Shown here: one piece after another, positions 1 to 64,000 of the stretch
Layout of the letters: each line of letters opens with the position of its first letter
How positions within the stretch are numbered: position 1 is the first letter of the stretch
Virus record (IMG/VR): IMGVR_UViG_3300029288_005873
Coordinates: 256,001 to 320,000 of that record
Source of the DNA: a virus
Lineage: Duplodnaviria; Caudoviricetes
Reading direction: 5' to 3' (one strand)
Length of the DNA: 64,000 nt
The notes under the pieces: generated by a model
Databases searched by the model: none
The model's input: only the letters and a program-made list of their open reading frames with translations
What the model was told of the DNA's origin: nothing
Program-made: the position numbers and the translations under genes

Positions 1-2185
1 CCTCACGCTCATTAGGATCCATTTCTGCCAGAAGTTCAATCTCTTCTGCTGTCATTTGGGAGCGTTTCCTTTTCGGACGGTCTTTTTGTTCTTCTTTGAT
101 TTTTTTATCTAGCTTATCCCAATAATCCTCAAAAGCTTTTTCTTCCTCTTCTATCATGTGTGGCTCTAAATCAGAATCATCTATAAATTCCGCACGCTTG
201 GAGATTGGTGGCTCCAACGATGCCAAGATGCCGCGTACACTCTTGCCTTCCATATAGTACTGCTCGATACGTGGGATAAGATATTGGTTCTTCAAGGTAC
301 CAGGTTCATGCCCAACTTTCTTAGCTGCGTCAGCCAGGGCTTTCTTAAAGCGTTCTTTGAGCGCCTTATCCCTTTCCTTGCCTTCTTTAGGAAGCTTGCC
401 TTTGCCATTCTCTTTTAGGGAACGAAGCATTTCCTTGTTGGCATGGAAACCTCTTATATCCTTGGCAGTCACCTTAAATGGGGCAAGATATGAATTTACG
501 TCTTTAGCCGTAATACCAGCCAGAACGCGATCACTTTTCTTTTTATCCTTACAGGCGCGTTTTAGCGCATTAAGAACCTGCTTGGTCTTAACTTCCTTGC
601 TTTGTTTCACTCCAGCTTTGCCCACATATTTAATAGTCGCTTTGCCCTTACCAAACGTTACATGGCGAAGCAGCCAGCCAGTTACTCCATAATGTTTTAG
701 TTCGCTTGCCGATTCTTCATTTCCGATACGTTCATAAGTTTCATCAATGAGAGCAATCGCCAATGCCGAAAGGCGAGTTCGCTCATCATCGGACGAAAGA
801 TCTTTCTTGACCTTAGCGCGCATCTTCTTGAGGGAACTATTAAGCCTCTTTAGACGTTGTTCTTTTTTACGATTACGCGCAGCAATATGCTTTTTATCAT
901 AGAGATAAGTAATATTGCCAGATTCCTCTTTCTTTTTCTCTACATAAGCATGATCCTTTGCTCGTTTGGACAAAGGCTCAGAATATTCTATTGTCGAAGG
1001 TTTGAAAACATTATCAGCAAAGATGAGAGAAACAATTTTTCGCACAGTTTCGCGCCAACGAGATGGATTATCAGTACGAAGCCGATTAAGGGCAGGCGAA
1101 TCTAAAATCATTTTCTTAAGACCTTCGCGACGATCTTGTGAGGGCATGTCAGCCAATTTGGAGGTATAAAGCATGACGATTTCATTCAATCGCGGATAAA
1201 ATTCAATATCACGCAGATGATGCGGAAGCGCAACTCGTTCCTCATCAATCCTCTCTAATTGATCTTTTGAAAGACCCGTCATTGGTATATTTTCCACAGG
1301 TACGACTCCAGTGTAATGACTTCCTGGAATCTTATGCTTGCGAGAAGGTTCACCAATATCACCATATCCAGCCAGTTTTATCTCATCCAAAATTGTTTGA
1401 GCAACATGTGTGGCCTCGTGACGCGCAAGCATCAACACTCTCCGCACATACAAAACAAAACTGTTCATATCAGTTGGCACAAGCCACGATTCTGGAATAA
1501 TAAAATCTAAAACCCAATTTTTCCTAATCCATTTGCCAGTGTATTTAACATCTTGGTCAGGAATAGTGCGTATATGAATCTCTATAGCTGGGAAGGGAGT
1601 TACAATATCGCCAAGAGGACCTACTGTTTCGGAACCCCTCATATGTGGGGGTAACATTTCCAAATACTTCCAATTCGATAAATCCAACTCTACTTCATGA
1701 GAATCAGAAATTTTGGCAAACTTGGCGGCGGCAACTCGCACATCCTCAGGAGCTTCCCCATTTTTCACCAAAGCAGCATAATGCTGAACTAAGAATTTTT
1801 GAAGTGCCTCAGTGAAGACGGGCGGGGGTTCAAAAAGTCCCGCCAGTTTTGGTGGTATCATATCTGGTAGTTCTACCTCATATATTCCTAATGAGCCCTT
1901 AACTGGAAAAGGATCAATTTTACAAATATTAGACAGTTTCCAGGCAAATGCGGATGGGTATATTTCGCATTTTGCTTCTGACTCATCAGCCTTTGTCATT
2001 GGACGGCAATCTATAAGATTCGCTATAGCAAGGGCTTTTCCAGCCGGTTGTATATCTGGCTTAGCGGTTGAGACAATAAGCAAAGGACCACGATATTTGG
2101 TCCCCCATTTACGTGTCTCAATAGTCTTTTCCCCATTGGCAATCATGTTTGCCCAAGGTTGCTTGACTGAAAGAGCCTTTATCAT
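1..2185 (-). CDS. Multidomain protein: ASCH + HExxH zincin-like domain + type IB DNA topoisomerase catalytic domain (3' end truncated by window edge)
   Basis: Absent from the ORF track (no stop inside the window); translated by hand from ATG at 2185 with an in-frame TAA just upstream. N-terminus MIKALSVKQPWANMIANGEKTIETRKW is ASCH-like; RHEATH at ~1406-1420; TopIB pentad YERIGN / YVGKAG / AKDIRGFHAN / VGHEPGTLKNQY with H-to-Y spacing of 9. Confidence 0.85.
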   Translation of the reverse strand, partial: MIKALSVKQPWANMIANGEKTIETRKWGTKYRGPLLIVSTAKPDIQPAGKALAIANLIDCRPMTKADESEAKCEIYPSAFAWKLSNICKIDPFPVKGSLGIYEVELPDMIPPKLAGLFEPPPVFTEALQKFLVQHYAALVKNGEAPEDVRVAAAKFAKISDSHEVELDLSNWKYLEMLPPHMRGSETVGPLGDIVTPFPAIEIHIRTIPDQDVKYTGKWIRKNWVLDFIIPESWLVPTDMNSFVLYVRRVLMLARHEATHVAQTILDEIKLAGYGDIGEPSRKHKIPGSHYTGVVPVENIPMTGLSKDQLERIDEERVALPHHLRDIEFYPRLNEIVMLYTSKLADMPSQDRREGLKKMILDSPALNRLRTDNPSRWRETVRKIVSLIFADNVFKPSTIEYSEPLSKRAKDHAYVEKKKEESGNITYLYDKKHIAARNRKKEQRLKRLNSSLKKMRAKVKKDLSSDDERTRLSALAIALIDETYERIGNEESASELKHYGVTGWLLRHVTFGKGKATIKYVGKAGVKQSKEVKTKQVLNALKRACKDKKKSDRVLAGITAKDVNSYLAPFKVTAKDIRGFHANKEMLRSLKENGKGKLPKEGKERDKALKERFKKALADAAKKVGHEPGTLKNQYLIPRIEQYYMEGKSVRGILASLEPPISKRAEFIDDSDLEPHMIEEEEKAFEDYWDKLDKKIKEEQKDRPKRKRSQMTAEEIELLAEMDPNERE

Positions 2186-2270
2186 TAAACCAGCCCTCTT
2201 TTAGAAAGTTTTTATGCCTCACACCCATTCGAATGGACATCTTTTTCAAAAGACGTCTCGAACAGATCTC

Positions 2271-2591
2271 CTAACCGTCCAATTCTGACCAAAGCTTAAA
2301 ACCTTGTTTCTCAGCCGCTTTCTTTAGACCATTAATATCACTAACGAATTTAGTATGTTCCTCTGTAAAAGAATGTCGCCAAAGACGAGCTAGGCGTTTT
2401 ACGTGGTATGTCAACGTAGAGGTAAGATGCCGCAGCTGCTCTTGGTCCATAGATGCTGCTATCGCATAAAGATCCTCAGCAGGCTGTTGCCCACTTTCAC
2501 AAGCTTCCTCTAAAAGCCTTTCATATTTTTCCACTGGAGTTAAATCAATTCTTGTCTCACCATTCGCATCTTGTCTAACGATTACAGTCAT
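2271..2591 (-). CDS. hypothetical protein
   Basis: 106-aa ORF abutting the upstream gene, on the coding strand. Confidence 0.6.
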   Translation of the reverse strand: MTVIVRQDANGETRIDLTPVEKYERLLEEACESGQQPAEDLYAIAASMDQEQLRHLTSTLTYHVKRLARLWRHSFTEEHTKFVSDINGLKKAAEKQGFKLWSELDG

Positions 2592-2966
2592 TTATTTCCT
2601 CTTTGCTATTCTGCCCAAAAGCGCATCGATCTCGTTGGACAAATCACGCAGACCAGCCTTATCAAGGGCGTCGGCAGCGCGAATGAGGATTGATGCGGTG
2701 TGTAAAGAGGAAGTATATCGCCCTTGTAATTCATCATGAATATCTGGTTCTTCCTCAGTTAGCTCAGTTTCTGGAGCCATTTTGTCTAAGAATGCTCTTA
2801 CTGCCGTTTCGGTTTCTTCCATACCAACATGTTCAAATTTAGCACCCATCAACTTATCCACAGCTTTGTTGAAAAGGTCGCGTTGCTCATCATCCAAAGC
2901 TTCATAGCCACCCGCATTTTCCAGGACCTTCTTCATTTCTTCATATAGGCTCATCAGATCGTTCAT
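2592..2966 (-). CDS. hypothetical acidic helical protein
   Basis: Start moved to ATG 2966 (MNDL) after SD GGAAAGGAGAG; C-terminal RAADALDKAGLRDLSNEIDALL helix pair. Confidence 0.65.
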   Translation of the reverse strand: MNDLMSLYEEMKKVLENAGGYEALDDEQRDLFNKAVDKLMGAKFEHVGMEETETAVRAFLDKMAPETELTEEEPDIHDELQGRYTSSLHTASILIRAADALDKAGLRDLSNEIDALLGRIAKRK

Positions 2967-3017
2967 TTTCCTCTCCTTTCCCGCAAAATGCGGAGGTAAT
3001 TTGAGAATCAGCAACAA

Positions 3018-3037
3018 TAATGCTTAACTATTGATAG
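3018..3037 (-). promoter_or_regulatory. putative phage promoter TATCAATA-N5-GCATT
   Basis: Intergenic; 19/20 identical to 57459-57478. Confidence 0.65.
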
Positions 3038-3045
3038 TTTTTATA

Positions 3046-3477
3046 CTATGGAACCAATGGTGTACGCAAAGAATTAGATGAGTTAACGTATGCCAAAACT
3101 GTGTCAACAGCATCGGATATACTGGTGGGAAGTGTCAGGAACATATCATTTATTGAGATGGGTAGCTGATGATCTAAAAGCATGAAATGAAAACCCTTAC
3201 CATTTTCCTCAATCATGAAGCTTATATCAATACCATCACTTGCCCAATCTGGATATGTCCACGATATTCCAAATGAAAACAGATGAGAATCGTAGTCGAA
3301 AGGTCGTCCAAAAATCTGTAATGAGGGTTTTCCTAAGGCAAGAAGACGCATCAATTGAGGAGCAATCTTGCGGAAAAGAGAAATTGCAGCAGGTTTTACT
3401 CCTGCCTTTTGTATCTTGTTTAGAACATTAGTAATGTAATTTCCAGAACTTTTCGATGATGTGTTAAAAACTTTCAT
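3046..3477 (-). CDS. hypothetical protein (N-terminus MKVFNTSS)
   Basis: 143-aa ORF with ATGA overlap to upstream gene. Confidence 0.6.
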   Translation of the reverse strand: MKVFNTSSKSSGNYITNVLNKIQKAGVKPAAISLFRKIAPQLMRLLALGKPSLQIFGRPFDYDSHLFSFGISWTYPDWASDGIDISFMIEENGKGFHFMLLDHQLPISINDMFLTLPTSISDAVDTVLAYVNSSNSLRTPLVP

Positions 3478-3656
3478 CTATTTTCCCTTATATCGAAAGA
3501 CATCCAGGCCCCGCCGCATTTGGGACAACCTTCCCTCTTAAGAGTCTTGCGCCTTTTCTTTGCTACATCGAGATCATTTCCACTTTTTATTGTATGAAAT
3601 CCGCATAAACACCAAGCATGAACATGGAAATTAGCACAAGTGTTGAAGACAATCAT
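3474..3656 (-). CDS. small Zn-ribbon protein (N-terminus MIVFNTCA)
   Basis: CLCG and CPKC pairs; ATGA overlaps on both sides. Confidence 0.55.
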   Translation of the reverse strand: MIVFNTCANFHVHAWCLCGFHTIKSGNDLDVAKKRRKTLKREGCPKCGGAWMSFDIRENR

Positions 3657-3949
3657 GTTAGCCAGGACTCCACGACATTAAGAAACTCCAGGAAAGCAAG
3701 CGGACCTTCCAAGGTTTCTAGATCGATTTCAGATTTTGATATTGGTTTCAGACGATTAAATGTCTGACAGACAAAATATGATGGTCTATCTGCCATTTGT
3801 ACGATGGTAACTAGACGCCTATTATGGCTCCATGAAATACCAAATGCACCATCTGCCAAGGCGATTGTTGGTTTTGGAAGCCCAGCGAGATTTATAGCCG
3901 AAAGTACACGCATGCGGTATTTTGCGGAACCTGTACTCCAAAGCCTCAT
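3653..3949 (-). CDS. hypothetical protein (N-terminus MRLWSTGS)
   Basis: 98-aa ORF, SD AGGAG. Confidence 0.6.
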   Translation of the reverse strand: MRLWSTGSAKYRMRVLSAINLAGLPKPTIALADGAFGISWSHNRRLVTIVQMADRPSYFVCQTFNRLKPISKSEIDLETLEGPLAFLEFLNVVESWLT

Positions 3950-3956
3950 GACGCTC

Positions 3957-4325
3957 CTAATCCCAAAGACAATCTTGGATAAAAATTTCCGCTACCGACG
4001 TAGTATTGGGGGAAGTTAAATCTAACGAAAATGTACCCAATTTCCCAATAGAATATGATACGTATATTAATTCTTTACCATCAAGCGCTAAATTTAGCTC
4101 ACCGCGTTCCGCCCATTCGAAAACAAGAAATTTTTGACGTATGTCGAGTTTTGGCCAGAGTTCCAATCTTTTACATTCTGGTAGTATAGAACGAGAAATC
4201 TGTTCCGCAAACTTTTGTACCTTTATGGATGAATTAGCATATTGTGGATATATTGCTTTAATAAGACGTAATTGCTTACCTATTTCACTTCGCCAAAAAT
4301 CGGATCCAGTATTAAATATTCTCAT
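3957..4325 (-). CDS. hypothetical protein (N-terminus MRIFNTGS)
   Basis: Start moved to ATG 4325, just after the upstream stop at 4333. Confidence 0.6.
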   Translation of the reverse strand: MRIFNTGSDFWRSEIGKQLRLIKAIYPQYANSSIKVQKFAEQISRSILPECKRLELWPKLDIRQKFLVFEWAERGELNLALDGKELIYVSYSIGKLGTFSLDLTSPNTTSVAEIFIQDCLWD

Positions 4326-4332
4326 TCGTAAC

Positions 4333-4623
4333 CTAACAAGTAATTTTTGCGTTAAATTCCGGAGAATCTCCAGTATATGTTGGACAAATATCACCAACAT
4401 ATACAATCTGTGACCATTGTACACCTATAGCCTGGCAAAAAGGACATGTGTCAACATGTGGACCATGATACCTGCCACAACCAGGACACCTCCAAGGAGA
4501 ACGAATATTGTTACACCATGGAGATGCCATTTTCCACCAACCACAAATAGGACAAAAACCAAATATTTGACATTGGTTTCCACAAGTTGGGCATATATAG
4601 TTAATATGATATGTTGTATTCAT
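4333..4623 (-). CDS. small protein with four CxxC motifs (double Zn ribbon)
   Basis: CPTC, CPIC, CPGC, CPFC. Confidence 0.55.
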   Translation of the reverse strand: MNTTYHINYICPTCGNQCQIFGFCPICGWWKMASPWCNNIRSPWRCPGCGRYHGPHVDTCPFCQAIGVQWSQIVYVGDICPTYTGDSPEFNAKITC

Positions 4624-5636
4624 TATTTACTCCGCGAAGAAATGGGAATTGTAACTCGTTTTGACAATGGTAGTGGCAAAGATGCCAATCTCTTACCAGC
4701 ATTACCACTATCTTGTTTCATCACAAAGGGCTGTTTTCGAAGGTGCTTTAACCTATCCACACTTTCTTCAGGTAAGGTTTCGATATAATGCCCGCCACGA
4801 TCTTCAAGAAACCGTTTAAGCGCCTCTTTCTCTTCGTTGGTCCAATCAGATCCTGGTACATTATACATGACAGGTTCCACAAACTTGTGATACTCATATA
4901 GAGCCTTATATGCTTGATCAACTATGCCTGGATAACTTCCTTCCATACTTTTGAGGCGATTAAAAACCTCATCAAGCTGTTCTTTAGTCATATTTCCCAT
5001 ATATGTAGGAAAACCAAACCATGCTCCCCAAGCTTTATGAGGCATACCGAATCTTTCCCATGCTTTCCAAGCATCTTTGAATCCACGATAACTTGCTACA
5101 GCTTCAGATATTGCTGTGCCCACAACAGGCCTGCTTTCTTTTCCAGCCCCAAGACGACCGTATCCCCCAGCTGGCACATTAGGATCATTCTGATAAGTGC
5201 CAACATGACCAAACTCATGTGCTAATTCTCCACTTATTGGTCCACTAGTAATTTTTGGTAAATCTCCAAGACGTGTTAAAAGAAGATCAAAAGCCTCATT
5301 TGCCTTGGCGGGATCCCCTGGGAATAGACGAGGTTGTAGAAGAGCACGATGCTTAACAAAAAAGTCTTTGGGCGCCATTGCGCCCCCATCAGCAGTCTGT
5401 AGGATTTTGAACCACTCTCTACTAGCTGTCGGATAGCCTAGCTTTTTAGCTTCAACATTATAAGCGTTAATGAGTGGATCAGCAAAATCTTCCATAAATC
5501 GTCGAAAATCAAACCCTTTGGCTGCTATTTGAAGCTGACGATAGACCTCACTTGCTCTTTGGCTTCCAAGCTGTGCCTGTTCAAAAGGTGCTGGTTGTTT
5601 CACCAATTCAGGTTCAAATGAAAAGGGTTTTGTCAT
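4623..5636 (-). CDS. zincin-like metallopeptidase domain protein
   Basis: ELAHEFGH with downstream E in ISEAVAS. Start 5636 preferred over 5678 because 5678 abuts a promoter-like motif. Confidence 0.6.
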   Translation of the reverse strand: MTKPFSFEPELVKQPAPFEQAQLGSQRASEVYRQLQIAAKGFDFRRFMEDFADPLINAYNVEAKKLGYPTASREWFKILQTADGGAMAPKDFFVKHRALLQPRLFPGDPAKANEAFDLLLTRLGDLPKITSGPISGELAHEFGHVGTYQNDPNVPAGGYGRLGAGKESRPVVGTAISEAVASYRGFKDAWKAWERFGMPHKAWGAWFGFPTYMGNMTKEQLDEVFNRLKSMEGSYPGIVDQAYKALYEYHKFVEPVMYNVPGSDWTNEEKEALKRFLEDRGGHYIETLPEESVDRLKHLRKQPFVMKQDSGNAGKRLASLPLPLSKRVTIPISSRSK

Positions 5637-5678
5637 TAGTTTTGCCCCAAAGGAAGAATCCTCAAACAAATCTGGCAT

Positions 5679-5686
5679 TATTGATA
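5679..5686 (-). promoter_or_regulatory. TATCAATA promoter-like core
   Basis: Intergenic copy of the octamer, without the full GCATT element. Confidence 0.45.
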
Positions 5687-5694
5687 TAAAGATT

Positions 5695-6009
5695 CTACAA
5701 AATCTCAGTCTTTGGGGGTTCGCATTCCTTTTCTGTGGCTTTCAACACTTCCTCAGGTGCTTTAGTGGAACGGAACATTTCGACATCAGGTTGATCAAAC
5801 ATTTTACCAAAAGATGTATCAACCTTTAGACCATTTGTAGGTATAATCTCAAGTTCAATTATTGGAAAAAGTTCTTCTCCATCAAGTTTTATAGATAAGT
5901 TGCGAATTCCACCTAAAATCTTACCATCTAGATATACACGAACATTATTCACATCTGAAGAATCATTTGCCTTAGTTATATACCAGCCTTTACTTGGAAT
6001 TTCCTTCAT
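5695..6009 (-). CDS. hypothetical protein
   Basis: 104-aa ORF, ATGA coupling. Confidence 0.6.
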   Translation of the reverse strand: MKEIPSKGWYITKANDSSDVNNVRVYLDGKILGGIRNLSIKLDGEELFPIIELEIIPTNGLKVDTSFGKMFDQPDVEMFRSTKAPEEVLKATEKECEPPKTEIL

Positions 6010-6617
6010 TTCAATTCTCCTTTTACAAACAACCTAGTCGCAAAACCTTCAACATTGAGAATTTGTTGAGCCTCAATAGGAGGTTCATAAACAAATCGAA
6101 CATTGATTACAAATCTACCATCTGTTGTTCTGCCGAGGTTAATTGCCTCTGGGTTAAATGATTGAAAATATTTTTCAGCAACAACTTTTGCCATTCTAGC
6201 TTTTATAAGCTCTTTCATTCCCTTTTTTCCGATTGACCAAATATGCTCTATCCTACATGTGCGCAACATCTTGCGACACCCAACCAAACCATGCGTGGGA
6301 TCAATAAATTGTTTGCGTTTTGGGTCCCAAACTATAAAATGCCCACCGAAAACTTTTTCCGACCATTCTATAGCAACAAGCGCCGGTTGTCTTTTTGGCA
6401 ATTTCTGTATTTTGTGACACGTTATGCCCAGGCTTTCGATAACATCAATAACGTCATCGGGGAAAAGACCTCCCCTATGGTCGCATTTTGAGAAAAATGG
6501 CAAAATGTCATCATACAATAGCCCCGTGAGCATAGCGGCACAAGCCACTCCACAGTCCCATTTTTTACGTTGCTGTATGAATTCAATTTGTCTCGGTTCG
6601 TGAATAGGAAAAAGCAG
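6006..6617 (-). CDS. C39-like cysteine peptidase plus C-terminal domain; probable CTG start
   Basis: Frame extends upstream of the tracked GTG (6548) to give IQQRKKWDCGVACAAM, then GHFIVWD and FIDP; GGAGGT lies 7 nt before CTG at 6617. Confidence 0.7.
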   Translation of the reverse strand: MLFPIHEPRQIEFIQQRKKWDCGVACAAMLTGLLYDDILPFFSKCDHRGGLFPDDVIDVIESLGITCHKIQKLPKRQPALVAIEWSEKVFGGHFIVWDPKRKQFIDPTHGLVGCRKMLRTCRIEHIWSIGKKGMKELIKARMAKVVAEKYFQSFNPEAINLGRTTDGRFVINVRFVYEPPIEAQQILNVEGFATRLFVKGELK

Positions 6618-6641
6618 CTCCGTGACCTCCGGATCTTGCTC

Positions 6642-6929
6642 TTACTTATTGTCCTCCTTCCTGTTTGCCCACTGCGGAAAAAGTCCCGCTTGCGGAACCT
6701 GGACATTAGAAATCTTTGACACCTGTTCGGGCGTCAGATTTTCTCCAGTACTTGATTTCGCTATAGCACGCATAGCTTCTAATTGCTTTCGTAATTTGCC
6801 AAATAGCTTTTCGGAAGCCTCATTGCGAGGTTGCCCTGCCAGCATGTCCTCAATACGCGTTAGAAGACCTTCGATAAGCTGTGGAAATTGGCTTAACGGA
6901 CCGCCACTTTCCCCATTTTTCGTATCCAA
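6642..6929 (-). CDS. hypothetical protein
   Basis: 95-aa ORF, SD AGGAGGAG. Confidence 0.55.
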   Translation of the reverse strand: MDTKNGESGGPLSQFPQLIEGLLTRIEDMLAGQPRNEASEKLFGKLRKQLEAMRAIAKSSTGENLTPEQVSKISNVQVPQAGLFPQWANRKEDNK

Positions 6930-7297
6930 AGGATCTCCTCCTTGTTATTTTTACAATGCGCACTGTGACCTAGAAAACTCGCATCAAGTTTACTTACAAT
7001 CTGTTCGTAAATCTCCTTAGGCGCATTTACGAAAGATACGAAACCTTCGCCATTACCGCAATCATATATCATGATTGCTCCGTTCTGAAATCTTAATGTG
7101 CGCCGTAATGTTGGACATACAGCTAACCGGGCATCTTCATTCAAATCACAGAAAGAACTTTTGCCCTGTTCAAAATTCTCGACAGAAGTAAGTAACTCCT
7201 CCTTATACCCCGCATCAGTTCCAGCTTTATATGAAAACCAAGATGTAACAATAGCAAATAGCAAAGCACCAAGGATAAGTAGTATCTTTACTCTCAT
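6893..7297 (-). CDS. hypothetical protein with N-terminal signal/TM segment
   Basis: MRVKILLILGALLFAIVTSWF hydrophobic N-terminus. Confidence 0.55.
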   Translation of the reverse strand: MRVKILLILGALLFAIVTSWFSYKAGTDAGYKEELLTSVENFEQGKSSFCDLNEDARLAVCPTLRRTLRFQNGAIMIYDCGNGEGFVSFVNAPKEIYEQIVSKLDASFLGHSAHCKNNKEEILWIRKMGKVAVR

Positions 7298-7587
7298 TCC
7301 ATTTCTCCAAGACAAAGATGCCTTCTAAGTTCATCCATTTTTCCAGATCGCCACATAGCCATTAGTGCGTTTATTTCCTCCATCGAAAATCCGCATGCGG
7401 TCTTATCAAGATCTTGACTCATAATTTCTCTGCGGTCTACGAAAAAAATCACTTTTCCTGCTTCTCGGTCTATCTTAATTTCCCGACAAGGACCAGCTGT
7501 TTCATCATGCTCTTCGAAAGGATCAGGAAGCTCCATAATACCTTCTTCAAGCAAACGCCTTAAATCATTAGTATTCATAAGTTTCAT
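7294..7587 (-). CDS. hypothetical protein
   Basis: 97-aa ORF. Confidence 0.55.
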   Translation of the reverse strand: MKLMNTNDLRRLLEEGIMELPDPFEEHDETAGPCREIKIDREAGKVIFFVDRREIMSQDLDKTACGFSMEEINALMAMWRSGKMDELRRHLCLGEME

Positions 7588-7595
7588 ATTGACCC

Positions 7596-7799
7596 CTACT
7601 TGACCTCTTCTTCGATCATCTTGTTATAGCAGGATTCACATAGGTCCCATTGGCAGGAATCGGATCCGTCATGTTGTATAAAACGGACAAGAAGCCTCCA
7701 GGAGCCGCAGCTATCGCATACACCAAAATTCCGACGTGATAAAGTCTTATCGACAAATCTGCGCTGCGCTCTTTTGACAAGAGTGGTGAAAGAAACCAT
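7596..7799 (-). CDS. small Zn-finger protein
   Basis: CDSC...CESC; start at MVSF. Confidence 0.5.
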   Translation of the reverse strand: MVSFTTLVKRAQRRFVDKTLSRRNFGVCDSCGSWRLLVRFIQHDGSDSCQWDLCESCYNKMIEEEVK

Positions 7800-7801
7800 T
7801 G

Positions 7802-8194
7802 CTATCCCAACTTTATATGCTTGTGGCGCTGCTTCCAATCTTCGAAAGCTTTCGAATCGCGACCACCTTGTTCATGCGGACCAATGGCAACTTCCTCTGG
7901 CACAACTGCGGCAATATTTTCAGGTTGAGCTGTAACAACCAATGGCTTTTTTGAATTTGTCAAAACCACAATTTTATCTGTGGGTTTTGCATCAGGGAAA
8001 TCCACAATTACTTCAACAGGAATTTGCTCATCTTCAAACATGAGATTAAGTGGATTTGCCAAAGGTGCAAAAACCCGCAAGAGTAATTTGTCTTCAGTAT
8101 CAGCTATGACCGCATTGACAAAACCTGGCACTTCGCGCATCAAATCAAATTTGTGCTTTTGTAGGAACCCTAGAATTTTTTCTTTATCAACCAT
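7802..8194 (-). CDS. hypothetical protein
   Basis: Start MVDKEK after SD GGAGGAG. Confidence 0.55.
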   Translation of the reverse strand: MVDKEKILGFLQKHKFDLMREVPGFVNAVIADTEDKLLLRVFAPLANPLNLMFEDEQIPVEVIVDFPDAKPTDKIVVLTNSKKPLVVTAQPENIAAVVPEEVAIGPHEQGGRDSKAFEDWKQRHKHIKLG

Positions 8195-9341
8195 TTTTCT
8201 CCTCCATGATGTGACGAACAGCCACCAAAGCTGACGCCATAGCTCCAAAAGGACTTTTTACTCTTGAAACACATTCCCCAGCACCATAAAGTCCACAGAA
8301 ATCTGTTCCCATATATGAATTAACTTCAATAGAACCTTCTACACGCATTTCTGGTATGTGAATTGTTGCACATCCAATTAACGATGGTAACATTTTGTCT
8401 AGTTTTAACAAAGCATCGCAAATTGGATGAAATTGATCAATATGTTCGAGGACGCTGTGCCCCTTTACAAAATCAATTCCCCTTTCCCGTTTTACTTTAT
8501 CATTAGATAGCGTATTCACTATGCGAATTAATCTAGCCGCATCTGTAAAATCTTGTATCGGAACACTTGCCATAAAAGTCGTACGTTCGGAGGGTTTTCC
8601 TGGTGCTGAATAGGCAAAAACTGTCATCAAACCCCCATCTTCACGGTCTCCAATAAGAGAATTAATACGCATATCATCAAAAAGAACATTGTCAGATTCT
8701 AGTCTGAGGTCTCCAGCTATTTTGAGAAACGGTTTAACAAGTTTGCTGGGAACCTCAACACGAACTCCTAATTTTGCCTTAGAATTTGAAATTGGAATGC
8801 CAAACGTTGTACTTATTGTGCGTATCCATTCTACAGAATGGCTCCCCGTTGATATTATACATTTCTTTGCTTCCATCCTACCACGATTAGTATGAAGAAC
8901 AAATTTTCCATCATTATAGCTTAGACGATTAACATTGGTGCCAAAAAGTACATCGGCTTTTCCAAGCCTTTTTTGTAAATGTTGTGATAGTTCATATCCA
9001 CATCCATGATTAAGTTGGTAAAATGGCAATGGAACCGTACGAAGTGGCAAGCCTTCTAATGATGCTGATATATGCTGTTCTAGCATTCCACCGTTAGCTT
9101 TGCGACACATGTCAAATATTGCGGCAAAAGCATGGGGATCGGAAAAATCATCTTTTTCAGAATCCGCCCTAGCCATGGAAAACATGGCACGCCCAAACCA
9201 ACCCGACACCAGACTGCGGCGATCTTTTAGACCATGTCCGCGTTCTAGCGCAAGTACATCCAATCCGCCTTCGGCAGCAGCTATGGTAGCCAGCGTACCA
9301 GCCATTCCAGTTCCCACCACGGCAAGATCATAAATCTTCAT
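8187..9341 (-). CDS. FAD-dependent oxidoreductase
   Basis: YDLAVVGTGMAG Rossmann motif, IISTG, and GLYGAGEC C-terminal FAD motif. Confidence 0.75.
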   Translation of the reverse strand: MKIYDLAVVGTGMAGTLATIAAAEGGLDVLALERGHGLKDRRSLVSGWFGRAMFSMARADSEKDDFSDPHAFAAIFDMCRKANGGMLEQHISASLEGLPLRTVPLPFYQLNHGCGYELSQHLQKRLGKADVLFGTNVNRLSYNDGKFVLHTNRGRMEAKKCIISTGSHSVEWIRTISTTFGIPISNSKAKLGVRVEVPSKLVKPFLKIAGDLRLESDNVLFDDMRINSLIGDREDGGLMTVFAYSAPGKPSERTTFMASVPIQDFTDAARLIRIVNTLSNDKVKRERGIDFVKGHSVLEHIDQFHPICDALLKLDKMLPSLIGCATIHIPEMRVEGSIEVNSYMGTDFCGLYGAGECVSRVKSPFGAMASALVAVRHIMEEKNG

Positions 9342-9904
9342 TGGCACTTTTCCGCAATTGTCCTATTGGCCGCCCATACAAAAAGCTTTACAGCCAAACT
9401 TTTTGGAATCGACCACATATATTCTGAACTTGAAATCGTCTCTGCAAAATTTTGCGCACGGGCAATAATCACTGAAGATGGAGTTCCAGATGCTAGAAGT
9501 GCCCTCCAAGATGCCCTATCAGCATCCATTTCTAATAGGGCTCTTGGGAAAGCAAACAATACTGGAAATGGGAAAAGAACATATATAAGCATCATAATAG
9601 GCAAACCGACAAGAGGGTGAATACCAAAACCACAAAAACGAGCCTGTCGGCTATGTCTGCTTTCATGAACAATAACGCGTTCTACAGTTGCCACACTCCA
9701 TGTGGCAGGATAGGCTTGGATATTGCCAATTGTAGTGGCAAATCTAGTTAGAAAATTTTCACGCTTGAAGGCACCAAAACTAACAATGAAAAGGAACCAG
9801 GCGATAATTTTCCAAAATTTACCATCTTTGGAAACAAGCTTTACGGATTTATCAATCTTACGTGCCTCTGCCTGTAACCTTTCCTTGTCTGAAAGCCAAC
9901 TCAT
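9338..9904 (-). CDS. membrane protein with HExxH motif
   Basis: Two hydrophobic segments; VIVHESRH...LEMDA. Confidence 0.55.
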   Translation of the reverse strand: MSWLSDKERLQAEARKIDKSVKLVSKDGKFWKIIAWFLFIVSFGAFKRENFLTRFATTIGNIQAYPATWSVATVERVIVHESRHSRQARFCGFGIHPLVGLPIMMLIYVLFPFPVLFAFPRALLEMDADRASWRALLASGTPSSVIIARAQNFAETISSSEYMWSIPKSLAVKLFVWAANRTIAEKCQ

Positions 9905-10095
9905 TTAAGATCTCCTTTAGTGAGCCAATTTTTGATGGCTTGAACTTTTCCTTGATCTATTACCACATTTGTAGAGGTTATTTTTGAACCCGATGGGTGC
10001 ATTGCTTGAAGACGTATGTGAAGCTCACCTCCCTCAAGGAGTTCCAAAAAAAGCTGACCGCCGCCTTCAAACTCGAATTCCAGCGTATTTTCCAT
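9901..10095 (-). CDS. hypothetical protein
   Basis: 64-aa ORF, SD AGGAGG. Confidence 0.55.
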   Translation of the reverse strand: MENTLEFEFEGGGQLFLELLEGGELHIRLQAMHPSGSKITSTNVVIDQGKVQAIKNWLTKGDLK

Positions 10096-10206
10096 TCTAG
10101 CCTCCTAAAAACAATATGCTGAAGTTTGAAAACTGGTCGACAATTACGGGGCAATTTTCCATAAACCAAATAGCATATGGTGTCTTCATAAATTCCTGAA
10201 CAGTTT

Positions 10207-10214
10207 TATTGATA
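10207..10214 (-). promoter_or_regulatory. TATCAATA promoter-like core
   Basis: Intergenic octamer copy downstream of thyX. Confidence 0.4.
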
Positions 10215-10227
10215 AAATATGTTATTT

Positions 10228-11700
10228 TCATAGAATAGCCTGTTTCCTCTTTTGGAAATCATACTTTCCACACGCCATTAGCATGACAAGTGGACAAGTT
10301 TTACGAGCGGCAGCCACCATTTTATCAGCTACATTACGGATGTCCCATTGTGCATGAGAGTCTTGGCGCAGTCTACTAAAGTGATAAAGCTCTCTAGCAT
10401 TCATTTTTACCAAAACACGACGCCTATGGGCTTGCGTCAACACATATGTGGCAGCATCTCGTAGCCCATGTGTTAAAAGTTTTCCATAAAAAACAGAGCT
10501 ACGATCCATTATTTCTTTGAATTTTTGACCAAATCCAGCTTCAAGCACGGTTGGAGGTACTGTAAAACCAAGAGAAATATTATAATCCTGCGGCAAAATA
10601 GTTGCCATTCTATGCCGTTTTAATTGTGCAAAACAGGAAGCAGAAACTATCAATTCAAAACGAAATTCTGCCAATTCGAAAGCCCTTGGCACAGCGTCCC
10701 ATTCCTGCATAGGACCAAATAACGCTTTAAGAATCCTATTTTTCTGTTTGTAATTATTACGCACCCAAATTTTCTCGCATTGTTTAGAATCCATGCCACA
10801 ATGCTCATACAATAGAGCTCCCATAACTTTCTTTTCAGCATCTTTATCCCAATTCAAAAGACATACGGGTTCTTTATTTGGTTTTGTACTGTATTTTGCC
10901 ATATCAAAACTTTCTTCGGACAATTTTCTAAGTTCTGAAACAGCAGTCAATTGTTCAATTGTTGGATCAAGATACCTAAGCAAAGATGGGGTTACATTAC
11001 GCCCCTCATCACGAAGCAACTTAGCTACTGATTTGGCTTCGTCCAGAGGGTGTATAAGCAAACGTTTAATCATATGTTCGAGATTGCGAGCATTACAAGT
11101 CATGCCCAATTGACCCTCGACCGCTAATGATGTAACATACCTTGCGTCTTCTTTCGCCTTTCCTTCAAAAGCTTTTCGCATATCCTTGTCGGCATTTGGA
11201 TTCTTAGCAAGAAGATAGGCAAGGATTCCTTCATATATTTCACAATAAGCAGCATATTGCTCTGCCATCAAAGCTCTAAATTCAACCTCAAAACCAGCTT
11301 CAACAATTTCCCTAGGAACTACAAATTCCTCACCAAGTTGCGTATATCTTTGACTTTTTTCAGTATAGCTACAAAGGCGAGCATGTTCTATAGCTTCAAT
11401 CACTAGACGCGAAACGCCCATAATATCAAAATTGAGAGCCGCATGTTCGGCAATTGACTCATGACCCATACCAAACACTATTTGTTTATTTGAGGCGCGT
11501 GCTTTAGCCACATCTTCTATGGCAGCTGCGCGCAATTCGTCAACCGGTCTTGGATCACGACTTATTCTTGCATATGCGGCTGAAATGGTTTCAGGAGTCA
11601 TAGCATCAGCGCGACTATCAGGACCCCCTTCGGTCATGAAAAATTTAGCATCTTCGAGAATGTCGATGTCGGCATTGAAGCCAGCCAGCTTAATCTTCAT
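10228..11700 (-). CDS. thyX: FAD-dependent thymidylate synthase, two-domain form
   Basis: GHESIAEH, SYTEKSQRY, EDARY, QLKRHR, HAQWDIR motifs; duplicated ThyX fold. Confidence 0.85.
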   Translation of the reverse strand: MKIKLAGFNADIDILEDAKFFMTEGGPDSRADAMTPETISAAYARISRDPRPVDELRAAAIEDVAKARASNKQIVFGMGHESIAEHAALNFDIMGVSRLVIEAIEHARLCSYTEKSQRYTQLGEEFVVPREIVEAGFEVEFRALMAEQYAAYCEIYEGILAYLLAKNPNADKDMRKAFEGKAKEDARYVTSLAVEGQLGMTCNARNLEHMIKRLLIHPLDEAKSVAKLLRDEGRNVTPSLLRYLDPTIEQLTAVSELRKLSEESFDMAKYSTKPNKEPVCLLNWDKDAEKKVMGALLYEHCGMDSKQCEKIWVRNNYKQKNRILKALFGPMQEWDAVPRAFELAEFRFELIVSASCFAQLKRHRMATILPQDYNISLGFTVPPTVLEAGFGQKFKEIMDRSSVFYGKLLTHGLRDAATYVLTQAHRRRVLVKMNARELYHFSRLRQDSHAQWDIRNVADKMVAAARKTCPLVMLMACGKYDFQKRKQAIL

Positions 11701-12712
11701 TTGTCGTTCTCCTCCAATCACCATTTAGGGCATCCCTCATAACTGCTTCAGTTTTAGGTCCCCAAATCCCATCAGGTACCAAACCATGCTCTTTCTGGAA
11801 AGTCTGTAGCGCATATCTAGTCTTCGGACCAAAATCTCCATCAAGAGGACCGGGATCGTATCCGAGCTTTTTCAAAGCATTTTGGCGTTCCAGCCAAGTT
11901 CCAAGTTCCTGCTCGTCTATATTTTCCGCTATTTCTTTGTTAACAACAACAGTTCCAATTCCTTTAAGAAAGCGATCAAAATCAAAAGCAATTGGATCAA
12001 TCTTATCCGTTGTTACTTGAAAATGACAAATAAAACCCTGATGTTTTTTTGGTTCCGCAAGTTGTGTCTTAATAATTTCGCCTTTTTCTCTTGCAAAATC
12101 AGGTTTAATTAGCGGAAAAATCTCAACAAGCCCTTTTGCCAATTTTATCAAAGCATTGTATTGGGCGTCAGAATAGTCAAAACCCTTAAGTTTCATTCCA
12201 TGTATTGTGTCCAACTTAACTTTACGCGGACCCACTTTATATTTTTTCTGATGAGCCTCATCATAAGCATCGGGATATTGACCAGCGGCAGCGCGTGAAT
12301 CAATCTCTATACCTACAGACATGGCATTATTGCCACCAATGTGAAATGCGCGTTCGCGAACATCAAGACATTGGTAGATGGTTCCGTCATCATCACATAT
12401 AAAATGTACAGAAAGACCGCGTTGTTGTAGAGTCTCAAATGTATCCTTAGACCTATACAGTCCAGAATGGTGTAGACCAAATTGCCATACGATTTTCTTA
12501 AGCTTTGCTAGATCTGGAGTTCCACCCAATGCTAATCTGGATTTATAGCGCTTTCCTTTTACCACCTCCATCTTACCTGTTTTTCGATTTTGAGTTTCAT
12601 ACGCAGTAGTATCGTAAGCGCTAAAGCCTCCGGGCTCATTCCACAAAACAACGCGCGTTCCAATGTCATATTTCTTATCACATACAACAATACATGTATT
12701 ACTAGACATCAT
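11690..12712 (-). CDS. N-acetylmuramoyl-L-alanine amidase with C-terminal peptidoglycan-binding domain (putative endolysin)
   Basis: LHHSG, SVHF, GIEI, ICHF...KIDP; LGYDPGPLDGDFGPKT...FQKEHGLVPDGIWGPKT PG-binding domain. Confidence 0.85.
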   Translation of the reverse strand: MMSSNTCIVVCDKKYDIGTRVVLWNEPGGFSAYDTTAYETQNRKTGKMEVVKGKRYKSRLALGGTPDLAKLKKIVWQFGLHHSGLYRSKDTFETLQQRGLSVHFICDDDGTIYQCLDVRERAFHIGGNNAMSVGIEIDSRAAAGQYPDAYDEAHQKKYKVGPRKVKLDTIHGMKLKGFDYSDAQYNALIKLAKGLVEIFPLIKPDFAREKGEIIKTQLAEPKKHQGFICHFQVTTDKIDPIAFDFDRFLKGIGTVVVNKEIAENIDEQELGTWLERQNALKKLGYDPGPLDGDFGPKTRYALQTFQKEHGLVPDGIWGPKTEAVMRDALNGDWRRTTNED

Positions 12713-13382
12713 CTTCCCCCACATCTTGCTCTATTCCATTAGTCCACAAACGCTTAGAAATATGGTTTATAACTTCAGCATGAATACTTTCTTTCGTCTT
12801 TGGAGGTGCGGCATCTATTAGAACAATACGCCCTTGTTCAGCCAAACTTCCAGCCAATTTCAAAAATCCTTGTCTAACACGTAGGTGGAAATCCATAGCT
12901 TCACGCTCCAAACGATCACCCCCACCCGTCTTTGCTTTGGCACGCTCTAGCCCTACCTCTGGAGGAATATCAAAAATAAAAGTAAGATCAGGCATAAGTC
13001 CACCAGTAACGAATTCAAGCATAGGATCTAGTTTACTTCGACCTATGCCACGACTTACCCCTTGGTAAACTCTGGTTGAGTCAACATACCGATCACATAC
13101 TACATGAAGACCCTTTGTTAGACTTGGTCTTATAAGCTTTTCCACATGTTGAGCCCGATCTGCAAGGAATAGCATAAGTTCAGTCGTGGGCGCTAAATCT
13201 TTTGATGGATCAAGTAGAAGCTCTCTAATTTTTACGCACTCTGACAAATGCGGAGAACCCGGTTCTTTTGTAAGAATGTGTTGAATGTTCAGTTTTGACA
13301 TCCATTGCGAGACAAGTTCAATCTGTGTTGTCTTGCCAGCACCTTCGCCTCCCTCAAAACTCATGAACAAAGGTTTACTCAT
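12702..13382 (-). CDS. tmk: thymidylate kinase
   Basis: FEGGEGAGKTTQ P-loop, TKEPG, DRAQH, CDRYVDS, PDLT. Confidence 0.92.
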   Translation of the reverse strand: MSKPLFMSFEGGEGAGKTTQIELVSQWMSKLNIQHILTKEPGSPHLSECVKIRELLLDPSKDLAPTTELMLFLADRAQHVEKLIRPSLTKGLHVVCDRYVDSTRVYQGVSRGIGRSKLDPMLEFVTGGLMPDLTFIFDIPPEVGLERAKAKTGGGDRLEREAMDFHLRVRQGFLKLAGSLAEQGRIVLIDAAPPKTKESIHAEVINHISKRLWTNGIEQDVGEDDV

Positions 13383-14125
13383 TCTTCCTCCATTCCTGTG
13401 AGGACTATAGGGTCCCCAATTTCTGTTATGGCTATAGTATGTTCCCAATGTGCTGAAATACCTTGTGTACGCACAACCCAGCCATCTTTTCCAGTTTCTG
13501 TTTTATTCGGTCCATCAACAAACATTGGCTCTATAGCAAATACCATTCCTGGACGTAATTTTAGACGTTGAATTGTTCTTGTATTCGATACAAATGGATC
13601 GGCATGAAGAATATGCCGGTCTAAGCCGTGTCCACCATAGTTTGTAATGACACTCCAACCACCCTCTTTAGCTGTACGACTTATTTCTTCACCGATATCG
13701 CCAATATCATTACCAGCTTTAGCCACAGCAATAGCGCGCAAAAGGGCAAAATGGCAATCGGTAACCATCTTATTCAAACCTTTGCCTACTACAACTGTTC
13801 TAGCAATATCTCCAATAAAACCATCAACATCAATTCCTACGTCTAATTTGAGAATATCTCCTTCCTTCAATACACGAACACCAGGAATACCGTGTACAAG
13901 CTCCTCATTAATTGAGGAGCAAATAGCAGACGGAAAACCATGATATCCGAGAAAGGCAGGTTTAAGACCAGAAGCTATACATGCCTCCTTAGCAATCTTA
14001 TCCAACTCCTGCGTCAAAATTCCTGGGCGGGCAGCTTCGATAAGTTGACGCATTATAATGGCTGCCCACTTTCCAGCAATCCTAAACTTTTCGATCTCCT
14101 CGGGACTCTTCAACCTTACGATCAT
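13379..14125 (-). CDS. map: methionine aminopeptidase type I
   Basis: CSSINEELVHGIP, KLDVG, GDIART, GGHGL, AIEPM, SAHWEHT. Confidence 0.92.
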   Translation of the reverse strand: MIVRLKSPEEIEKFRIAGKWAAIIMRQLIEAARPGILTQELDKIAKEACIASGLKPAFLGYHGFPSAICSSINEELVHGIPGVRVLKEGDILKLDVGIDVDGFIGDIARTVVVGKGLNKMVTDCHFALLRAIAVAKAGNDIGDIGEEISRTAKEGGWSVITNYGGHGLDRHILHADPFVSNTRTIQRLKLRPGMVFAIEPMFVDGPNKTETGKDGWVVRTQGISAHWEHTIAITEIGDPIVLTGMEEE

Positions 14126-14418
14126 TAAAATACCTCAAAACCATCTATTGTTTCAACCCGTACGACCCAAAGACCAAAAAGAGAACCATCCCCAAGAAAA
14201 ATCGTACCGCGCTGTGCCCTACGCATCTTCAACTCATAGGATAAAGAATCACCCCAAGGTAAAGCTTTAATGTCTTCAAGCCAACTACCCTCAAGAAGTT
14301 CGAAAGGATCTTTGCCAAGAAGGACCAAACGCGGCTTCAAACCCCGTTGTTCCAATTCATTTTTTCTTTCCAAAATTTTTTCTGCTAACTTGCTCGCTTG
14401 ATCCATATCCAGCAACAT
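14125..14418 (-). CDS. hypothetical protein
   Basis: Start MLLDMD after SD GGGAGAG. Confidence 0.55.
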   Translation of the reverse strand: MLLDMDQASKLAEKILERKNELEQRGLKPRLVLLGKDPFELLEGSWLEDIKALPWGDSLSYELKMRRAQRGTIFLGDGSLFGLWVVRVETIDGFEVF

Positions 14419-14470
14419 TTTTTCTCTCCCGAGGAACAATAATGCTGAAAATGAAAACATGTCGACATTT

Positions 14471-15694
14471 TTAAGGGCTGGCGATGTCTCGGATAACGTT
14501 AGATGGTAAGTATCCCCCCTCTTTCGTCATAAAAATGAGTCTCGCATTGCGCGATATAGAAATTTGCGAAAGACCTCCGCCGAGTTCGGTACCATCATTG
14601 GTTGCTACAAAAATAATACCGTCCGCTTCGTCGGACGAAATGGCTACAACATTAGAAATGGTTCCTCCGAGCACGGGAAAATCTGTACTACTTCCATCTA
14701 TACCATATGTATATGATCTACCATATCCATCGTATCCATCACAATATCCATCTGTTCCACTGTCGTATGCTTCGATTTTCGTCAAACCATTTGAGCATCC
14801 CACATAAAGACGAGATCCTCCTGGTAATAGTGTCGATTGTCCATCAGCTACATATAAGGTTGTAAGCTGCCCATCTAATAATCTAACTGCCTCTGGAGTT
14901 CCGGTAGAACTGTCGTACACAAAATCTGGACTTCTAATTCCGGGTCTCCAATCTGATCCATAATATACCTCAATACCGCCTAGACCTCCATTAAGAGACA
15001 TGTTTATCAGATACAATGTTCCATCAGAAGTCATATGTCCATTACGTGTGTTATACCCATCGGAGTACGTTCGCGGATCAGCAGTTTCATTCTTCGTAAT
15101 AACGGTTCCACTTTCTGTGCTAGCAACTAAGAAAAGATATCCGTCTAACACTTGACTTGATAAAGAGTTTACAATATCATTCGGCCAGCTTGGTGTTACA
15201 GCTCTAGAAAGTATGATTGGCATTAAATATCCATCTGATAGCCCAACACTATATGGTTTCCATTCACCTACAAGTTGCCGCACATGTATGCGTCGAATAC
15301 CAGGTTCTGGATTGTAATATCCATCAATATCTACATAACCATCAGAAAAGTAAAAATCATTCACAGGATCATCGCCCACACGATATGACCAACACCCAGC
15401 AAGTCTGGAATAATATCTTACCTGAACATTAATAAATTCAGGGCGTGACGCCACATTGCGATCAAGAACTATACGAAAACCACCAGCAATAGCGGATACA
15501 GAGGAAAGAGGACCAAGAAATGGAGGATAGAATATTGACCCATTTCCCCAAAAAGCCAATTGCCCCTCGACAAAAATTTCCAAGGCAGAAAGCAAAGGCG
15601 CTGGTGTCTGAATTATATCAACCTGTATGCCGGTAAGCACACCAACATTCATAGCTCCGTTGGCTGGGCTTAGGTTCTGAAGAACAATTGACAC
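14471..15694 (-). CDS. putative virion structural protein, beta-rich, 8 DGY motifs
   Basis: Ig-like N-terminus (QNLSPANGAMNV), propeller-like C-terminus; GTG start after AGGAG. Confidence 0.55.
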   Translation of the reverse strand: MSIVLQNLSPANGAMNVGVLTGIQVDIIQTPAPLLSALEIFVEGQLAFWGNGSIFYPPFLGPLSSVSAIAGGFRIVLDRNVASRPEFINVQVRYYSRLAGCWSYRVGDDPVNDFYFSDGYVDIDGYYNPEPGIRRIHVRQLVGEWKPYSVGLSDGYLMPIILSRAVTPSWPNDIVNSLSSQVLDGYLFLVASTESGTVITKNETADPRTYSDGYNTRNGHMTSDGTLYLINMSLNGGLGGIEVYYGSDWRPGIRSPDFVYDSSTGTPEAVRLLDGQLTTLYVADGQSTLLPGGSRLYVGCSNGLTKIEAYDSGTDGYCDGYDGYGRSYTYGIDGSSTDFPVLGGTISNVVAISSDEADGIIFVATNDGTELGGGLSQISISRNARLIFMTKEGGYLPSNVIRDIASP

Positions 15695-15704
15695 GTTTTT
15701 TCTC

Positions 15705-16859
15705 CTATAAAATGGTAAAGGAATATGCGGCATCCATCACATTACTAGAAAAGTCGCTAGCCCTAACCTCAATAAGCGCATTATCTCCAGAATGGAAAAA
15801 CCCTGCCACAGGGTAAAGTACAACCGAAAGACCTTGAGGAAAAATTTCTATTTGTCCACCCCACCCATTTGCCCAGCCAGCGGCTCCACCAAACACTAAA
15901 ACCGAATTCACTGAAACAATGAGGGAAGAAATTTCGACCGATGTTATGTCTGAAATAAGAAATCTAATCGTATCTGGAGCTAGCACTACTGCCCCACTGG
16001 CTGGCACCATATCTGAAATCCTAGGAGAGTCGGAATCAGAAAAGCTATATCCATCTCCATTAAGACATGCTGCATATATCCCATATGAATCTAATATTTG
16101 TCCCCATTTTGTCGGACTTGTACTTTGTATATCAAAAATGTCTAGACCTCTTATACCCATCAGGAATGCACGTTGTATATCCTTTTCCACCATAAGACTT
16201 TGCTGCCAAGAACGGACTAGACCATTATATCCAGATACTAAAGCTTCGGAAAACCCAGGATAGACTGAAGCACCTGAAAATTCCACAGGAAAACCATGAA
16301 TGTCCAAAATATCTGACATAGTTAATGTAAAAGTTGGATTTCCATTCATACCCTCAACCCACAATAATATGGAATCATTAGAAATTATATCTATTTTCCT
16401 TACATATGCTCCATTTGATATGGAAAACAAAGAGGCATCATCTAAAGTTCCAGTGTCTAAAGCTCCACTAAAACCAACCGAAAGGCAAACCTCGAAAGGA
16501 CCTATGGAAACAAAAGTAACTGTGGTTGCGATCCAAAAACCATATGTTTCATCCAAAAATGTCACACTATCTATACTTGAGGCTAGAATATGTAATTCGA
16601 CCCTAGTTGATGCTGAATATGAACTATGGTCAATCCTTACATGGAAGCCACTGTAGCCGTCAACTACAGTATTTCCAACATACCCATCAAATGGAGAAAT
16701 CCATCCAGAGGCTCCATCATAAGCCTGTATTCCATTTACAAAAATGGACAAGGAGGTTGATTCTACGCCATAAGAATCTAAGACATCAAAAGAAAAGCTT
16801 TCAGATGGTGTTACTCCACCCATTTCAGCTTCGGGATCACGGGAACTTAAAAAAAGCAT
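15705..16859 (-). CDS. putative virion structural protein, paralog of the C-terminal half of 16871..19132
   Basis: Shared blocks DASLF.(I/F)SNGAYV, SW.Q/ES, RGLDI, W.QILDSYGI. Confidence 0.6.
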   Translation of the reverse strand: MLFLSSRDPEAEMGGVTPSESFSFDVLDSYGVESTSLSIFVNGIQAYDGASGWISPFDGYVGNTVVDGYSGFHVRIDHSSYSASTRVELHILASSIDSVTFLDETYGFWIATTVTFVSIGPFEVCLSVGFSGALDTGTLDDASLFSISNGAYVRKIDIISNDSILLWVEGMNGNPTFTLTMSDILDIHGFPVEFSGASVYPGFSEALVSGYNGLVRSWQQSLMVEKDIQRAFLMGIRGLDIFDIQSTSPTKWGQILDSYGIYAACLNGDGYSFSDSDSPRISDMVPASGAVVLAPDTIRFLISDITSVEISSLIVSVNSVLVFGGAAGWANGWGGQIEIFPQGLSVVLYPVAGFFHSGDNALIEVRASDFSSNVMDAAYSFTIL

Positions 16860-16870
16860 TTTTGCTCCAG

Positions 16871-19132
16871 CTACGACCCAAAGGGGTCGATACCAAATGA
16901 AATTTCCCCAAAGCCGAAAACATCTGGCTCGGGACCAATAGAAAAGCTATAACTCGAGTAGAGCGTATTTCCTAACATATCGGCAACCTGAATAATAACC
17001 GTTGCTGTTCCATTATCTAGAGCTTGACGTGGAAACAATTCTATATCCAAGGCATTTTTGTATACAACAATTGATCCACCACAAACACCTGGATATGTCC
17101 AACCTAAAGTTCCACTAAATACGATTTCGTAAAGAGTGGGTATACTAGAATTACGTAGTCTTACTACCAAAGAACGAATCTGGATGGCATTTGACGCACT
17201 TTCGACCCAGAATCTAATGTTTGTTGTTGGAAGAACATTTATTTCCCCAGGTGCTGGTGACCGATGTGATAGGAAAGGCAAATCTGTCCCTGAAAATACA
17301 TATGCCGATCCCGAAAGGCAAAATGAGGATATACCATAAGAATCAAGGATTTGAGACCATTTTGAAACCGTCGTTCCCACCCTGGCACCAATAATATCTA
17401 AACCGCGCGTTCCACTAAGATATATGCGTTCAGTATCACGTCTTATTTGACTGCTTTCATGCCATGAACAAACAAGACCTGTTGTGTTAGAGAACATAGC
17501 TGAAGACTGAAAAGGCACAATCGTCGCCGAATTGCCTTCAGGTGCTAAACTATCTCCATAAGAATCTAATGGTGATGCTGTAAGTACAAAAGGCTCAGTA
17601 CCCTGAAAACCCTCCATCCAAAGTCGTATTTTGGTTGGATCGTTGGAAATCTGTTCGGTGTATTTTACATAAGCGCCATTGGAAAATGCGAACAAAGAAG
17701 CATCAGACATGCTAGAGAATGACATTGGACCGCTGAATAAGGCATCTAATGTAATCTCATATGGTCCCTGCTGGAGCGAAAGCAATTTTGTCTGCGTTCT
17801 AAACCACCAAGTCTCATCAAGCCATTGCCCATATATATCTTGAGCTACTACTCTAAGATATACAGCTGAAGATGGAGAGAAAGGAACTGAACTAGAAAAG
17901 GAGACATGGTATCCAGAATATCCATCAACTGTAGTTGGTTCTACTGACCCAGAATATGGCAAAACGAAACCAAAAAGACCATCATAAACTTTTTGCCCAT
18001 TAACATACAAAGAAATCGATGATGGTTCTACACCATCATCGAGAATATCCATTGACATATTTGCAAATACAGATACGCCGGTCTGAGTAGGAAAGGGTAT
18101 TTGATTATCAAGAAAAAGCGGAACACCCCTTGTGTAAAAATAGTATGTCTGATTTAGAAGATTTCCAACAAAATCTGATGCGGACACAGATATGCCAACA
18201 GGTGACATTTGTGGCAAGGGGTTGGGAGGTTGTATATCATATTTAAGCCCACCAGAAATTCCAGTGGTTGTTAACAAATATCCATCCTGTGCGACACCAG
18301 ATGAAACCGCTGGTACGGTTCCAAACAATATGTCCGTTCTTGTCCAATCAACCCCGCTTAGATCATCAACTATAGATAAAGAAATAAGAGCTGAACGGTC
18401 AACACCTAATTGATCTTCAGCAGGATTTAAGTCTACCAGATATGGACTAGCGTCATCACCATAAAGCTCCGTGATAAGTTCAGAAAAATGAACTTCGTCA
18501 GAAGCAGTATACCAATCGACACAGCCTACATACTTGACATCCCAACCACTAGTTGAAATTGGAGAATGGTCATATAATTCAACCCAATCTGTATCACTGG
18601 CTTTTTTCCAAAAGGCCTTAAAATGACCCGGCTGACCAACCTGAAAAGGAATCTCTTCCTCAATCATAAGGCTTATTGGGAGATCGGAATCATCCCAAAC
18701 ATCATATCCCGCATAAGCAACAATACCATCTACATGGACATATAAAGTTCTAGCGGTATGAAATAAAAATCTATTTATTGTTACCGACATTCCACGAGAA
18801 TAATCGGGAAGAGGGCTCGTTGCCCCAAAAAGAACTAGACCACATCTTGGTGCGTATAGTCCGCTGTTTCCAGTAAGACTTGTTATTGTTGTATACCATC
18901 GCCGACGTAATGGATAAAACGAAACAACAGGTTCATATGCAGCAACCCCATTTCCCCACCACCAAATTCCTCCAATGTTATATTGTATGGTAAGGTCATG
19001 AGGCAATTCTGAGAAAACGGCCCTACTCCCCGGATTACTCAAAAGCAATGGGTCGTAGGTTCCATCAAAATAATTGGGTCGGATTTTGAACCAATCCATA
19101 GAAGGGCTCCGCACTTGTGTGGCAACCTCCAT
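16871..19132 (-). CDS. putative virion structural protein with repeated Ig-like modules
   Basis: Ser/Gly/aromatic-rich; repeated P...Q.GV modules; C-terminal FGFGEISFGIDPFGS. Confidence 0.6.
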   Translation of the reverse strand: MEVATQVRSPSMDWFKIRPNYFDGTYDPLLLSNPGSRAVFSELPHDLTIQYNIGGIWWWGNGVAAYEPVVSFYPLRRRWYTTITSLTGNSGLYAPRCGLVLFGATSPLPDYSRGMSVTINRFLFHTARTLYVHVDGIVAYAGYDVWDDSDLPISLMIEEEIPFQVGQPGHFKAFWKKASDTDWVELYDHSPISTSGWDVKYVGCVDWYTASDEVHFSELITELYGDDASPYLVDLNPAEDQLGVDRSALISLSIVDDLSGVDWTRTDILFGTVPAVSSGVAQDGYLLTTTGISGGLKYDIQPPNPLPQMSPVGISVSASDFVGNLLNQTYYFYTRGVPLFLDNQIPFPTQTGVSVFANMSMDILDDGVEPSSISLYVNGQKVYDGLFGFVLPYSGSVEPTTVDGYSGYHVSFSSSVPFSPSSAVYLRVVAQDIYGQWLDETWWFRTQTKLLSLQQGPYEITLDALFSGPMSFSSMSDASLFAFSNGAYVKYTEQISNDPTKIRLWMEGFQGTEPFVLTASPLDSYGDSLAPEGNSATIVPFQSSAMFSNTTGLVCSWHESSQIRRDTERIYLSGTRGLDIIGARVGTTVSKWSQILDSYGISSFCLSGSAYVFSGTDLPFLSHRSPAPGEINVLPTTNIRFWVESASNAIQIRSLVVRLRNSSIPTLYEIVFSGTLGWTYPGVCGGSIVVYKNALDIELFPRQALDNGTATVIIQVADMLGNTLYSSYSFSIGPEPDVFGFGEISFGIDPFGS

Positions 19133-19165
19133 TTAAGGAGGTAAAAGCTGATTTTCAGCCACACA

Positions 19166-19183
19166 AATGCGAGATTATTGATA
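19166..19183 (-). promoter_or_regulatory. putative phage promoter TATCAATA-N5-GCATT
   Basis: Full motif in the intergenic gap upstream of the three structural genes. Confidence 0.6.
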
Positions 19184-19215
19184 TGTCGAAGGAAAATAGC
19201 GGAGATATTGGGGAA

Positions 19216-21537
19216 TTAGAGGCATTCCGATGCCAAGGTGGCCAATTCAGAACGTTCTCCCTTCTGTAGGGTAATGTGACCCGTTAAGTGGGAATTCTTC
19301 ATCTTTTCAATAACATATGCCAAACCGTTATTTGCAAAATCTAAATAAGCAGAATCGATCTGCTCAATATCTCCAGTAAGCACGATTTTACTACCCTCAC
19401 CCAAACGTGTAATGATAGTTTTTGCCTCATGTGGGGATAAATTCTGGGCTTCATCGAGTATCATGAATTGATTTGGTATGGAACGACCTCGGATATATGT
19501 CAAAGGTTCAACTTGTATAATTCCTTGACGTTTATACGTCTCAAGCATCTCCATATCCTTAGCAAATAGGAGTTCAAGACTATCATTTAAAGCAGCCATC
19601 CATGGGGCCATCTTTTCTTCAACAGAGCCTGGAAGAAAACCTATATCTCGCCCAAGTGGCTGAACTGGACGAGAAAGTAAGGCTCGCTGAAAACTTTCTT
19701 TTTCAATCGTTTGATGAAGCGCAGCAGCAGTTGCCAATAATGTATTATGCGTCACAATAAAGTTATTTGTTATATATAAATGATCAGGATGATCAACCAT
19801 AATACATTGCGTATCTTTTTCGCCAACCAACTCTATTCTATCAATATATCGTATTGGTTTATATTTGATTCTAGGAATCCATTTTTCTGCCTTATATAAT
19901 AATTTAAAAGGATTAATATTGATTGCTAAATGTAAACGAAAAGCTTTTTTACCGTTACGTTTTTCTCCTTTATATATATATTTAGGAATACAAGAAGTTA
20001 CTTTAACAGTACCGCCTAAAGATTCTACTAGAAACCTAACATCATCACACAATTGCGGAGATGATGTATTAAAAATAGAACTACTTGATTTAAGCATATA
20101 AGCTTCGCCGTCCGTATCCATTAGACCGCGAAGTATAGCTAGTCTTGTTTCAATAGAGGCAAATTTATATTCATAGGGAATAAATTTATCAGAAGAGCAT
20201 TTGCCCCAAAGACCCAAATCGATTAGAGATTTTTTAAGCTGATTTTTTGTATGAGAATTGGGAGAAATTATATAGTAATCACAATTTGCTCCAGACTTTT
20301 TATGTAGTGTATAACCGCCGCATCGTAAAGCATTAATTAATTCATCAGATATACTAGAAAATACAGGAGTTTGCCCTCGAAAACAACCATCTCCCAATAA
20401 AAGACCTAAAATATAAGGATTTATTGGCAGTGTTTTTTCAGAAAATTCAAAAGGTTTGACTATTGGTATTGAATGATTTCTCTTTAATATTTTACCATAT
20501 CGCAGTGTATCTCTAATCTCTGCCAATGATTTTACAGAACCAGGTCTGCCTTGATCACGGTCTTTCTGAGTCTTTGTATGCCATAGATGATCCTCACAAC
20601 ATTCTGTAGATGTACCATCAGAAAAAAATACCCGAAAAACTTTTTTTATTCCTTGTGGAAAAATACCTGAAATTTTGGCACAATGTCCATCAGGGACAAC
20701 AATTTCATCTCCAATTTTCAAAGTTCCAAATTTACGAAAACCTTCAGGAGTTAGAATTTCAGCATCCAATGGTTGTGCTTTTCCTGATCCCGCGCGACCT
20801 ATAAGTGTTACAAGTTTAATAGCAGGGTCAAGAAGAAGACTTAAAGCCATTTTTTGTTCAAGATTTCTAGGATTTATACCCCAAATACCATTTGGGGGAT
20901 TTGTAACACGCAATCTTCCATCTTTGGTTACTTGACCTAGTCCGCTATGTCCTTCACGCTCTGAAGATTGTAACAGTACAAATTCATTAGGATATTTACC
21001 AGAAGTGTCAAAGTCAATAATACGACGAGCATAAAGATCATCTATAACAGATGATGGCACAGATACTATATCTAGTCCAGAATATATAGAGGAAGGTGCT
21101 TTAGCCACCTTATCATGCTCATAATCCTGTGCGGCTATTCCAAAAGCGTCACATTTCACACGTAAATTGATATCCTTGGTCACAACTATAATTGGGATAT
21201 CAGGATTTTCAGATGTCAATCCTATAGCCATGCGAAGTAGGCGATTGTCTATACTATCAGCTAAATGCGCCGTTTCTATCATATGCCCAGATTCCACCCT
21301 AACAACGGACCCAGATTGTAGGCATACACCTGTATTTAATGAACCCTGGGCTCTCAAGTTGTCGAGACGGCGTATTAACGCCCTAGCATTACGCCCAACC
21401 TCATCTGGGCGAGTTTTTGCCTTATCCAGCTCATCTAGAACAGGCATTGGTATGATGATTTCATTGTCAGCAAAGGCTTCGAGACAATTCGGATCGTTCA
21501 GGAACACATTGGTGTCAACCAAGAACCGTTTCGTCAA
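19216..21537 (-). CDS. phoH: PIN-PhoH (PhoH2-like) protein interrupted by an intein
   Basis: FLVDTNV PIN domain, TKDINLR, GRAGSGK|T, IGFLPG, YIRGRSI, LDEAQN, TGDIEQID; TTG start after AAGGAGG. Confidence 0.9.
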   Translation of the reverse strand: MTKRFLVDTNVFLNDPNCLEAFADNEIIIPMPVLDELDKAKTRPDEVGRNARALIRRLDNLRAQGSLNTGVCLQSGSVVRVESGHMIETAHLADSIDNRLLRMAIGLTSENPDIPIIVVTKDINLRVKCDAFGIAAQDYEHDKVAKAPSSIYSGLDIVSVPSSVIDDLYARRIIDFDTSGKYPNEFVLLQSSEREGHSGLGQVTKDGRLRVTNPPNGIWGINPRNLEQKMALSLLLDPAIKLVTLIGRAGSGKAQPLDAEILTPEGFRKFGTLKIGDEIVVPDGHCAKISGIFPQGIKKVFRVFFSDGTSTECCEDHLWHTKTQKDRDQGRPGSVKSLAEIRDTLRYGKILKRNHSIPIVKPFEFSEKTLPINPYILGLLLGDGCFRGQTPVFSSISDELINALRCGGYTLHKKSGANCDYYIISPNSHTKNQLKKSLIDLGLWGKCSSDKFIPYEYKFASIETRLAILRGLMDTDGEAYMLKSSSSIFNTSSPQLCDDVRFLVESLGGTVKVTSCIPKYIYKGEKRNGKKAFRLHLAININPFKLLYKAEKWIPRIKYKPIRYIDRIELVGEKDTQCIMVDHPDHLYITNNFIVTHNTLLATAAALHQTIEKESFQRALLSRPVQPLGRDIGFLPGSVEEKMAPWMAALNDSLELLFAKDMEMLETYKRQGIIQVEPLTYIRGRSIPNQFMILDEAQNLSPHEAKTIITRLGEGSKIVLTGDIEQIDSAYLDFANNGLAYVIEKMKNSHLTGHITLQKGERSELATLASECL
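19744..20778 (-). mobile_element. Intein (345 aa, Ala1, class 3-type) with LAGLIDADG homing endonuclease
   Basis: AQPLDAEILTP...IVTHN inserted before the Walker A Thr; LGLLLGDG and LRGLMDTDG motifs; HLW / QCI / THN. Confidence 0.9.
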
Positions 21538-21574
21538 TGGGTAATTCCTCCTTGGAAAAAGCTTCCTACAACGC

Positions 21575-21592
21575 AATGCTCCGATATTGATA
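21575..21592 (-). promoter_or_regulatory. putative phage promoter TATCAATA-N5-GCATT
   Basis: Full motif upstream of the phoH SD. Confidence 0.6.
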
Positions 21593-21604
21593 GGTTTTCT
21601 GTTT

Positions 21605-22063
21605 TTACCTTCCACGTCTAGAACGACGGAGATCACAACGCTGCTTTATCTCCATTACTTCATGATATTCTTTTACTGTTAAGGGGGTTGGCAAGATTGC
21701 TACTCCTCCTGCGCGACCACGGAGTTGTTCACGAGCATGTTGCTGAAGTCCTCCGAGTTTGGATAGATCGTCGTCGCCCGTCACACGTACAGCTACACAT
21801 TGTTTTCCAAGATCATCAATACTTCCAAGTACATCAAACTTCATAGCATATGATGTAACTAAAAAGCTGGTTTCGGGAAGCATATCAATCACAGTGGCTG
21901 TATCCAATTTGTCATTAACATCAATCAACTCATCCTCATCAGCAGGATGTTCATCACTTCCCACCCTCACAAGAACGATTTTACCTGCCCAATCCTTAGA
22001 AAGTATTTGTTCAATTGCTACGGGTATCAATTCGCCCTTGCGATTCTTCATAAAAAAGGACAT
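21605..22063 (-). CDS. hypothetical protein
   Basis: Start MSFFMK after SD GAGGAG. Confidence 0.6.
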   Translation of the reverse strand: MSFFMKNRKGELIPVAIEQILSKDWAGKIVLVRVGSDEHPADEDELIDVNDKLDTATVIDMLPETSFLVTSYAMKFDVLGSIDDLGKQCVAVRVTGDDDLSKLGGLQQHAREQLRGRAGGVAILPTPLTVKEYHEVMEIKQRCDLRRSRRGR

Positions 22064-22065
22064 CG

Positions 22066-22440
22066 TTACTCCTCTCCCATTTGGAATGGAAGTGCCCATT
22101 CGTTTAGAGTTATCATATAGAAATCCTTTGGCTTTTCCCTCATCCTTACTAATTTTGGCGGAAGCCACTGGGCAACTAACCGCCTTCCTGACTCTACTGG
22201 CACTTCCCCATCAGGGGTTTGTACAACTGCTGTCTCAAACCTAGCTATGTCGATTGATCCATCAAAATGACTCACTACGTCAAGACCAAGTTGAGTCAGA
22301 TGTCGCTTAGTTCCAAGAGTGTTATTTGAAATGATATTTTCATCCGCCCCAAACGCTATGAGAACACGTTGAAGCCAAGCTCGCTTTTCTTCATCCACTA
22401 TCTTCGTTTCATCTCCTACACTAGCCAAAATTGTAGTCAT
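22066..22440 (-). CDS. hypothetical protein
   Basis: 124-aa ORF, coupled. Confidence 0.6.
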   Translation of the reverse strand: MTTILASVGDETKIVDEEKRAWLQRVLIAFGADENIISNNTLGTKRHLTQLGLDVVSHFDGSIDIARFETAVVQTPDGEVPVESGRRLVAQWLPPKLVRMREKPKDFYMITLNEWALPFQMGEE

Positions 22441-22442
22441 TA

Positions 22443-22919
22443 TTATTCCCGCTTAACATATGAATCGATACAGCAAGTTGGTTCACCATAATAGACAATG
22501 TGCTTACCTCCGTTTTTGTCGACAATTGAATACCACGGTCTACCGTCATTTTTAGCCCACACCCACTCTTTTATAAAACGTGCGCCGCATGCTTCACAAG
22601 AACACTCCTCAGTCCAATGATTTGGATCCAAACCTCTAATCCAACCAAGAAGAGTTGTCATTTTTCCATGAGTGCGGAAAGGTCCAGCACAGCCATTGGG
22701 GCAAACATATGGTGCTCCTGGAACGACAGGCTCACCATATTCGCGGTATAAACGCATCCTTTCTGTCCTCTCTTCCAGTACGCGCTGTCTCTCATCCTCA
22801 GGTAAGAAAAAGATGGGATTAATAATACTGAGACCTACCTCTTCATTTGTTGTCCAGCCGATTTTCGGCTTCTCACCCGATTCATCACGAATAATATCTA
22901 CATCAGTATTCTTTGGCAT
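22443..22919 (-). CDS. hypothetical Cys-rich protein
   Basis: CPNGC...CEAC. Confidence 0.55.
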   Translation of the reverse strand: MPKNTDVDIIRDESGEKPKIGWTTNEEVGLSIINPIFFLPEDERQRVLEERTERMRLYREYGEPVVPGAPYVCPNGCAGPFRTHGKMTTLLGWIRGLDPNHWTEECSCEACGARFIKEWVWAKNDGRPWYSIVDKNGGKHIVYYGEPTCCIDSYVKRE

Positions 22920-23176
22920 TTCCCACCTTCTTTTGGTCTAATAATCGCCAATAAGAATTCGCCCTCTTCCCTAACTAGGTCGAATGCTTTTGCGGTCACA
23001 ATAAGATGTTCAACAGCATATCCTACACGCACTCCCAAACATGGTTCAAACATGTCCCGAAGTTTTTGCCTCACCAATACTTTAAGGGCTTTTGGCGGAT
23101 CTACTTTTTCACTATTGATACAAATTTGTGCAAGTAGTTCTATCATTGGTATGCTTACATCTATCATTTTATCCAC
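22898..23176 (-). CDS. hypothetical protein
   Basis: 92-aa ORF. Confidence 0.5.
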   Translation of the reverse strand: MDKMIDVSIPMIELLAQICINSEKVDPPKALKVLVRQKLRDMFEPCLGVRVGYAVEHLIVTAKAFDLVREEGEFLLAIIRPKEGGKCQRILM

Positions 23177-25499
23177 ATCCCGACCATCCGCAATCTAAAC
23201 AATGCATACAACCCTCTTCCATGCGGACGTTGGAGCTGCCACAAGCAGGATTTTTACATACGGCACTCTTGATTGCCAAACTTTTACCAAGGATTTTGTG
23301 TAACTCAGCAGCCAAAGTCCCAATTGTTCCATGCTCTCCAAGGATTTCGACCGCCTCAGCAAAATAACCTGTCCGCATAGCAAGAGAAAGAAAGCGCGTT
23401 ACCTTGTTGAGTTGCGTACTACTACGGTCAAGGTATTTCTGGATACGAGTTTCATCCACATCCTTTTCACGCAATAGACGTACCAGGTCATTACCTAATT
23501 TGGCAAAACGGTCATTTTCGCCGGTCTTGTAGTTTATAAGAAATACTTGATAAGGCTTTCTGAGATCACCATTTTCATACGAAACCGGTATGTAAAATTT
23601 ATCACCAGCTTCAGCTCTAGCTTCATATACTATAGTGTCTACCGGAAACGCCTTCTTTGAGAAGTCCTCTGTAACTAAAATTCCCTTGCGTGAACCTTCA
23701 CGGTAAACCGTCACACCCTTGAGTCCAGATTTCCAAGCTTCAAGATAGATATCACCCACAGTATTGACATCAGTATCTTTTGGCAAATTTATAGTACTAG
23801 ATATAGAGGCATCGGTATGCTTTTGTATAGTAGCTTGCATAGCAATTCGGAAATGATAATCTATTTCATGAGCGGTTACCCAAACAGATGGGTCTTCCTC
23901 TTCTTTGCCAGTAGCTGCCATAAAGCGAGAGAGTCCATGATGATGTATGGAAAACTCCTTGCTTTCCGTTCCAAGTTCTACAAAACGCCTATAACGCAAA
24001 TCGAAAATGGGTTCAATTCCACTAGAACACTGGGCAATTATACTAAGACTGCCAGAAGGGGCAACGGTTGAAATTGCTACGTTTCTCTGACCGCTCTTCC
24101 TCCCCATCTGTTTAATATTTTCGGGCAGAGTTTCACAAAAACCGCGTTCATAATGTCGTTCTGGATCGCAAAGTGGAAAGGCTCCGCGTTCAACTGCCAA
24201 ATCTATCGAAGCACAATATTCGCTGTCTCTTTTGGCAGACATTATACTATCCACTAAAGATAGTGCTTCATTAGAATCGTATCGTATGCCTAAAGACGCC
24301 AACATATCAGCTAAACCTGTAATACCTAAACCAATTCTTCTACCAAGTTTAGATGCTTCTTTTTGTTCAGCAAGAGCATGTTTGTCTAAATTTAACTCTA
24401 CAACATTATCCAAATGCCTTACTGCTCGTCGCGTCATTTGTCTAAAAAGGCACATATCAAAACGAGCCCGTGGAGTAAATGGATCAACCACAAAAGTGTG
24501 AAGAAGTAAAGAACCGAGTACACAACTTCCACCGCCCTCTAATACCTGTTCTCCACATGGATTGGTCGAATTTACACATAGTCTTGGATATGTATCTGAA
24601 GGAGACATATTAACCATTCTGTCCCAAAACATTAAACCGGGTTCAGCAGAATCGCGAGCACTTTGAATAATTCTTTGCCACAGATCCCTTGCGCGCACTT
24701 CACGCCTAATTGTCTCATGTTTTGTTACAAATAATTGCTCAAACATGGTATCGTTTACTACAGCTTCCATGAAAGAATCAGAAAGTTTTAGGCTAATATT
24801 TGCATACTTCACTTTTTCAGTATCACCATGTTTGACTTCAATAAAATCCAAAGCGTCGGGATGAGAAATTGGAAGCGTTATCATAAGAGCGCCACGGCGA
24901 CCAGCTTGACCAATTAAGCCCGTTGTCAAGGAGAACAAATCCATGAAGCTAACAGAACCAGTCGACTGACGAGCACTATTTGAGACCAAGGCATTACACG
25001 GACGTAATGGACCGATACATACTCCGATACCGCCACCGTATGAAAAAGTCTTAGCTAGCCTTTGGGCAGCGCCATAAATTCCCTCTATGCTATCTTCCTC
25101 AATTTTGGTAACATAACAATTCGAGAGTGTTGCATTTTTCATAAATGAATTGCCCAAGGCAAACATCTGGCGTCCCGCTGGCAAAAAGTAGTTGTACAAT
25201 TCCCGAAAATAGGAAGCTGGCGCTTTATTTCCTGACCACTCAGCTACAGTTTCACATTCAGAAATTGTGTTCGCCCAACGATCCTTGGCTTCATCAAGTG
25301 TGGTTTCCATGATAAAATTTTGGGCATTACGTAATGCATATTTTTTCAAAAAGATTGAGGCGGCAAATTCATCCCCGTTAAACGAGGTAAGAGCTTGACG
25401 AATCCTGGTTTTATTGAGACCAAGCCCAGTAAGTTCTTCGTCAGCCAGCATTCTTTTTGTTGTGGATTCGATATCGTCCACTAGGTAGATCATCTTCAT
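23169..25499 (-). CDS. nrdJ: class II (adenosylcobalamin-dependent) ribonucleotide reductase
   Basis: SNCYV, GRRGALM, AEPG, TNPCGEQ, GRRIGLG, VAPSGS, KGVTVYREGSR, C-terminal Zn ribbon; no small subunit gene. Confidence 0.9.
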   Translation of the reverse strand: MKMIYLVDDIESTTKRMLADEELTGLGLNKTRIRQALTSFNGDEFAASIFLKKYALRNAQNFIMETTLDEAKDRWANTISECETVAEWSGNKAPASYFRELYNYFLPAGRQMFALGNSFMKNATLSNCYVTKIEEDSIEGIYGAAQRLAKTFSYGGGIGVCIGPLRPCNALVSNSARQSTGSVSFMDLFSLTTGLIGQAGRRGALMITLPISHPDALDFIEVKHGDTEKVKYANISLKLSDSFMEAVVNDTMFEQLFVTKHETIRREVRARDLWQRIIQSARDSAEPGLMFWDRMVNMSPSDTYPRLCVNSTNPCGEQVLEGGGSCVLGSLLLHTFVVDPFTPRARFDMCLFRQMTRRAVRHLDNVVELNLDKHALAEQKEASKLGRRIGLGITGLADMLASLGIRYDSNEALSLVDSIMSAKRDSEYCASIDLAVERGAFPLCDPERHYERGFCETLPENIKQMGRKSGQRNVAISTVAPSGSLSIIAQCSSGIEPIFDLRYRRFVELGTESKEFSIHHHGLSRFMAATGKEEEDPSVWVTAHEIDYHFRIAMQATIQKHTDASISSTINLPKDTDVNTVGDIYLEAWKSGLKGVTVYREGSRKGILVTEDFSKKAFPVDTIVYEARAEAGDKFYIPVSYENGDLRKPYQVFLINYKTGENDRFAKLGNDLVRLLREKDVDETRIQKYLDRSSTQLNKVTRFLSLAMRTGYFAEAVEILGEHGTIGTLAAELHKILGKSLAIKSAVCKNPACGSSNVRMEEGCMHCLDCGWSGCG

Positions 25500-25514
25500 G
25501 GCGCCGCCGCCCTC

Positions 25515-26123
25515 CTATTCGCAGAATTGTTGCTTAAGGCTTCGATTCTCCTTCAGCCTCCTAAGTGCATTTGCTTCGATTTGTTGAACGCGCTGTCTTG
25601 ATATACCAAGTGTATTTCCTATTTGCTGGAAAGTACAAGGCTCTTGACCGTCAAAACCAAACCGCATTTCCAATACCCGTCTATCATTATCGGAAAGATA
25701 ACTAAGGGCTTCTTTAATTGTTTTCCTATCTTCGTCAGTTTCAACAGTATCTTGTGTCTCCTGGGTACATTCAAAAAATGACGAATCACCTGAGGGGACT
25801 TCGTGTATACGTATTTGCCGCATAATTAATCTACGCACTCTGGTCCGTATATGCCAATTAGCAAACATAAAGAAGTTCCTACCACGTTCTGGTCTAAAAT
25901 CCTCTATAGCTTTGACTATACCTAGGCGCCCCTCTTGAAGTAGATCATCATATATTGGGGAGCCCTTATGTGATTTAATCCTTGATTGAACAAGAAATGT
26001 TAACCTAGATACAAGCTTGTTCTCCAATTTTTTTCTACTTTTTACATCAGTGGTATTCTTCAACCTATCTATGATAGGAATTATCTCTTCATTTCCAACT
26101 ATATAGTGGCGCTCACTCTCCAT
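25515..26123 (-). CDS. sigma-70 family RNA polymerase sigma factor (regions 2 and 4)
   Basis: DLLQEGRLGIVKAIEDF; LEMRFG...TFQQIGNTLGISRQRVQQIEANALRRL. Confidence 0.88.
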   Translation of the reverse strand: MESERHYIVGNEEIIPIIDRLKNTTDVKSRKKLENKLVSRLTFLVQSRIKSHKGSPIYDDLLQEGRLGIVKAIEDFRPERGRNFFMFANWHIRTRVRRLIMRQIRIHEVPSGDSSFFECTQETQDTVETDEDRKTIKEALSYLSDNDRRVLEMRFGFDGQEPCTFQQIGNTLGISRQRVQQIEANALRRLKENRSLKQQFCE

Positions 26124-26685
26124 CTTTTCCCTCCAAACTTTCCACCCTCAAGTGGGGAGGAGTCCAACCAATATCCAAATCCTCTCTGAAGATTGGACGA
26201 AGTCCATCTAAAGCATTTAGAACAAACTTGGATTTGGATAAAGCATATTTCATCGTTTCAAAAGTGCCGCCGCGCCTGCGTCCTACCCAAAAAGCCACTA
26301 CGAAATCCGATTCATCTACCATAAGACGATCGCGTTCATGATACTTTACCACATTATATAACCCCGTTGAGTCCACAATTGTTATTCCGGTGGCGGCTCG
26401 CATTTGTCTATCAAGTTCATGACGTTGATCTTTGGTCCAAAACTTTGCTTGGATCTGTGGAAGAAATGGTAGATAGAGCTTGAACTTAACACCATGCTCA
26501 ATAGCGGCAGATCCCATCCATTGATCAGCACCAATGGCTCCACCAAGATTGAGTGATAGTTCCTCGCCATATTCCCTTTTCAAAACACAAGCCACATCGC
26601 CCGCCTTAACAATAACATCGTCAATTTTGTAGTGGGACACAAGGAAAGGATCAGGTCTATGCCCTGTGATACAGACTCTAACCAT
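26113..26685 (-). CDS. SLOG superfamily protein (YspA/DUF1273-like)
   Basis: CITGHRP, GGAIGADQW, RDRLMVDESD, GGTFETMKYA. Confidence 0.8.
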   Translation of the reverse strand: MVRVCITGHRPDPFLVSHYKIDDVIVKAGDVACVLKREYGEELSLNLGGAIGADQWMGSAAIEHGVKFKLYLPFLPQIQAKFWTKDQRHELDRQMRAATGITIVDSTGLYNVVKYHERDRLMVDESDFVVAFWVGRRRGGTFETMKYALSKSKFVLNALDGLRPIFREDLDIGWTPPHLRVESLEGKDGE

Positions 26686-28120
26686 TTTTCACCTCATCAT
26701 TATCAAGAAGCCCAAAATCTTCCCCAAGGAATCGCCAAGAAGGGCCCGCTTCATCAAAAAGTAGAACTATGTTGCGTCCCTCATCATTCTTCATATAAAG
26801 CTCTACAGGAGCTGCCCAAAGTTCCCAAACATACTCCAACATATGTTGAGCATATTTTAAGTTTAGCGTTCCAAGTTCCTCAGTATCATGCCTTAGACAT
26901 ATTCTTTCTGAACTTGCATCAGTTACGACAATTTTAGGAGCCCAGTTATTATATCTAGGACGAACCAGCGCTTCTACAACGTCCTCAAGCATGCGACTTT
27001 TTATCTCGTATAGTGTTTCACCATCTTCATGACCAAAATATTCATTCTCTTGCCCAAACGTGAAGAGCTTCAATTCTTGTGCCATGTCGGCTGTTAAATA
27101 ATTCCTCAGAAAAGATATGTCGTCCTCATCTCGCATGACCTCGAATATCTTCTGCCGTCCGGTTATATTCGATTCGCCTTCATTATACTTTTTATCCCAC
27201 CTGATCTCTATATCCTTGAATATTTTATATCCCAAATAGTACGGATTTATATCAAGTGGATTACCAGGTTGTACTACGCGTTCATGTGTTCGAGCAAAAT
27301 CTATTGTCTCTTCAGGAGTCATACCAGAATATTGGTGTAATAATTCCGCATGCCAAAAAACTGCCCAGCCTTCGTTCATAATCTTTGTCATGCGTTGAGG
27401 ATAGAAGTAGAAAGCTTCTTCCCTTATCATGTCAAGAATATCACGCTCCCAATCCTCCAAAGGAGCATAGTTTATGAAAAACCATAGAAGGTCTTTTTCT
27501 GGATATGGTGGAAGTGTAGCGTTAACAACCTCTCGAATATGAGAGGGCTTTTCCCTCCGATTTGGATTCAGGTCATCGAACTCACCGACATCCAAAATTC
27601 GCTCTTCTACATGACGTTTTGGATATTTGCGTCTATAAAGACCCTTATGAATATCTATATGATCATCCATAGAAAAACCAATATCCATTATACATTCAAC
27701 GGCATCTAGTCCATATTGCTCTATATATTGATCTATCCTATTAGCATGCTCAGCAGCATGTTTTGCCATATTCCTATCACTGTCTTTGAACATGACATTT
27801 GTCTTGAAGAAGCTAGAGTGACCAAAACAATGAGCAACAATCAAAAGATTTTGTGTTTCTGTATTGCTATCCAGAACAAAAGCATATGATGGGTCATTAT
27901 TGGTGATCATTTCGAACACTTTTGAGAACCCCATCTCGCCATATATTCTTTGGTGCTCATAGGAACGACCATAACTCCAATGACGAGCTCTTGTGGGAAG
28001 ACCATAAGCACACACGTTATTCATGGTCTTCCCACTCACCATCTCAAAGACGACTGGAAAAAAGTCCAAGCCGTTCTTATGAGCTAGAGCTTCAATATCG
28101 GCAATCCGCGCATCCATCAT
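26678..28120 (-). CDS. spoVR: SpoVR family protein
   Basis: YGLPTRARHWSYG, NNDPSYAF, AHCFGHSSFF, TKIMNEGWA, NPYYLG. Confidence 0.9.
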   Translation of the reverse strand: MMDARIADIEALAHKNGLDFFPVVFEMVSGKTMNNVCAYGLPTRARHWSYGRSYEHQRIYGEMGFSKVFEMITNNDPSYAFVLDSNTETQNLLIVAHCFGHSSFFKTNVMFKDSDRNMAKHAAEHANRIDQYIEQYGLDAVECIMDIGFSMDDHIDIHKGLYRRKYPKRHVEERILDVGEFDDLNPNRREKPSHIREVVNATLPPYPEKDLLWFFINYAPLEDWERDILDMIREEAFYFYPQRMTKIMNEGWAVFWHAELLHQYSGMTPEETIDFARTHERVVQPGNPLDINPYYLGYKIFKDIEIRWDKKYNEGESNITGRQKIFEVMRDEDDISFLRNYLTADMAQELKLFTFGQENEYFGHEDGETLYEIKSRMLEDVVEALVRPRYNNWAPKIVVTDASSERICLRHDTEELGTLNLKYAQHMLEYVWELWAAPVELYMKNDEGRNIVLLFDEAGPSWRFLGEDFGLLDNDEVKNG

Positions 28121-29298
28121 TTTGTTCCTTTTCCATCAACATCAAGGAATTGCCGCAAACACTCATATACGTCTTCACGTCTAGCTATTGCAGCTGTTAT
28201 GAAGCGACGCTCACCCATCAATTCAGCATTTTCCTCGATAGTATCATGAAGAGTTGACCAGGTCGGTGCGCTGGATGAAGCCGTCCATTTGTAGAAATGC
28301 TCGGAATATTTCACTTCTCCGTAGCCGACCGCCTGGCACATTCCTAGAAGTTCCTTGAATAATTCTAAACAACGACGATTGTCGTCCGAATCCCAATTAT
28401 CTCCATCAGAAAAGGAAAAAACATAATTATTCCATATCGATGTTGGAAATCTGTTTTCAATTATAGTCTTAGCAAGTTCAAGACCAGAACTGATTTTTGT
28501 TCCCCCACCATCGGAAATAGAAAAAAAGTTTTTCTCTTCTACCTCATGCGCTTCGACATCAAAAGCTATGAATACCACCCTTACATTCCTATATTTTAGC
28601 CTGAGGAAGCTAACAAGCCAAAAAAAGAATGATTTGACGATATATTTCTTTTCGTCTGTCATACTACCAGAACGATCCATTATCAGGGTAACCGAAGCAT
28701 TTGAATGTTTCTCAGTAGTATTCTCCCAAACTTTATACCTAACATCATTTGGGACAATTTTACCAAATCTGGGCTTTCCTGCTGCCGAATTTCGGCGAAG
28801 ATTCTCTATAAGCGTCCTTCTTATGTCTACATTCGGAGGCAAACCGCTTTCTGATATATCATGGAAAACCATCTCTTCTGTCTCTATCTCCACTTGATTT
28901 TCTTTACTTTCCAACCAAGGAAGACCAAGATCTTCAAGCATCATATCCACTACTTCGGAAAGCTCTACCTCTTCATCATAGACTTCTTCGCCAGGTTGAT
29001 CACCAGCTTTATTACCTTTTCCTGATCCTTTATCTGTCGCTATTATATCACCTGGATCTCCTTCACCGTGTCCAACCCACCTTTCTTTGGGATTTTTCCC
29101 AAACTTAAAACGCCAAGTATCCAGATACCGCACAGGAATTTTAACTTTGCGTTTTCCATCCGAAGAGATGATATTTTCCTCAGCAATCAATTCGCGTAGG
29201 TTTTCTTTGATAGCTTTCCTAACACGCTCCTTATGGCGCAGGGAATCGCGCCTTCCAGGCTGTCTCAATTCCCAAATATCCTTAAAAGAGTCGTTCAT
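28117..29298 (-). CDS. yeaH: YeaH/YhbH (DUF444) vWA-domain protein
   Basis: RHKERVR, AGDQPGE, MIDAS DRSGSM, GGTKISS, FSDGDNW. Confidence 0.88.
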   Translation of the reverse strand: MNDSFKDIWELRQPGRRDSLRHKERVRKAIKENLRELIAEENIISSDGKRKVKIPVRYLDTWRFKFGKNPKERWVGHGEGDPGDIIATDKGSGKGNKAGDQPGEEVYDEEVELSEVVDMMLEDLGLPWLESKENQVEIETEEMVFHDISESGLPPNVDIRRTLIENLRRNSAAGKPRFGKIVPNDVRYKVWENTTEKHSNASVTLIMDRSGSMTDEKKYIVKSFFFWLVSFLRLKYRNVRVVFIAFDVEAHEVEEKNFFSISDGGGTKISSGLELAKTIIENRFPTSIWNNYVFSFSDGDNWDSDDNRRCLELFKELLGMCQAVGYGEVKYSEHFYKWTASSSAPTWSTLHDTIEENAELMGERRFITAAIARREDVYECLRQFLDVDGKGTK

Positions 29299-29309
29299 TT
29301 CCTCTCCAA

Positions 29310-31271
29310 CTAATTGTTTTTACTAAGGATTGAACTAACATAACGCAAAAGGTCATTTGCGCTTTCAGGAGTATAACCACATTGTTCGCTTAGGGTCTTT
29401 ACAACTTCGTTCAATCTCTTTAGGGCTTCAGGATCAGGATTGCGCACAGATACTGTAAGCCTAATTATATCACTTCGTTCCTCGAAAAGCTGTTTCTGTA
29501 GAGCTTCCTTCAGTCTAGGATGACTCTGGTAATCATAACTACCAGTTTCGCTCTTGCTCTTTACCATCTTCCTATAAACTTCCTCACGGAACGAATCCTT
29601 ACCTCCATCTGTTACACCAATCTTCTCTTCGACGCTTCGCATAAGCCTATGGTTGGGTTCTTCCATCTCTCCCCAATCATTCTTGACTTTTTCCTTGTCT
29701 AGATAAGCCCCCACATTATCAAGATAGTTATTGAGAAGGTCTTTAATCTCATGTTCAAAATTGAGGAAGAATGCCTTTTGAATCTCATTGGTGGCGATTT
29801 TGTTATATTCCTCCATAACCGTAGTTATAATATCCTCGAACCGCGATATATCATCCTTGGTCAACTTGGCATTGGTAGCAAAACCCTCTTTGATGCTCCG
29901 AACAATATCCAAAGGAGTAATGTAGTTTTTGCCGCATTTTGTCAAACAAGCTGAAATACGGTTTACAATGTAACGCGGGCTAATTCCATCCATTCCCTCG
30001 CGTTCGGCGCTTTCACGAAGTTTCCTCTCATCATCCTTGCCAGTTCCATCAAGCTTCTCTCCATTGTACAGGCGCATCTTAGTCAAAGTTGTAAACGATG
30101 CGTCCTTAGGCTCCTCCAAGCGACTTAGAACGGCAAACATTGCCGCCAGACGAAGAGTGTGTGGAGCTATATGGATATCTTTGAACCCATGGGCTTTGGA
30201 AATAAGTTTCTCATATATCTTAATCTCGTCGTCAAGTTTAAGATTGTATGGGAACTTAATCACCCAAAGGCGGTCATGTAATGCTTCCTCTTCCTTCTGA
30301 CCTAGAAACTTGAGATATTCTGTTTCATTTGTGTGCGAAATCACAACTAGATCCGCAAAAATAAGTGGAAAATTCTGAGCTTTAATCCTTTTCTCCTGGG
30401 CAAGCGTTAGAAGGATGTGGCGAAATTTACGATCCACCTTTAGGAGTTCTATAAACTCCATCATTCCACGATTTGCCTTGTTCAACTCACCATTAAAATC
30501 AAACGCAAGGGGGTGTGACTCTGATCCAAGTTCTGCTAGCTTAGCAAAATTTACAGATCCTGTCAATTCTGACTGATTCTGCGATTTTGAATCAGCGGGC
30601 TGAAATGTACCAATACCTACTCTATCTGCTTCAGACATAAATACGCGTTCAACCGGCATGGACATAAAATCCCCATTAAACTCGTTCTTAAGTCTATATG
30701 CGCAACGTGGACATAGATCGCCCTCGATCCCTATACCAAGCTGCTCTTTTAATTTTGCGCGTGCAGCTTTTGGTACGGCATTCAAAGGATTTTCCTGCAT
30801 AGGACAATCCTTCAGTGCAAAAATTCGTCCAGCCTTGGTGCGAGAAAAGCGTTCAAGACCCTCCTTTAGGAGGATTGCAAACTGTGATTTTCCAGAACTC
30901 GTCGGACCATAAAGCAAAAGAATGCGTCGACTAACATCCGAACCTGCCGCCGCTGCTTTGAAATATTCCATAACACTATTTAGCGTATCATTGATGCCAA
31001 ATAGTTCATTAGTGAAGAAGGAATATTCTGGCCTCTCTTTCTTTTCATCCTTTTCTCCAAATTTGATGCCTGCCGTCTCAATCATCCGCCAGAGCCTGGC
31101 GTGGGCGGATTCTGCCAACGAGTTATCATCACGCACCATTGGAAGGAATTCGCGCAATGTACCAGTCCAAGGTTCCAAATCCTCGTCGGCTGCGCATTCC
31201 TCAATCATAGAGACGATATCAAATATGTCTTCGCCATCTTTTTTGTTACGCTTGCCGGTGTTTACAATCAT
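29310..31271 (-). CDS. prkA: PrkA/YeaG family AAA+ ATPase (serine protein kinase)
   Basis: LLLYGPTSSGKS, CPMQENPL, GELNKANRGMMEFIELLK, SHTNETEY, EGMDGISPRY. Confidence 0.92.
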   Translation of the reverse strand: MIVNTGKRNKKDGEDIFDIVSMIEECAADEDLEPWTGTLREFLPMVRDDNSLAESAHARLWRMIETAGIKFGEKDEKKERPEYSFFTNELFGINDTLNSVMEYFKAAAAGSDVSRRILLLYGPTSSGKSQFAILLKEGLERFSRTKAGRIFALKDCPMQENPLNAVPKAARAKLKEQLGIGIEGDLCPRCAYRLKNEFNGDFMSMPVERVFMSEADRVGIGTFQPADSKSQNQSELTGSVNFAKLAELGSESHPLAFDFNGELNKANRGMMEFIELLKVDRKFRHILLTLAQEKRIKAQNFPLIFADLVVISHTNETEYLKFLGQKEEEALHDRLWVIKFPYNLKLDDEIKIYEKLISKAHGFKDIHIAPHTLRLAAMFAVLSRLEEPKDASFTTLTKMRLYNGEKLDGTGKDDERKLRESAEREGMDGISPRYIVNRISACLTKCGKNYITPLDIVRSIKEGFATNAKLTKDDISRFEDIITTVMEEYNKIATNEIQKAFFLNFEHEIKDLLNNYLDNVGAYLDKEKVKNDWGEMEEPNHRLMRSVEEKIGVTDGGKDSFREEVYRKMVKSKSETGSYDYQSHPRLKEALQKQLFEERSDIIRLTVSVRNPDPEALKRLNEVVKTLSEQCGYTPESANDLLRYVSSILSKNN

Positions 31272-31345
31272 ATGAATCCTTTTTCATGAAGACGTCGGGT
31301 TTTCCAAACAAAGATATTATACGGATGGGCTCGGCAAAATTCAAC

Positions 31346-31621
31346 CTACTTTTTTCCCATCTTGTCTTCTCCAATAATATCAGCAAGAGCATCCTCGTCG
31401 CCACCCTTGATTTTTTCAGCAATTTTCTTAGCCTCTGGCTCCAGGACATTTTTGAAATATTCCCTGCTACCCATTTCTACTTTGCCAAATGTTCCTGAAA
31501 TCATTCTAAATACATTACCACAATGACAAGCTGGGCATTCTTTTGGTGGTGGATCGCCGATCGCCGCAAGTTCATCAAATTCATTTCCACAGTCACGGCA
31601 TTTGTAGTCATATATAGGCAT
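31346..31621 (-). CDS. FmdB-family zinc-ribbon protein
   Basis: MPIYDYKCRDCG...CPAC. Confidence 0.8.
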   Translation of the reverse strand: MPIYDYKCRDCGNEFDELAAIGDPPPKECPACHCGNVFRMISGTFGKVEMGSREYFKNVLEPEAKKIAEKIKGGDEDALADIIGEDKMGKK

Positions 31622-31632
31622 ATATCCTCCCA

Positions 31633-33030
31633 TTATACAGATGTATAATCTCCAACATCCCAATCACTTGGGCAATCATATAAACGCATTAGATCTAAAC
31701 GCTTCTGAAGCACTATAATTCCTTGTTCGCCGTCTCTATTCTTTACAATATGACATCTCATGTCCTTCAAAAGATGTTCATCCTTTCGTTTCTCTATGTT
31801 TATGATTATACTAGCATTTTGCGCAAGCATAAGACTTCTAGCCATCCTATCCTGATCCGGTCTCGCTTGACGTGAGGATTCTTCCTTTGGAGGTCTGTTT
31901 AGCTGCGCTGGTGAAATAACAGGTACATGGTTTACACGAATAAATTCATGCGCTTGCTCTGCTATTTTGCCAACCTTGAGCCAATCCTGCCCAGCTTCAC
32001 CTTGTTCATCATCCAATGACATTAGATTCAAATAGTCAATCACAACCAATTGAGGCCTATCATCCTGATTGCTTTCACAGAGTTCCATAAATTTAGCTTC
32101 AACATACCTCATTGTAGCACCACGAGGTATATCAACTATATGGAACTGATTATTGTATTTCTCTATAAATTCAAGAGCAGCAAAATATCGCGCTTCCTCT
32201 TTATTATCTAAGGTTCCATCACGTATACCATAAAGGGGCACTCCAGCTATACATGAATGAAGACGTCTTTCAAGTTGGTCATAGGGCATCTCTATTGTAA
32301 AATAAACTATTGACCTTCCCTTGTTGAAATCAATTTTTGACCCCGGATCTAGAGGAGGCTTATTTCCATTTAACCACGCATTAACAGCAGCATTCATCGA
32401 TAATGTAGATTTTCCTGTTCCAGACTCACCACCTATTAGAAGAAGATCGCCATCTCCTAGACCATTTGTTATTCGGTCAAACTCTGCTAGACCTATTTTA
32501 ACTCCAGGTGAACTACTTGGATCGCTTTTTACTCTACAATACTTTTCCTTGGCTTCAGTCACAGTTCCGGCTAAAGTGCCTTCTTTGTATGCGCTTACCT
32601 TATAAAGTCTCTCTATCTGTGCCGTTGTATCACGAAACACCTTGTTAGCGTCTCCAAGATCGGAGAATTTACCTTCGCTCAAGTTTTTCTGAAATACATT
32701 CTGACCAGCCTTTAGAAGGAGTTGATGATTAAATCTAGTCTTTATTTGTTCAAAATCAACCTGGAATTCACGTGGATCAACTTGCGCAACAAAACCAAGA
32801 ACTTCAGCATATATTGCTGAAACTTGGTCCCATGCATCACCTGCAACATACTCAAGCATTCTTTCTGTTGGTATGTCCTTGTATTTGCCAAAACACCTAT
32901 ACACAAGCTCCCAAAGAGCACGAAAATCTGGCTGGAGATACTCTCCATTCATTAATGACACCATGGACAAAAGTGTCTTCTTATCAGCCAGAGAATAGGC
33001 AAGAATGCGCAAATCCAAAATCCTATTCAT
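31633..33030 (-). CDS. dnaB: DnaB-like replicative helicase
   Basis: GGESGTGKS, FTIEM, VVIDYL, AQLNR, IVKNRDG. Confidence 0.88.
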   Translation of the reverse strand: MNRILDLRILAYSLADKKTLLSMVSLMNGEYLQPDFRALWELVYRCFGKYKDIPTERMLEYVAGDAWDQVSAIYAEVLGFVAQVDPREFQVDFEQIKTRFNHQLLLKAGQNVFQKNLSEGKFSDLGDANKVFRDTTAQIERLYKVSAYKEGTLAGTVTEAKEKYCRVKSDPSSSPGVKIGLAEFDRITNGLGDGDLLLIGGESGTGKSTLSMNAAVNAWLNGNKPPLDPGSKIDFNKGRSIVYFTIEMPYDQLERRLHSCIAGVPLYGIRDGTLDNKEEARYFAALEFIEKYNNQFHIVDIPRGATMRYVEAKFMELCESNQDDRPQLVVIDYLNLMSLDDEQGEAGQDWLKVGKIAEQAHEFIRVNHVPVISPAQLNRPPKEESSRQARPDQDRMARSLMLAQNASIIINIEKRKDEHLLKDMRCHIVKNRDGEQGIIVLQKRLDLMRLYDCPSDWDVGDYTSV

Positions 33031-33707
33031 GCGTCTACCCCTTTGGTCTTCCTGGCATCCATGCCTCGTACTACCTTTTCAATAAAAAATTGTGATCTAA
33101 GAGACTTAAAAGACATTTCAAACTCACCAGAAAAGATCTTATCAAGTTCCCCAGCATTTGTACACATCACCATAGGCAATCTATTCTGTGTGCGCATTCT
33201 CAATATAGATTCAAATTGAGTACCATATAATATGCCCTTATTCACGGTGCCAAAAAAACGCTGATCGACCTCATCAAGAACCAAAAAATCCGTCATCTTC
33301 AACATGCGCTTATATTCATATGATTCTTCTGATACCATAACATCAACAGCGTCATTAAATGATGTATAGTGTGTTGAATAACCCTTCAAAATTGCCTTCT
33401 TGAGAATAGCACATGCTGCCATAGTTTTTCCAACTCCCCTATGACCGCAAAGACAAAGAACCTTTCCATCCGCATATACTTCTGGGATATTAGATATATA
33501 TTCATCAATCAGCCACTTACCAAACTCTTCATCTCCATACCATTGACTCATATCTCTAAACCAGTAATCTACTGGAATTCCTGCCGATGCCATCTGGTCT
33601 ACAAAAGAACAATACATCTGGCAACTGGGACAACTGGCTCCACCGCATTTTGCGCACTTATTTACAATACGCTTCTTTTCAGTTTCAATTTTGCGCTGTG
33701 GAATCAT
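33027..33707 (-). CDS. DnaC/IstB-like AAA+ helicase loader
   Basis: N-terminal Cys cluster, GHRGVGKT, LVLDEV, CTN; directly upstream of dnaB. Confidence 0.8.
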   Translation of the reverse strand: MIPQRKIETEKKRIVNKCAKCGGASCPSCQMYCSFVDQMASAGIPVDYWFRDMSQWYGDEEFGKWLIDEYISNIPEVYADGKVLCLCGHRGVGKTMAACAILKKAILKGYSTHYTSFNDAVDVMVSEESYEYKRMLKMTDFLVLDEVDQRFFGTVNKGILYGTQFESILRMRTQNRLPMVMCTNAGELDKIFSGEFEMSFKSLRSQFFIEKVVRGMDARKTKGVDA

Positions 33708-34099
33708 TTGCCTTCCTTATCAATACGTGGACGAAAAAGCGGCTTTACTTGTGAGGCTGTACCAAAACTATTATTGTGCCTATATCTGTCTTTTATATTA
33801 TCAATACGTATATTTTCAAGAATCTCATTATCTTGTGCTATTCCTGGAGTCTGTACCGAGTTTTCACTTTTATCACCTAATATTCTACAAATATCAGGAT
33901 CTGCGGACACAAGCTTTATGTACGATATATTATCATATGAGGCTGGAACCATAATCATAACCCCATCACTATCTCTTATCATAAACCAGTCTTTTCCGCC
34001 AATTTCGGCGGTTCCCTCCATTCTTCCATATACAACATTACAACTCCTAAGCCCTATCTCTACAGCCTCACTATTTGACATAATTTTTGCCAAATCCAT
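33704..34099 (-). CDS. hypothetical protein
   Basis: 131-aa ORF in replication cluster. Confidence 0.55.
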   Translation of the reverse strand: MDLAKIMSNSEAVEIGLRSCNVVYGRMEGTAEIGGKDWFMIRDSDGVMIMVPASYDNISYIKLVSADPDICRILGDKSENSVQTPGIAQDNEILENIRIDNIKDRYRHNNSFGTASQVKPLFRPRIDKEGK

Positions 34100-34100
34100 A

Positions 34101-34832
34101 TTAATCCTCCAGCTTTACAAAACCTGGACCAGGTGGTAACATTCCTCGCCTAACAGCCTCTATTACAACTCTCCCCTCTGGCGTATCTTTTTGACTAGAT
34201 TTGACATATGCCACCATAAAATTGAGATCGTTCCATGTGTCAAATTCTTGATGCTCAAATACATCGGGCTCATTGGCTAAGCACCATTCTACAAATTCTG
34301 TTGGCAATGGTGTAGATCTGCGTAGGACCTTCGACCTAGTTTTGGCTAACATAAACTCAGCCACAAACTTCTGAGAAACAAAAAAACCTAGACTACTTAT
34401 AGCATAATCCTTTCCAGCCTTGAATAAAAGAGCCCATTTTATGTATGTTCTTGCCGCTTTGGCGTCTCCATCAAACATGGCAAGAAGACGCCTACCCATG
34501 ATAAAATCTTTGCTCTTATATGGATTAGGATTCGTGTAATCAAAACGAAAAGGATGACCATATAGTTCAGCATATTTGGCGCAAAAATATCCCACTAAAC
34601 ATGGAAGCTTATGTTTTGGATCTTCCCATTTTGAATTATCTTGCCATAGAAACCTATATTGGTTCCACCATAGTTCCCATTCGTTGCGCACATCGTTACC
34701 ACATTCCTGGCAAGAAAAAACGGGGTACTGGACCCCGTCTCCTAAAAAGACAACTTCTTTTGTGCGCCCACACGCACATATGTGTTTATTTAATCCTGCC
34801 TTTGACTTTCTTGACCTTTTTAAGTGATTCAC
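34101..34832 (-). CDS. hypothetical Zn-ribbon protein in replication cluster (start uncertain)
   Basis: CACG...CQEC; GTG at 34832 with SD AGGGG chosen to reduce overlap. Confidence 0.55.
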   Translation of the reverse strand: MNHLKRSRKSKAGLNKHICACGRTKEVVFLGDGVQYPVFSCQECGNDVRNEWELWWNQYRFLWQDNSKWEDPKHKLPCLVGYFCAKYAELYGHPFRFDYTNPNPYKSKDFIMGRRLLAMFDGDAKAARTYIKWALLFKAGKDYAISSLGFFVSQKFVAEFMLAKTRSKVLRRSTPLPTEFVEWCLANEPDVFEHQEFDTWNDLNFMVAYVKSSQKDTPEGRVVIEAVRRGMLPPGPGFVKLED

Positions 34833-36324
34833 GGTCAAACCCCTTTGGGAACTTAATCCTAAAGCTTGGCTCCGTCTCATAGACGGCAATACGTGTTGCT
34901 GAATGTTTGTCGAGGTATTTGGCATTATCTATAAAGTCCATTATTATGGCATCCGATTTTCCCTTATGTCCGCGAATCACGCGCCCAATGCGCTGAAGAA
35001 CACGTACAGTAGATTTTCCTCCGCCAGCAAGTATAAGAGCATCAAGGCTTGGTATGTCAACGCCTATATCAAATACAGATGACGCAACCAAACACTTAAG
35101 TTCCCCCTTCTCAAATTTTTCTTTTGCTTCTTGCCTCACGGTTCCATCAAGGCTGCCGTTGACAAAAAATACTGGCAAATCTCCGAGCATGTCGACAATT
35201 TTTTGTCCATGTGGTATGTAACGTACCAAAATCAAAACCTTTCTTCCCATTTCGACCAATTTTTTTGCCCCGTCGGAAATATATTTGTTCCTTATGTCAT
35301 TGTTTGTTATGTATTTACTATATACAGAATTCCAATTTGATGGACATGGTCCTGGAAGTGGTGGTACTTCCATGAGTGCTATTTTTGGAACTACAAGATA
35401 ACCTAGATCAATTAGTTTGGAGGCTGGCATGTTAAAAATACGTCTACCACAAGCTGCCTCTAGTAATAGATCTGCTCCATCATCACGCCAATCGGTACCT
35501 GTCATTCCAAACATATAACGGCATTTTTTACTTGCCTTAAATATTGCCTGAATCGTTTCACAAGCTAGGAAATGCGCCTCATCAAAAATAGCAAGGTTTG
35601 CTCCTTCGACAGCGGTCTGAATCGCGCGTTTATTTTTTGGTCCCATTGATACAACTTCTGGAGACCAATCTTCATCATCCAGAGAAACACTTGTTCTTAA
35701 TCCAAAAGCTGTTACAGCCGTCCAAACTGAACATACTGTAAATTTTCTAACGTCGCAATGTCCATCTCCTACAATTCCAACATTATCAATACCAAGAGTT
35801 TTTCCCATTTCCTTATGGAATTGATATAGAAGATCTTTTCCTACAACATAAATCATTGTTGGTACATTATATTCTGCTATTATCATTGCGGATGTAGCAG
35901 TCTTTCCTCCACCTGTTCCAATCCTTATTATTCCTCTACCCTCTCTAAGTGCGGCTTCAACAGCAGCTTTTTGATGAGGCCATGGTGTATATCCCGAAAG
36001 ATCAAATCTGCCTCCGGATACTATTTCTGTACGTTGGTCACAAACCTCATATTCTACTTTGTTTTTATCAAAAAACTCTAAAACTCTGGATAGAAAACCT
36101 GTGGGGAAAACCATTTTGCTACTAAGAAGATGTCGTTTACCATCCCATGTTTTCCATTGTTCAGTCTTTTTGTCATACCAGCCCTGTCTAAAGGCTTTCA
36201 TGTACTGGTATCCCTCGACAAAATATGACAATTGCCTATCGATGGCATCGACAAGAGAAATGTCCGTTTCCGCCAATCCGCTAATTCTACACCAGACATT
36301 GCTGACAAAAATTTTCACTGGCAC
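34786..36324 (-). CDS. SF2 DEAH-box helicase (UvsW/XPB-like)
   Basis: GTGGGKT, FDEAH, GMTGT, IGVDIP, QRIGRVIR. Confidence 0.9.
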   Translation of the reverse strand: MPVKIFVSNVWCRISGLAETDISLVDAIDRQLSYFVEGYQYMKAFRQGWYDKKTEQWKTWDGKRHLLSSKMVFPTGFLSRVLEFFDKNKVEYEVCDQRTEIVSGGRFDLSGYTPWPHQKAAVEAALREGRGIIRIGTGGGKTATSAMIIAEYNVPTMIYVVGKDLLYQFHKEMGKTLGIDNVGIVGDGHCDVRKFTVCSVWTAVTAFGLRTSVSLDDEDWSPEVVSMGPKNKRAIQTAVEGANLAIFDEAHFLACETIQAIFKASKKCRYMFGMTGTDWRDDGADLLLEAACGRRIFNMPASKLIDLGYLVVPKIALMEVPPLPGPCPSNWNSVYSKYITNNDIRNKYISDGAKKLVEMGRKVLILVRYIPHGQKIVDMLGDLPVFFVNGSLDGTVRQEAKEKFEKGELKCLVASSVFDIGVDIPSLDALILAGGGKSTVRVLQRIGRVIRGHKGKSDAIIMDFIDNAKYLDKHSATRIAVYETEPSFRIKFPKGFDRESLKKVKKVKGRIK

Positions 36325-36332
36325 ATAGACTC

Positions 36333-37709
36333 CTATCGTCTCCTACGATCTATAATTTCGGGACGTTTATTTGCATTTGTGGTCAATTTTCCAAATCCGC
36401 TTTTGTTTTGCTGAATAAGACGTCTAATCTCCTGAGCTTTTGCGGAGGTTTCATTTCCAGCGCCGTAATCCACATTCATCCTAGAGGCTCTGGTCTTTTC
36501 TTTTTCTCGTATTTGCTTCATCTGCTCTTCAGCCTCTTGCTTAAGCATTTCTATTCTTGCAGCTGGAAGACCTAGACCGCTAAACATCATATATACTCTT
36601 ATACTATCATCACCAATGTCTGGTATTTCATAAACACCACGTGTTAATTGAGCATAATCACATAATTCACTAATCATATGTGAGGCATAATGTATATTTT
36701 CTGCGGGAAGATTTGACATGGCGGCGTGACTACCAACAACAAGAAGACCGCCGAACCTTGCTTCCTTCAAATTAAAATCACTCGATAGAAGGCTTTTCTC
36801 TAACTGTTCAACAACAGCTTCTGCTATTGCTGTTGTTTCCATGTAATTCTCAACTTCCATCATTCCATAGATCAAACAATCCCCTGCTGCAAAGATTCTT
36901 CCAAAATCCATAGAATCTAAACTATCATAGGGAGTAGCCATGGCTGATAGGCTGTTGAAAAGATGAAGAGGCTCAACAATCGCTCTATTTGCCGCAGGCC
37001 AAAATTCAGCCTTGCTGAGTCCAGGATAAAGAAGTTCGATTTTTGCATTATCAACAACAATCAGGGTCGCAATCACATCAGAACTTGCCATTTTTGCTAA
37101 CTTGCCCAAAGTTGTCACGGCGTTATGTTTACTCAATGAATCTTCGGTCTCCATGGGTAGTACATAAATTACTCCAACAGGCTTTCCTAAAGATCCAATA
37201 AGTCCCAAAATTGCTTCGGCGCCTCCACTTCCAGTTCCACCCCCTCCACTTACGGCTAAAAGAATCATTTCATTCTTGTCTCCAAACGTTCCTTGGAGTT
37301 TATTCATTATGATTTCGGCATTCTGTTCAACAGCCTGTCTGCCATTATCTAGTTCTTTTCCAGCTCCTCCAAGAGCAAATGGAAGAAAAAGTTTCTTTTC
37401 CTCCGGCATACCAATAAATTCAAGGTCCTGTGTTGCTGTATTCATTACACAAGCATCATATCCAAGACTATAGAATGTCTCAGCTATTCTTGAACCAGCT
37501 TGACCTAAACCAATAACTCCAAAATTCAAACTTCTATCTCTGGATACCTGATTGGTAGTTTTAGATTGAATTTTAGAACGAAGACCATCTATAATCTTTG
37601 GGTCTAACTCTGGAATAGATTGTAGCTGGTGCTCCAACTCCTCATCATCAATGTCTCCTGGGGTTGTTACATTTTCGTTCACAAAAATACGGTTTTTTTC
37701 ATCAGTCAT
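36333..37709 (-). CDS. tubulin/FtsZ-family GTPase (PhuZ/TubZ/CetZ-like)
   Basis: GLGQAGSRIAE, GGAGK, GGGTGSG signature, VVDN, LDSMDF; C-terminal charged helix. Confidence 0.88.
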   Translation of the reverse strand: MTDEKNRIFVNENVTTPGDIDDEELEHQLQSIPELDPKIIDGLRSKIQSKTTNQVSRDRSLNFGVIGLGQAGSRIAETFYSLGYDACVMNTATQDLEFIGMPEEKKLFLPFALGGAGKELDNGRQAVEQNAEIIMNKLQGTFGDKNEMILLAVSGGGGTGSGGAEAILGLIGSLGKPVGVIYVLPMETEDSLSKHNAVTTLGKLAKMASSDVIATLIVVDNAKIELLYPGLSKAEFWPAANRAIVEPLHLFNSLSAMATPYDSLDSMDFGRIFAAGDCLIYGMMEVENYMETTAIAEAVVEQLEKSLLSSDFNLKEARFGGLLVVGSHAAMSNLPAENIHYASHMISELCDYAQLTRGVYEIPDIGDDSIRVYMMFSGLGLPAARIEMLKQEAEEQMKQIREKEKTRASRMNVDYGAGNETSAKAQEIRRLIQQNKSGFGKLTTNANKRPEIIDRRRR

Positions 37710-37710
37710 T

Positions 37711-38616
37711 TCAATGATCTCCAAATTCGCCCTTGACATTTTCGTTTTGACCGGATATTTTTTCATCACCATGCCAAAGGGGGGATGAAACTGATCTTTC
37801 AAATACCCATTTATTCATCATATGCCACTTGGTAGTCTTCCTTACAACATCTATGGCATCATTTGAATCTGTACACCATCCTACAACATCTGTATTCTCT
37901 GTTCCTGTTAGCTGAGATAATAAAAGCATATCCATAGGACTAGCATTGAAAAGAGCCGGCATCTTTATTATATTATTACAGTCATTTTCTGCCATAAACC
38001 AAATCATAGAAGCTACATCATCAGCATAAGCATATCTTCTTTTTTCACAGCTCGGAGACCATCCATCTTCCATTTTACCTACAGCTATTCTCCTCAAAGC
38101 ATCCTCAAACCACCCATTGCCTCTGTTTCCAAAACAGGTTGGAAGTCTTAGGATTTTGCCTCCGGATTCGACTACCATAGATTCGACAAAATTCCACATC
38201 TTTCTATTCCCCATATCTGGAACATCTGTATCGGGAACGAGCCGTATGACTTTTGGTCTCTTTTGTAGATTGGAAAAACCTTTTGACGCATATCGACACG
38301 CTATTGATGTTGGAAGAACTATTTCATTAATTCCATCAGTAGATTCTGGAATTTTTGAAATAGGGGGAACAGACATCATTGTTCCTATTACTAAAATATC
38401 AGGTTTTTCCATCCATATCATGCGATCCATAAATTCAGCATCACCAGCATCACCAATGTGGAAAGAATGTTTTCTGTGCTGATATACTTTGCGAAAATCA
38501 AAGTTTTTAAGACAATCTACACTTGCGAACTCATAATCCTTTGTCCTATATAACATATAGCGCATAAGATTGGACATTAGAAATCCAGCCGAGCCGCAAA
38601 CAAGAATTTTTCTCAT
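37711..38616 (-). CDS. degenerate NAD-dependent epimerase/dehydratase (RmlB-like)
   Basis: KILVCGSAGFLM N-terminus; no YxxxK visible. Confidence 0.6.
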   Translation of the reverse strand: MRKILVCGSAGFLMSNLMRYMLYRTKDYEFASVDCLKNFDFRKVYQHRKHSFHIGDAGDAEFMDRMIWMEKPDILVIGTMMSVPPISKIPESTDGINEIVLPTSIACRYASKGFSNLQKRPKVIRLVPDTDVPDMGNRKMWNFVESMVVESGGKILRLPTCFGNRGNGWFEDALRRIAVGKMEDGWSPSCEKRRYAYADDVASMIWFMAENDCNNIIKMPALFNASPMDMLLLSQLTGTENTDVVGWCTDSNDAIDVVRKTTKWHMMNKWVFERSVSSPLWHGDEKISGQNENVKGEFGDH

Positions 38617-39392
38617 TTCTTCCCCCACAAAAAATGTCCATCACATTCCCCAAGTTGGAAAGGGGGTCTGTCATTTGTAACCTTCTGTCCAGTACCACGT
38701 CGATCAAGAGAAGATTGTAGTGCTATTTTTGCATTCAAGTCTTGTTCAGGTCTTGCGGCTCTAGATACTTGTCCGGGATGTTGACGGTAATGATATGTTA
38801 TCTTCCCTTCTAGACGTCCCATTCTCCCAGGAAATTTTTCATCAAGACGTAATGCTAAATCGTAATCAACTGCCGATGATAATGTATTGGAATAACCCTC
38901 AAACGATGAAAACCTATAAAATCTAAGTGGAAAAAAGCACATGTATTTAAGAAGCTTGGATCTATCAAATCCCCTATCAGACATTACATGTGGCATAATC
39001 CATGTTTTTCCAGAGTCATCAAAACAATCAAATGTTCCACAAGCAGCAACTAATTCAGGATTCTTTTGCATAAATTCGAGATAAGATGAAAGACAATCTC
39101 CTGGTATTATATCATCTCCACCAACATGACAGATAAAATCCGGATCCTGTAGAATTGAAATTGCCTCATTTTTTAATTTACCTATGAGTCCACATCTTTC
39201 ATTTTTACGTATTACAATACATCGACTATCGGATGCTTTTTTTGCAGTATCAAACGTATCATCATCAGAGGCATCATCAATAACAACTAAGTGCCAATTC
39301 TGAAAATCCTGAGCAATTAGGCTGTCTATTGCCTCACCTACATATTTTGATACATTATGGCAAGGCATATATATTCCTACAGACTTTTTCAT
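38613..39392 (-). CDS. glycosyltransferase family 2
   Basis: MPCHN, VIDDASDD, GGDD, VDYDLALR. Confidence 0.85.
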   Translation of the reverse strand: MKKSVGIYMPCHNVSKYVGEAIDSLIAQDFQNWHLVVIDDASDDDTFDTAKKASDSRCIVIRKNERCGLIGKLKNEAISILQDPDFICHVGGDDIIPGDCLSSYLEFMQKNPELVAACGTFDCFDDSGKTWIMPHVMSDRGFDRSKLLKYMCFFPLRFYRFSSFEGYSNTLSSAVDYDLALRLDEKFPGRMGRLEGKITYHYRQHPGQVSRAARPEQDLNAKIALQSSLDRRGTGQKVTNDRPPFQLGECDGHFLWGKK

Positions 39393-40378
39393 TATTCGAC
39401 CTTTGGAAGCTTTCCTTCCACTCCAAGAAGCTTACAGTCATGATTGACCATTATTTTAACAAGCTCATCAAACTTTACTTTGGGTTCCCATCCAAGTATA
39501 GATTTTGCTTTTGATGGGTCTCCACATAAACTCTCTACTTCAAGAGGGCGCATCATGAATCTATCAATCTCAACATATGTTCCCCAATCCTGTATTCCAG
39601 CATATGAGAAAGCTCTTTCAACAAATTCTCCCACAGTATGCATTTCTCCAGTTGCAAAAACGAAATCTTCAGGCTTTGGTCTTTGAAGCATAAGCCAGAA
39701 TCCTTTGACGAAGTCAGGAGCATAACCCCAATCCCTAGCCGCATCCAAGTTGCCAAGCCTAATCCTATGTGAAGGATCTTTAAGTATTTTTGCTACACCC
39801 ATTGATATTTTTCTTGTAACAAACAACGGACCACGCCTAGGTCCTTCATGATTATGAGTTATCCCAGCACAACAATACATTCCATATGCTTCACGATACA
39901 TCCTTACAAACCAATGAGCAGCCAATTTTGCAATAGCATACGGACTACGAGGTCTCATTATTGTATCTTCATTCTGAGGAGGAGGAGAATCTCCCCACAA
40001 TTCAGATGTACTAGCATGAAACAACCTAATAGAAGGAGCTAGTATTTTTATTGCTTCTAGAATATTCAGTACTCCTACCGCATCTATATTCATTGTAGCA
40101 ATCGGCTGATCAAAACTGGTACCAACATGAGACTGAGCACAGAGATTGAATATCTCATTTGGACGTCCACGTTGAATGATTCTGAAAACCGATGCTGAAT
40201 CAGTAATATCACCTTCTTCTATATCAATTTCTGACTCAAGGTGTGCGGCATTTCCAAGACTTCTTGTAGCATTTCTTCGAATCATGCCAATAACTCTATA
40301 ATCTTTCTCAAGAAGCAATTCAGCCATGTGTGAACCATCTTGTCCTGCTACGCCTGTTACTAAAGCAACTTTTTTCAC
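39392..40378 (-). CDS. gmd: GDP-mannose 4,6-dehydratase
   Basis: TGVAGQDGS, AQSHV, ASTSEL, PRSPYAIAK, NHEGPRRG, RDWG. Confidence 0.95.
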   Translation of the reverse strand: MKKVALVTGVAGQDGSHMAELLLEKDYRVIGMIRRNATRSLGNAAHLESEIDIEEGDITDSASVFRIIQRGRPNEIFNLCAQSHVGTSFDQPIATMNIDAVGVLNILEAIKILAPSIRLFHASTSELWGDSPPPQNEDTIMRPRSPYAIAKLAAHWFVRMYREAYGMYCCAGITHNHEGPRRGPLFVTRKISMGVAKILKDPSHRIRLGNLDAARDWGYAPDFVKGFWLMLQRPKPEDFVFATGEMHTVGEFVERAFSYAGIQDWGTYVEIDRFMMRPLEVESLCGDPSKAKSILGWEPKVKFDELVKIMVNHDCKLLGVEGKLPKVE

Positions 40379-41322
40379 TGATTTTCCTCCTTGTTTAGGA
40401 CATCAGCTTTATTCTTAAGCCACCACTCATATGTTTCAATCAATCCTTCTTGGAAAAAGGTTTTTGCCTCGAATCCAAACAGTTCTTTTGCTCGCCTAGT
40501 ATCTAAACATCTACGAGGTTGACCATCAGGTTTGAAAACATCCCATTCAATATTTCCATCAAAACCAACAGTATCTTTGATTTTTTCAGCAAGTTTTCGA
40601 ATAGTGTATTCTCGACCATTTCCCAAGTTTACCGGTTCAGAACCATCGTATCGTTCCAAAGCATCGACAATTCCACAAGCCGCATCTTTTACGTAGAGAA
40701 ACTCTCTAGAAGCCTTTCCAGTACCCCAAAGCTTGACAGAGGCTTTCCCTTCTTCTTTGGCTGTATCAAACTTTCTTATCATTGCTGGAATAACATGCGA
40801 ATCTTCCAGAGAGAAATTATCTCCAGGTCCATATAGATTTACAGGAAGTAAATATATACCATTAAATCCATACTGTTGACGGTATGCCTGAAGCATTACT
40901 AAAAGAGCTTTTTTTGCAATTCCATATGCGCCATTGGTTGGTTCAGGATATCCATTCCAAAGATCCTTTTCCATAAAAGGTACAGGAGTATTCTCAGGAT
41001 ATGCGCAAATTGTACCAACACATACGAATTTTTTTATACAACATGTTCTCGCTACATCTATGGTATTTATTCCCATTAACATATTATCTCTAAAGAATTC
41101 TCCAGGGCGCCTCATATTAGCCCCAATTCCACCACATTTTGCAGCAAGATGAATAACAGCATCAGGATGCATAACTCTCATAAATGCATTAATAGTATCA
41201 TATATGTCAGTCAAGTCATATCCAGATTGATCAATCACATCAACAATATGACCTCTATTCTTAAGAACTTCGACAACATGCTTTCCAAGAAAGCCGTTTC
41301 CTCCAGTTACAAGTACATTCAT
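40375..41322 (-). CDS. fcl: GDP-L-fucose synthase
   Basis: HLAAKCGGIGAN, GTICAYP, YGIAK, PVNLYGPGDNF, SHVIPA, WGTGKASREF. Confidence 0.93.
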   Translation of the reverse strand: MNVLVTGGNGFLGKHVVEVLKNRGHIVDVIDQSGYDLTDIYDTINAFMRVMHPDAVIHLAAKCGGIGANMRRPGEFFRDNMLMGINTIDVARTCCIKKFVCVGTICAYPENTPVPFMEKDLWNGYPEPTNGAYGIAKKALLVMLQAYRQQYGFNGIYLLPVNLYGPGDNFSLEDSHVIPAMIRKFDTAKEEGKASVKLWGTGKASREFLYVKDAACGIVDALERYDGSEPVNLGNGREYTIRKLAEKIKDTVGFDGNIEWDVFKPDGQPRRCLDTRRAKELFGFEAKTFFQEGLIETYEWWLKNKADVLNKEENQ

Positions 41323-41900
41323 TATTTTTCCTTTATTGCTTCAATATGTACAACTGGGTAGAAATTAATACTAGGTAAATCTCTAAAACTAGAGAAACCA
41401 TTTTTTGATAAAAGCGCTTTCAATGTCCTAGGTGTATATCCACAGAAATGATGTGACCATTTGTTTTTCTGCGTTCCATGTATCAATCGAATAGCCCAAT
41501 CCTCTTCCTCTTCTGTATTAGAATTTGCTAGAAGTTTTGCGGTTTCCTTTATGTCGGGAACACTAACTAAAAATTTACCACCGATCGAAAGTACGCGGAA
41601 TATATCAGAAACAATACGATCTACATCATATTTAGGCATATGCTCAAGAACCTGATACATAACAACTTCATCAACAGAACCATCTGAAAAAGGAAGAGGC
41701 TCCTCCATATTATGATCTAGGTCAGAAACAACACAATCATTTAATAATACACCAAAACCTCTTTTATAATAATGCTCATAATCAGTTGAGTTTCTTACCA
41801 TAATCTCAGTAGGACAGTTATATGACATATATTGCGGATCAGTATCTATATTAACATATCCAATAAGATATACCGGTCCACACCCAATATGAAGCTTCAT
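41322..41900 (-). CDS. SAM-dependent methyltransferase (glycan-locus type)
   Basis: KLHIGCG, LPFSDGSVD, VLEH, RVLSIGG. Confidence 0.8.
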   Translation of the reverse strand: MKLHIGCGPVYLIGYVNIDTDPQYMSYNCPTEIMVRNSTDYEHYYKRGFGVLLNDCVVSDLDHNMEEPLPFSDGSVDEVVMYQVLEHMPKYDVDRIVSDIFRVLSIGGKFLVSVPDIKETAKLLANSNTEEEEDWAIRLIHGTQKNKWSHHFCGYTPRTLKALLSKNGFSSFRDLPSINFYPVVHIEAIKEK

Positions 41901-42778
41901 TATTCTTCTCCATAATATTCATTAAATGTAATAAGATCGGAACTCCCCCAATCATGACCTTCATTTGCTACTACAATACCATTTCTTATATTATCTTGTA
42001 AAAGTATATAGTTATGTACCCAAAGATTATAGCCAAGATCTTTCCTTCTATCTATATGAATATTATCGTTAAAATCTTCTCTAGAATGGTCTTGATGTAT
42101 TCCTACTATTCCATGCTCAAACCTAGGGGTAACTCCAGAAAGTCTCATTCTATTTGAAAAATCATCGTCTTCACCACAAAGACCTCCTAAAAACCTTTCA
42201 TCAACTCCTCCGATATTTTCTATGTGTCGCTTTGCCACACACATAAAATACCAATATGCCGGCGGATGAGGAGGTCTTGTAACACATTCGTTTTTTGCTC
42301 CAGGTATCTGTAGAAGGTGAGACATAGGAAGTGTTTTTAGTCGACCCCATCCTTTTGCAATATAATCTGTACATGCAACATTTGCTCTGAAGACTAAACC
42401 ATAAAGACATTCCATTTTATCTTTAACAGACCATGCTATTTCAAGATTACTTGATGATTGTAGAGTTTCTGGTCCTGTTACAACAATAACCTCACCTCTT
42501 GAAAGCCTAAACCCAACATTATTAGTCAATACTGGAATAAAGCTTTTTACAGGCATAATACTTTTGCTCTTATCTATTTTTACAAATCTTATATTCAAAC
42601 CACTGGATATATTTTTACCATAACAAAGCTGACGAAGACTTTCCCTATCGGAATCGTCAACAATAATTATCTCAAAATCCTTTTTCGGCATAGTCTGAGC
42701 TGCCCAAGTATCAAGCGATCTTTCAAACAGATGAGTTCTGTTATCGCATGCAGAAATAACGACCGATATTTTCATCAC
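41900..42778 (-). CDS. glycosyltransferase family 2 (GT7-like C-terminus)
   Basis: ISVVIS, EIIIVDD, GGVDERF..LCGEDDDF. Confidence 0.8.
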   Translation of the reverse strand: MMKISVVISACDNRTHLFERSLDTWAAQTMPKKDFEIIIVDDSDRESLRQLCYGKNISSGLNIRFVKIDKSKSIMPVKSFIPVLTNNVGFRLSRGEVIVVTGPETLQSSSNLEIAWSVKDKMECLYGLVFRANVACTDYIAKGWGRLKTLPMSHLLQIPGAKNECVTRPPHPPAYWYFMCVAKRHIENIGGVDERFLGGLCGEDDDFSNRMRLSGVTPRFEHGIVGIHQDHSREDFNDNIHIDRRKDLGYNLWVHNYILLQDNIRNGIVVANEGHDWGSSDLITFNEYYGEE

Positions 42779-43533
42779 TTTACCCCATATGACTTTGCCA
42801 TCTTATCAATTCTGGAAATAAGTACAGGACAAAGATTGTCCTTAACTTCTACATTAGCTTTGAAAAGGGATTCTTGTGTCCCCGCATCAGACCACCATCC
42901 TCCAATCTCAAAAGTGTCGACAATTCCATCACGCACAAGCGTTCTATTGGCATCTGATATTTCCAACTCACCCCTTATAGACCTTCTAATTTTTGAAATA
43001 GCATCCCAAACCGCTGAAGAATATAGATAAGCCCCAGTAACGGCCAAATCACTTTTTGGATTATTTGGCTTTTCTTCAATATCAATAAGACACTTCATAT
43101 GGTCAACTTCAGCCACACCAAATCTACTAGGATCAGTAACCTTCTTAAGATATAACATACATCTTCCAGGAGTTTTTGTATGAAAATCTAAGAGATCCCC
43201 AAAAATGTTGTCCCCAAGAATCACAGCAATATCGTCTTGACCCGCAAAATCTTTACACAGCATTAAAGCTTCTGCTATTCCTCCAGCAGTATCCTGTACC
43301 TTGTATGTAAAGTTACATCCAAAGCGTTTTCCACTACCCAAAAGTTCGACAACTGACCCTAGATGAAAAAGACCAGATACTATACATATTTCTGTTATTC
43401 CATTCTCAAGCAACTGACTAAGTGGATAGAACAACATAGGACTTTTCCAAACAGGAAGTAGATGTTTGTTAGTCACTTTTGAAAGCGAGCCTAGTCTAGA
43501 TCCTGTTCCACCTGCAAGTATAATTCCCTTCAT
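42775..43533 (-). CDS. rmlA: glucose-1-phosphate thymidylyltransferase
   Basis: MKGIILAGGTGSRL, KHLLPV, LGDN, EEKP, RGELEISD, WSDAGT. Confidence 0.92.
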   Translation of the reverse strand: MKGIILAGGTGSRLGSLSKVTNKHLLPVWKSPMLFYPLSQLLENGITEICIVSGLFHLGSVVELLGSGKRFGCNFTYKVQDTAGGIAEALMLCKDFAGQDDIAVILGDNIFGDLLDFHTKTPGRCMLYLKKVTDPSRFGVAEVDHMKCLIDIEEKPNNPKSDLAVTGAYLYSSAVWDAISKIRRSIRGELEISDANRTLVRDGIVDTFEIGGWWSDAGTQESLFKANVEVKDNLCPVLISRIDKMAKSYGVK

Positions 43534-43565
43534 GACATTTCTCCAAAGCGCAAATAGCGCTACAT

Positions 43566-44498
43566 TCAAAAATAGTTCCTATTTTCTGAATACCATTTTA
43601 TAGTGTTCTCTAGACCTTTGTCCAAAGGAATTTGTGCTACCCATCCAAGCTCATTATTGGCTATGGAAGAATCTAGAAAATAACGGAAATCATGTCCTTT
43701 CCTATCCTCTACAAATTTTACAAGTGACCTAGATTTACCCATAATATCTAGAATCTTATATACCATATCAATATTTCGCTCTTCATGACCACTACCAAGG
43801 TTATATATTCTTCCAGATTTTCCATGCTCTAGTGTCGCCATGATTCCGAGACAATGATCTTCGACAAACATCCATTCCCTCTGATTAGTACCATTTCCAT
43901 AAATAGGAATATGTTTGTCAGATAAAGCATTCAAAATAACAACTGGAAGAAACTTCTCTTTATACTGTAAAGGTCCATAATTATTACAAGATCTAGTTAT
44001 TACAACATTCATTCCATATGTTTTTCCATAAGATTGTACAAGAACATCTGCAGCCGCTTTAGATGCAGAATACGGCGAACTTGGCTTTATCTGAAACAGG
44101 TTAGAGAAAGGCTGATCATCATGTTTCAAATCTCCATATACCTCATCAGTAGATACGAAAAGAAAACGGTCAATATTTCGTTTTCTTGCCTGCTCAAGCA
44201 GTTCAAATGTACCCATGAAATTGCTCAACATAAATGGTCTTGGAGAAGCTATACTATTATCTACATGTGATTCTGCAGCCATATGTATCACAGCATCAAT
44301 TTTTCCTATGGAATCAAAAACTTCGTCCAAAAATGATCCATCTGATATGTCTCCAACAAAAGTTCGACAAAGACCTAGTGCTGAAGGATCAGAGGCATAT
44401 CTCAAAGCATCAATACCCACAATTTCATGACTGCTAGAAAACATGCGAACGAAATTCTGTGGTATGAATCCGCAGTTTCCAGTCACAAGGATTCGCAT
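43566..44498 (-). CDS. rmlB: dTDP-glucose 4,6-dehydratase
   Basis: AAESHVDNS, STDEVYG, PSSPYSASK, NNYGP, DRKGHDFRY. Confidence 0.93.
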   Translation of the reverse strand: MRILVTGNCGFIPQNFVRMFSSSHEIVGIDALRYASDPSALGLCRTFVGDISDGSFLDEVFDSIGKIDAVIHMAAESHVDNSIASPRPFMLSNFMGTFELLEQARKRNIDRFLFVSTDEVYGDLKHDDQPFSNLFQIKPSSPYSASKAAADVLVQSYGKTYGMNVVITRSCNNYGPLQYKEKFLPVVILNALSDKHIPIYGNGTNQREWMFVEDHCLGIMATLEHGKSGRIYNLGSGHEERNIDMVYKILDIMGKSRSLVKFVEDRKGHDFRYFLDSSIANNELGWVAQIPLDKGLENTIKWYSENRNYF

Positions 44499-45577
44499 TC
44501 ACCAACCTCCATAACAGACTTAAGTACATGGTCTATTTCATCATCGGTCATCCAAGGATTGAATGGAAGAGAAATTACAGTTTCGGAAAATTCTTTAGCA
44601 TTTGAAAATAAGCCGGCGCCTGGGCGCCCCTCAACGGTCTCCATTAGGTGAAAAGGATAATGTTTTGAGGTCTCAACTTCACGCTTGGCTAGCATGGCAA
44701 CAACCCTATCACGGTTATTTGACATTATGGGGAAAAGATGAGGCAACGCTCCTTTTCTCCATGCGACCATTCTGAATGGAGTTTTAAGTAGGGCTTCTCG
44801 ATATTGCTCAAGCATTTGAATCCTTCTTTTTGCTTGAGCAGGAAAAAGCTGAAGCTTCTTGATTAGGATGGCACACTGTATTTCATCCATGCGACTATTC
44901 ATGCCAATCATTCTACCCATCCTATTCCTAGTCTCTTGACCATAAAATCTCAATTCTCGTATTGCTTTTGCCATCTGTTCATCACATGCGATAACAGCTC
45001 CACCATCACCCATACATCCAAGGTTTTTTGTGGGATAAAAACTTAGAGCTCCCGACATACCAAAAGTTCCAAGAAGATTTTCATCAAATGTGGCTCCAAA
45101 ACTTTGGGCACAATCCTCAACAAGAGAAATTCCCCTTTTAACACAATGATATTTTATCGTTTCTATGTCGGCTGGATTTCCATACAGATGTACAGGTATA
45201 AAAGCTTTAACATCAAGATTTTTTAATGTTGATGCGTTTGTACACATTGTCATACCAAAATCAACATCAACATATACTGGAATAGCACCGATCATTTTAA
45301 CAGCCACAGCTGTCGGTATGGCTGAAAAAGCAGGAATTGCGACCCTATCTCCATATCCTATACCCAATGCTTTAAGAGAAAGAGCTAGAGCATCTGTTCC
45401 ACTTCCAACAAGGACAACTGGACGATTGAACATTTCAGAAAGACGTATTTCAAGTTCTGTTGCTTTTGGACCAAATAGAAAATGTCCAGACCGTATGACA
45501 TCCTCAATATCTTTCATTAAACCAAGTCCAATAAGTATGTCAGCCTCGCGGTCTAAATTTAGAAAAGGAACTCTCAT
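44483..45577 (-). CDS. fdtB: DegT/DnrJ PLP aminotransferase (FdtB/QdtB-like)
   Basis: SGTDAL, PVHLYG, EDCAQS, SFYPTKNLG, GDGG, NSRMDEIQ. Confidence 0.85.
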   Translation of the reverse strand: MRVPFLNLDREADILIGLGLMKDIEDVIRSGHFLFGPKATELEIRLSEMFNRPVVLVGSGTDALALSLKALGIGYGDRVAIPAFSAIPTAVAVKMIGAIPVYVDVDFGMTMCTNASTLKNLDVKAFIPVHLYGNPADIETIKYHCVKRGISLVEDCAQSFGATFDENLLGTFGMSGALSFYPTKNLGCMGDGGAVIACDEQMAKAIRELRFYGQETRNRMGRMIGMNSRMDEIQCAILIKKLQLFPAQAKRRIQMLEQYREALLKTPFRMVAWRKGALPHLFPIMSNNRDRVVAMLAKREVETSKHYPFHLMETVEGRPGAGLFSNAKEFSETVISLPFNPWMTDDEIDHVLKSVMEVGECESL

Positions 45578-45972
45578 TTCTTCACCTCTTCCAGAAACGT
45601 GGAGTAATCTCTGATGTAGTCATTTTCATCATATAACTCCGATGCGAGTACAATACATACCGTACTAGGATAAAGTGTTAAAGTACACCAAACTAACGGA
45701 GGAACATGAAAACCTACATTTGGACTACGTAGGTATATGGCAGTATTTCTCTGTCCATCATAATCGAGATCTACATTCATACCACCACTAGCCAGGATTA
45801 TAAATTGATGACACTTTCTATGCGCATGACCTCCCCGAGAAATCCCTTGCGGAGGAACATCCGTCATATAGAAAACCCTCTTGATCTCGAAAGGAACTAT
45901 GATGCCGCTTTCTACCCAGCGCAGATTGCCGCGTTCGTCAAAAACGCCTGGTAGTTCTATGGTATAAGCCAT
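45574..45972 (-). CDS. fdtA: dTDP-4-keto-6-deoxyhexose 3,4-ketoisomerase (FdtA/QdtA cupin)
   Basis: DERGNL, PFEIKRVFY, RGGHAH, YIRDY. Confidence 0.9.
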   Translation of the reverse strand: MAYTIELPGVFDERGNLRWVESGIIVPFEIKRVFYMTDVPPQGISRGGHAHRKCHQFIILASGGMNVDLDYDGQRNTAIYLRSPNVGFHVPPLVWCTLTLYPSTVCIVLASELYDENDYIRDYSTFLEEVKK

Positions 45973-46658
45973 TAGATGATTCTCTTAGTTATTTCATCCA
46001 TTGAGATGCCTTCGCGCTTCAAAAGTTCGAGTGCCCCTTTTTCCCACACTCCACGCGTTACTGCCGTGATAAAATAACGTACAGGACCTCCAGGAGTGTC
46101 GTCAGGCTGTCTCCAAAGGCTAAGAAACGGTTTTGTACAACTAAGTGATCTCTGACCACCTAAATTTTCCAGATCCCATGCTGACTCACCTTCACGAAGT
46201 AGTCCCATCAAGACATCTTTGTCCCAAATTGCAAGTTGTAAAGAAACTCGATATGCGTCATTTTTACCAATTGTTCCAAGGAACGAATCACACCACTTTC
46301 CAGAGGGTCCTGGGCATGGACAAATTCTTAAGCATCCAACGTCGTTATCAAATGAATATTTCACGAGTTTTTTTACTGTTTCAGTGTCCACCAAAGAGGT
46401 AAGAAGAAAATCCTCTTGGAAAACAATCACGCGTTTTGAGTCTGTTTGACGAAGAGCATTTAGAAAATTACTTGCCCAACCGCGATCCTCGCCCATCTGA
46501 ATAGTATAATTGGCTCCATTATGTGAACCAATATCAGTTACCATTGTAACTTTGTATGGACAATCTGGCCAATATCTGCGAAAAAGAGTAAAGAACGGAT
46601 CCCATACCTGACGGAATTTCCAGCATGTTACAACCATTATCTCTGTTGCTGAATTCAT
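45972..46658 (-). CDS. putative glycosyltransferase (GT-A-like)
   Basis: FQEDFLL, SLQLAIW, ESAWDLE; glycan-locus context. Confidence 0.6.
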   Translation of the reverse strand: MNSATEIMVVTCWKFRQVWDPFFTLFRRYWPDCPYKVTMVTDIGSHNGANYTIQMGEDRGWASNFLNALRQTDSKRVIVFQEDFLLTSLVDTETVKKLVKYSFDNDVGCLRICPCPGPSGKWCDSFLGTIGKNDAYRVSLQLAIWDKDVLMGLLREGESAWDLENLGGQRSLSCTKPFLSLWRQPDDTPGGPVRYFITAVTRGVWEKGALELLKREGISMDEITKRII

Positions 46659-47314
46659 TTTATGCTTCCCCATGAATGAAGCTGATCTGTTTTATCTATT
46701 CCTTGTACATTCCTAGTAACTATTGTATATCCTACGAGATGAGGCGTATTGGGATTCCCAAAGGCCTCAATTTTTCCATATTTTGGATAAGCAACTTCAC
46801 AGTCGTGTGGAAGAAGAGGTCCAATTAAAGCCATGCTACAAGGACGATTATCAGGTTTTGTCCTGTGTTCGCCGATTGTTCCACCCCCACCAGCGGAAGT
46901 TTCAAATTGCCCTTGCCCCGGGACTTCGAAATCGTCAACTAGGATTATGAATTTTGGAAGTTTTGCAATACCGGAAACCTCATCTGGCAATGGCCAATAA
47001 TCATGCCAATGAGCATCCAAGAAAAACATAGGTAGATCTCCAAGCATCCCTTCTGTAATAAGGCGGTCTATGAATTTCTCAGAAGACTCATTAGAAAGTT
47101 TTACGTTCTGGTATGGTTTTAGTATTTCACGACTTGTTGATAAGTATAAGTCATTTATTTCACACGTTAAAATAGGAAGTGTTGGATGTCTCTTCGCCAT
47201 ATGTAAAGATGTTGCAGCATAATGTGTACCTGTCTCAACAAATGATGATACTCCACATGTTATCAATTGATCTACTTTTTGTTGTAATATGCGATTACCA
47301 TGAAAACCTGTCAT
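46655..47314 (-). CDS. putative SAM-dependent methyltransferase
   Basis: FVETGT, TCEI, FFLDAH, ILVDD. Confidence 0.65.
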   Translation of the reverse strand: MTGFHGNRILQQKVDQLITCGVSSFVETGTHYAATSLHMAKRHPTLPILTCEINDLYLSTSREILKPYQNVKLSNESSEKFIDRLITEGMLGDLPMFFLDAHWHDYWPLPDEVSGIAKLPKFIILVDDFEVPGQGQFETSAGGGGTIGEHRTKPDNRPCSMALIGPLLPHDCEVAYPKYGKIEAFGNPNTPHLVGYTIVTRNVQGIDKTDQLHSWGSIK

Positions 47315-47315
47315 T

Positions 47316-48251
47316 TTAGCCTCCAAAGTGCCTATACATGTTTGAAAAGAAGCCCAATGGGGAGATCCATTCTTCCCAAAGCTTACGTAGTTTATTCTGC
47401 CGTTCCACAAATTCGTCTGGAGAAAGTGAATAATGAAAATCAAGCAAACGATTTCCAATATTTGGAATATCAGATTTATCAATAATTGGAAAAAATTCAC
47501 TCCAGTTTATCATAAAGTCATATGGTAGAACGCAATCTGTATTTACTAAAACGGGTATTCTTCCACCCATCATAGTTTCATAGATACGATATGAGAAATT
47601 CCCACCACCTCTTGCACAAAGTATATAGTCGGAGTTTTCCATATTGTTTAGGAATTCCCTACGCACTTGTTTACCAGCATCTTCTTTTCTTCCTCCAGCT
47701 ATCCACCCTCCCCAAAACTTATCTCGCCTGACAAAGTTTTTAGAGATCCTTGTGTCAGAATCAAGCACATCTAGAGCTGCTTTACGAACATCTAGAGGAT
47801 ATACCTGACCACAGAATCCTATAGTTGGAATGGAAGACCATTGACGCAATGGAAATTGTCCATAGTCCATGCTCCACCCTGGGACGGCAAATTCTCTTGG
47901 TCTTTTGGACGATCTATAGAAAGATGTTCTAAAAACCGTTGTATCATCCCTATAATCAAGTATCTCATCAGAATCATCATTGAAGAAGACCACCAATTGT
48001 TTGGGGAAAGTCATCTCCTGAAAAGCTCTAAAAGCTTTTGGATTCATTGTGGGTGACGCAGGATATATGGCAAAATCAGCACCAACAAGCGATTCCATCT
48101 GAAAAATTCCATGCCCATTTGCGATATACTTGTCGAACCTATCGGCATCTGGGTCTCCTGCCTCTTTTTCCTGCCCCCAAAACGGTAACATTATGTGACA
48201 TGAAAAACCTTTTGGAAGAAAACTTTTGTCAGAAAATATCTTGATTACCAT
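47316..48251 (-). CDS. exostosin-like (GT47) glycosyltransferase
   Basis: GFCGQ, YILCARGGGNFSYRIYETMMGGRIPV. Confidence 0.82.
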   Translation of the reverse strand: MVIKIFSDKSFLPKGFSCHIMLPFWGQEKEAGDPDADRFDKYIANGHGIFQMESLVGADFAIYPASPTMNPKAFRAFQEMTFPKQLVVFFNDDSDEILDYRDDTTVFRTSFYRSSKRPREFAVPGWSMDYGQFPLRQWSSIPTIGFCGQVYPLDVRKAALDVLDSDTRISKNFVRRDKFWGGWIAGGRKEDAGKQVRREFLNNMENSDYILCARGGGNFSYRIYETMMGGRIPVLVNTDCVLPYDFMINWSEFFPIIDKSDIPNIGNRLLDFHYSLSPDEFVERQNKLRKLWEEWISPLGFFSNMYRHFGG

Positions 48252-48259
48252 AGTGCTCC

Positions 48260-49147
48260 TCAAATACCTAACTCACCTCTTTCAAGATTTATCTGCGCCT
48301 CTATTAACGATTTGTTCTTTTCGATAATATCTGGCAGTTTTCCTTGAAAAGGTAGCGTGTAGGCTGGACTTCTACACTCTTTTTTGAATTCCTGTACGCC
48401 CTCAAATTGTTTTTCTACATTCAATCGTTCCTCATCAGTGCGAGCTCTCATCCATGGGACATAAACGCGATTGAAGTAATTTGGAAGGATCGAACTTGAA
48501 AGCCACTGATAGTAGTCACTTTTGTGGCGCATTCTTTTTGGAGGCATGTGTGAAAAATGATAGATACGAACTCCTAGTTCCTTTTCTCCATCTACGTGAC
48601 CCATCTCACGACATGTTTTACCATTCGGTGCCCATATAAGTGTTGGTGGTCTATGTGTCTTCCATGTGGCTTTTGGAGATATTCTTTGTATGCGATGTGT
48701 CTCAAATTCAGCTTCAAATCCAGATATATATCGTGGATTAGACAATGTTCCAAAAAATGAATACAATTTGAATGACATACTATAGCATTCAGAATGATTA
48801 TTAAGATATGATATAACTTTTCTCATATCATCTTCAAGATAGAATTCGTCACAATCAACACACCATACAAAATCTCCAGACAAATGTTTTTCTGTAGCAC
48901 GAAGCATACTATCTTTCTCGTCCCATCCAAGACTAGATTCAAAAACTATTTTTCGGTCAGGATCGGAAAATTTGGCTAGTGTTTCTAAAGTCCCATCATT
49001 TGATTGCCCAAAACCCATTTTTCTATATGCGGCTACCGGTCCCTCAATCACGATTATACGATTGGCAAATGGATAAATAGCTTGTAGGTTAAGACCGAAA
49101 AAAGGTTGTCCGTTATGGGCAATAATTGCAAAATCGATCTTGGTCAT
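48260..49147 (-). CDS. glycosyltransferase family 2-like
   Basis: IIVIEG, SNDGT, WCVDCDEFY. Confidence 0.75.
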   Translation of the reverse strand: MTKIDFAIIAHNGQPFFGLNLQAIYPFANRIIVIEGPVAAYRKMGFGQSNDGTLETLAKFSDPDRKIVFESSLGWDEKDSMLRATEKHLSGDFVWCVDCDEFYLEDDMRKVISYLNNHSECYSMSFKLYSFFGTLSNPRYISGFEAEFETHRIQRISPKATWKTHRPPTLIWAPNGKTCREMGHVDGEKELGVRIYHFSHMPPKRMRHKSDYYQWLSSSILPNYFNRVYVPWMRARTDEERLNVEKQFEGVQEFKKECRSPAYTLPFQGKLPDIIEKNKSLIEAQINLERGELGI

Positions 49148-49156
49148 GTTTCTCTC

Positions 49157-49822
49157 CTAGAGACACTTTCTCGCGACAACACAACTAACAGCTCGACTAT
49201 CCCAATCGAATCTTTGCTCAATAAAACATCCAAGATCAGAAAGTGTTTTTGTAAATTCCGCATAATCCATAACCATGCGCGGCTGCGTCCTTCCAGCATA
49301 TGTGGGACAGATAATCATCTCAGTAGGTTTGTCATTTGCATCATGAAAAAATACCTTATGGATAACTATCCAATCAGAAGAAAGCTCAACCATACGGGAA
49401 AGGAAACTTTTCCAATCAACAAAATGTTCTATAGATCCACACGCCATTACAACATCCCAAAGTTTTTCTGGATGAAAATCCATAATATCGGCAACATGAA
49501 AATCCCCAGAAGGATAATTTCGTTTTGCTCGTTCGCACATATGCGATGATATATCCATTCCTTCGTATATAAATCTTACATCTAATCCCAAACTAGACAT
49601 ATAAACAGCCTGCCAGCCTGCTCCGCAACCTATGTCTAGGCATGATAACATGCTGGTTTTCATATCTTTCTGATCAATTAATTTCAAAGCCTTGGCTAAA
49701 GTGTCGAAATATGGGTATTGTCCCACATTTCCGCGCTCGAAATAAGTGCGATTCATATCGTCATGTTCGGCAGCCACTTCGGGCAAAGCCCACCAAAAAT
49801 AATCAGTTATTTCGTTTGCCAC
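49157..49822 (-). CDS. class I SAM-dependent methyltransferase
   Basis: CLDIGCGAG, GMDIS, ADI, SIEH. Confidence 0.85.
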   Translation of the reverse strand: MANEITDYFWWALPEVAAEHDDMNRTYFERGNVGQYPYFDTLAKALKLIDQKDMKTSMLSCLDIGCGAGWQAVYMSSLGLDVRFIYEGMDISSHMCERAKRNYPSGDFHVADIMDFHPEKLWDVVMACGSIEHFVDWKSFLSRMVELSSDWIVIHKVFFHDANDKPTEMIICPTYAGRTQPRMVMDYAEFTKTLSDLGCFIEQRFDWDSRAVSCVVARKCL

Positions 49823-50657
49823 AATGGCCTCCTGAAGATTTTTTGATCAGTTCAAAATATGGATCGTAGACGAGACGTCTATCACTCGCAGTGTGTTTCC
49901 ATCCAGTGGGATAATATGAATCTGGTCCAGTTATAGAGAATTCATGATAATGGTAACACACAAGATTATATTTGCCATCAATAATTAGCTTACCATCTAT
50001 AGTCTTCGATATCGTGTGCCGTCCTATTCCCCATGGTCCCAGATTTATTCCAGGATGAGGACAAGAGAGGGCTCCCTTAAATCTTTCTGGCTGATCATGT
50101 AATATGTTTAACCACCCCTGATCTGCACAACGTCCATCAGGAAGAGTGACCCAGTAACACCATTCTATACAACGGTCTTTCCACCATTCCAAGAATTCTC
50201 TACAGTTACCATCATTTCTATATCCAAGAATACCAACATTAAATCTAACGCCAGATCTGGGGGGTTCAAACCCATGGTCTGTAACCATAAGGGAATGATT
50301 CCCCATAATATTTTCAATCTCTTCAGGACTTGACCAAAAAGCCATATCAGCATCAGTGTAAAATACTGTATCGATCCCAAATTTATCAAAAAGGAACATC
50401 GGAAGCACAGGGGTTATCGTGGCATAATATTCCTTTGGTTGTCTATTACCTTTTGCCTTCAACAGATCCGGACAATATTCTTCTACATCAGAAAGACAGA
50501 TAGGAATAACACCATCAAGTTTTTTGGCCTGCTCTAAAACATTAACATCCAATGCAAGTACAAAAAGTTTTGAATTTGGACTTTCATGTAATAAAGTACT
50601 CCAACAGGTCCAACCCTTTGCCGCATATGCGCTATCAAAATATGTACAGAAGTTCAT
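49803..50657 (-). CDS. putative glycosyltransferase (GT-A, DxD), paralog 1
   Basis: FCTYFD, YTDADM, FNVG, WW..RC.EWC, ADQGWL, NLGPW, YHYH. Confidence 0.75.
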   Translation of the reverse strand: MNFCTYFDSAYAAKGWTCWSTLLHESPNSKLFVLALDVNVLEQAKKLDGVIPICLSDVEEYCPDLLKAKGNRQPKEYYATITPVLPMFLFDKFGIDTVFYTDADMAFWSSPEEIENIMGNHSLMVTDHGFEPPRSGVRFNVGILGYRNDGNCREFLEWWKDRCIEWCYWVTLPDGRCADQGWLNILHDQPERFKGALSCPHPGINLGPWGIGRHTISKTIDGKLIIDGKYNLVCYHYHEFSITGPDSYYPTGWKHTASDRRLVYDPYFELIKKSSGGHCGKRNN

Positions 50658-51496
50658 GCTAGTGTTCCTTTCTTTGCCAGTAACATCATATTGTGATAAG
50701 GCTCATATATATTACTCATGTTCCATGGGGAAACTTCCCATCCTGTATCATTCACACACTTTCCAACAATGTCCTTATATCCGTGAAAATGATAACATAT
50801 TAGGTTGTGTCGACAATCTAGGACTATTTTGCCATTGGAAAACGAGGTAGGATGCATGGATAAATTCCAAGGTCCAAGATTTATTCCAGGATGCGTGCTA
50901 ACCTTTACACCAGAAAATCTATTTGGATTGTTATGTATTATAGATAAATATCCTTGATCTGCACAACGTCCATCAGGAAGAGCGCGCCATTCACACCATT
51001 CGAGACAACGTTCCTCCCACCATTTCAAAAAACTAATACCATCTGGACTTTTTCTATATCCGAGAATTCCAACATTGAAGAAACCAGCCCCTCCAGCCAT
51101 AGCAATCGGGTTTTCGTGCGGAGTAACCAATAGAGAGTTGCTACCCATTTCGCTAGATATTTCATCTACAGAAGAAAAAAAAGCCATATCAGCATCAGTG
51201 TAGAATACTGTATCAAGACCAAATTTGTCAAAAAGAAATTGTGGAAGTATAGGCGTTATTGTTGCATAATATTCCTTAGGCTGTCTTGATCCTTTTATGT
51301 TTAATAAAGATGGTCTATATTCTTCTATATCTTTCAACATTATTGGAATTACACCGCGCCATTTAGATACAAGACCGGCAACCACATCATCCATACAAAG
51401 AACAAAAAGACGGACCGATGAATTCGAAGTCAAAGTATGATGGCACACTTTGGCTTTTGTGGCATATGCTGAATCGAAATATGTACAGAAATCCAT
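50654..51496 (-). CDS. putative glycosyltransferase (GT-A, DxD), paralog 2
   Basis: Same motifs as 49803..50657. Confidence 0.75.
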   Translation of the reverse strand: MDFCTYFDSAYATKAKVCHHTLTSNSSVRLFVLCMDDVVAGLVSKWRGVIPIMLKDIEEYRPSLLNIKGSRQPKEYYATITPILPQFLFDKFGLDTVFYTDADMAFFSSVDEISSEMGSNSLLVTPHENPIAMAGGAGFFNVGILGYRKSPDGISFLKWWEERCLEWCEWRALPDGRCADQGYLSIIHNNPNRFSGVKVSTHPGINLGPWNLSMHPTSFSNGKIVLDCRHNLICYHFHGYKDIVGKCVNDTGWEVSPWNMSNIYEPYHNMMLLAKKGTLA

Positions 51497-51499
51497 GAC

Positions 51500-54400
51500 C
51501 TATCCTTGAAGAAGTTTTTTTACAAAAGGAGTATTAGACCTTTCCATCGGACGAACTAGAGAATTTCCAGCCCTCCCAACACGTATTACAAGATCGGAAG
51601 TAGACCTTTGTCCAGTAAGTGGAACGCGCCTAAGAAATGAATTCTGACCATGCACATCAAGATGCTCTGACCCTTCACCTGCCACAAAAATATGAGAATT
51701 GGTAAAATGGCATCTAATACGCAAAGCAGCTTCAATGATCCTATTGGGTTCACAGCCCTTAACAGGAATTAATAGAACCGTAGGATACGGAAAACGAGAA
51801 GATTCTCCAGGTTTCCAGGCTGCAAGGATATATTTCATATCATGCATAAGTTTTGAATGAGCTATACCGTTGCTTCTTCTAAGTTCATCATTCGTACAAT
51901 TATGCATAAGATTACAATGAGTACATGCTATTATCCTTCCACCAGTTCTTAGAATACGCATATCAAGATCAGTATCCTGTGAATAATATGGATAATCCAT
52001 GTTAATCCCATCAAATTTTTTCAAGGTCTCTGTATACATACAACCAACTGTTGGAAAATATATACCACTATCCATCCTTACAGTATATACATCTCCCCAT
52101 GAATTTTTTACACAAAATCCACCCATATCTATTGGTGATGATTCATCCATAACAAGACACATATCTGAAAGTGCCGCCCCCTGGGGAACTATATCATCAC
52201 TTAGCCAACAGATGTATTTTCCTTTTGCTATGGCAAGAGCCTCATTGAAGGCTTGAGTAAAGCTTGTTCTTTTGCCAGAAAATATTGGAATTATTCGCTT
52301 GTCCTCACCAGATCGTTTGCGCAACCATTCCTGCGTTCCATCATTGGAACCAGCATCATTGACAATTATTTCTACCGAGTGCAAATTAGAAGATACCAAT
52401 GACGAATCAACCGCTTGTTGTAGCTGGTTTAGACGATTGTGAGTTCCTATAAATATCGTAAGATCTACAGGTTTTCCATTAGCATTATTGAGGAAATTTG
52501 CCCTTCTACTATTCATGCTTCGCATTAGATCAAATACAGCATTTCGAAAAGCTGCTGGATTTTCTAAAGGCAAAACTCCAGGATCCCAAGACCATGTGCC
52601 GATAAGAGACATTGAAAAATATGGCTGTAGAAATGAATCATATCTAACGGTCAAATGATCCACACAAAAACGTAAATCAATCATTCTCTGATCTACATAT
52701 TCCCCTCCAGGATGCCATGCTATAGCGAGCATATTAGGAAGCTTTCTACGCAGATCAAGCATAAGATCTCGCCAAGGAAGACCATCAGCCTGTTCATCAA
52801 GGAAAAGTAATAGAATATCTGGGTTAAAACGCAAAATCTTAGCAACAAGATCTCTACATTCTGTGAATGGTATAGTTAAGAAGTCCATATCATGTAGGGT
52901 CGTTTTTGACATAAGATCCATAGGAGGATCCCTCATGATACACAATGTCCGCTTGAATGTGTAGGAAATTCTGTTTTTTGGAAAGTTTGGCATAATTGCC
53001 TCAAAACATCCAATACGGAGTGCTAGTTCTTTAATACGTAGAACGCGCGAGTGAGAAAGGGCTGTTTTAGCACCATTGTCTCCGATTTTTTTTGCCTTTG
53101 TAGGATCTGCGGAAAGCTGTGCAACCAAAGACGCACTTTCTTCTGGAGAATCAAACAAGAGAAGATCATGCCCATCTTCGCACCATTCAATAATTTCCAT
53201 AGATCGCTTTGCGATCACAGGCACACCACTTGCCATAAGCCCAAAGAGTTTTCGCATAGGACCTTCTACAAAAACGATCGACTTGGCATCAAATAGAGCT
53301 GAGCGACATTCCGTATCACCATGTGCCGCTAGGCGTATATAAGCAGTATTTGGCAAGTGTGTTCGAATTGTTTCTAAATAAGTTTCTGAAGAACTTTCGG
53401 CAAAGATTACAGCATCGCATTTCTGTTCTCTATCTGGGGGGTTAAATCCGACAGCCCCAGCGTCCCAAAGCTCGACATTGAAGCATCCAGCAGAACGATA
53501 AATAGCAAGCTCAATTTCACTTTCCACCAAAGCTAAATCAACAGCTCGAAGGACAGCTAAAGCATTTTTGTCAAAAACAGGCCAACCCGGAGAAAGCCAG
53601 GCTGTAATAAAAACATTGGGAATAGAAAACCTAATATCATTTATTGTTGTTGTTGTAATTGCGGTCGGACGACCAAGATGAAAATGTACAATATTAGCAC
53701 CGCGTTCAACTGCAATTTTACTGAGATTTATAAGATTTCCGTAAACAGGTATTCCTTCGCACCGTATTCCATTCGCTATAAATGCGTCTTTTGTGACAAT
53801 TTCGTCATCAAGTTCAGATACCACTAGTACTTTTGTATCATGTCCAGAAAATCGTGAATATTGAAGATTGTTTGGAATAGGAGAAAGTTCAGCCTTATGT
53901 ATTTGAATTGGTGCTGCTGTCGTCGTCATATGTGGTCTGTTTCGCTTCACCAAACGCATTTGCGGTTTTTCTGGAGCAGAATCTGTGGCTGCCGAAACAG
54001 GTTCAGAAGACGATGATGCAATCATTTTAGGTTCTTGGACAGGGGTGTCTTGCGGAAGAACCTCAAAAGCAATTCGTTTTACTAACAGGGATCCCGTACC
54101 ACCAGGAGATCTCCAAAGTCTGAGCATAATTGGTATATTTGGTGGAAAATCACTGGTTTTTAATTGAAGTTCAAACGTACTCCATGCGGCGCTTTCACAA
54201 AGCATAGGTTGATGGGGAAAATCAAAACTTCGATTTGCATAAAAGTTACAGAAGAGTTTCCCATTCCCACTTTCCCTTTTAAGATCAAGTTGAAGGCGGT
54301 AAACTGAATTGGGTTCCACTTTTGCTGGCACAAACAAGACAGATTTTTCGCCTTCCATTGATTGGCATTTTACGCCACGTTCGTCCCTTTTTGCTACAAG

Positions 54401-54889
54401 ACTTCTGCCGCGCCAAAACTGTTGGTCAAAGCTGTTCATTTCCCACCAGTCCTCCATCTGCTCAAGGCAGTATTTTTTATCAAACGCACTAATATGACGC
54501 GGCTCTGGCATGGGTCCAACACCGCGTGGAAGCTTTACCGCATCAACTTGTTCAATAATTACAATACCAGAACCAGGAGTTCTTGATATTTTGATGAACG
54601 CCAGATTAATAGGTGTGGCAACATTTCCTGTTGTAACGTCTATCTCAAACACATGCCCATTTGGTGGGCAGTTAAAAGAAACCTGTGCAAATTGCTGTTC
54701 ATTTTCCGCACAAATCTCAAAACAAAGAATGCGCCCATCAGTATTTGGGTTTGAGGCCATAACCCTACAACGGTACACAGAATTTTTCTCAAATTCTACG
54801 GGAACGTATAGGCTGGAATCACAATCAAGACCAAAACAGCCATCGTCCATGTGTAGAAAATTTCCCCCCCACAAGCAAGGATCTGACAT
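51500..54889 (-). CDS. modular glycosyltransferase: two CBM-like repeats + GT-B-like region + GT2
   Basis: Duplicated VP...E.NSVYR modules; MASGVPVI; IGTHNR, VNDAGSNDGT, WLSDD, QDTDL. Confidence 0.75.
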   Translation of the reverse strand: MSDPCLWGGNFLHMDDGCFGLDCDSSLYVPVEFEKNSVYRCRVMASNPNTDGRILCFEICAENEQQFAQVSFNCPPNGHVFEIDVTTGNVATPINLAFIKISRTPGSGIVIIEQVDAVKLPRGVGPMPEPRHISAFDKKYCLEQMEDWWEMNSFDQQFWRGRSLVAKRDERGVKCQSMEGEKSVLFVPAKVEPNSVYRLQLDLKRESGNGKLFCNFYANRSFDFPHQPMLCESAAWSTFELQLKTSDFPPNIPIMLRLWRSPGGTGSLLVKRIAFEVLPQDTPVQEPKMIASSSSEPVSAATDSAPEKPQMRLVKRNRPHMTTTAAPIQIHKAELSPIPNNLQYSRFSGHDTKVLVVSELDDEIVTKDAFIANGIRCEGIPVYGNLINLSKIAVERGANIVHFHLGRPTAITTTTINDIRFSIPNVFITAWLSPGWPVFDKNALAVLRAVDLALVESEIELAIYRSAGCFNVELWDAGAVGFNPPDREQKCDAVIFAESSSETYLETIRTHLPNTAYIRLAAHGDTECRSALFDAKSIVFVEGPMRKLFGLMASGVPVIAKRSMEIIEWCEDGHDLLLFDSPEESASLVAQLSADPTKAKKIGDNGAKTALSHSRVLRIKELALRIGCFEAIMPNFPKNRISYTFKRTLCIMRDPPMDLMSKTTLHDMDFLTIPFTECRDLVAKILRFNPDILLLFLDEQADGLPWRDLMLDLRRKLPNMLAIAWHPGGEYVDQRMIDLRFCVDHLTVRYDSFLQPYFSMSLIGTWSWDPGVLPLENPAAFRNAVFDLMRSMNSRRANFLNNANGKPVDLTIFIGTHNRLNQLQQAVDSSLVSSNLHSVEIIVNDAGSNDGTQEWLRKRSGEDKRIIPIFSGKRTSFTQAFNEALAIAKGKYICWLSDDIVPQGAALSDMCLVMDESSPIDMGGFCVKNSWGDVYTVRMDSGIYFPTVGCMYTETLKKFDGINMDYPYYSQDTDLDMRILRTGGRIIACTHCNLMHNCTNDELRRSNGIAHSKLMHDMKYILAAWKPGESSRFPYPTVLLIPVKGCEPNRIIEAALRIRCHFTNSHIFVAGEGSEHLDVHGQNSFLRRVPLTGQRSTSDLVIRVGRAGNSLVRPMERSNTPFVKKLLQG

Positions 54890-54901
54890 AATTACCGCCT
54901 C

Positions 54902-57166
54902 CTATGTAAACATACTGTCATATAGGTCTGATATTCCCGCATTATCCTTTCCCATTAATTCTTTCGCAAAATCAAATGCGTGTTTGGACATAACTGTATT
55001 TTGTTCAGGATTACACAGTTTCTTTATAGCGTCTACATATCTATCAGTACCTCCTCGCACTATAAAGCCATTAACCCCGTCCAAAACAACCTCAGGAATT
55101 GCTCCAACATTGGAAGCGACAACAGGAACTCCGGAGGCAAAGGCTTCCAAAATCGTCAAAGGCAAACCTTCCATTGCCGAAGGCAAAAGAAAAGCATCAA
55201 AGGCTGCGTAGAATCGTTCCGTATCAGTGCGACGACCGACAAATATTACATTCCCCAAACTACTAGCCATTTTCTTCAGAACGTTTTCTTGAGGACCGCT
55301 TCCAACTATAACAAATACAGCCTCAGGCAAGGCTCTAGCGCATGATAACACTATTGGAATATTCTTCTCAGGCGAAAGACGTGCTATTGTGCCAACAACA
55401 AAACGATTTGTTGGACAACCAATTTCAGTAAGAACCTGTTTGTTTTTTGGAAGACCGAATTTTTCCCATGCAATCTGCTGTGGCAAATATCGTACGTTTT
55501 TATTACCCTTTTTGGCAAGCTTTGTACAGATTGTCTCAGATACGCCAACAATCATAGAAACATTGCGTCTGGTTGCAACCTTCGCCATAGAATCTTGCCA
55601 AATTAGATCACTGTGAACCGTCTCTACAATCTTGCCACCCCATCCTTCACTCAATATCCTAAGCAACAGGGCATAAACCTGTAGACTGTTGTAAAAATGA
55701 ACTATGTCATATTTTTCAACTTCTATCAGACATTTAAGGGCATTTCCCTCACCTCGATGACTTAGGTTCTCCAAATTAACCCCAAGGTCACCAAAAAGGG
55801 AAACCAATTCGTTCGACATTCCAAGAGGAAAAGCAACCGTTGGTTCATACTTCTCTCTATCAAGGCGCAAAATAGCTTCGCGTACCCAAACCTCTCCTCC
55901 ACCAGCCATATTATATGGAATAACATATAGTATTTTGCGCTTACGTGTCTTTGGAATAAGGTTGTGTTTTTGTGCTAAACACTCTTCCGCAAGATCCGTT
56001 ATCTGTTTTGCAGCAGCAGTCCATGAAAATTTATTAACGGTTTCGTTTGCAGCATCTAATACTCTGGCTTTTTCTTCAGCCACATTGTTATAGACGCGAC
56101 GCATAAGCTCAGAACAATGTTTTGTACTAGGATCACCAACAACAGCGTCTTTTGAATGTGTCCAATATTGCATACTTGGTGGAGCCTTCATCTCACCAGT
56201 ATTAACAAGTATTGAATTTTTATCATTTAGAAAATCTAACTGTCCACCATGTCGTGGTGCTATAACCACATTCCCACATGCCAAAGCCTCAAGCAATGGT
56301 AGTGCAAAACCTTCACAAGAACTCATGCTAACTACCGCATCACAAGCAGTATATAATGATCCTATATCGTCAACAAAAGATGTGACTATCTCTATTTCTG
56401 GAGGATTAGCCCTACCCTTCATTTTATTTTCCAAAATAGCACGCACATCAACCTCAAAAGGTTTGTCTGGAGCAGGCTTTAGAAATTTGGTTTTCATAAC
56501 CAAACACACATCATCATCACCAGTGAAAGCATCAAGATACGCTTCAAGAACACGATCATGGCATTTCCTGGCATGTGGTATTGCGTTATGGAGAAACTTA
56601 ACCCTTTTCTTTGTGTGTAGTGGAAATGGAGCAATTCCTGGGTGGAATATTCTACGATCTACTCCATGAGGGACAACAACAAGTTTGGAACTAGGAATGC
56701 CGTTGTTTAAGAAGATGTCTGATGAATATTGGCTAGATGGAAGTATATAATCTACCCCCCGGTGAAATTCTTGCCAACCACACGGAAGTACTGAACTCTC
56801 AAAATTCCAAATAACCATTTTACTTCTAGATTCACCAAAAAATCTACGCGGAATCTGGTAAAGTATAGTATATGCTAATTCTAAGTCATAAGGTCTATTT
56901 ATATCATTTATATCATCAGGACATTTCTTGCGATCTATAGATACTTCTGATCCATCATCATCCAGAAACACAAGTTCCGGCTGAGAAGGATGCCCGTGAT
57001 ATCCTGGAAGCAGAAGATGTCTAAGGTCATCAGGAAAATGCTCTAACCCATTTGTGGATTTTATATGAACACTATGTCCAGCATTGTTCATTTCTCTAGC
57101 CAAGGCTTGTGTAACAAGGCTCCACGAATGAAGTGTAGCCGCCATGCCATGCCATCTAATCTTCAT
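54902..57166 (-). CDS. double GT4 (GT-B) glycosyltransferase
   Basis: VVPHGVD...EGFALPLLEALACG; GGGE...ARLSPEKN...EGLPLTILEAFASG. Confidence 0.88.
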   Translation of the reverse strand: MKIRWHGMAATLHSWSLVTQALAREMNNAGHSVHIKSTNGLEHFPDDLRHLLLPGYHGHPSQPELVFLDDDGSEVSIDRKKCPDDINDINRPYDLELAYTILYQIPRRFFGESRSKMVIWNFESSVLPCGWQEFHRGVDYILPSSQYSSDIFLNNGIPSSKLVVVPHGVDRRIFHPGIAPFPLHTKKRVKFLHNAIPHARKCHDRVLEAYLDAFTGDDDVCLVMKTKFLKPAPDKPFEVDVRAILENKMKGRANPPEIEIVTSFVDDIGSLYTACDAVVSMSSCEGFALPLLEALACGNVVIAPRHGGQLDFLNDKNSILVNTGEMKAPPSMQYWTHSKDAVVGDPSTKHCSELMRRVYNNVAEEKARVLDAANETVNKFSWTAAAKQITDLAEECLAQKHNLIPKTRKRKILYVIPYNMAGGGEVWVREAILRLDREKYEPTVAFPLGMSNELVSLFGDLGVNLENLSHRGEGNALKCLIEVEKYDIVHFYNSLQVYALLLRILSEGWGGKIVETVHSDLIWQDSMAKVATRRNVSMIVGVSETICTKLAKKGNKNVRYLPQQIAWEKFGLPKNKQVLTEIGCPTNRFVVGTIARLSPEKNIPIVLSCARALPEAVFVIVGSGPQENVLKKMASSLGNVIFVGRRTDTERFYAAFDAFLLPSAMEGLPLTILEAFASGVPVVASNVGAIPEVVLDGVNGFIVRGGTDRYVDAIKKLCNPEQNTVMSKHAFDFAKELMGKDNAGISDLYDSMFT

Positions 57167-57218
57167 AATTTTCCTTTATTGGTCTAGCGAGGAGATCTTT
57201 CCATTGTCATAAAGTTTC

Positions 57219-57398
57219 CTATTGTGGATCTTGATTTTTTTCCTTGCTCTGTCTAAACAATGTCGCTATCATCTCGCGAACAACCGCAGTGACAGTTTTG
57301 TAGTTTTGACGAGCATATTCCACAAGAAAATCATGAAGCTCTGTCTCGAGACGCAGGTTGATCTGTCGGCGATCTACATTCTTGTTTGGTTCTCTCAT
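57219..57398 (-). CDS. ribbon-helix-helix (Arc/CopG-like) DNA-binding protein, 59 aa
   Basis: Hand translation MREPNKNVDRRQINLRLETELHDFLVEYARQNYKTVTAVVREMIATLFRQSKEKNQDPQ*; SD GGAG; shorter than any ORF in the track. Confidence 0.7.
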   Translation of the reverse strand: MREPNKNVDRRQINLRLETELHDFLVEYARQNYKTVTAVVREMIATLFRQSKEKNQDPQ

Positions 57399-57458
57399 TT
57401 TAGACTCCAGTTTTTAGAAAGGCATCAAATTATGCCCAGATACGCAAAACGCGCTAAG

Positions 57459-57478
57459 TAATGCTCAACTATTGATAG
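57459..57478 (-). promoter_or_regulatory. putative phage promoter TATCAATA-N5-GCATT
   Basis: Heads the RHH-glycan operon; 19/20 identical to 3018-3037. Confidence 0.65.
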
Positions 57479-57514
57479 ATTTCTGAACACAAAAGTACAG
57501 AAATTTGAGATAAA

Positions 57515-58684
57515 CTATGATGTCGCTAAGGGAATAGAACGAAACCGCCTTAAATAGCTGCCGCCACTTTGGTACATAATCTTTGGCTGATATCCATTAA
57601 CTTCAGCAGTGGCAGGCGTAGTATTGAGTGTAGCATATGTTCCAACGCTTCCTGAAAATCCATTTCCACCAGAATTTCCAGCAACTTCCCCACTTCCACC
57701 AGCTCCACCTCCGCCTGCTGACCCAAAAGCAACAGAATATGTCCCTTCGGAAAGGTGTCCTTTTGCATGGAAAATTTTTATACGTCCACCACAACCCCCT
57801 CCTCCACCGGCGCCGCCATCGCCCCCATCGCCATTTTCAGCATCTCCACCAACTCCACCATCTCCGCCAACACCACCAGCTCCACCTGTACCTCCTTTTG
57901 CGCCCAAGTATCCAGTACCATATATAACTGCTGGCGCATATAATAGAATTCCACCTCCAGAGCCTCCTCCCCCACCACAGCCTCCACCTCCCCCACCTCC
58001 TCCAGCTCCTGTACTTGATCCACCCGTTCCTCCAAAACCACCTATAGAGGCACTAGTTGCATCACAAGATATGGAACCGCCATTTTCTATCCTAATTGAG
58101 CGTTTTGCTACTAGCCAAAATGAACTTCCACCAGCTCCACCAGCTCCACCAGAATCACCATTTGTACCACTATTTGAACTACCGCCTCCTCCACCACCTC
58201 CACCTCCTCCTCCACCTCCACTTCCAGCCTCTATTGTATTAGTATATCCATCACCATACAAAGATGGGACCCCAACTGCTGGAAAAAAACCATCGCCACC
58301 AGCTTGTGACCCAGAATACCCAGAACCACCAATTCCACCAGTGCTTCCACAGCTTGATCCATTTTGCGAATGAGCGGCACCTTTTCCAGATCCACCACCA
58401 CCAGTTCCAACACCTGAAGTTCCTGTACTACCAGGATCTCCAGGTGTTGGAGTATCTGTGCCACCACTTCCACCACTTCCACCACTTCCACCATTTATTG
58501 TTCCATCTCCAACTACTTCACCAAGTATGTTGGCATCAACACATTCAATTTTATATCCTAACCCGCTGATGTTAAGTGTTGCACCAGCTGATACGGTAAA
58601 AATTCCAACGTTTATGTGGTCGTCCGAAAGTATTACACTTCCAGACACAGTCCAATCATCCCCCCGATGGTCAACAGTCATCAT
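57515..58684 (-). CDS. glycine-rich putative tail/fibre protein
   Basis: Long GGX runs; GGGGSGGGILL and GGGCGGRIKI motifs. Confidence 0.7.
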   Translation of the reverse strand: MMTVDHRGDDWTVSGSVILSDDHINVGIFTVSAGATLNISGLGYKIECVDANILGEVVGDGTINGGSGGSGGSGGTDTPTPGDPGSTGTSGVGTGGGGSGKGAAHSQNGSSCGSTGGIGGSGYSGSQAGGDGFFPAVGVPSLYGDGYTNTIEAGSGGGGGGGGGGGGGSSNSGTNGDSGGAGGAGGSSFWLVAKRSIRIENGGSISCDATSASIGGFGGTGGSSTGAGGGGGGGGCGGGGGSGGGILLYAPAVIYGTGYLGAKGGTGGAGGVGGDGGVGGDAENGDGGDGGAGGGGGCGGRIKIFHAKGHLSEGTYSVAFGSAGGGGAGGSGEVAGNSGGNGFSGSVGTYATLNTTPATAEVNGYQPKIMYQSGGSYLRRFRSIPLATS

Positions 58685-58712
58685 ATCACCTATTCAGATA
58701 ATTTTTACAATA

Positions 58713-60167
58713 TTATGTATACATTGCATAAATATCAGTATATTGCATTCTAGCCTCTCCTGTTCCAGAAGCAAGTCTTAATTGTATATTTGCAGTTATA
58801 AAACTATCATTAGGTTCATAACCATCATTTATTGCAACCGAATCAGCCTCTAACGCTTCAGAATTTGCTGATGATGTTAATAAAATACTATCCGTACCGC
58901 CAGATCCAACAAAATTGATTTTACATTCGGCAGAACCTCCAGCATCAGAAGCCCATAAAGAAACCAAAGCTCTCCATCTACTAGGAGAAAGGTCTGAATC
59001 CCTCACGATACGAAAAGTCTTTTTTGTAACAAATACTGCTCCAGACTCGGAAAAATAGGAATCGTCAGAAAATACCAAAAATCTGTCGACCGTTCCAGCT
59101 GTGCCAGAAATTGTTTTCGGTCTCCAACGATTAGTTGAACTATCCCAAACCAGGCTATCACCATTAGTAGGTGCTGAAGCGGAGACATTAAAACCTTGTA
59201 ATTGGTCAGCATTTTGAGGTTGGTTAAGATAACCATCAAGATTCTCTACGCTGATTTCATCAAAACCTTCATCTTGATGTGAAGAAGCATGGGAGTGTCT
59301 CGAAGGACGCCAACGACTAGTTCCATCATCCCAAGCCAACAAGTCCTCACTGGATGGTATTGATCCAGAAACAAGAAAACCTTGTAATTGGTCAGCATTT
59401 TGAGGCTGGTTAAGATAACCATCAAGCCCTTGGACGCTTATTTCATCATCACCGGTGTCCTCATGCGTAGAGGCATGTGCTGCTGGTGTCTGTGGAGTAC
59501 TCAAAAGACCAGAAAGACCAGTAACACTTATTTCATCACTACCGCCATTCTCATGCGAAGCAGCATGAGCCTCTGGCGTCTGCGGATCGGCAAGAACACC
59601 AGAAAGACCCGTGACGCTTATTTCGTCACCACCACCGTTCTCATGAGAAGTAGCATGAGATGATGGTGTCTGCGGATCGGCAAGAACACCAGAAAGACCA
59701 GTAACACTAATTTCGTCAGATCCTCCATTTTGATGGGTTAGGTGATGATGTCCGGGTGTCGTTCCTCCAGCTTCTATTCCATCTTCGAGTTGACTAATCA
59801 ATGTTTCAACGGCCACATTCCATCCACCAAGCTCTGTAGTTTCACCCGGAGCCGGAATACGCAATCCAAGAAATGTTGTTTTAACAGCTGCTATTGCTGT
59901 TGCTATCAGTCTACCATTTGCTAAAAGTTGTATAAGGTATGATCCGGCTTTATCTGGAATAAATCCACATGTTGAAGATATATGGGAATCCAATGCTGCA
60001 GATGATCCAATTGGTTTGGACAGCATTCTCCAATTCCACGAAACCAAACTTGTATCAGATTGGCTTGATAAAACTACCAAAATCGAAAGCGCTAAATCGT
60101 CACGACTTTGCCCAGGAACTCCAGCAGGTTTGCCAGCCTGGTTAATTGTGATATTAACAGCAGCCAT
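58713..60167 (-). CDS. putative tail fibre protein with HxxxH repeats
   Basis: PKD-like N-terminus (W.W.MLSKPIGS...PDKAGSY); repeated H..SH..GG.DEISV. Confidence 0.65.
   Translation of the reverse strand: MAAVNITINQAGKPAGVPGQSRDDLALSILVVLSSQSDTSLVSWNWRMLSKPIGSSAALDSHISSTCGFIPDKAGSYLIQLLANGRLIATAIAAVKTTFLGLRIPAPGETTELGGWNVAVETLISQLEDGIEAGGTTPGHHHLTHQNGGSDEISVTGLSGVLADPQTPSSHATSHENGGGDEISVTGLSGVLADPQTPEAHAASHENGGSDEISVTGLSGLLSTPQTPAAHASTHEDTGDDEISVQGLDGYLNQPQNADQLQGFLVSGSIPSSEDLLAWDDGTSRWRPSRHSHASSHQDEGFDEISVENLDGYLNQPQNADQLQGFNVSASAPTNGDSLVWDSSTNRWRPKTISGTAGTVDRFLVFSDDSYFSESGAVFVTKKTFRIVRDSDLSPSRWRALVSLWASDAGGSAECKINFVGSGGTDSILLTSSANSEALEADSVAINDGYEPNDSFITANIQLRLASGTGEARMQYTDIYAMYT
59115..59750 (-). 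repeat. tandem intragenic repeats: ~90-bp/30-aa units followed by two longer variants
   Basis: HATSHENGGGDEISVTGLSGVLADPQTP-like x3, then DEISV..LDGYLNQPQNADQLQGF...RWRP x2. Confidence 0.85.
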
Positions 60168-60179
60168 TCTAGCCTCCAA

Positions 60180-63008
60180 TCATATACCGAGCAGTGTACG
60201 CATCTGCCCATCTGTTATCTCCTGGGTGGGATTTGCGAAACCTGCCTTTTTTAAATATGTGGTAATAAGAATACGCATACTCTGTGATGGTATTAAGTTA
60301 CCATATCCATCATCCAATATATCTTTTACCTTAATCATGAGTAAAGAAGTTGATGGATCATAGTACATTCCAACAACATCATCTATATTTCCACCCATGG
60401 GTACTGGCCATGAATTTGTAACAGATTGAAGAGATGCTGATATGCGTACTTTCCCAGAGGAAAAATCTCCCACCTGAACGAAACTCCTATCACTATATTT
60501 CATTGCTGGAAAACCCATCGCTGTTTTACCATTAGAGGATTCAGCTACAAAGGAATCAAACAACAGAAAACCAACATATCCATCAAGAATGGTTGGACTT
60601 CCGTATGAATCTGTAACAGGTATTCTCAAGGATAGATGCGAAACCTCAAAATCAAGAGGATGTGGTGTATTATCAGGTTTCAACACATATCCGTCGAGAA
60701 GTAAGTTTCCTGGTACAAAATAGTCATTCCTACCACCATAACACAAGTCACCATCAGGCTTCTCAGTAAAAGTTGTCGGAGCAAGCCTACTCATGTCGCA
60801 TATGTCGATTCTGTCGGGCAACCAGGTTCGAAAATAATCTATCTGCCAGATTATATCTGAGAAAGGTAGCGTCTGGAAAGCTGTATTGTCTGATGGTATA
60901 TCTGCTGTTGTAGAGAGTGGGTCAAGCTTATTTTCCACTTGTACAACCATTCTTTGGAAAGAAGATCCAGCCGGAAAAGTGGCAATAGTTTTGTCCAGAA
61001 AATCCTGAATCAAAGCGAGGTCGGTCGCATCTACTTTTCCATCACCATTCACGTCCGCACGAAGTATCTTATCCAAAGATATTAAACCTTGGATAAGTTT
61101 ATCTTGTGTTCCGCCAGGAGTTCCATCTGAAAGGTCATATCCATCCGGCATCCAGGATGCTACAATAGCTAAATCATCATCTGTTACTTCTCCATCTCCA
61201 TTAACATCCCCATATGCATCAGTATATAAATCTGTTGATACAATTCTATATTCATAACTTGACGATGAATCTGGAAGCAGGATAGATCCTACAGCATTAT
61301 TAGATAATAGGTCAGCATCAGGAGAAATAACATATAATCTATCACCATATACGGCTCCAGCAAGAGTTGTATTTCCAGATATGGATGTTGGATTACCTCT
61401 TGGATTTGTATCCTTTGCTCTAGCTAAAGCCAGTGGCACAATATCACTAGCCAAAAGGGTCTGAAAATCAGTATCATCTGTTGTGGATATTGATGGTGAT
61501 GGAGCAACCCTAGAGGATATATTATTACCAGTACGCGGATCCTGTCTCGGAGAACTATATGTTGATTGGACTTCAACAATCACAAAGTTCTTTGTATTTC
61601 TGGCTGTAGTCACCATTGGAACCGAGGCAACAAAATATGGTTGTTCAACACCACTAGAGTCAGCCATGAGGCGCGGAATTTCAACCCCGATTCCGTCCTG
61701 ATATGCTGTACCATCTGATACCTTCAAATAGTCTCCATGTACTTCGAACCACATATCGCTTTCATAAACATTAACCCATTGTGTTCCATCATAAACAACC
61801 ATGTAACCATTACTTGCAGTATGGACAGCTTCTTCCAGTAGGATTGTTCCCACATTTGCATTTCCTGCGCGCCCAATTGTAAGAACATAATATCTTCCAA
61901 TTTCCACTGGCGAAATCAATGGGTCTGCCACAGATGTTTCTGTAAGAACAAAATCAATTTTACGCGCATAGCCATCAAGAACGATGCCTTGGTTTGCAAA
62001 ATCGTTGGCATCCAATGACAGTTGCGCAAGTACTGTTGGATCCGGGTCAAAATCTTCCAAGTTATCAGGGGTGGGTTTTACTGGACAGTCTACGGTTGTC
62101 TGAAGAGCATATAAACCAAGAATAATCTGACCAGACCAATTGTACTCATTACCTGGAAGAGCCGAGTCGTCCCTTTTCACTGACAGGAGCACAGATATTT
62201 TCTGAATGTTTGTCCCACTAGCAAGGAATTTTTGTCCTATCCTAGTGGTTACGTCATCTGGAGCAAGCTCACGCTGATCTACTGAAGCAAGCTCTATATC
62301 GAGATCCGACACCGATCTTGATGGACCGATTATATCTTGTAGCAATTCTGTCAACGTTGTGGTGGAATCACCCACTTTGAAATTTACGAAAAACTGGTTA
62401 GGCTGAGCTGTCTGCCAGGCCATTAGGCTGTCAGAAGACACCTCCATTGGTTTTGTTTCGCGTATGACGCATTGCCCAACAAGCTGATATCCATTCATAG
62501 CTGGGTCTAGACTTCCAAACAAATTTCCCGCAAAATCGTTGAATAAAATCCCAAGAATTTCACGATAACGATTGTGTGTAACCTGTGTGCCATTCTCTTC
62601 AAATACAAGATCGTCATGTACAAGAGAACCACCAAAAGTCTCGCCAATTATCGAAACTTTTGTTGACATTGAACCAGAAAGCGCCGTTCCAGATATCGTA
62701 ACAGCTAACATGACACCATCTACAACATCTGAAACCTGCTGTAGACCGGATCCTATGTACACATTCTGTCCATCAAAACTGTATGCATCTAGAAGTGCTT
62801 GTTGCTGAGAGTTTAAGCTTGACGAATCAAATATTATGGGTGGAGATGCAGCATCACCAACCACACCACTGCCGAAGAAATTTGCTACAGTGGCTGCATC
62901 TATGCCGACATTTCTGCTCTGTTCATCACGCATATCGTTGCGCGTAAGTTGCATTCCGTCGTAGTAATTAACCCTTGTCAGGTTTACCGGCAAACGTGTC
63001 GTGCTCAT
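60180..63008 (-). CDS. large putative virion/baseplate protein with dockerin-like Ca-binding repeats
   Basis: N-terminal RVNYYDGMQL...EQ; GDVNGDGEVTDDDL and ADVNGDGKVDATDL. Confidence 0.6.
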   Translation of the reverse strand: MSTTRLPVNLTRVNYYDGMQLTRNDMRDEQSRNVGIDAATVANFFGSGVVGDAASPPIIFDSSSLNSQQQALLDAYSFDGQNVYIGSGLQQVSDVVDGVMLAVTISGTALSGSMSTKVSIIGETFGGSLVHDDLVFEENGTQVTHNRYREILGILFNDFAGNLFGSLDPAMNGYQLVGQCVIRETKPMEVSSDSLMAWQTAQPNQFFVNFKVGDSTTTLTELLQDIIGPSRSVSDLDIELASVDQRELAPDDVTTRIGQKFLASGTNIQKISVLLSVKRDDSALPGNEYNWSGQIILGLYALQTTVDCPVKPTPDNLEDFDPDPTVLAQLSLDANDFANQGIVLDGYARKIDFVLTETSVADPLISPVEIGRYYVLTIGRAGNANVGTILLEEAVHTASNGYMVVYDGTQWVNVYESDMWFEVHGDYLKVSDGTAYQDGIGVEIPRLMADSSGVEQPYFVASVPMVTTARNTKNFVIVEVQSTYSSPRQDPRTGNNISSRVAPSPSISTTDDTDFQTLLASDIVPLALARAKDTNPRGNPTSISGNTTLAGAVYGDRLYVISPDADLLSNNAVGSILLPDSSSSYEYRIVSTDLYTDAYGDVNGDGEVTDDDLAIVASWMPDGYDLSDGTPGGTQDKLIQGLISLDKILRADVNGDGKVDATDLALIQDFLDKTIATFPAGSSFQRMVVQVENKLDPLSTTADIPSDNTAFQTLPFSDIIWQIDYFRTWLPDRIDICDMSRLAPTTFTEKPDGDLCYGGRNDYFVPGNLLLDGYVLKPDNTPHPLDFEVSHLSLRIPVTDSYGSPTILDGYVGFLLFDSFVAESSNGKTAMGFPAMKYSDRSFVQVGDFSSGKVRISASLQSVTNSWPVPMGGNIDDVVGMYYDPSTSLLMIKVKDILDDGYGNLIPSQSMRILITTYLKKAGFANPTQEITDGQMRTLLGI

Positions 63009-63038
63009 GAAAAATCCTCCTGGCTATAACTGTAGCCC

Positions 63039-64000
63039 TTAACAGCCACTACTGTCTCCAAAATCAACAAACCCTCTAGTATGCGCTGGCTTAAGTCTTT
63101 CAATTAGTTTTACAATCAAGTCTTTGACATCCTGATTTGGTATAAGATGGAACGAATCGATGACAGTGACGAAAAAGTCAAAAATTCCAGCGGCATCATC
63201 ATGGACATTAGCCAAATGCTCAACAAGACTTTCCTCTGTATCAAAATCGAGAAGCAGTGTAGTAAGCGCATCATCAATAACTGGTTGAGCTGTATCCGTA
63301 TTACTGGTGTATAACAAATCATAACCTATAAGCTGTCCAGGACCACTTCCGCCGAGATATGATATTGGTCTAATCTCGTCTGAAAAACGTAGATTATCAA
63401 TTTTGGACATCGCTGGGAACTGTCCAGTAAAATCTCCGCCAATATACACTGTGGAAAAGAAATCAGTCATGTTTATATCAGCTAGAATATTCCTAGAAGC
63501 CTGTGTACCTGCTATTGCCTGACCCCAAATACCAGACATCCCATATCTTATTCCAGTTCCATACCTAAGCCCAGTTCCATACCTTATAGTTCCTCTTTCT
63601 GATCCATCTACCATAAGAATAAGTCTATCTTGATTATCTGAGTTGTTTAAACTCCATCCAACAAAAATACGGTGCCATGTGTTCTTTTTCCAATATATTG
63701 GAGCAGATATCTGGTAATCCGTTCCAGATGCTGTTACCAGAAGAACCAAGAAGCCATTTTCGTCTTTGAAGATACTAAACCGGTCCCCTTGGCTTGTTAT
63801 TGGAACATAGGTCACAATAGGTTGGCTATTTACGGGAATTGGCTGACCAAGATGAATGGTTACACCATCCGAATCTAAAGAGCCACCTGTGAAAAAGTTA
63901 GTATCATTCCCAGGTATAGTCACAGAACTAACAGATCGAGCTCTAACAGGAATGCTAACCACTAGAGATGATAAAACATTTCCAGAAACAAATTGATCCG
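63039..64000 (-). CDS. putative virion protein with LamG/concanavalin-like domain (5' end outside window)
   Basis: NTWHRIFVGW, LMVDG, IDNLRFS, TTLLLDFD, LKPAHT; frame open to the window edge. Confidence 0.65.
   Translation of the reverse strand, partial: DQFVSGNVLSSLVVSIPVRARSVSSVTIPGNDTNFFTGGSLDSDGVTIHLGQPIPVNSQPIVTYVPITSQGDRFSIFKDENGFLVLLVTASGTDYQISAPIYWKKNTWHRIFVGWSLNNSDNQDRLILMVDGSERGTIRYGTGLRYGTGIRYGMSGIWGQAIAGTQASRNILADINMTDFFSTVYIGGDFTGQFPAMSKIDNLRFSDEIRPISYLGGSGPGQLIGYDLLYTSNTDTAQPVIDDALTTLLLDFDTEESLVEHLANVHDDAAGIFDFFVTVIDSFHLIPNQDVKDLIVKLIERLKPAHTRGFVDFGDSSGC

Follow-up and report, generated by a model that had tools for sequence, protein, structure and literature searches.

What does a single reading frame encode that joins an ASCH domain, a metalloprotease-like HExxH domain and a type IB topoisomerase (TopIB) and runs off the edge of a huge-phage sequence, and could its product be carried in the virion? 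The frame lies at the left end of the window, the whole 64,000-nucleotide stretch analyzed here (G000:C1:256001–320000), which is part of a 441,904-bp virus record from an uncultured phage. A preliminary description of the window had not recognized the architecture, had compared it with the "polyvalent" proteins of phages and had proposed a polyprotein that is packaged, injected and perhaps self-processing.

An intact gene encoding several enzyme modules

In the window, positions 2..2185 of the minus strand form an open frame of 728 codons whose left edge is still open, so that the claim of a single frame of at least 728 codons was borne out. Leftward extension of the contig, one of the checks that had been suggested, added the remaining 488 codons, including a second, paralogous HExxH domain, and gave an ORF of 1216 amino acids (Table 1). 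All 1216 codons are free of stops, and a putative ribosome-binding site, AGAGGG, lies 9 nt upstream of the ATG. From N to C terminus, the modules are ASCH, HExxH-1, TopIB, a charged spacer, a small α/β module (termed mid) and HExxH-2. Relatives that match these modules at 50–83% identity each show the frame to be real: the gene is intact and codes for a modular multi-enzyme protein whose family occurs in huge phages.

Table 1. Coordinates of the 1216-aa gene, its modules and tags, and of three head genes of the same genome (G000)
Feature	Residues	Position	Strand	Remark
Full ORF	1–1216	L001 35..3685 = G000 254535–258185	minus	1216 aa
ASCH domain	1–107	window 1865..2185	minus	Pfam, PHROG, PDB; N-terminal, no preceding tag
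Degenerate tag PPKLAG	111		minus	precedes HExxH-1
HExxH copy 1	111–403	window 977..1855	minus	family alignment, AF2 model
Tag 1, PLSKRA	404–409	window 959..976	minus	between HExxH-1 and TopIB
TopIB catalytic domain	410–659	window 209..958	minus	Pfam PF01028, PDB, pentad
TopIB pentad codons	R486, K523, R578, H626, Y635	window 728–730, 617–619, 452–454, 308–310, 281–283	minus	
Tag 2, PISKRA	660–665	window 191..208	minus	immediately C-terminal to TopIB
Charged spacer cassette	666–738	starts window 1..190, continues leftward	minus	73 residues
Tag 3, PISRHA	739–744	left of window	minus	between spacer and mid module
Mid small α/β module	about 745–860	left of window	minus	model pLDDT 81.6
Degenerate tag LPKLERQA	864	left of window	minus	precedes HExxH-2
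HExxH copy 2	about 870–1190	left of window	minus	paralogous to copy 1
Portal gene		G000 405518–408679		
Head (prohead) protease-scaffold gene		G000 382372–386241		
MCP gene		G000 372770–373795		

Profile searches confirmed both of the domains that the preliminary description had named after known families, each above its curated cut-off. The ASCH domain was matched by Pfam PF04266 at residues 5–76 (E 1.5e-9, 38.9 bits versus a cut-off of 21.2) and its region by phrog_3193 (E 5.6e-26), and the human ASC-1 ASCH domain was found as a PDB sequence match (E about 5e-6). The module contains GEKTIETR, which we take to fit the GxKxxExR signature of ASCH. TopIB was matched by PF01028 (Topoisom_I) at residues 435–633 (E 2.4e-26, 93 bits versus a cut-off of 23.7), and a genome-wide profile search (97.2 bits) showed it to be the sole TopIB of the genome. 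Its PDB sequence matches include the TopIB of Deinococcus radiodurans (2f4q) and that of variola virus (2h7f, E 1.3e-9), the latter being the nearest solved structure by sequence. The R-K-R-H-Y pentad is intact, with its tyrosine codon where it had been placed, and aligns with the vaccinia/variola positions; all 52 of the 52 relatives keep it, one of them with Asn instead of the His. The module is predicted from its sequence to be a DNA-relaxing enzyme with an intact active site. The PDB alignments begin at chain residues 63–69, indicating that the module has no counterpart of the poxvirus N-terminal domain of ~60 residues. A GyrB-type topoisomerase II gene is also encoded, and TopIB is therefore not the only topoisomerase of the genome.

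The HExxH domains, the spacer and the mid module

The two HExxH copies of the protein are paralogous, the result of a domain duplication, and both carry the motif: HEATH at residues 256–260, as originally read from the window, and HEMVH at residues 1017–1021. Conserved residues of HExxH-1 are W172, H256-E257-x-x-H260, Q263, G278, P280, H322, R325 and E328; the equivalents in HExxH-2 are H1017-E1018-x-x-H1021, Q1024, H1084, R1087 and E1090. Alignments of 7 and 11 sequences show little or no variation in the motif. The family is rare, with 20 representatives at E ≤ 1e-3 among the 1.84 billion (1.84e9) sequences searched. In an AF2 model of HExxH-1 (pLDDT 85.8), strands at model residues 92–99, 108–111 and 116–122 are followed by a helix (131–161) bearing H147-E148-x-x-H151, and the invariant E219 (E328/E1090 of the protein), a candidate third metal ligand of the gluzincin type, starts a further helix at 217–236; H213 is invariant as well. 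As modeled, the order of motifs is zincin-like, with a helix-borne HExxH after a small β-sheet.

No significant match to the HExxH domain was found in Pfam, NCBIfam (0), PDB or fold searches. A profile search of the family alignment against the PDB gave 0 matches at E ≤ 10, and Foldseek of the model against the PDB gave nothing at E ≤ 0.001, the best row being selecase (E 0.86). A wide VIA search aligned C-terminal helices only (Z ≤ 6.4), and VIA on the Foldseek list gave weak whole-domain rows for the HExxH oxygenase ChlB (Z 4.3), IrrE (Z 3.4) and anthrax LF (Z 3.3). One homologue had a weak Pfam match to Tox-MPTase3 (E 0.032). Because the Foldseek and VIA rows are weak or partial, we call the domain neither a peptidase nor a new fold; it is a well-defined new protein family without a Pfam model, on which no literature was found.

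Between residues 660 and 738, 27 of 79 residues are D or E and 14 of 79 are K or R, and the charged spacer is kept in P0005 and P0008 at 56–58% identity. For the mid module, Foldseek and VIA gave no convincing fold match: an ADF/gelsolin-class best row in Foldseek (E 5e-3, TM about 0.35) and VIA matches with a best Z of 4.7 were treated as non-specific. A search of the ESM Atlas with residues 739–865 returned no usable match, and a homologue search found a single, shorter homologue.

A peptide tag and the genomic context of the relatives

The same five modules are found in differing orders in relatives (P0003–P0010, P0015 and P0017), in which SET, PolyA_pol+HD, 2H, PAP2, SAP and SNF2 occur as further partners. 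Cassettes of the family comprise TopIB, ASCH, the new HExxH domain, SET and 2H, together with LigD-type phosphoesterases, a CCA-type nucleotidyltransferase with HD and the small α/β module, joined by disordered linkers that bear a conserved short peptide tag. The architecture that had gone unrecognized is therefore singular in its exact domain order, which was found in this record only (a cluster of one member), but its modules are drawn from a large family that shuffles them.

The consensus of the tag, P-[LIF]-S-[KR]-[RH]-A, is intact at three module borders of the 1216-aa protein and degenerate at two more. In its strict form, the tag occurs in 10 copies in the genome, compared with a mean of 0.07 and a maximum of 2 in 300 shuffles. 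The remaining copies lie either near the 1216-aa gene or in repair-enzyme genes between the portal and prohead protease genes, where the bearers are a PTP phosphatase, a ferritin-like protein, LigD-PE+2H and ligase+PrimPol. Three proteins of the phage carry the tag at residues 4–7, i.e. in short N-terminal leaders, and tags also occur internally and C-terminally. At tag 1, the pLDDT of the model drops below 50 (model residues 289–301), and tags lie in such low-pLDDT linkers; in relatives they are found at module junctions, and an identical tag precedes TopIB at the corresponding site in P0005 and P0007. The tag was not found in the MCP, portal or protease-scaffold of the genome, and for this reason a general head-maturation site was rejected as its sole role. 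A C39-like peptidase, syntenic here and in the related loci L046 and L053, was retained only as a low-probability tag protease because the tag has no Gly-Gly, after which C39 enzymes normally cut.

Genomic context was counted over 34 distinct IMG/VR TopIB ORFs and their loci. A portal gene lies upstream of TopIB in 16 of the 34 and a protease gene downstream in 15; TopIB is beside both in 10 loci and beside either in 21. Fusions link the two kinds of locus: L013 and L030 have TopIB joined to PE/2H and PTP modules within the head block, and in L017 the mid module is found inside a ligase–DJ-1 polyprotein. The 1216-aa gene itself is separated from the head block by ~130 kb; it follows the tail genes and adjoins genes for endolysin, ThyX and an FAD oxidoreductase; a block of amidase, ThyX, FAD oxidoreductase and C39-like peptidase is conserved in this genome, L046 and L053. 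Here, as in two relatives, the TopIB gene has left the head block for a second locus behind tail and lysis genes, and its tags have been retained. In L040, L046 and L053, an HExxH gene directly follows the TopIB gene. The SET gene downstream has SET as its sole Pfam domain at E ≤ 0.001.

When cultured phages with TopIB were sought by tblastn, the sole match was one uncultured record of 485 kb, and ASCH alone was found in many small phages. Cultured phage G gave no TopIB match by tblastn, and its genome paper makes no mention of TopIB (PMC12484599). Searches of the available literature found no description of the family and no paper joining topoisomerase IB with huge phages, and a search on type IB topoisomerase in bacteriophage virions found nothing relevant.

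Proposed capsid cargo, rival explanations and known systems

On balance, we lean towards the view that the tagged multi-enzyme protein is a capsid cargo polyprotein of polyvalent type that is loaded, cut and injected. The tags would direct the 1216-aa protein into the prohead and probably also have it cut, with the prohead protease or the HExxH modules doing the cutting. The capsid would then contain enzymes, some free and some perhaps still fused in part, which would enter the host together with the DNA. Inside the cell, TopIB would relax the incoming genome of 442 kb, as is thought for the poxvirus virion enzyme, and would act together with the head-block kit of tagged ligase, phosphoesterase and polymerase; ASCH may serve as a nucleic-acid-binding or processing module. 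The packaging and injection proposed at the outset are consistent with a tag that the protein has in common with the enzyme genes between portal and protease, and with the 21 of 34 related loci in which TopIB adjoins the portal gene, the protease gene or both, but agree less well with the distance of the gene from the head block here. The self-processing suggested there would fall to an HExxH domain for which no significant match to a peptidase family or fold was found. Also counted against capsid cargo were the degenerate state of the tags ahead of both HExxH copies, an untagged ASCH, an HExxH domain with no significant peptidase match and a phage G with no TopIB match.

The position of the gene would also suit a cytoplasmic enzyme. 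In that case the protein would not be packaged; it would act on nucleic acids in replication, in transcription or late in infection, and its tags would be linker motifs read outside the head, by a phage processing peptidase (e.g. the syntenic C39-like one) or as the scaffold of an intracellular complex. Both the location within the amidase/ThyX/FAD oxidoreductase/C39-like block, here and in L046 and L053, and the untagged core head proteins favor such a role. We nevertheless consider it unlikely, given that genes between portal and protease bear the same tag, that the TopIB gene stays at portal or protease in most relatives and that the separate topoisomerase II gene is of the GyrB type that usually serves replication.

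A functional coupling between HExxH and TopIB, whereby the HExxH domains would be SprT/Wss1/Spartan-like proteases clearing trapped TopIB–DNA covalent complexes rather than general processing enzymes or independent cargo, is in our estimate decidedly improbable. The two are fused in 6 of the 20 representatives (P0003, P0007, P0017, P0054, P0068 and the query), a count that is biased because most loci were found via TopIB, and HExxH is the next gene after TopIB in L040, L046 and L053; yet many HExxH members stand alone or are fused to SET or ParB_N without TopIB, the order of modules varies, and no profile or fold match of the HExxH domain to SprT/WLM was found. Least credible by far is the idea that unrelated genes were joined, whether in a chimeric assembly or in a pseudogene undergoing decay. 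A domain order confined to one record would fit it, but some of the junctions are seen again within single ORFs from independent assemblies (HExxH–TopIB in P0007, P0015 and P0017; TopIB–mid in P0004), and the stop-free frame, the putative ribosome-binding site and catalytic residues that are all intact speak against it.

Precedents exist for parts of the proposed capsid cargo arrangement. Poxvirus TopIB is packaged in the virion and is thought to serve the incoming genome. The phage module shares its pentad but, unlike the poxvirus enzyme, has no N-terminal DNA-binding domain and is one part of a 1216-aa protein, whose packaging we infer. Encapsulin cargo-loading peptides offer an analogy only: short terminal peptides bring unrelated enzymes, including ferritin-like proteins, into an HK97-fold shell, although the sequence motif is a different one and the shell is a nanocompartment rather than a phage capsid. 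In T4, the internal proteins IPI-III have an N-terminal capsid-targeting sequence, and ejection proteins of the giant phages phiKZ and SPN3US have propeptides cut by the prohead protease (PMC10052503). Head-block genes (in the relatives) and short N-terminal leaders are features shared with these head proteins, and targeting followed by proteolytic release would be expected. The tag, however, has nothing in common with the Glu-P1 sites that T4, phiKZ and SPN3US use, and it occurs internally and C-terminally as well; the putative cargo is an enzyme kit, several members of which are of DNA/RNA repair type.

Polyvalent proteins of phages and conjugative elements are described as variable strings of unrelated enzymatic and nucleic-acid-binding domains, often with one or more interspersed HExxH domains or processing metallopeptidases, and are proposed to be delivered with DNA and processed (Iyer et al. 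2017, PMC5512222). By that account the comparison in the preliminary description holds, as the 1216-aa protein has at least two unrelated domains and architectures vary among its relatives. TopIB and ASCH are both unmentioned in the text of that article, and a conserved hexapeptide tag at module borders is not a theme of its available passages. The polyvalent MPTase-PolyVal model (PF18818) had no match genome-wide at E ≤ 0.01 and none in the 1216-aa protein at E ≤ 1. Stand-alone TopIB is reported in the jumbo phages phiRSL1, Lu11, PaBG and Motura (Iyer et al. [quoted passage not shown]

A broader proposal, which we put forward tentatively and rate somewhat below an even chance, is that this huge-phage lineage loads its capsids with cargo by means of a system that is both general and programmable, of which the 1216-aa protein would be a relocated member. 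A tag in two dialects would flank swappable cassettes, a head component would load and cut them, and a repair and takeover kit would be injected. The dialects in question are [LIF]-S-[KR]-R-A and R-V-A-[AS]-x-aromatic; the cassettes would be TopIB, LigD ligase, phosphoesterase, PrimPol, 2H, a CCA-type enzyme, SET, a ferritin-like protein, DJ-1 and the new HExxH domain, and the kit delivered by the virion would be one customized for DNA/RNA repair and takeover.

The chemistry of the HExxH domain, peptidase or other, is directly testable. Should enzymes indeed be loaded and released in the capsid by way of the tags, these phages would bring a relaxing enzyme and a nick- and gap-repair kit along with a genome of ~0.4 Mb. 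This would be a bacterial-virus parallel of the poxvirus virion topoisomerase and could explain how injected genomes of great length become transcription-ready and protected. The tag would then also offer an easy means of bringing foreign proteins into the heads of large phages.

The modular TopIB protein and its TopIB and ASCH domains

The TopIB protein under study has 1216 residues and is encoded on a virus record of 441,904 bp, of which the window covers positions 256001-320000. Its frame occupies 728 codons of the minus strand inside the window and is open at the left edge, and the preliminary description, which had reported a frame of at least this length running off the edge, was confirmed when the complete ORF of 1216 codons was found in the whole record. 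The part outside the window, invisible to that description, makes up 40% of the protein. The gene is intact, and a putative ribosome-binding site (AGAGGG) lies 9 nt 5' of its ATG. The order of its parts and the surrounding genes are listed in the table.

Features of the TopIB protein and of the virus record (G000, coordinates on the whole record; L001 and L003, stretches of the same record)
Feature	Location	Strand	Remarks
ASCH	residues 1-107		
Degenerate tag	residue 111		PPKLAG
HExxH domain 1	residues 111-403		HEATH at 256-260
Tag	residues 404-409		PLSKRA
TopIB	residues 410-659		
Tag	residues 660-665		PISKRA
Charged spacer	residues 666-738		
Tag	residues 739-744		PISRHA
Mid module	about residues 745-860		small alpha/beta
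Degenerate tag	residue 864		LPKLERQA
HExxH domain 2	about residues 870-1190		HEMVH at 1017-1021
83-aa ORF	G000 249504-249755 (L003 5504-5755)	minus	start MKTFDIPISKRA; last residues PLSTRA before stop
SET protein, 374 aa	G000 253427-254551 (L003 9427-10551)	minus	C-terminal SET, E 3.6e-7
TopIB protein	G000 254535-258185 (L001 35..3685); in window 2..2185	minus	
351-aa ORF	window 4623-5678	minus	C-terminal tag-related motifs PLSKRV, PISSRS, then K and stop
C39-like cysteine peptidase	window 6006-6620	minus	20.7 bits from CTG start; Pfam cut-off 22
Amidase with PG-binding domain (endolysin-like), ThyX, FAD oxidoreductase	window 8187-12724	minus	upstream of TopIB protein
MCP	G000 372770-373795		
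Head-maturation protease	G000 382372-386241		1289 aa
Portal	G000 405518-408679		
Large terminase	G000 408692-410521		

Pfam bore out the ASCH and TopIB domains of the preliminary description: ASCH scored 38.9 bits over residues 5-76 (cut-off 21.2), and Topoisom_I scored 93 bits over residues 435-633 (cut-off 23.7). The R-K-R-H-Y pentad is intact, as had been claimed (R486, K523, R578, H626 and Y635), and its tyrosine codon falls at window positions 281-283, exactly as given there. The pentad is kept in 52 of 52 relatives, with a single His-to-Asn replacement, and the TopIB module is under purifying selection. By sequence, the nearest solved structures were variola TopIB (2h7f, E 1.3e-9), archaeal-type TopIB (6z01) and D. 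radiodurans TopIB (2f4q), and human ASC-1 ASCH domains were among those nearest to the ASCH part. Because alignments to the solved TopIB enzymes begin at their chain residues 63-69, the N-terminal DNA-binding domain present in pox and bacterial TopIB is absent here. The genome has one TopIB copy and also a GyrB-type topoisomerase II gene, whose domain was located at G000 12393-12863 (stretch L055) within a 643-aa frame (E 1e-49); a profile search of the genome with PF00521 and PF01131 gave no match. The lack of a detected PF00521 (GyrA/ParC) partner for the GyrB-type gene agrees with PMC7824862, which describes a divergent phage topoisomerase of two subunits.

The HExxH and mid modules

The two HExxH copies, the only ones in the genome, are paralogous: they could be aligned directly (BLASTP E 0.002), recruited the same homologues and have invariant columns in common, namely the W of DLSxWKY, HExxHxxQ, GxP and HxLRDxEF. 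When 1.84 billion representative proteins were searched with copy 1, only 20 were recovered at E<=1e-3. Homologues include stand-alone proteins of 270-310 aa as well as fusions to SET or ParB_N, and in many family members 100-200 aa are inserted behind the first helix. Searches of Pfam, NCBIfam and PDB sequence profiles gave no match for the domain; one homologue had a weak match to Tox-MPTase3 (E 0.032). PF18818, the model for the peptidase of polyvalent proteins, had no match across the whole genome. An AlphaFold model from 11 sequences was confident (pLDDT 85.8, pTM 0.84) and followed the zincin order, in which an N-terminal helix leads into three strands, a long HExxH-bearing helix and a later helix starting at the invariant Glu. 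Foldseek with this model gave nothing significant (best row selecase, E 0.86), and VIA gave Z values of at most 6.4, over C-terminal helices only and not significant; weak whole-domain rows were ChlB HExxH oxygenase (Z 4.3), IrrE (Z 3.4) and anthrax lethal factor (Z 3.3). As the fold searches were not significant, the domain is termed zincin-like by its motif and modelled topology; no peptidase family is assigned, and chemistry other than that of a peptidase is possible. The mid-module model was also confident (pLDDT 81.6), with no convincing fold match in Foldseek (best row E 5e-3, TM about 0.35) or VIA (best Z 4.7) and no match in an ESM Atlas search.

A non-random tag at module borders

The strict hexapeptide tag, P-[LIF]-S-[KR]-[RH]-A, was counted over the 589 called ORFs of the genome and found 10 times, versus a mean of 0.07 (maximum 2) in 300 shuffles. 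Three copies are in the TopIB protein; the other bearers are a PTP-type phosphatase and an ATP-ligase + PrimPol protein (tag at residue 4 in each), a ferritin-like protein and a LigD-phosphoesterase + 2H protein (three copies). The border tag is strongly non-random and common to the TopIB protein and enzyme genes of the head block. Tags are located in stretches of pLDDT <50 at the ends of both the HExxH and mid models, and in relatives they coincide with the borders of BLAST-defined modules; the related protein P0003 has tags at residues 258, 474, 765 and 889 and modules at 7-264, 477-777 and 888-1032. Sites that are degenerate in the TopIB protein carry intact tags in relatives, PLSKRAGTFEPPP ahead of the HExxH domain of P0003 and PISRRAAGLMDIPP in the related protein P0005. 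In more distant relatives, a second dialect, R-V-A-[AS]-x-[YFW], directly flanks TopIB on both sides.

Tag-related motifs also end the 351-aa ORF, which has no Pfam match and is located on the stretch that separates the C39-like gene from the gene for the TopIB protein. A separate tag scan, outside the 589-ORF set, yielded the 83-aa ORF, a minimal unit bounded by tags at both ends, about 5 kb downstream of the TopIB protein and some 6.2-6.5 kb beyond the left edge of the window. Its natural C-terminus on Ala hints that cutting, if any, would occur after the Ala of the tag.

Genomic position and proposed role

The TopIB module was found in about 50 large proteins (700-1900 aa, 38-83% identity) of a 5.8-billion-protein collection, and in none from cultured phages of GenBank. 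Modules are shuffled among these relatives: the five of the TopIB protein are reordered, and further fusion partners include SET, PolyA_pol/CCA-type plus HD, 2H, PAP2, SAP and SNF2 helicase. An IMG/VR scan gave 41 loci, among which 34 TopIB ORFs are distinct. For 16 of the 34, a portal gene is encoded on the same strand within roughly 6 kb upstream, and for 15 a protease gene is located downstream; both are present for 10 and at least one for 21. By default, the family occupies the interval from portal to head protease, which in the studied phage holds the remaining tagged enzyme genes. In the closest head blocks (L013 and L030), TopIB is fused to the phosphoesterase/2H and PTP modules that are separate head-block genes in the studied phage, and in locus L017 the mid module is within a ligase-DJ-1 polyprotein. 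At the usual protease position of three loci (L014 14100-18524, L032 14225-16981 and L036 14919-17603), the gene matches portal, not protease: the match covers residues about 150-550, in the N-terminal half of the studied phage's 1053-aa portal protein. One module therefore appears to be common to portal and scaffold-like head proteins.

A second conserved locus, in the studied phage, L046 and L053, consists of amidase, ThyX, FAD oxidoreductase and C39-like peptidase followed by the TopIB protein, the first three forming the same block on the 318-kb L053 contig. Directly after the TopIB protein comes a separate HExxH gene in L046 and L053 and the SET gene in the studied phage; some relatives (L053/L005, P0006-P0008) have SET and TopIB in one fused protein. 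In the SET protein of the studied phage, Pfam gave no M14 carboxypeptidase match at E<=0.001. The C39-like gene (28.9 bits for the orthologue in L053) accompanies the relocated TopIB protein in all three loci, and its product is therefore a candidate processing enzyme. Within the relocated locus of L046 (5363-5761), distant from any head block, an ORF of 132 aa resembles the major capsid protein in two pieces (42% identity) and may be a capsid-gene fragment brought along in the move.

We propose that the tags would direct the TopIB protein into the prohead, where they would probably be cut, and that the enzymes would travel along with the DNA. Poxviruses carry TopIB in the virion, which such a role would fit. 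It would also fit the polyvalent-protein concept (PMC5512222) and those ejection proteins of giant phages that the prohead protease cleaves (PMC10052503). The case for packaging is weakened by the distance of the gene from the head block in the studied phage and by the absence of the tag from core head proteins, none being found in the MCP, portal or protease-scaffold of this genome. The main competing explanation is that the protein works as a multi-enzyme in the cytoplasm and that some other factor reads its tags; a minor one is that HExxH and TopIB are functionally coupled in the manner of SprT/Wss1. That the fusion is an assembly artefact is very unlikely, since some module junctions recur in independent assemblies.

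Our literature search found no paper connecting TopIB with huge phages. The phage G genome paper (PMC12484599) does not mention a topoisomerase, the text of the 2017 polyvalent-protein paper contains neither TopIB nor ASCH, and the 2021 jumbo-phage survey (PMC7824862) mentions stand-alone TopIB in a few phages. The TopIB protein would be a variant of polyvalent or ejection proteins; the present analysis contributes a count of genomic context across the family, distinguishes two dialects of the tag, defines the HExxH family and the duplication of its domain, and shows that the gene has been relocated in this sub-lineage.

What the first reader, a model, noticed from the sequence alone, without database searches (positions are those of the whole stretch)
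14471..63008. DGY tripeptide confined to virion-type proteins: candidate sequon for a phage-encoded (tyrosine?) protein glycosylation system
Seen: by hand count DGY occurs 8x in 14471..15694 (including DGYCDGYDGY), 3x in 15705..16859, 2x in 16871..19132, 1x in 57515..58684, 3x in 58713..60167 and 5x in 60180..63008. That is 22 in ~3,400 aa, plus several DSY/DAY variants. Rough composition would predict about 1. I found none in the enzymes, replication or glycan genes. The motif sits in unrelated folds and two separate structural clusters, so shared domain ancestry does not explain it. Known: tyrosine O-glycosylation exists on some bacterial S-layer proteins, and virion glycosylation is known in some phages and giant viruses. 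Inference: D-G/S-Y is an acceptor signal read by the ~19.5-kb glycan locus in this window, building a glycan coat on the virion.
Basis: partly seen in the sequence, partly recalled or inferred. Interest (0 to 1): 0.92.

Follow-up and report, generated by a model that had tools for sequence, protein, structure and literature searches.

The report
DGY sugar-tag on jumbo-phage tails
The outward-facing tail and baseplate proteins of this uncultured 442-kb phage and its relatives carry the tripeptide Asp-Gly-Tyr about 14 times more often than chance; the motif is missing in the few relatives that lack one neighbouring sugar-transferase gene, so it is probably an undescribed signal for attaching sugars to tyrosine, though no modification has been observed.

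Summary
The counts are exact: 22 DGY in 3,376 aa, against 1.1 expected. The window lies in a 442-kb myophage; DGY is its most enriched tripeptide, as in seven related genomes of 30-56% GC.

The motif marks outer proteins (sheath outer domains, baseplate, neck, fibres): 230 seen, 17 expected. Capsid, portal, tube, tape measure and hub lack it (1 vs 8); replication and glycan enzymes are depleted (7 vs 18). DGF, EGY and DSY are not enriched.

Of the glycan-locus enzymes, only a GT4 domain (window 55985-57166) is a clear orthologue at a fixed position family-wide. 138 loci with it hold 1,459 DGY (106 expected). Loci reduced to GT4 alone keep the motif. Three loci without GT4 at that site lack it, but only one is a clean case, and I picked them for low DGY.

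Best reading (about 0.62): a soluble phage GT4 primes DGY tyrosines and variable enzymes extend the glycan. No modification is shown. This scan found the motif earlier in at least eight other genomes; I found no paper on it.

The parts
14471..15733 (-). 420-aa protein (probably starts at 15694), Ig-like plus beta-propeller; 8 DGY at 15343, 15325, 15235, 15145, 15061, 14752, 14740, 14731
   Evidence: Atlas look-alikes are Big_5 Ig-like and propeller proteins, lead-level scores; virion role inferred
15705..16859 (-). 384-aa beta-rich protein; 3 DGY at 16688, 16661, 16055, plus 2 DSY
   Evidence: no Pfam or PHROG hit
16871..19132 (-). 753-aa protein sharing a domain with the 384-aa protein; 2 DGY at 18286, 17926
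37711..51496 (-). Variable glycan genes: NDP-sugar epimerases/dehydratases, nucleotidyltransferase, DegT aminotransferase, methyltransferases, GT2s, GT47-like; no DGY
   Evidence: Pfam; content differs between relatives; only one hydrophobic stretch, at the uncertain start of 46655-47500
51500..54889 (-). 1129-aa multidomain glycosyltransferase (GT4-like plus GT2); candidate chain-extending enzyme, full length only in the closest relative
54902..55984 (-). Second GT4 domain fused to the core GT4 in this subclade
55985..57166 (-). Core GT4 domain (residues 1-394), candidate DGY-reading priming transferase; E285-x7-E293 invariant
   Evidence: orthologue downstream of the baseplate genes across the family; invariant residues; confident GT-B model; co-absence with DGY
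57515..58684 (-). 389-aa Gly-rich fibre-like protein; 1 DGY at 58252
   Evidence: not found in the compared relatives
58713..60179 (-). 488-aa His-repeat fibre-like protein; 3 DGY at 59423, 59237, 58826 (two in a duplicated repeat)
60180..63008 (-). 942-aa core baseplate-associated protein with a dockerin-like motif; 5 DGY at 61976, 61145, 60695, 60584, 60311
   Evidence: in 48 orthologues 277 DGY fall in 27 site clusters
63039..64000 (-). C-terminal end (LamG) of the 2,307-aa baseplate wedge-like protein; its 5 DGY lie beyond the window

Best explanation
D-G-Y is a short linear acceptor signal. In the host cytoplasm the phage's soluble, retaining GT4 (window 55985-57166) recognises it and attaches a first sugar from a nucleotide-sugar donor, most likely to the tyrosine hydroxyl. 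The variable GT2/GT4/GT47, methyltransferase and sugar-synthesis genes behind it then extend and decorate the chain one step at a time. The result is a lineage-specific glycan layer on the sheath, neck, baseplate and fibres. Shown: the motif, its specificity, its distribution, its gain and loss, the conserved intact GT4 and their co-occurrence. Inferred: that the GT4 reads the motif, that Tyr is the linkage, the order of steps, and any function of the glycan (shielding or surface adhesion).
For: Motif specificity: in proteins with three or more DGY (a set chosen on the motif), DGY 555 vs 28, DGF 31 vs 30, EGY 6 vs 15; synonymous codons vary; flanks show only weak preferences, Leu at -1 up and Pro at +1 down. 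In the unselected outer-protein set: DGY 230 vs 17, DGF 18 vs 19, EGY 0 vs 10; inner and core proteins 1 vs 8.3. Cytoplasmic enzymes 7 vs 18. Sheath: 223 sites before residue 520, 1 in the conserved core. Sites turn over: 27 site clusters in one family, tandem runs, 57 and 33 copies in two unrelated proteins. The GT4 is the one glycan enzyme kept as an orthologue at a fixed position, with invariant EX7E and GT-B fold. 138 GT4 loci: 1,459 vs 106, and none of 107 long ones has fewer than 4. GT4-only loci keep DGY: L527 4 in 1,508 aa, L515 5 in 4,276 aa. L523 has the same gene order minus GT4 and 1 DGY in 4,397 aa, at a site shared with LamG domains. P0256 has no glycan locus and 0 DGY. These losses sit in separate clades. 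Phage G has no GT4 orthologue and no tag in its core tail genes.
Against: No modification is observed and no member is cultured. GT4-less cases are few and were picked for having zero DGY. L523 is the only clean case, and even there the rest of its 181-kb contig could not be searched. For P0256 only one protein could be counted. L521 is rearranged, has a different GT nearby and a neighbouring 1,102-aa protein with 3 DGY. Two orthologues with zero DGY still have the GT4. L387 has 24 DGY and no GT4 in the 7.1 kb visible downstream. Motif density varies about tenfold among GT4 loci. I know of no GT4 that glycosylates tyrosine (own knowledge). Solvent exposure could not be computed from the model.
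Confidence: 0.62

Rival explanations
1. DGY is read by the glycan machinery, but not as proposed: another transferase of the locus or a host enzyme primes it, or the linkage is on the Asp or a nearby Ser/Thr, or the group added is not a simple sugar.
For: The comparative data link the motif to a gene, not to a chemical bond. A GT2 often follows the GT4. The GT4-only loci could have other transferases elsewhere in their genomes.
Against: DGF is not enriched, so the Tyr hydroxyl matters, and there is no Ser/Thr preference in the flanks. L527 and L515 have no GT2 between baseplate and epimerase yet keep DGY.
Confidence: 0.13
2. DGY is an unmodified docking or metal-binding epitope, for example for a decoration protein, a host surface or Fe/Ca ions; the GT4 acts on something else, such as phage DNA, and the co-loss is incidental.
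For: A few other genes were found only in the DGY-rich genomes of my small set, such as the 91-aa protein at 369876 and a NifS-like protein. Phage glycosyltransferases often modify DNA (PMC12619734). Exposed Asp and Tyr can bind metals (own knowledge).
Against: Single-gene contrast between L527/L515 and L523. Depletion in cytoplasmic enzymes fits a diffusible writer better than a passive epitope. The GT4 directly follows the baseplate genes rather than DNA-metabolism genes.
Confidence: 0.17
3. DGY is a favoured structural turn in beta-rich fibre and Ig-like domains, spread by repeat duplication, with no reader.
For: Some sites look structural or duplicated: the LamG-type site survives in GT-less phages, D[AS]YG at sheath 174/198 is shared widely, and phage G has a DGY cluster half explained by one repeated domain.
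Against: DGF and NGY are not enriched. Sites appear in different sequence contexts and move between orthologues. The same proteins lack them in GT-less relatives. Structural regions of Faust, Tunturi 5 and Mel-JY01 show 2 vs 1.9, 4 vs 1.8 and 1 vs 0.5.
Confidence: 0.08

Closest known systems
Virion glycosylation of mycobacteriophages (Freeman et al. 2023; read only through PMC12619734, and PMC13445384)
   Same: Phage-encoded glycosyltransferases would add O-linked glycans to virion proteins inside the host cell.
   Different: There the glycans are at the C-termini of capsid and tail tube subunits. Here capsid and tube have no motif; the proposed sites are many internal tyrosines in a three-residue signal on sheath, baseplate and fibres, with a 19.5-kb locus that makes its own sugars.
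Tyrosine O-glycosylation of S-layer proteins, e.g. Thermoanaerobacter kivui Val-Tyr sites (PMC3245024)
   Same: Tyrosine as acceptor on a surface structure.
   Different: The known context is Val-Tyr, not Asp-Gly-Tyr. S-layer glycans are generally transferred en bloc by a membrane enzyme from a lipid carrier (own knowledge); this locus shows no such membrane enzyme.
Bacterial sequons with an upstream acidic residue: Bacteroidota D-(S/T)-(A/I/L/V/M/T) and Campylobacter (D/E)-X-N-X-(S/T) (PMC3245024)
   Same: Short linear signal with an Asp before the acceptor, at -2 in the Campylobacter case; Pro next to the site is disfavoured.
   Different: Acceptor is Ser/Thr or Asn, and the writers are cellular envelope enzymes. 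Here Glu is not tolerated and the candidate writer is a soluble viral GT4.
Cytoplasmic GT4 protein glycosyltransferases: streptococcal GtfA/B (PDB 4pqg among fold matches) and staphylococcal SdgA/B (own knowledge)
   Same: Retaining GT-B enzymes that prime short repeats directly from nucleotide sugars, with further enzymes extending the chain.
   Different: They modify serine. The fold match is generic (11-17% identity) and does not single them out from other GT4s.

Membership tests
Phage-encoded virion glycosylation | Phage encodes its own soluble glycosyltransferases next to virion genes | tested here: met
Phage-encoded virion glycosylation | Glycan physically present on virion proteins | not testable with these tools
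   needs glyco-staining or mass spectrometry; no cultured member
Mycobacteriophage type (capsid and tube C-termini) | Acceptors are capsid and tail tube subunits | tested here: inconclusive
   capsid and tube carry no DGY, so the motif is not that system; separate C-terminal glycosylation cannot be excluded from sequence
GT4 retaining glycosyltransferase | GT-B fold and EX7E motif | tested here: met
   Pfam GT4 hits; E285 and E293 invariant in 100 sequences; model pLDDT 93.6 matches GT4 structures
Glycosylation sequon | Short ordered motif, specific for the acceptor residue and independent of fold | tested here: met
Glycosylation sequon | Motif present only where its transferase is present | tested here: inconclusive
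   supportive but few negatives: L523 clean, P0256 and L518 partial, L521 ambiguous, L387 unresolved
Glycosylation sequon | Enzyme modifies the motif and not its mutants | not testable with these tools
   needs an in vitro assay
S-layer tyrosine O-glycosylation | Val-Tyr context and membrane oligosaccharyltransferase | tested here: not met
   residue before Tyr is Gly; no multi-pass membrane enzyme in the locus
Bacteroidota O-glycosylation | D-(S/T)-(A/I/L/V/M/T) sequon | tested here: not met
   the enriched motif is DGY, and DSY is at chance level

The most novel reading that the evidence does not exclude
A widespread family of jumbo phages runs a self-contained, sequon-based tyrosine O-glycosylation pathway. 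One conserved soluble GT4 writes on D-G-Y, the phage adds or removes three-residue sites to tune glycan density on its tail, and a hypervariable locus sets the glycan chain, much like an O-antigen locus.
Probability: 0.55. Interest if true: 0.9.

Novelty: new variant of a known kind. Interest (0 to 1): 0.76.

Why it matters
If true, this gives a defined tyrosine sequon read by a soluble viral enzyme. To my knowledge none is described, and it would be the first GT4 acting on tyrosine. It would explain the large glycan loci of these jumbo phages as surface-coat loci rather than DNA-modification or host-conversion genes, and it would let glycosylation sites be predicted from sequence across hundreds of genomes. 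A single-domain enzyme with a three-residue tag is directly testable in E. coli and could be a compact tool for site-specific protein glycosylation.

Tried and rejected
Complex prediction of the GT4 domain with a 36-residue DGY peptide gave no answer (score 0.01); it is not used as evidence either way.

The sister sheath clade first looked DGY-free but carries the motif on other proteins. Group D genomes first looked like negatives, but their outer proteins are still enriched, 25 vs 8, and two of them that cover the region have the GT4. No alternative motif replaces DGY there.

A DNA-level explanation was rejected because synonymous codons vary. The DGY cluster in phage G is half explained by one repeated domain. 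Streptomyces phage Faust and Microcystis phage Mel-JY01, with distant GT4s, show no enrichment, so no cultured model was found.

Whole-record searches of the GT-less contigs were not possible; scans for relatives of P0256 found nothing; the GT4 alignment could not be scanned in genome contigs. Host prediction from GroEL was weak. Literature searches for 'DGY motif', 'Asp-Gly-Tyr' and tyrosine glycosylation in phages found nothing relevant; the Freeman paper itself is not held.
Full report
Observation. The six ORFs carry 8, 3, 2, 1, 3 and 5 DGY as stated. That is 22 in 3,376 aa; shuffles give a mean of 1.1 and a maximum of 7 in 20,000. The window is 256,001-320,000 of a 441,904-base virus record. 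DGY is the most enriched tripeptide of the predicted proteome, 75 vs 17.7, while DGF (27 vs 26.7), EGY (13 vs 18.4) and DSY (22 vs 17.6) are at chance. Two pairs of window sites come from duplicated repeats, leaving about 20 independent sites.

What the phage is. It has a tail sheath, baseplate wedge and major capsid gene just beyond the window and a tubulin, helicases and PhoH within it. The closest cultured relative is phage G, at 52% capsid identity. The sheath has 574 database homologues, most of the listed ones from metagenomes. The host is unknown; GroEL is only 53-57% identical to bacterial ones, with many Myxococcota and Desulfobacterota among the top hits.

Where the motif sits. DGY ranks first in all eight genomes of three subgroups, at 30-56% GC, and is weak in four genomes of a more distant subgroup. 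In outer tail, neck and baseplate proteins it occurs 230 times against 17; in capsid, portal, terminase, protease, tube, tape measure, hub and spike once against 8.3. Replication and glycan enzymes have 7 against 18; these sequences are related, so this is a trend, not an independent count. In 120 sheath homologues, 223 sites lie before residue 520 and one in the conserved core. In the sheath model, sites 68, 146, 174 and 198 fall in coils or turns next to strands. That these domains face outward follows from known sheath architecture; I could not compute accessibility.

It behaves as a linear signal. The flanks show little preference beyond Leu at -1 and avoidance of Pro at +1; all synonymous codons are used. 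DAY is the only variant with some excess, about half as DAYG. Sites are gained and lost: 277 DGY in 48 orthologues of the 942-aa protein fall in 27 clusters. Tandem runs recur in 17 of 27 records. One relative has 57 copies in an Ig-like repeat protein and 33 in a protein with a helical repeat.

The candidate writer. The genes from 37711 to 57166 encode sugar synthesis, methyltransferases and several glycosyltransferases, with no multi-pass membrane enzyme. Their content differs between relatives, but the N-terminal GT4 domain of 54902-57166 has an orthologue downstream of the baseplate genes throughout the family. Its EX7E glutamates are invariant in 100 sequences and its model is a confident GT-B fold with only generic GT4 matches. 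In 79 loci fetched with this domain, upstream genes hold 699 DGY (53 expected) and downstream genes 15 (31 expected).

Does the motif go with the enzyme? After removing duplicates, 138 loci with the GT4 hold 1,459 DGY against 106, and none of the 107 longer ones has fewer than four. To find negatives I picked orthologues of the 942-aa protein with no DGY, a biased choice. P0256 is followed almost directly by the helicase, with no glycan locus; only that protein could be counted. L523 reads baseplate, small membrane protein, epimerase, tubulin, and has one DGY in 4,397 aa, at a LamG-type site. L527 and L515 have the same order plus the GT4, and have 4 in 1,508 aa and 5 in 4,276 aa. For the all-zero clade of P0305 I noted the prediction first; the GT4 is absent at the usual site, but the locus is rearranged, has another GT nearby and a neighbour with 3 DGY. 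L518 has one LamG-type site in 4,622 aa and no GT4 in 2 kb visible. These cases lie in separate clades. Against the link: P0268 and P0269 have no DGY but keep the GT4, with a few sites in neighbouring proteins, and L387 has 24 DGY with no GT4 in 7.1 kb visible. Phage G lacks the orthologue and has no tag in its core tail genes.

Mechanism. Most likely the soluble GT4 primes the tyrosine of D-G-Y in the cytoplasm and the variable enzymes extend the chain (0.62). A diffusible writer would also explain why cytoplasmic phage enzymes avoid the motif. Rivals are another writer or linkage (0.13), an unmodified docking or metal site (0.17) and a structural turn (0.08). The modification, the linkage and the function are all inferred.

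Comparison with what is known. Mycobacteriophages glycosylate capsid and tube C-termini with their own enzymes (PMC12619734; PMC13445384). Tyrosine glycosylation is known at Val-Tyr in the T. kivui S-layer, and Asp-led sequons in Bacteroidota and Campylobacter (PMC3245024). This system would work like these but meets none of their specific definitions. I found no paper on the motif.

Earlier findings and verdict. The scan reported DGY in at least eight other genomes, and one note already claimed co-absence with glycosyltransferase genes. I tested that here and narrowed it to the single GT4 gene, on few cases. Verdict: real, family-wide and undescribed; a new variant of virion glycosylation if confirmed; interest 0.76.

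Noticed in passing
window 36333-37802 (-): Tubulin/FtsZ-family gene at the end of the glycan locus; kept in most relatives, including L523, which lacks the glycosyltransferases.
   Followed up: partly
window 19216-21636 (-): PIN-PhoH protein interrupted by a LAGLIDADG-containing insertion, apparently an intein.
   Followed up: no
window 60180-63008 (-), residues 599-670: Dockerin-type/EF-hand-like motif inside a core baseplate-associated protein; in some relatives DGY sites are placed within it.
   Followed up: no
L523:13223-15207, L515:13843-15806, L521:15169-17139: A roughly 335-aa protein with hydrophobic ends plus an epimerase remain when all glycosyltransferases are gone, suggesting the epimerase has another role.
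   Followed up: no
G009 1490-12394 and 148296-159731 (loci L220, L227): Giant proteins of 3,634 and 3,811 aa with 57 and 33 DGY, one built of Ig-like repeats and one with a helical repeat in which most units carry the motif.
   Followed up: partly
L004:11876-12151 (G000 369876-370151): 91-aa protein near the capsid gene found in seven of eight DGY-rich genomes and none of the four outgroup records; possible decoration protein.
   Followed up: no
L520:4783-35675 (phage G gp420-gp431): Cluster of large paralogous proteins with a repeated domain containing DGYWYVRG.
   Followed up: partly
L620, L621, L622: Contigs of this phage family are binned into GTDB genomes labelled Gammaproteobacteria, Chitinophagales and Thioploca; likely mis-binned phage DNA.
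   Followed up: no
L537-L539 (G033): A relative with only 5 DGY over its whole 42-kb tail region; the contig ends before the GT4 site, so it may be another loss.
   Followed up: partly

Follow-up and report, generated by a model that had tools for sequence, protein, structure and literature searches.

The window, by which we mean the whole stretch of 64,000 nucleotides that was analysed (positions 256,001 to 320,000 of a 441,904-bp IMG/VR record of an uncultured phage), contains a run of 20 genes on the minus strand, 19 encoding enzymes and one a small regulator-like protein. A first-pass annotation had placed a glycan-synthesis locus of about 19.5 kb at 37711-57166; all the genes that it named are present at their coordinates and on the minus strand, and the predicted glycosylation operon is better delimited as 37711-57398 (minus strand, as for all operon coordinates below). 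Its two nucleotide-sugar pathways (Gmd/Fcl, and RmlA/RmlB with a 3,4-ketoisomerase and a C-3 aminotransferase), nine glycosyltransferase (GT) genes (carrying approximately 11 GT domains) and three methyltransferases agree with that annotation, which had counted about nine GT genes. Intergenic distances range from -20 to +12 nt, the exception being 52 nt behind the first gene, and transmembrane prediction on the ORFs of the locus found no segment in any protein encoded by the operon. The record is a huge-phage genome, not a cellular chromosome, and has a CheckV completeness of 100%; a profile search places every GT2 or GT4 match of the whole genome inside the operon.

Gmd (GDP-mannose 4,6-dehydratase, 39392-40378; PF16363 at 1e-114, TIGR01472 at 1e-109) and an Fcl-like GDP-L-fucose synthase (40375-41322; NF047922 at 2e-86, under cut-off) would convert host GDP-mannose to a GDP-6-deoxyhexose, probably GDP-L-fucose. 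The second route leads from glucose-1-phosphate to a dTDP-3-amino-3,6-dideoxyhexose (Qui3N or Fuc3N, according to the configuration at C-4) by way of a short-form glucose-1-phosphate thymidylyltransferase (RmlA, 42775-43569; TIGR01207 at 1.9e-58, under cut-off, and PF00483), a dTDP-glucose 4,6-dehydratase (RmlB, 43566-44498; TIGR01181 at 369.8 bits, over cut-off), a dTDP-4-keto-6-deoxyhexose 3,4-ketoisomerase of the FdtA/QdtA family (45574-45972; PF05523 at 9e-39), which among solved structures is closer to QdtA (1.7e-27) than to FdtA (2e-22), and a DegT-type PLP-dependent sugar C-3 aminotransferase (FdtB/QdtB-like, 44483-45577; PF01041 at 4e-78), whose best PDB matches are the C-3 aminotransferases WbpE, DesV and QdtB. 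The dTDP-mycaminose and dTDP-desosamine pathways (TylA1/A2, Tyl1a, TylB, TylM1) share this succession of thymidylyltransferase, 4,6-dehydratase, FdtA-family 3,4-isomerase and C-3 aminotransferase; unlike in those pathways, the acceptor is not a macrolide. There is no N-acyltransferase in the operon, and a class I SAM methyltransferase (221 aa, 49157-49822; Pfam Methyltransf_25/11) shows weak PDB matches, over the SAM-binding region only, to TylM1 (E 0.004) and DesVI (E 0.03), a faint similarity by which it may possibly be an aminosugar N-methylase. The other two methyltransferases are a class I SAM enzyme (192 aa, 41322-41900; Pfam Methyltransf_11/23) and a methyltransferase-like protein (219 aa, 46655-47314; COMT match, E 0.005) with a corrected start; the longer ORF at 46655-47500 was rejected, its true start being the ATG at 47314 and its hydrophobic N-terminus an overlap artefact. 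At the downstream end lies a divergent SDR-fold protein (305 aa, 37711-38628), with weak Epimerase and RmlB N-terminal matches and, on reading its sequence, no YxxxK motif.

The largest transferases stand at the upstream end. A double GT4 (754 aa, 54902-57166; PF00534, PF13439 and PF20706, the last described as 'GT4 in conflict systems') consists of two GT-B modules, and the EX7E motif is intact in both (E285-E293 and E666-E674). It has many tied GT4 matches, of which GtfA/Gtf1 is only one, so that no likeness to a proven protein O-glycosyltransferase stands out. It is followed by a modular GT of 1129 aa (51500-54889), in which Pfam matches and an AF2 model place CBM-like beta-jelly-rolls at about residues 10-135 and 150-280, then a linker, a GT-B segment at about 540-615 and a GT2 domain at 811-939. 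The model is confident over residues 160-280 (pLDDT about 90), and comparison of the CBM-like domain with CBM35/6/36/22 gives a VIA Z of 12.8 and an rmsd of 2.5-2.8 Å over 117-125 residues; distant relatives retain the second CBM-like domain only. Two GT-A paralogs with 52% identity, both GT8/Nucleotid_trans-like by the Atlas, come next: paralog A (280 aa, 50654-51496) has a DxD motif in TDADMAF and no Pfam match of its own, its Atlas feature and structure neighbours bearing PF01501/PF03407, and paralog B (284 aa) lies at 49803-50657. The remaining transferases are a probable GT-A/GT2-like protein (295 aa, 48260-49147; PF00535 at 22.9-23.7 bits, close to cut-off), a GT47/exostosin-like protein (315 aa, 47316-48263; PF03016 at 39.6 bits, over cut-off, and RXYLT1_C), a 233-aa protein (45972-46673), a probable GT-A transferase with weak GT2 similarity (292 aa, 41900-42778; EpsD-type N-terminus, 7e-10) and a GT2 (259 aa, 38613-39392; PF00535 at 2.6e-22). 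For the 233-aa protein, the closest Atlas cluster is labelled glycosyltransferase family protein, and the top matches of a low-confidence AF2 model (pLDDT 53) are all GT-A folds (Z 6-8.3), from which it probably has the GT-A (nucleotide-diphospho-sugar transferase) fold.

The first gene of the operon (57219-57398) encodes a 59-aa protein whose sequence pattern is ribbon-helix-helix (RHH)-like; it has no Pfam match, and its best PDB match is the viral RHH protein AvtR (E 0.56). A promoter-like motif, AAAT-CTATCAAT-N6-GCAT (also written AAAA-CTATCAAT-N6-GCAT), lies 79 nt upstream of it (57461-57483, minus strand). There are 14 copies of this motif in the genome, on the gene strand, among them those ahead of the operon, of the decoration/major-head operon and of the tail sheath gene; a PhoH/terminase-like gene and an HNH endonuclease are preceded by it as well. 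From a few of these downstream genes we infer that the motif class is late. The annotation was right to set the locus directly downstream of virion genes. The order toward the operon is tail sheath, tape measure and Baseplate_J (genome coordinates 325980-329234), then fibre-like proteins of 2307, 942, 488 and 389 aa; the major head protein of the decoration/major-head operon matches phrog_2522 (3e-75). The tripeptide DGY occurs 32 times in the tail-region proteins against 3.0 expected (permuted controls match expectation); homologues of the 942-aa protein have exactly five DGY apiece, with one position only common to all five.

Relatives of the locus, which stem from several different metagenome projects, share a recurring frame. 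Every sufficiently long relative has the 942-aa fibre/virion protein, the RHH-like gene (immediately upstream of the double GT4 in 9/9 related loci), the double GT4 and the CBM-bearing modular GT, and at the downstream end variable genes followed by tubulin; the promoter-like motif is kept ahead of the RHH-like gene as the sole full copy per locus of about 20 kb. Identities of the double GT4 and its 942-aa neighbour in relatives are 68/72, 57/58, 52/53 and 44-58/46%, indicating the same rate of divergence. With a floor of 45% identity, the double GT4 family comprises approximately 100 homologue clusters, whose contigs reach 460 kb; outside this family, identity falls steeply to 38% or less. 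In about one-fifth of its members the EX7E motif in module 1 contains an intein, an element that usually occupies conserved, selected sites. The 292-aa GT-A protein is present in most related loci that cover its position, with 47-51% identity in five distant loci (L006, L007, L013, L017 and L020). In the three loci that reach far enough (L006, L007 and L017) the 259-aa GT2 (50-54% identity), the 192-aa methyltransferase (49-54%) and the SDR-fold protein (30-36%) are also kept, and the SDR gene is followed by tubulin and helicase; it is the last gene before tubulin in four relatives. The genes of the aminosugar block form a cassette that can be swapped. This cassette, the frame, the double GT4 as a clade hallmark with its intein, and the motif common to operon, sheath and head are new here.

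The explanation that we favour, with about even confidence, is that the operon performs autonomous cytoplasmic glycosylation of the phage's own virion proteins, late in expression. The double GT4 and the modular GT, encoded beside the regulator-like gene, would perform the conserved steps: the former would prime a glycan on a conserved phage acceptor, and in the latter the CBM-like domain would grip this primed glycan and the GT-B and GT2 domains would lengthen it. Lineage-specific outer sugars, the aminosugar included, would be attached by the variable enzymes (the GT8-like pair, the GT47-like and the GT-A proteins). For the methyltransferases we envisage O-methylation of sugars, chain capping or, possibly, N-methylation of the aminosugar. 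The fibre, baseplate and decoration proteins, strongly enriched in DGY, would be the candidate acceptors. The case for a virion protein as acceptor is circumstantial, drawn from operon position, conservation at structural-protein rates, the motif common with head and tail genes, and the DGY-rich virion proteins; the CBM-like fold of the modular GT would fit a polysaccharide product equally well.

The annotation had reported no Wzx, Wzy, ABC exporter, initiating transferase or ligase in the locus, and in our profile search this extends to the whole genome, which has no match to Bac_transf (PF02397), WecA/MraY-type (PF00953), Wzx (PF01943) or Wzy/WaaL (PF04932) families, no ABC ATPase over cut-off and no ORF with seven or more hydrophobic segments. 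Because an initiating transferase, Wzx, Wzy/WaaL and a credible ABC exporter are all missing from its genome, the phage is unable to operate a lipid-carrier pathway of its own, and to that extent the earlier reading is supported. Its exclusion of an O-antigen or capsule does not follow: soluble GT2, GT4 and GT8 enzymes can also use undecaprenyl-linked intermediates from the host, whose carriers and exporters could serve them, and the absence of phage carrier genes is therefore compatible with a host-envelope product. Phage GTs would then extend host-made undecaprenyl-linked or lipid A-core intermediates, and through a host flippase, polymerase or ABC exporter the infected cell would come to display an altered O-antigen, capsule or EPS, which might, for instance, prevent superinfection or affect adsorption. 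The enzyme repertoire (GT2, GT4, GT8-like, GT47-like, Gmd/Fcl, Rml, terminal methylation) is typical of O-antigen/EPS loci; GC is 39.1% in the locus (34-36% in its lowest genes) against 43.9% in the genome, and polysaccharide loci are typically GC-poor; a polysaccharide could be the ligand of the CBM-like domains; and an EamA-like protein elsewhere in the genome (112 aa, four transmembrane segments, genome coordinates 33301-33639; 25.8 bits, under cut-off) equals small undecaprenyl-sugar flippase subunits in size. In ABC-transporter-dependent O-antigen assembly the polymerases are multi-domain GT4 enzymes, a methyl group terminates the chain and the exporter bears a CBM. The tandem GT4, the potentially capping methyltransferases and the candidate glycan-reading CBM-type domain are comparable; unlike in those systems, there is no Wzm/Wzt, initiating transferase or ligase in the genome, and the CBM-like domains are on a transferase, not a transporter. 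The T4-like cyanophages S-SCSM2R, S-SCSM1 and P-SSM2, like this phage above 200 kb and rich in GTs and sugar-nucleotide enzymes (13 GTs in S-SCSM2R, 22 cell-wall genes), are conventionally read as modifying the host surface, but their cell-wall/LPS genes are more scattered and include Kdo and PgaA-type genes (PMC12801897), whereas the operon here is single, coupled, a clade hallmark and sited behind tail genes. Several points speak against envelope remodelling: core enzymes conserved at structural-protein rates, although the relatives' hosts would offer differing lipid-linked acceptors and exporters; the fixed position behind fibre genes and the motif common to head and tail genes; late expression, which would leave little time for envelope turnover; and the missing initiating transferase, flippase, polymerase and ligase. 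We consider it rather unlikely.

DNA, which the annotation had named as a possible acceptor, is disfavoured by our search for base-modification enzymes. Hypermodification would place an oligosaccharide on a hydroxylated or hydroxymethylated base and so evade restriction, and known routes to DNA glycans depend either on a hydroxymethylase or hydroxylase of the ThyA family or on the pairing of a methyltransferase with a 5mYOX/TET enzyme. The genome has no PF00303 match (ThyA-type hydroxymethylase or hydroxylase) and no PF12851 match (TET/JBP; control genomes are equally silent for this profile), its thymidylate enzymes, ThyX and Tmk in tandem, are of the ordinary kind, and its four or five C5-cytosine methyltransferase matches, in themselves favourable, lie some 180-300 kb from the operon. 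To our knowledge, no described DNA glycan needs nearly as many genes as nine GTs, two deoxy/aminosugar pathways and three methyltransferases. There are phage GTs, akin to enzymes for LPS and teichoic acid, that decorate 5hmC with mono- to trisaccharides, and their clusters can adjoin structural genes (bioRxiv 10.1101/2023.12.21.572611), and poly-arabinosylated 5-hydroxycytosine exists (PMC13326640); even so, we regard a DNA acceptor as very improbable. Another soluble acceptor (a phage or host protein outside the virion, a glycosylated small molecule, or an oligo- or polysaccharide free in the cytoplasm), serving host takeover or defence evasion, would accord with the PF20706 match, with an operon that runs on into tubulin and replication genes with no obvious terminator, and with an acceptor that is still a list of candidates; it appears improbable, no candidate acceptor or pathway logic being in sight, and the clade-wide linkage to fibre genes and the virion DGY pattern better fit a virion target.

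Virion glycosylation has its nearest precedents in mycobacteriophages and giant viruses. According to Freeman et al. 2023, as relayed in PMC12363180 and PMC12619734, mycobacteriophage GTs glycosylate capsid and tail tube, and Che8 gp110 and Corndog gp38 are described as the two essential GTs of capsid glycosylation (PMC12363180). In Che8, Corndog and Myrna, soluble phage GTs encoded beside structural genes assemble the glycan cytoplasmically, on capsid or tail proteins of the phage itself and with no lipid carrier, an arrangement that the operon would share. Unlike Che8 and Corndog, the operon runs to 20 genes: besides its GTs, one of them multidomain and CBM-bearing, it encodes nucleotide-sugar pathways of its own, two in number, as well as a regulator-like protein and three methyltransferases. 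Its putative target is probably peripheral tail/fibre proteins, as against the C-terminal tails of capsid and tail-tube proteins in mycobacteriophages. The annotation's comparison with giant-virus glycosylation clusters is apt: fibril glycosylation clusters of Megavirinae contain 6-33 genes (PMC10117803), and giant viruses, Mimivirus among them (PMC8456856), encode clustered GTs and the pathways to rare amino and deoxy sugars of bacterial type, with clade-specific content and a product that decorates the particle's outer layer without recourse to the host's glycosylation machinery, traits that the operon may share. Those viruses are Nucleocytoviricota of eukaryotes and use viosamine, bacillosamine, Qui2NAc and other sugars, whereas the operon combines a conserved core with a swappable cassette, fixed between fibre genes and tubulin.

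The interval 37711-57166 is filled by 19 closely packed minus-strand ORFs (gaps of -20 to +12 nt), and Pfam, NCBIfam and PDB searches matched the genes that the first-pass annotation had listed there, including nine glycosyltransferase-like and three methyltransferase-like genes. The glycosyltransferases are a 754-aa enzyme with two GT4 modules (the double GT4; 54902-57166), in which two EX7E motifs are intact; a modular 1129-aa enzyme (51500-54889) with GT-B, GT2 and CBM-like domains; two GT8/Nucleotid_trans-like paralogs, 52% identical to each other; one GT47-like protein; one clear and two weak GT2 proteins; and a 233-aa protein whose assignment to the GT-A fold, the sole fold matched by its AF2 model, is tentative because that model is poor (pLDDT 53). 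PDB sequence searches with a GT-A paralog and with the 233-aa protein returned nothing useful. The operon is headed by a 59-aa gene (57219-57398) that reads as ribbon-helix-helix (RHH) by sequence pattern, without significant database support. The ORF drawn at 46655-47500 truly starts at 47314; its hydrophobic 'membrane' N-terminus came from an alternative start further upstream and is an artefact. Megablast of the locus as a whole found no match among 50,697 phage records.

The annotation had also claimed that lipid-carrier machinery is absent, and this held across all 441,904 bp. We found zero matches to an initiating phosphoglycosyl transferase (Bac_transf, PF02397; WecA/MraY-type, PF00953), in searches that were positive in 10 and 12 of 14 control genomes, and no genome-wide match to Wzx (PF01943) or Wzy_C/WaaL (PF04932), most control genomes being positive in the searches for lipid-carrier and exporter families. 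The top ABC_tran match in the whole genome (22.4 bits, in an 82-aa frame) falls under the cut-off, every ORF of the genome has fewer than seven hydrophobic segments, and none of the locus proteins shows a credible transmembrane segment. GT2 and GT4 matches occur nowhere in the genome but within the locus. The few multi-TM proteins encoded are M50 protease-like, the exception being one EamA-like protein of 112 aa (genome 33301-33639; four hydrophobic segments; 25.8 bits, sub-threshold). This protein, the sole transporter-like candidate in the genome, is encoded 260 kb away from the locus and compares in size with SMR exporters or small subunits of undecaprenyl-sugar flippases.

Two nucleotide-sugar routes supply the locus. 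The dTDP-sugar genes, encoding RmlA, RmlB, an FdtA-family 3,4-ketoisomerase and a DegT aminotransferase, are all adjacent and overlapping, and make up the four-gene set (Fdt/Qdt) for dTDP-3-amino-3,6-dideoxyhexose. The best solved match of the ketoisomerase is QdtA (1.7e-27, versus 2e-22 for FdtA), and the closest solved relatives of the aminotransferase are the C-3 aminotransferases WbpE, DesV and QdtB; the predicted product is a dTDP-3-amino-3,6-dideoxyhexose, which may be either Qui3N or Fuc3N in its C-4 configuration. No locus protein contains an acyl- or formyltransferase domain of the kind expected for an FdtC/QdtC-type N-acyltransferase, the enzyme from which the usual N-acetyl sugar arises, and a methyltransferase may take the place of this enzyme. 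The GDP-sugar route comprises Gmd and an Fcl-like SDR, the two enzymes of the GDP-L-fucose pathway; Gmd and Fcl are the top NCBIfam equivalogs, yet both score under the curated cut-offs (366.6 against 415 and 290.2 against 500), and the product is probably GDP-L-fucose but possibly another 6-deoxyhexose.

In the AlphaFold model of residues 1-335 of the modular 1129-aa enzyme (pLDDT about 90 at 160-280), two beta-jelly-roll domains are seen. The second aligns with CBM35, CBM6, CBM36 and CBM22 structures (Z 12.8, rmsd 2.5-2.8 A over 117-125 residues), carbohydrate-binding modules make up most of the top rows of its structure search, and it is the only CBM-like domain that distant relatives keep. 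The combination of a CBM-like module with GT-B and GT2 domains would fit an enzyme that grips a primed glycan during extension, much as the lectin domains of mucin-type GalNAc transferases hold their glycan.

The window takes in bases 256001-320000 of the IMG/VR record, to which CheckV gives a completeness of 100%; the last 100 bases of this record are found again at positions 46-145, and its exact first and last 145 bases differ. Nearly all long ORFs lie on the minus strand, so that transcription proceeds towards lower coordinates. Upstream of the locus in this direction are genes for a tail sheath, a tape-measure-like protein and a Baseplate_J protein, followed by those for proteins of 2307, 942 (with a dockerin-like segment), 488 and 389 (glycine-rich) aa; downstream are genes for a tubulin/PhuZ-like protein, helicases, a helicase loader, DnaB, a PrkA/YeaH/SpoVR-like trio, a sigma factor and ribonucleotide reductase. 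The 389-, 488-, 2307-, 530-, 697- and 755-aa upstream proteins have no PHROG or Pfam match; we infer a virion role for them, and for three proteins of 753, 384 and 420 aa, from their position and from the neighbouring sheath, baseplate and tape-measure matches. The 389-aa protein (57515-58684), the final gene ahead of the operon, consists mostly of glycine-rich GGxGG runs with one DGY tripeptide and has no database match; it is possibly a flexible fibre or whisker. Within the locus, GC drops to 34-36% at 40001-44000 (RmlB, GT-A and methyltransferase genes) compared with 43.9% genome-wide, which suggests that part of the locus was taken up from a lower-GC source.

Related loci from IMG/VR and JGI metagenomes share a frame consisting of the 942-aa protein, sometimes the 488-aa protein, the RHH-like gene (in nine of nine loci), the double GT4, the modular glycosyltransferase and then variable genes. 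In the three loci that reach far enough (L006, L007 and L017), these are followed by a GT-A gene, a methyltransferase and sometimes Fcl and Gmd, and further on by a GT2, a divergent SDR, tubulin and a helicase. An approximately 8-kb block, from the two GT8-like paralogs to RmlB, is confined to this phage and the relative closest to it, apart from a portion found in one other locus, and RmlA has no match in any related locus; because of this distribution the block behaves as a cassette within the conserved frame. Amino acid identities of the double GT4 and of the 942-aa protein move in step (68/72%, 57/58%, 52/53% and 44-58/46%), and when relatives without the locus were sought for a comparison of DGY content, all sufficiently long related contigs proved to have the double GT4 after the fibre genes. 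The double GT4 family comprises about 100 clusters at 45% identity or above, on contigs of up to 460 kb, beyond which identity falls steeply to 38% or less. The enzyme is a hallmark of one clade of huge phages.

The timing of operon expression can be approached through CTATCAAT, the most gap-enriched 8-mer of the genome. It forms part of a longer, promoter-like motif, AAAA-CTATCAAT-N6-GCAT, which the gene strand carries 14 times (window 57461-57483, 21575-21597, 19166-19188 and 3019-3041; genome 351274, 374680, 364394, 370200, 387130, 393859 and others). Copies stand 79 nt ahead of the RHH-like gene, 75 nt ahead of the tail sheath gene, and before a decoration/major-head gene pair (the last gene being that of the major head protein; phrog_2522, 3e-75), a tail-protein-like 560-aa gene and the DGY-rich 753-aa gene; further sites precede an HNH endonuclease and a PhoH/terminase-like gene. 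Six relatives have the motif or a near variant 37-118 nt before the RHH-like gene, another locus (L001) has the full motif about 350 nt upstream of that gene, and each of the five loci with the full motif holds a single copy in its approximately 20 kb. We infer from this placement that the glycan operon is probably co-expressed with late structural genes. When the locus was scanned for sigma-70 promoters and terminators, promoter hits hardly exceeded those in shuffles (67 sites, versus 61 expected), and the scan yielded nothing useful. A phage-specific factor probably recognises the motif; a sigma factor gene of the phage itself lies at 25515-26123.

The proteins of the tail region are enriched in DGY (32 observed versus 3.0 expected), with the permuted controls YGD and GDY at expectation and zero DGY in the locus enzymes. 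In the 942-aa fibre-like protein (60180-63008), each of five aligned homologues (46-73% identical) has exactly five DGY, versus 0.24-0.30 expected, and only one alignment column is common to all. Because the number stays constant while the sites turn over, DGY behaves as a sequon would and not as part of a fold; the pattern supports a modified virion surface but makes no chemical link to the operon. Away from the tail block, three consecutive proteins of 753, 384 and 420 aa (14471-19132) carry 2, 3 and 8 DGY (0.23 expected for the 420-aa protein), have no PHROG or Pfam match, and are preceded by the CTATCAAT motif at the first gene; they are likely to be further virion-surface proteins.

What the first-pass annotation made of the locus is upheld where it called it viral, giant-virus-like and free of a lipid carrier; its proposed virion acceptor is the best-supported reading, to which we give about an even chance, the DGY enrichment and the shared promoter-like motif being indirect signs of it. 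As in the mycobacteriophage type of system, phage-encoded soluble glycosyltransferases are linked to structural genes, and the synteny is kept in relatives. Because soluble phage glycosyltransferases can also use host lipid-linked acceptors and host exporters, the operon might instead remodel the host envelope, the usual reading of cyanophage glycosyltransferase sets (PMC12801897); we consider this unlikely, given that the clade hallmark evolves in the manner of a structural gene, keeps its place behind the fibre genes and is apparently expressed late. Glycosylation (hypermodification) of the phage DNA, which requires a hydroxyl handle from a ThyA homologue (PMC13326640) or alternatively from a methyltransferase with a TET-like dioxygenase (bioRxiv 10.1101/2023.12.21.572611), is very improbable: the genome has no ThyA-family (PF00303) match, its thymidylate enzymes being an ordinary (tandem) ThyX and Tmk. 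C5-methyltransferases are present, distant from the locus, and PF12851 (TET/JBP) gave no match here or in the control genomes. The tandem ThyX (10228-11724; 498 aa), a flavin-dependent thymidylate synthase, has two Thy1 stretches and adjoins an endolysin and a thymidylate kinase gene.

The virion-acceptor reading can be extended, speculatively, to late autonomous protein glycosylation throughout a clade of huge, phage G-like viruses (about 250-460 kb). The double GT4 would start the glycan at the short surface sequon DGY (tyrosine-linked) on tail, fibre and decoration proteins; the CBM-guided multidomain transferase would lengthen it; and swappable cassettes would give phage 'serotypes', here possibly with an N-methylated 3-amino-3,6-dideoxyhexose, fucose and O-methyl groups. 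If true, this clade-wide system would be the bacterial-virus counterpart of giant-virus glycosylation.

To our knowledge, chemical proof that phage enzymes glycosylate virions exists only for a few mycobacteriophages, whose gene sets are small, and the large glycosyltransferase-rich regions of big phages have mostly been dismissed as host-surface genes. In giant viruses, sugar diversity tracks lineages. The locus is a clean, complete and clade-wide case of a virus with everything but the lipid-carrier route, in which a conserved core goes together with an exchangeable sugar cassette, a transferase bearing a glycan-binding-type domain, and candidate acceptors next door; the targets of huge-phage glycosylation, the chain-starting enzyme and the relation of sugar diversity to lineage are therefore directly testable, and the locus may be a source of new rare-sugar pathways and of new glycosyltransferases that are soluble and act on proteins. 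Its kind is already known from mycobacteriophage virion glycosylation and from giant-virus clusters, which hold 6-33 genes (PMC10117803). What is new is the scale, together with a core-plus-cassette architecture found across the clade, a transferase that bears a CBM, and an intein.

This intein, of which the window's own double GT4 is free, is an in-frame LAGLIDADG element of about 430 aa found in about a fifth of double GT4 homologues; no intein is known to have been described in a glycosyltransferase. It interrupts the catalytic EX7E motif in module 1 of the double GT4 (EGF / C...HN / CLPLLE), for example in L020 (6528-9995), in three other related loci (L015, L018 and L030), and in the database homologues P0020, P0026, P0059 and others.
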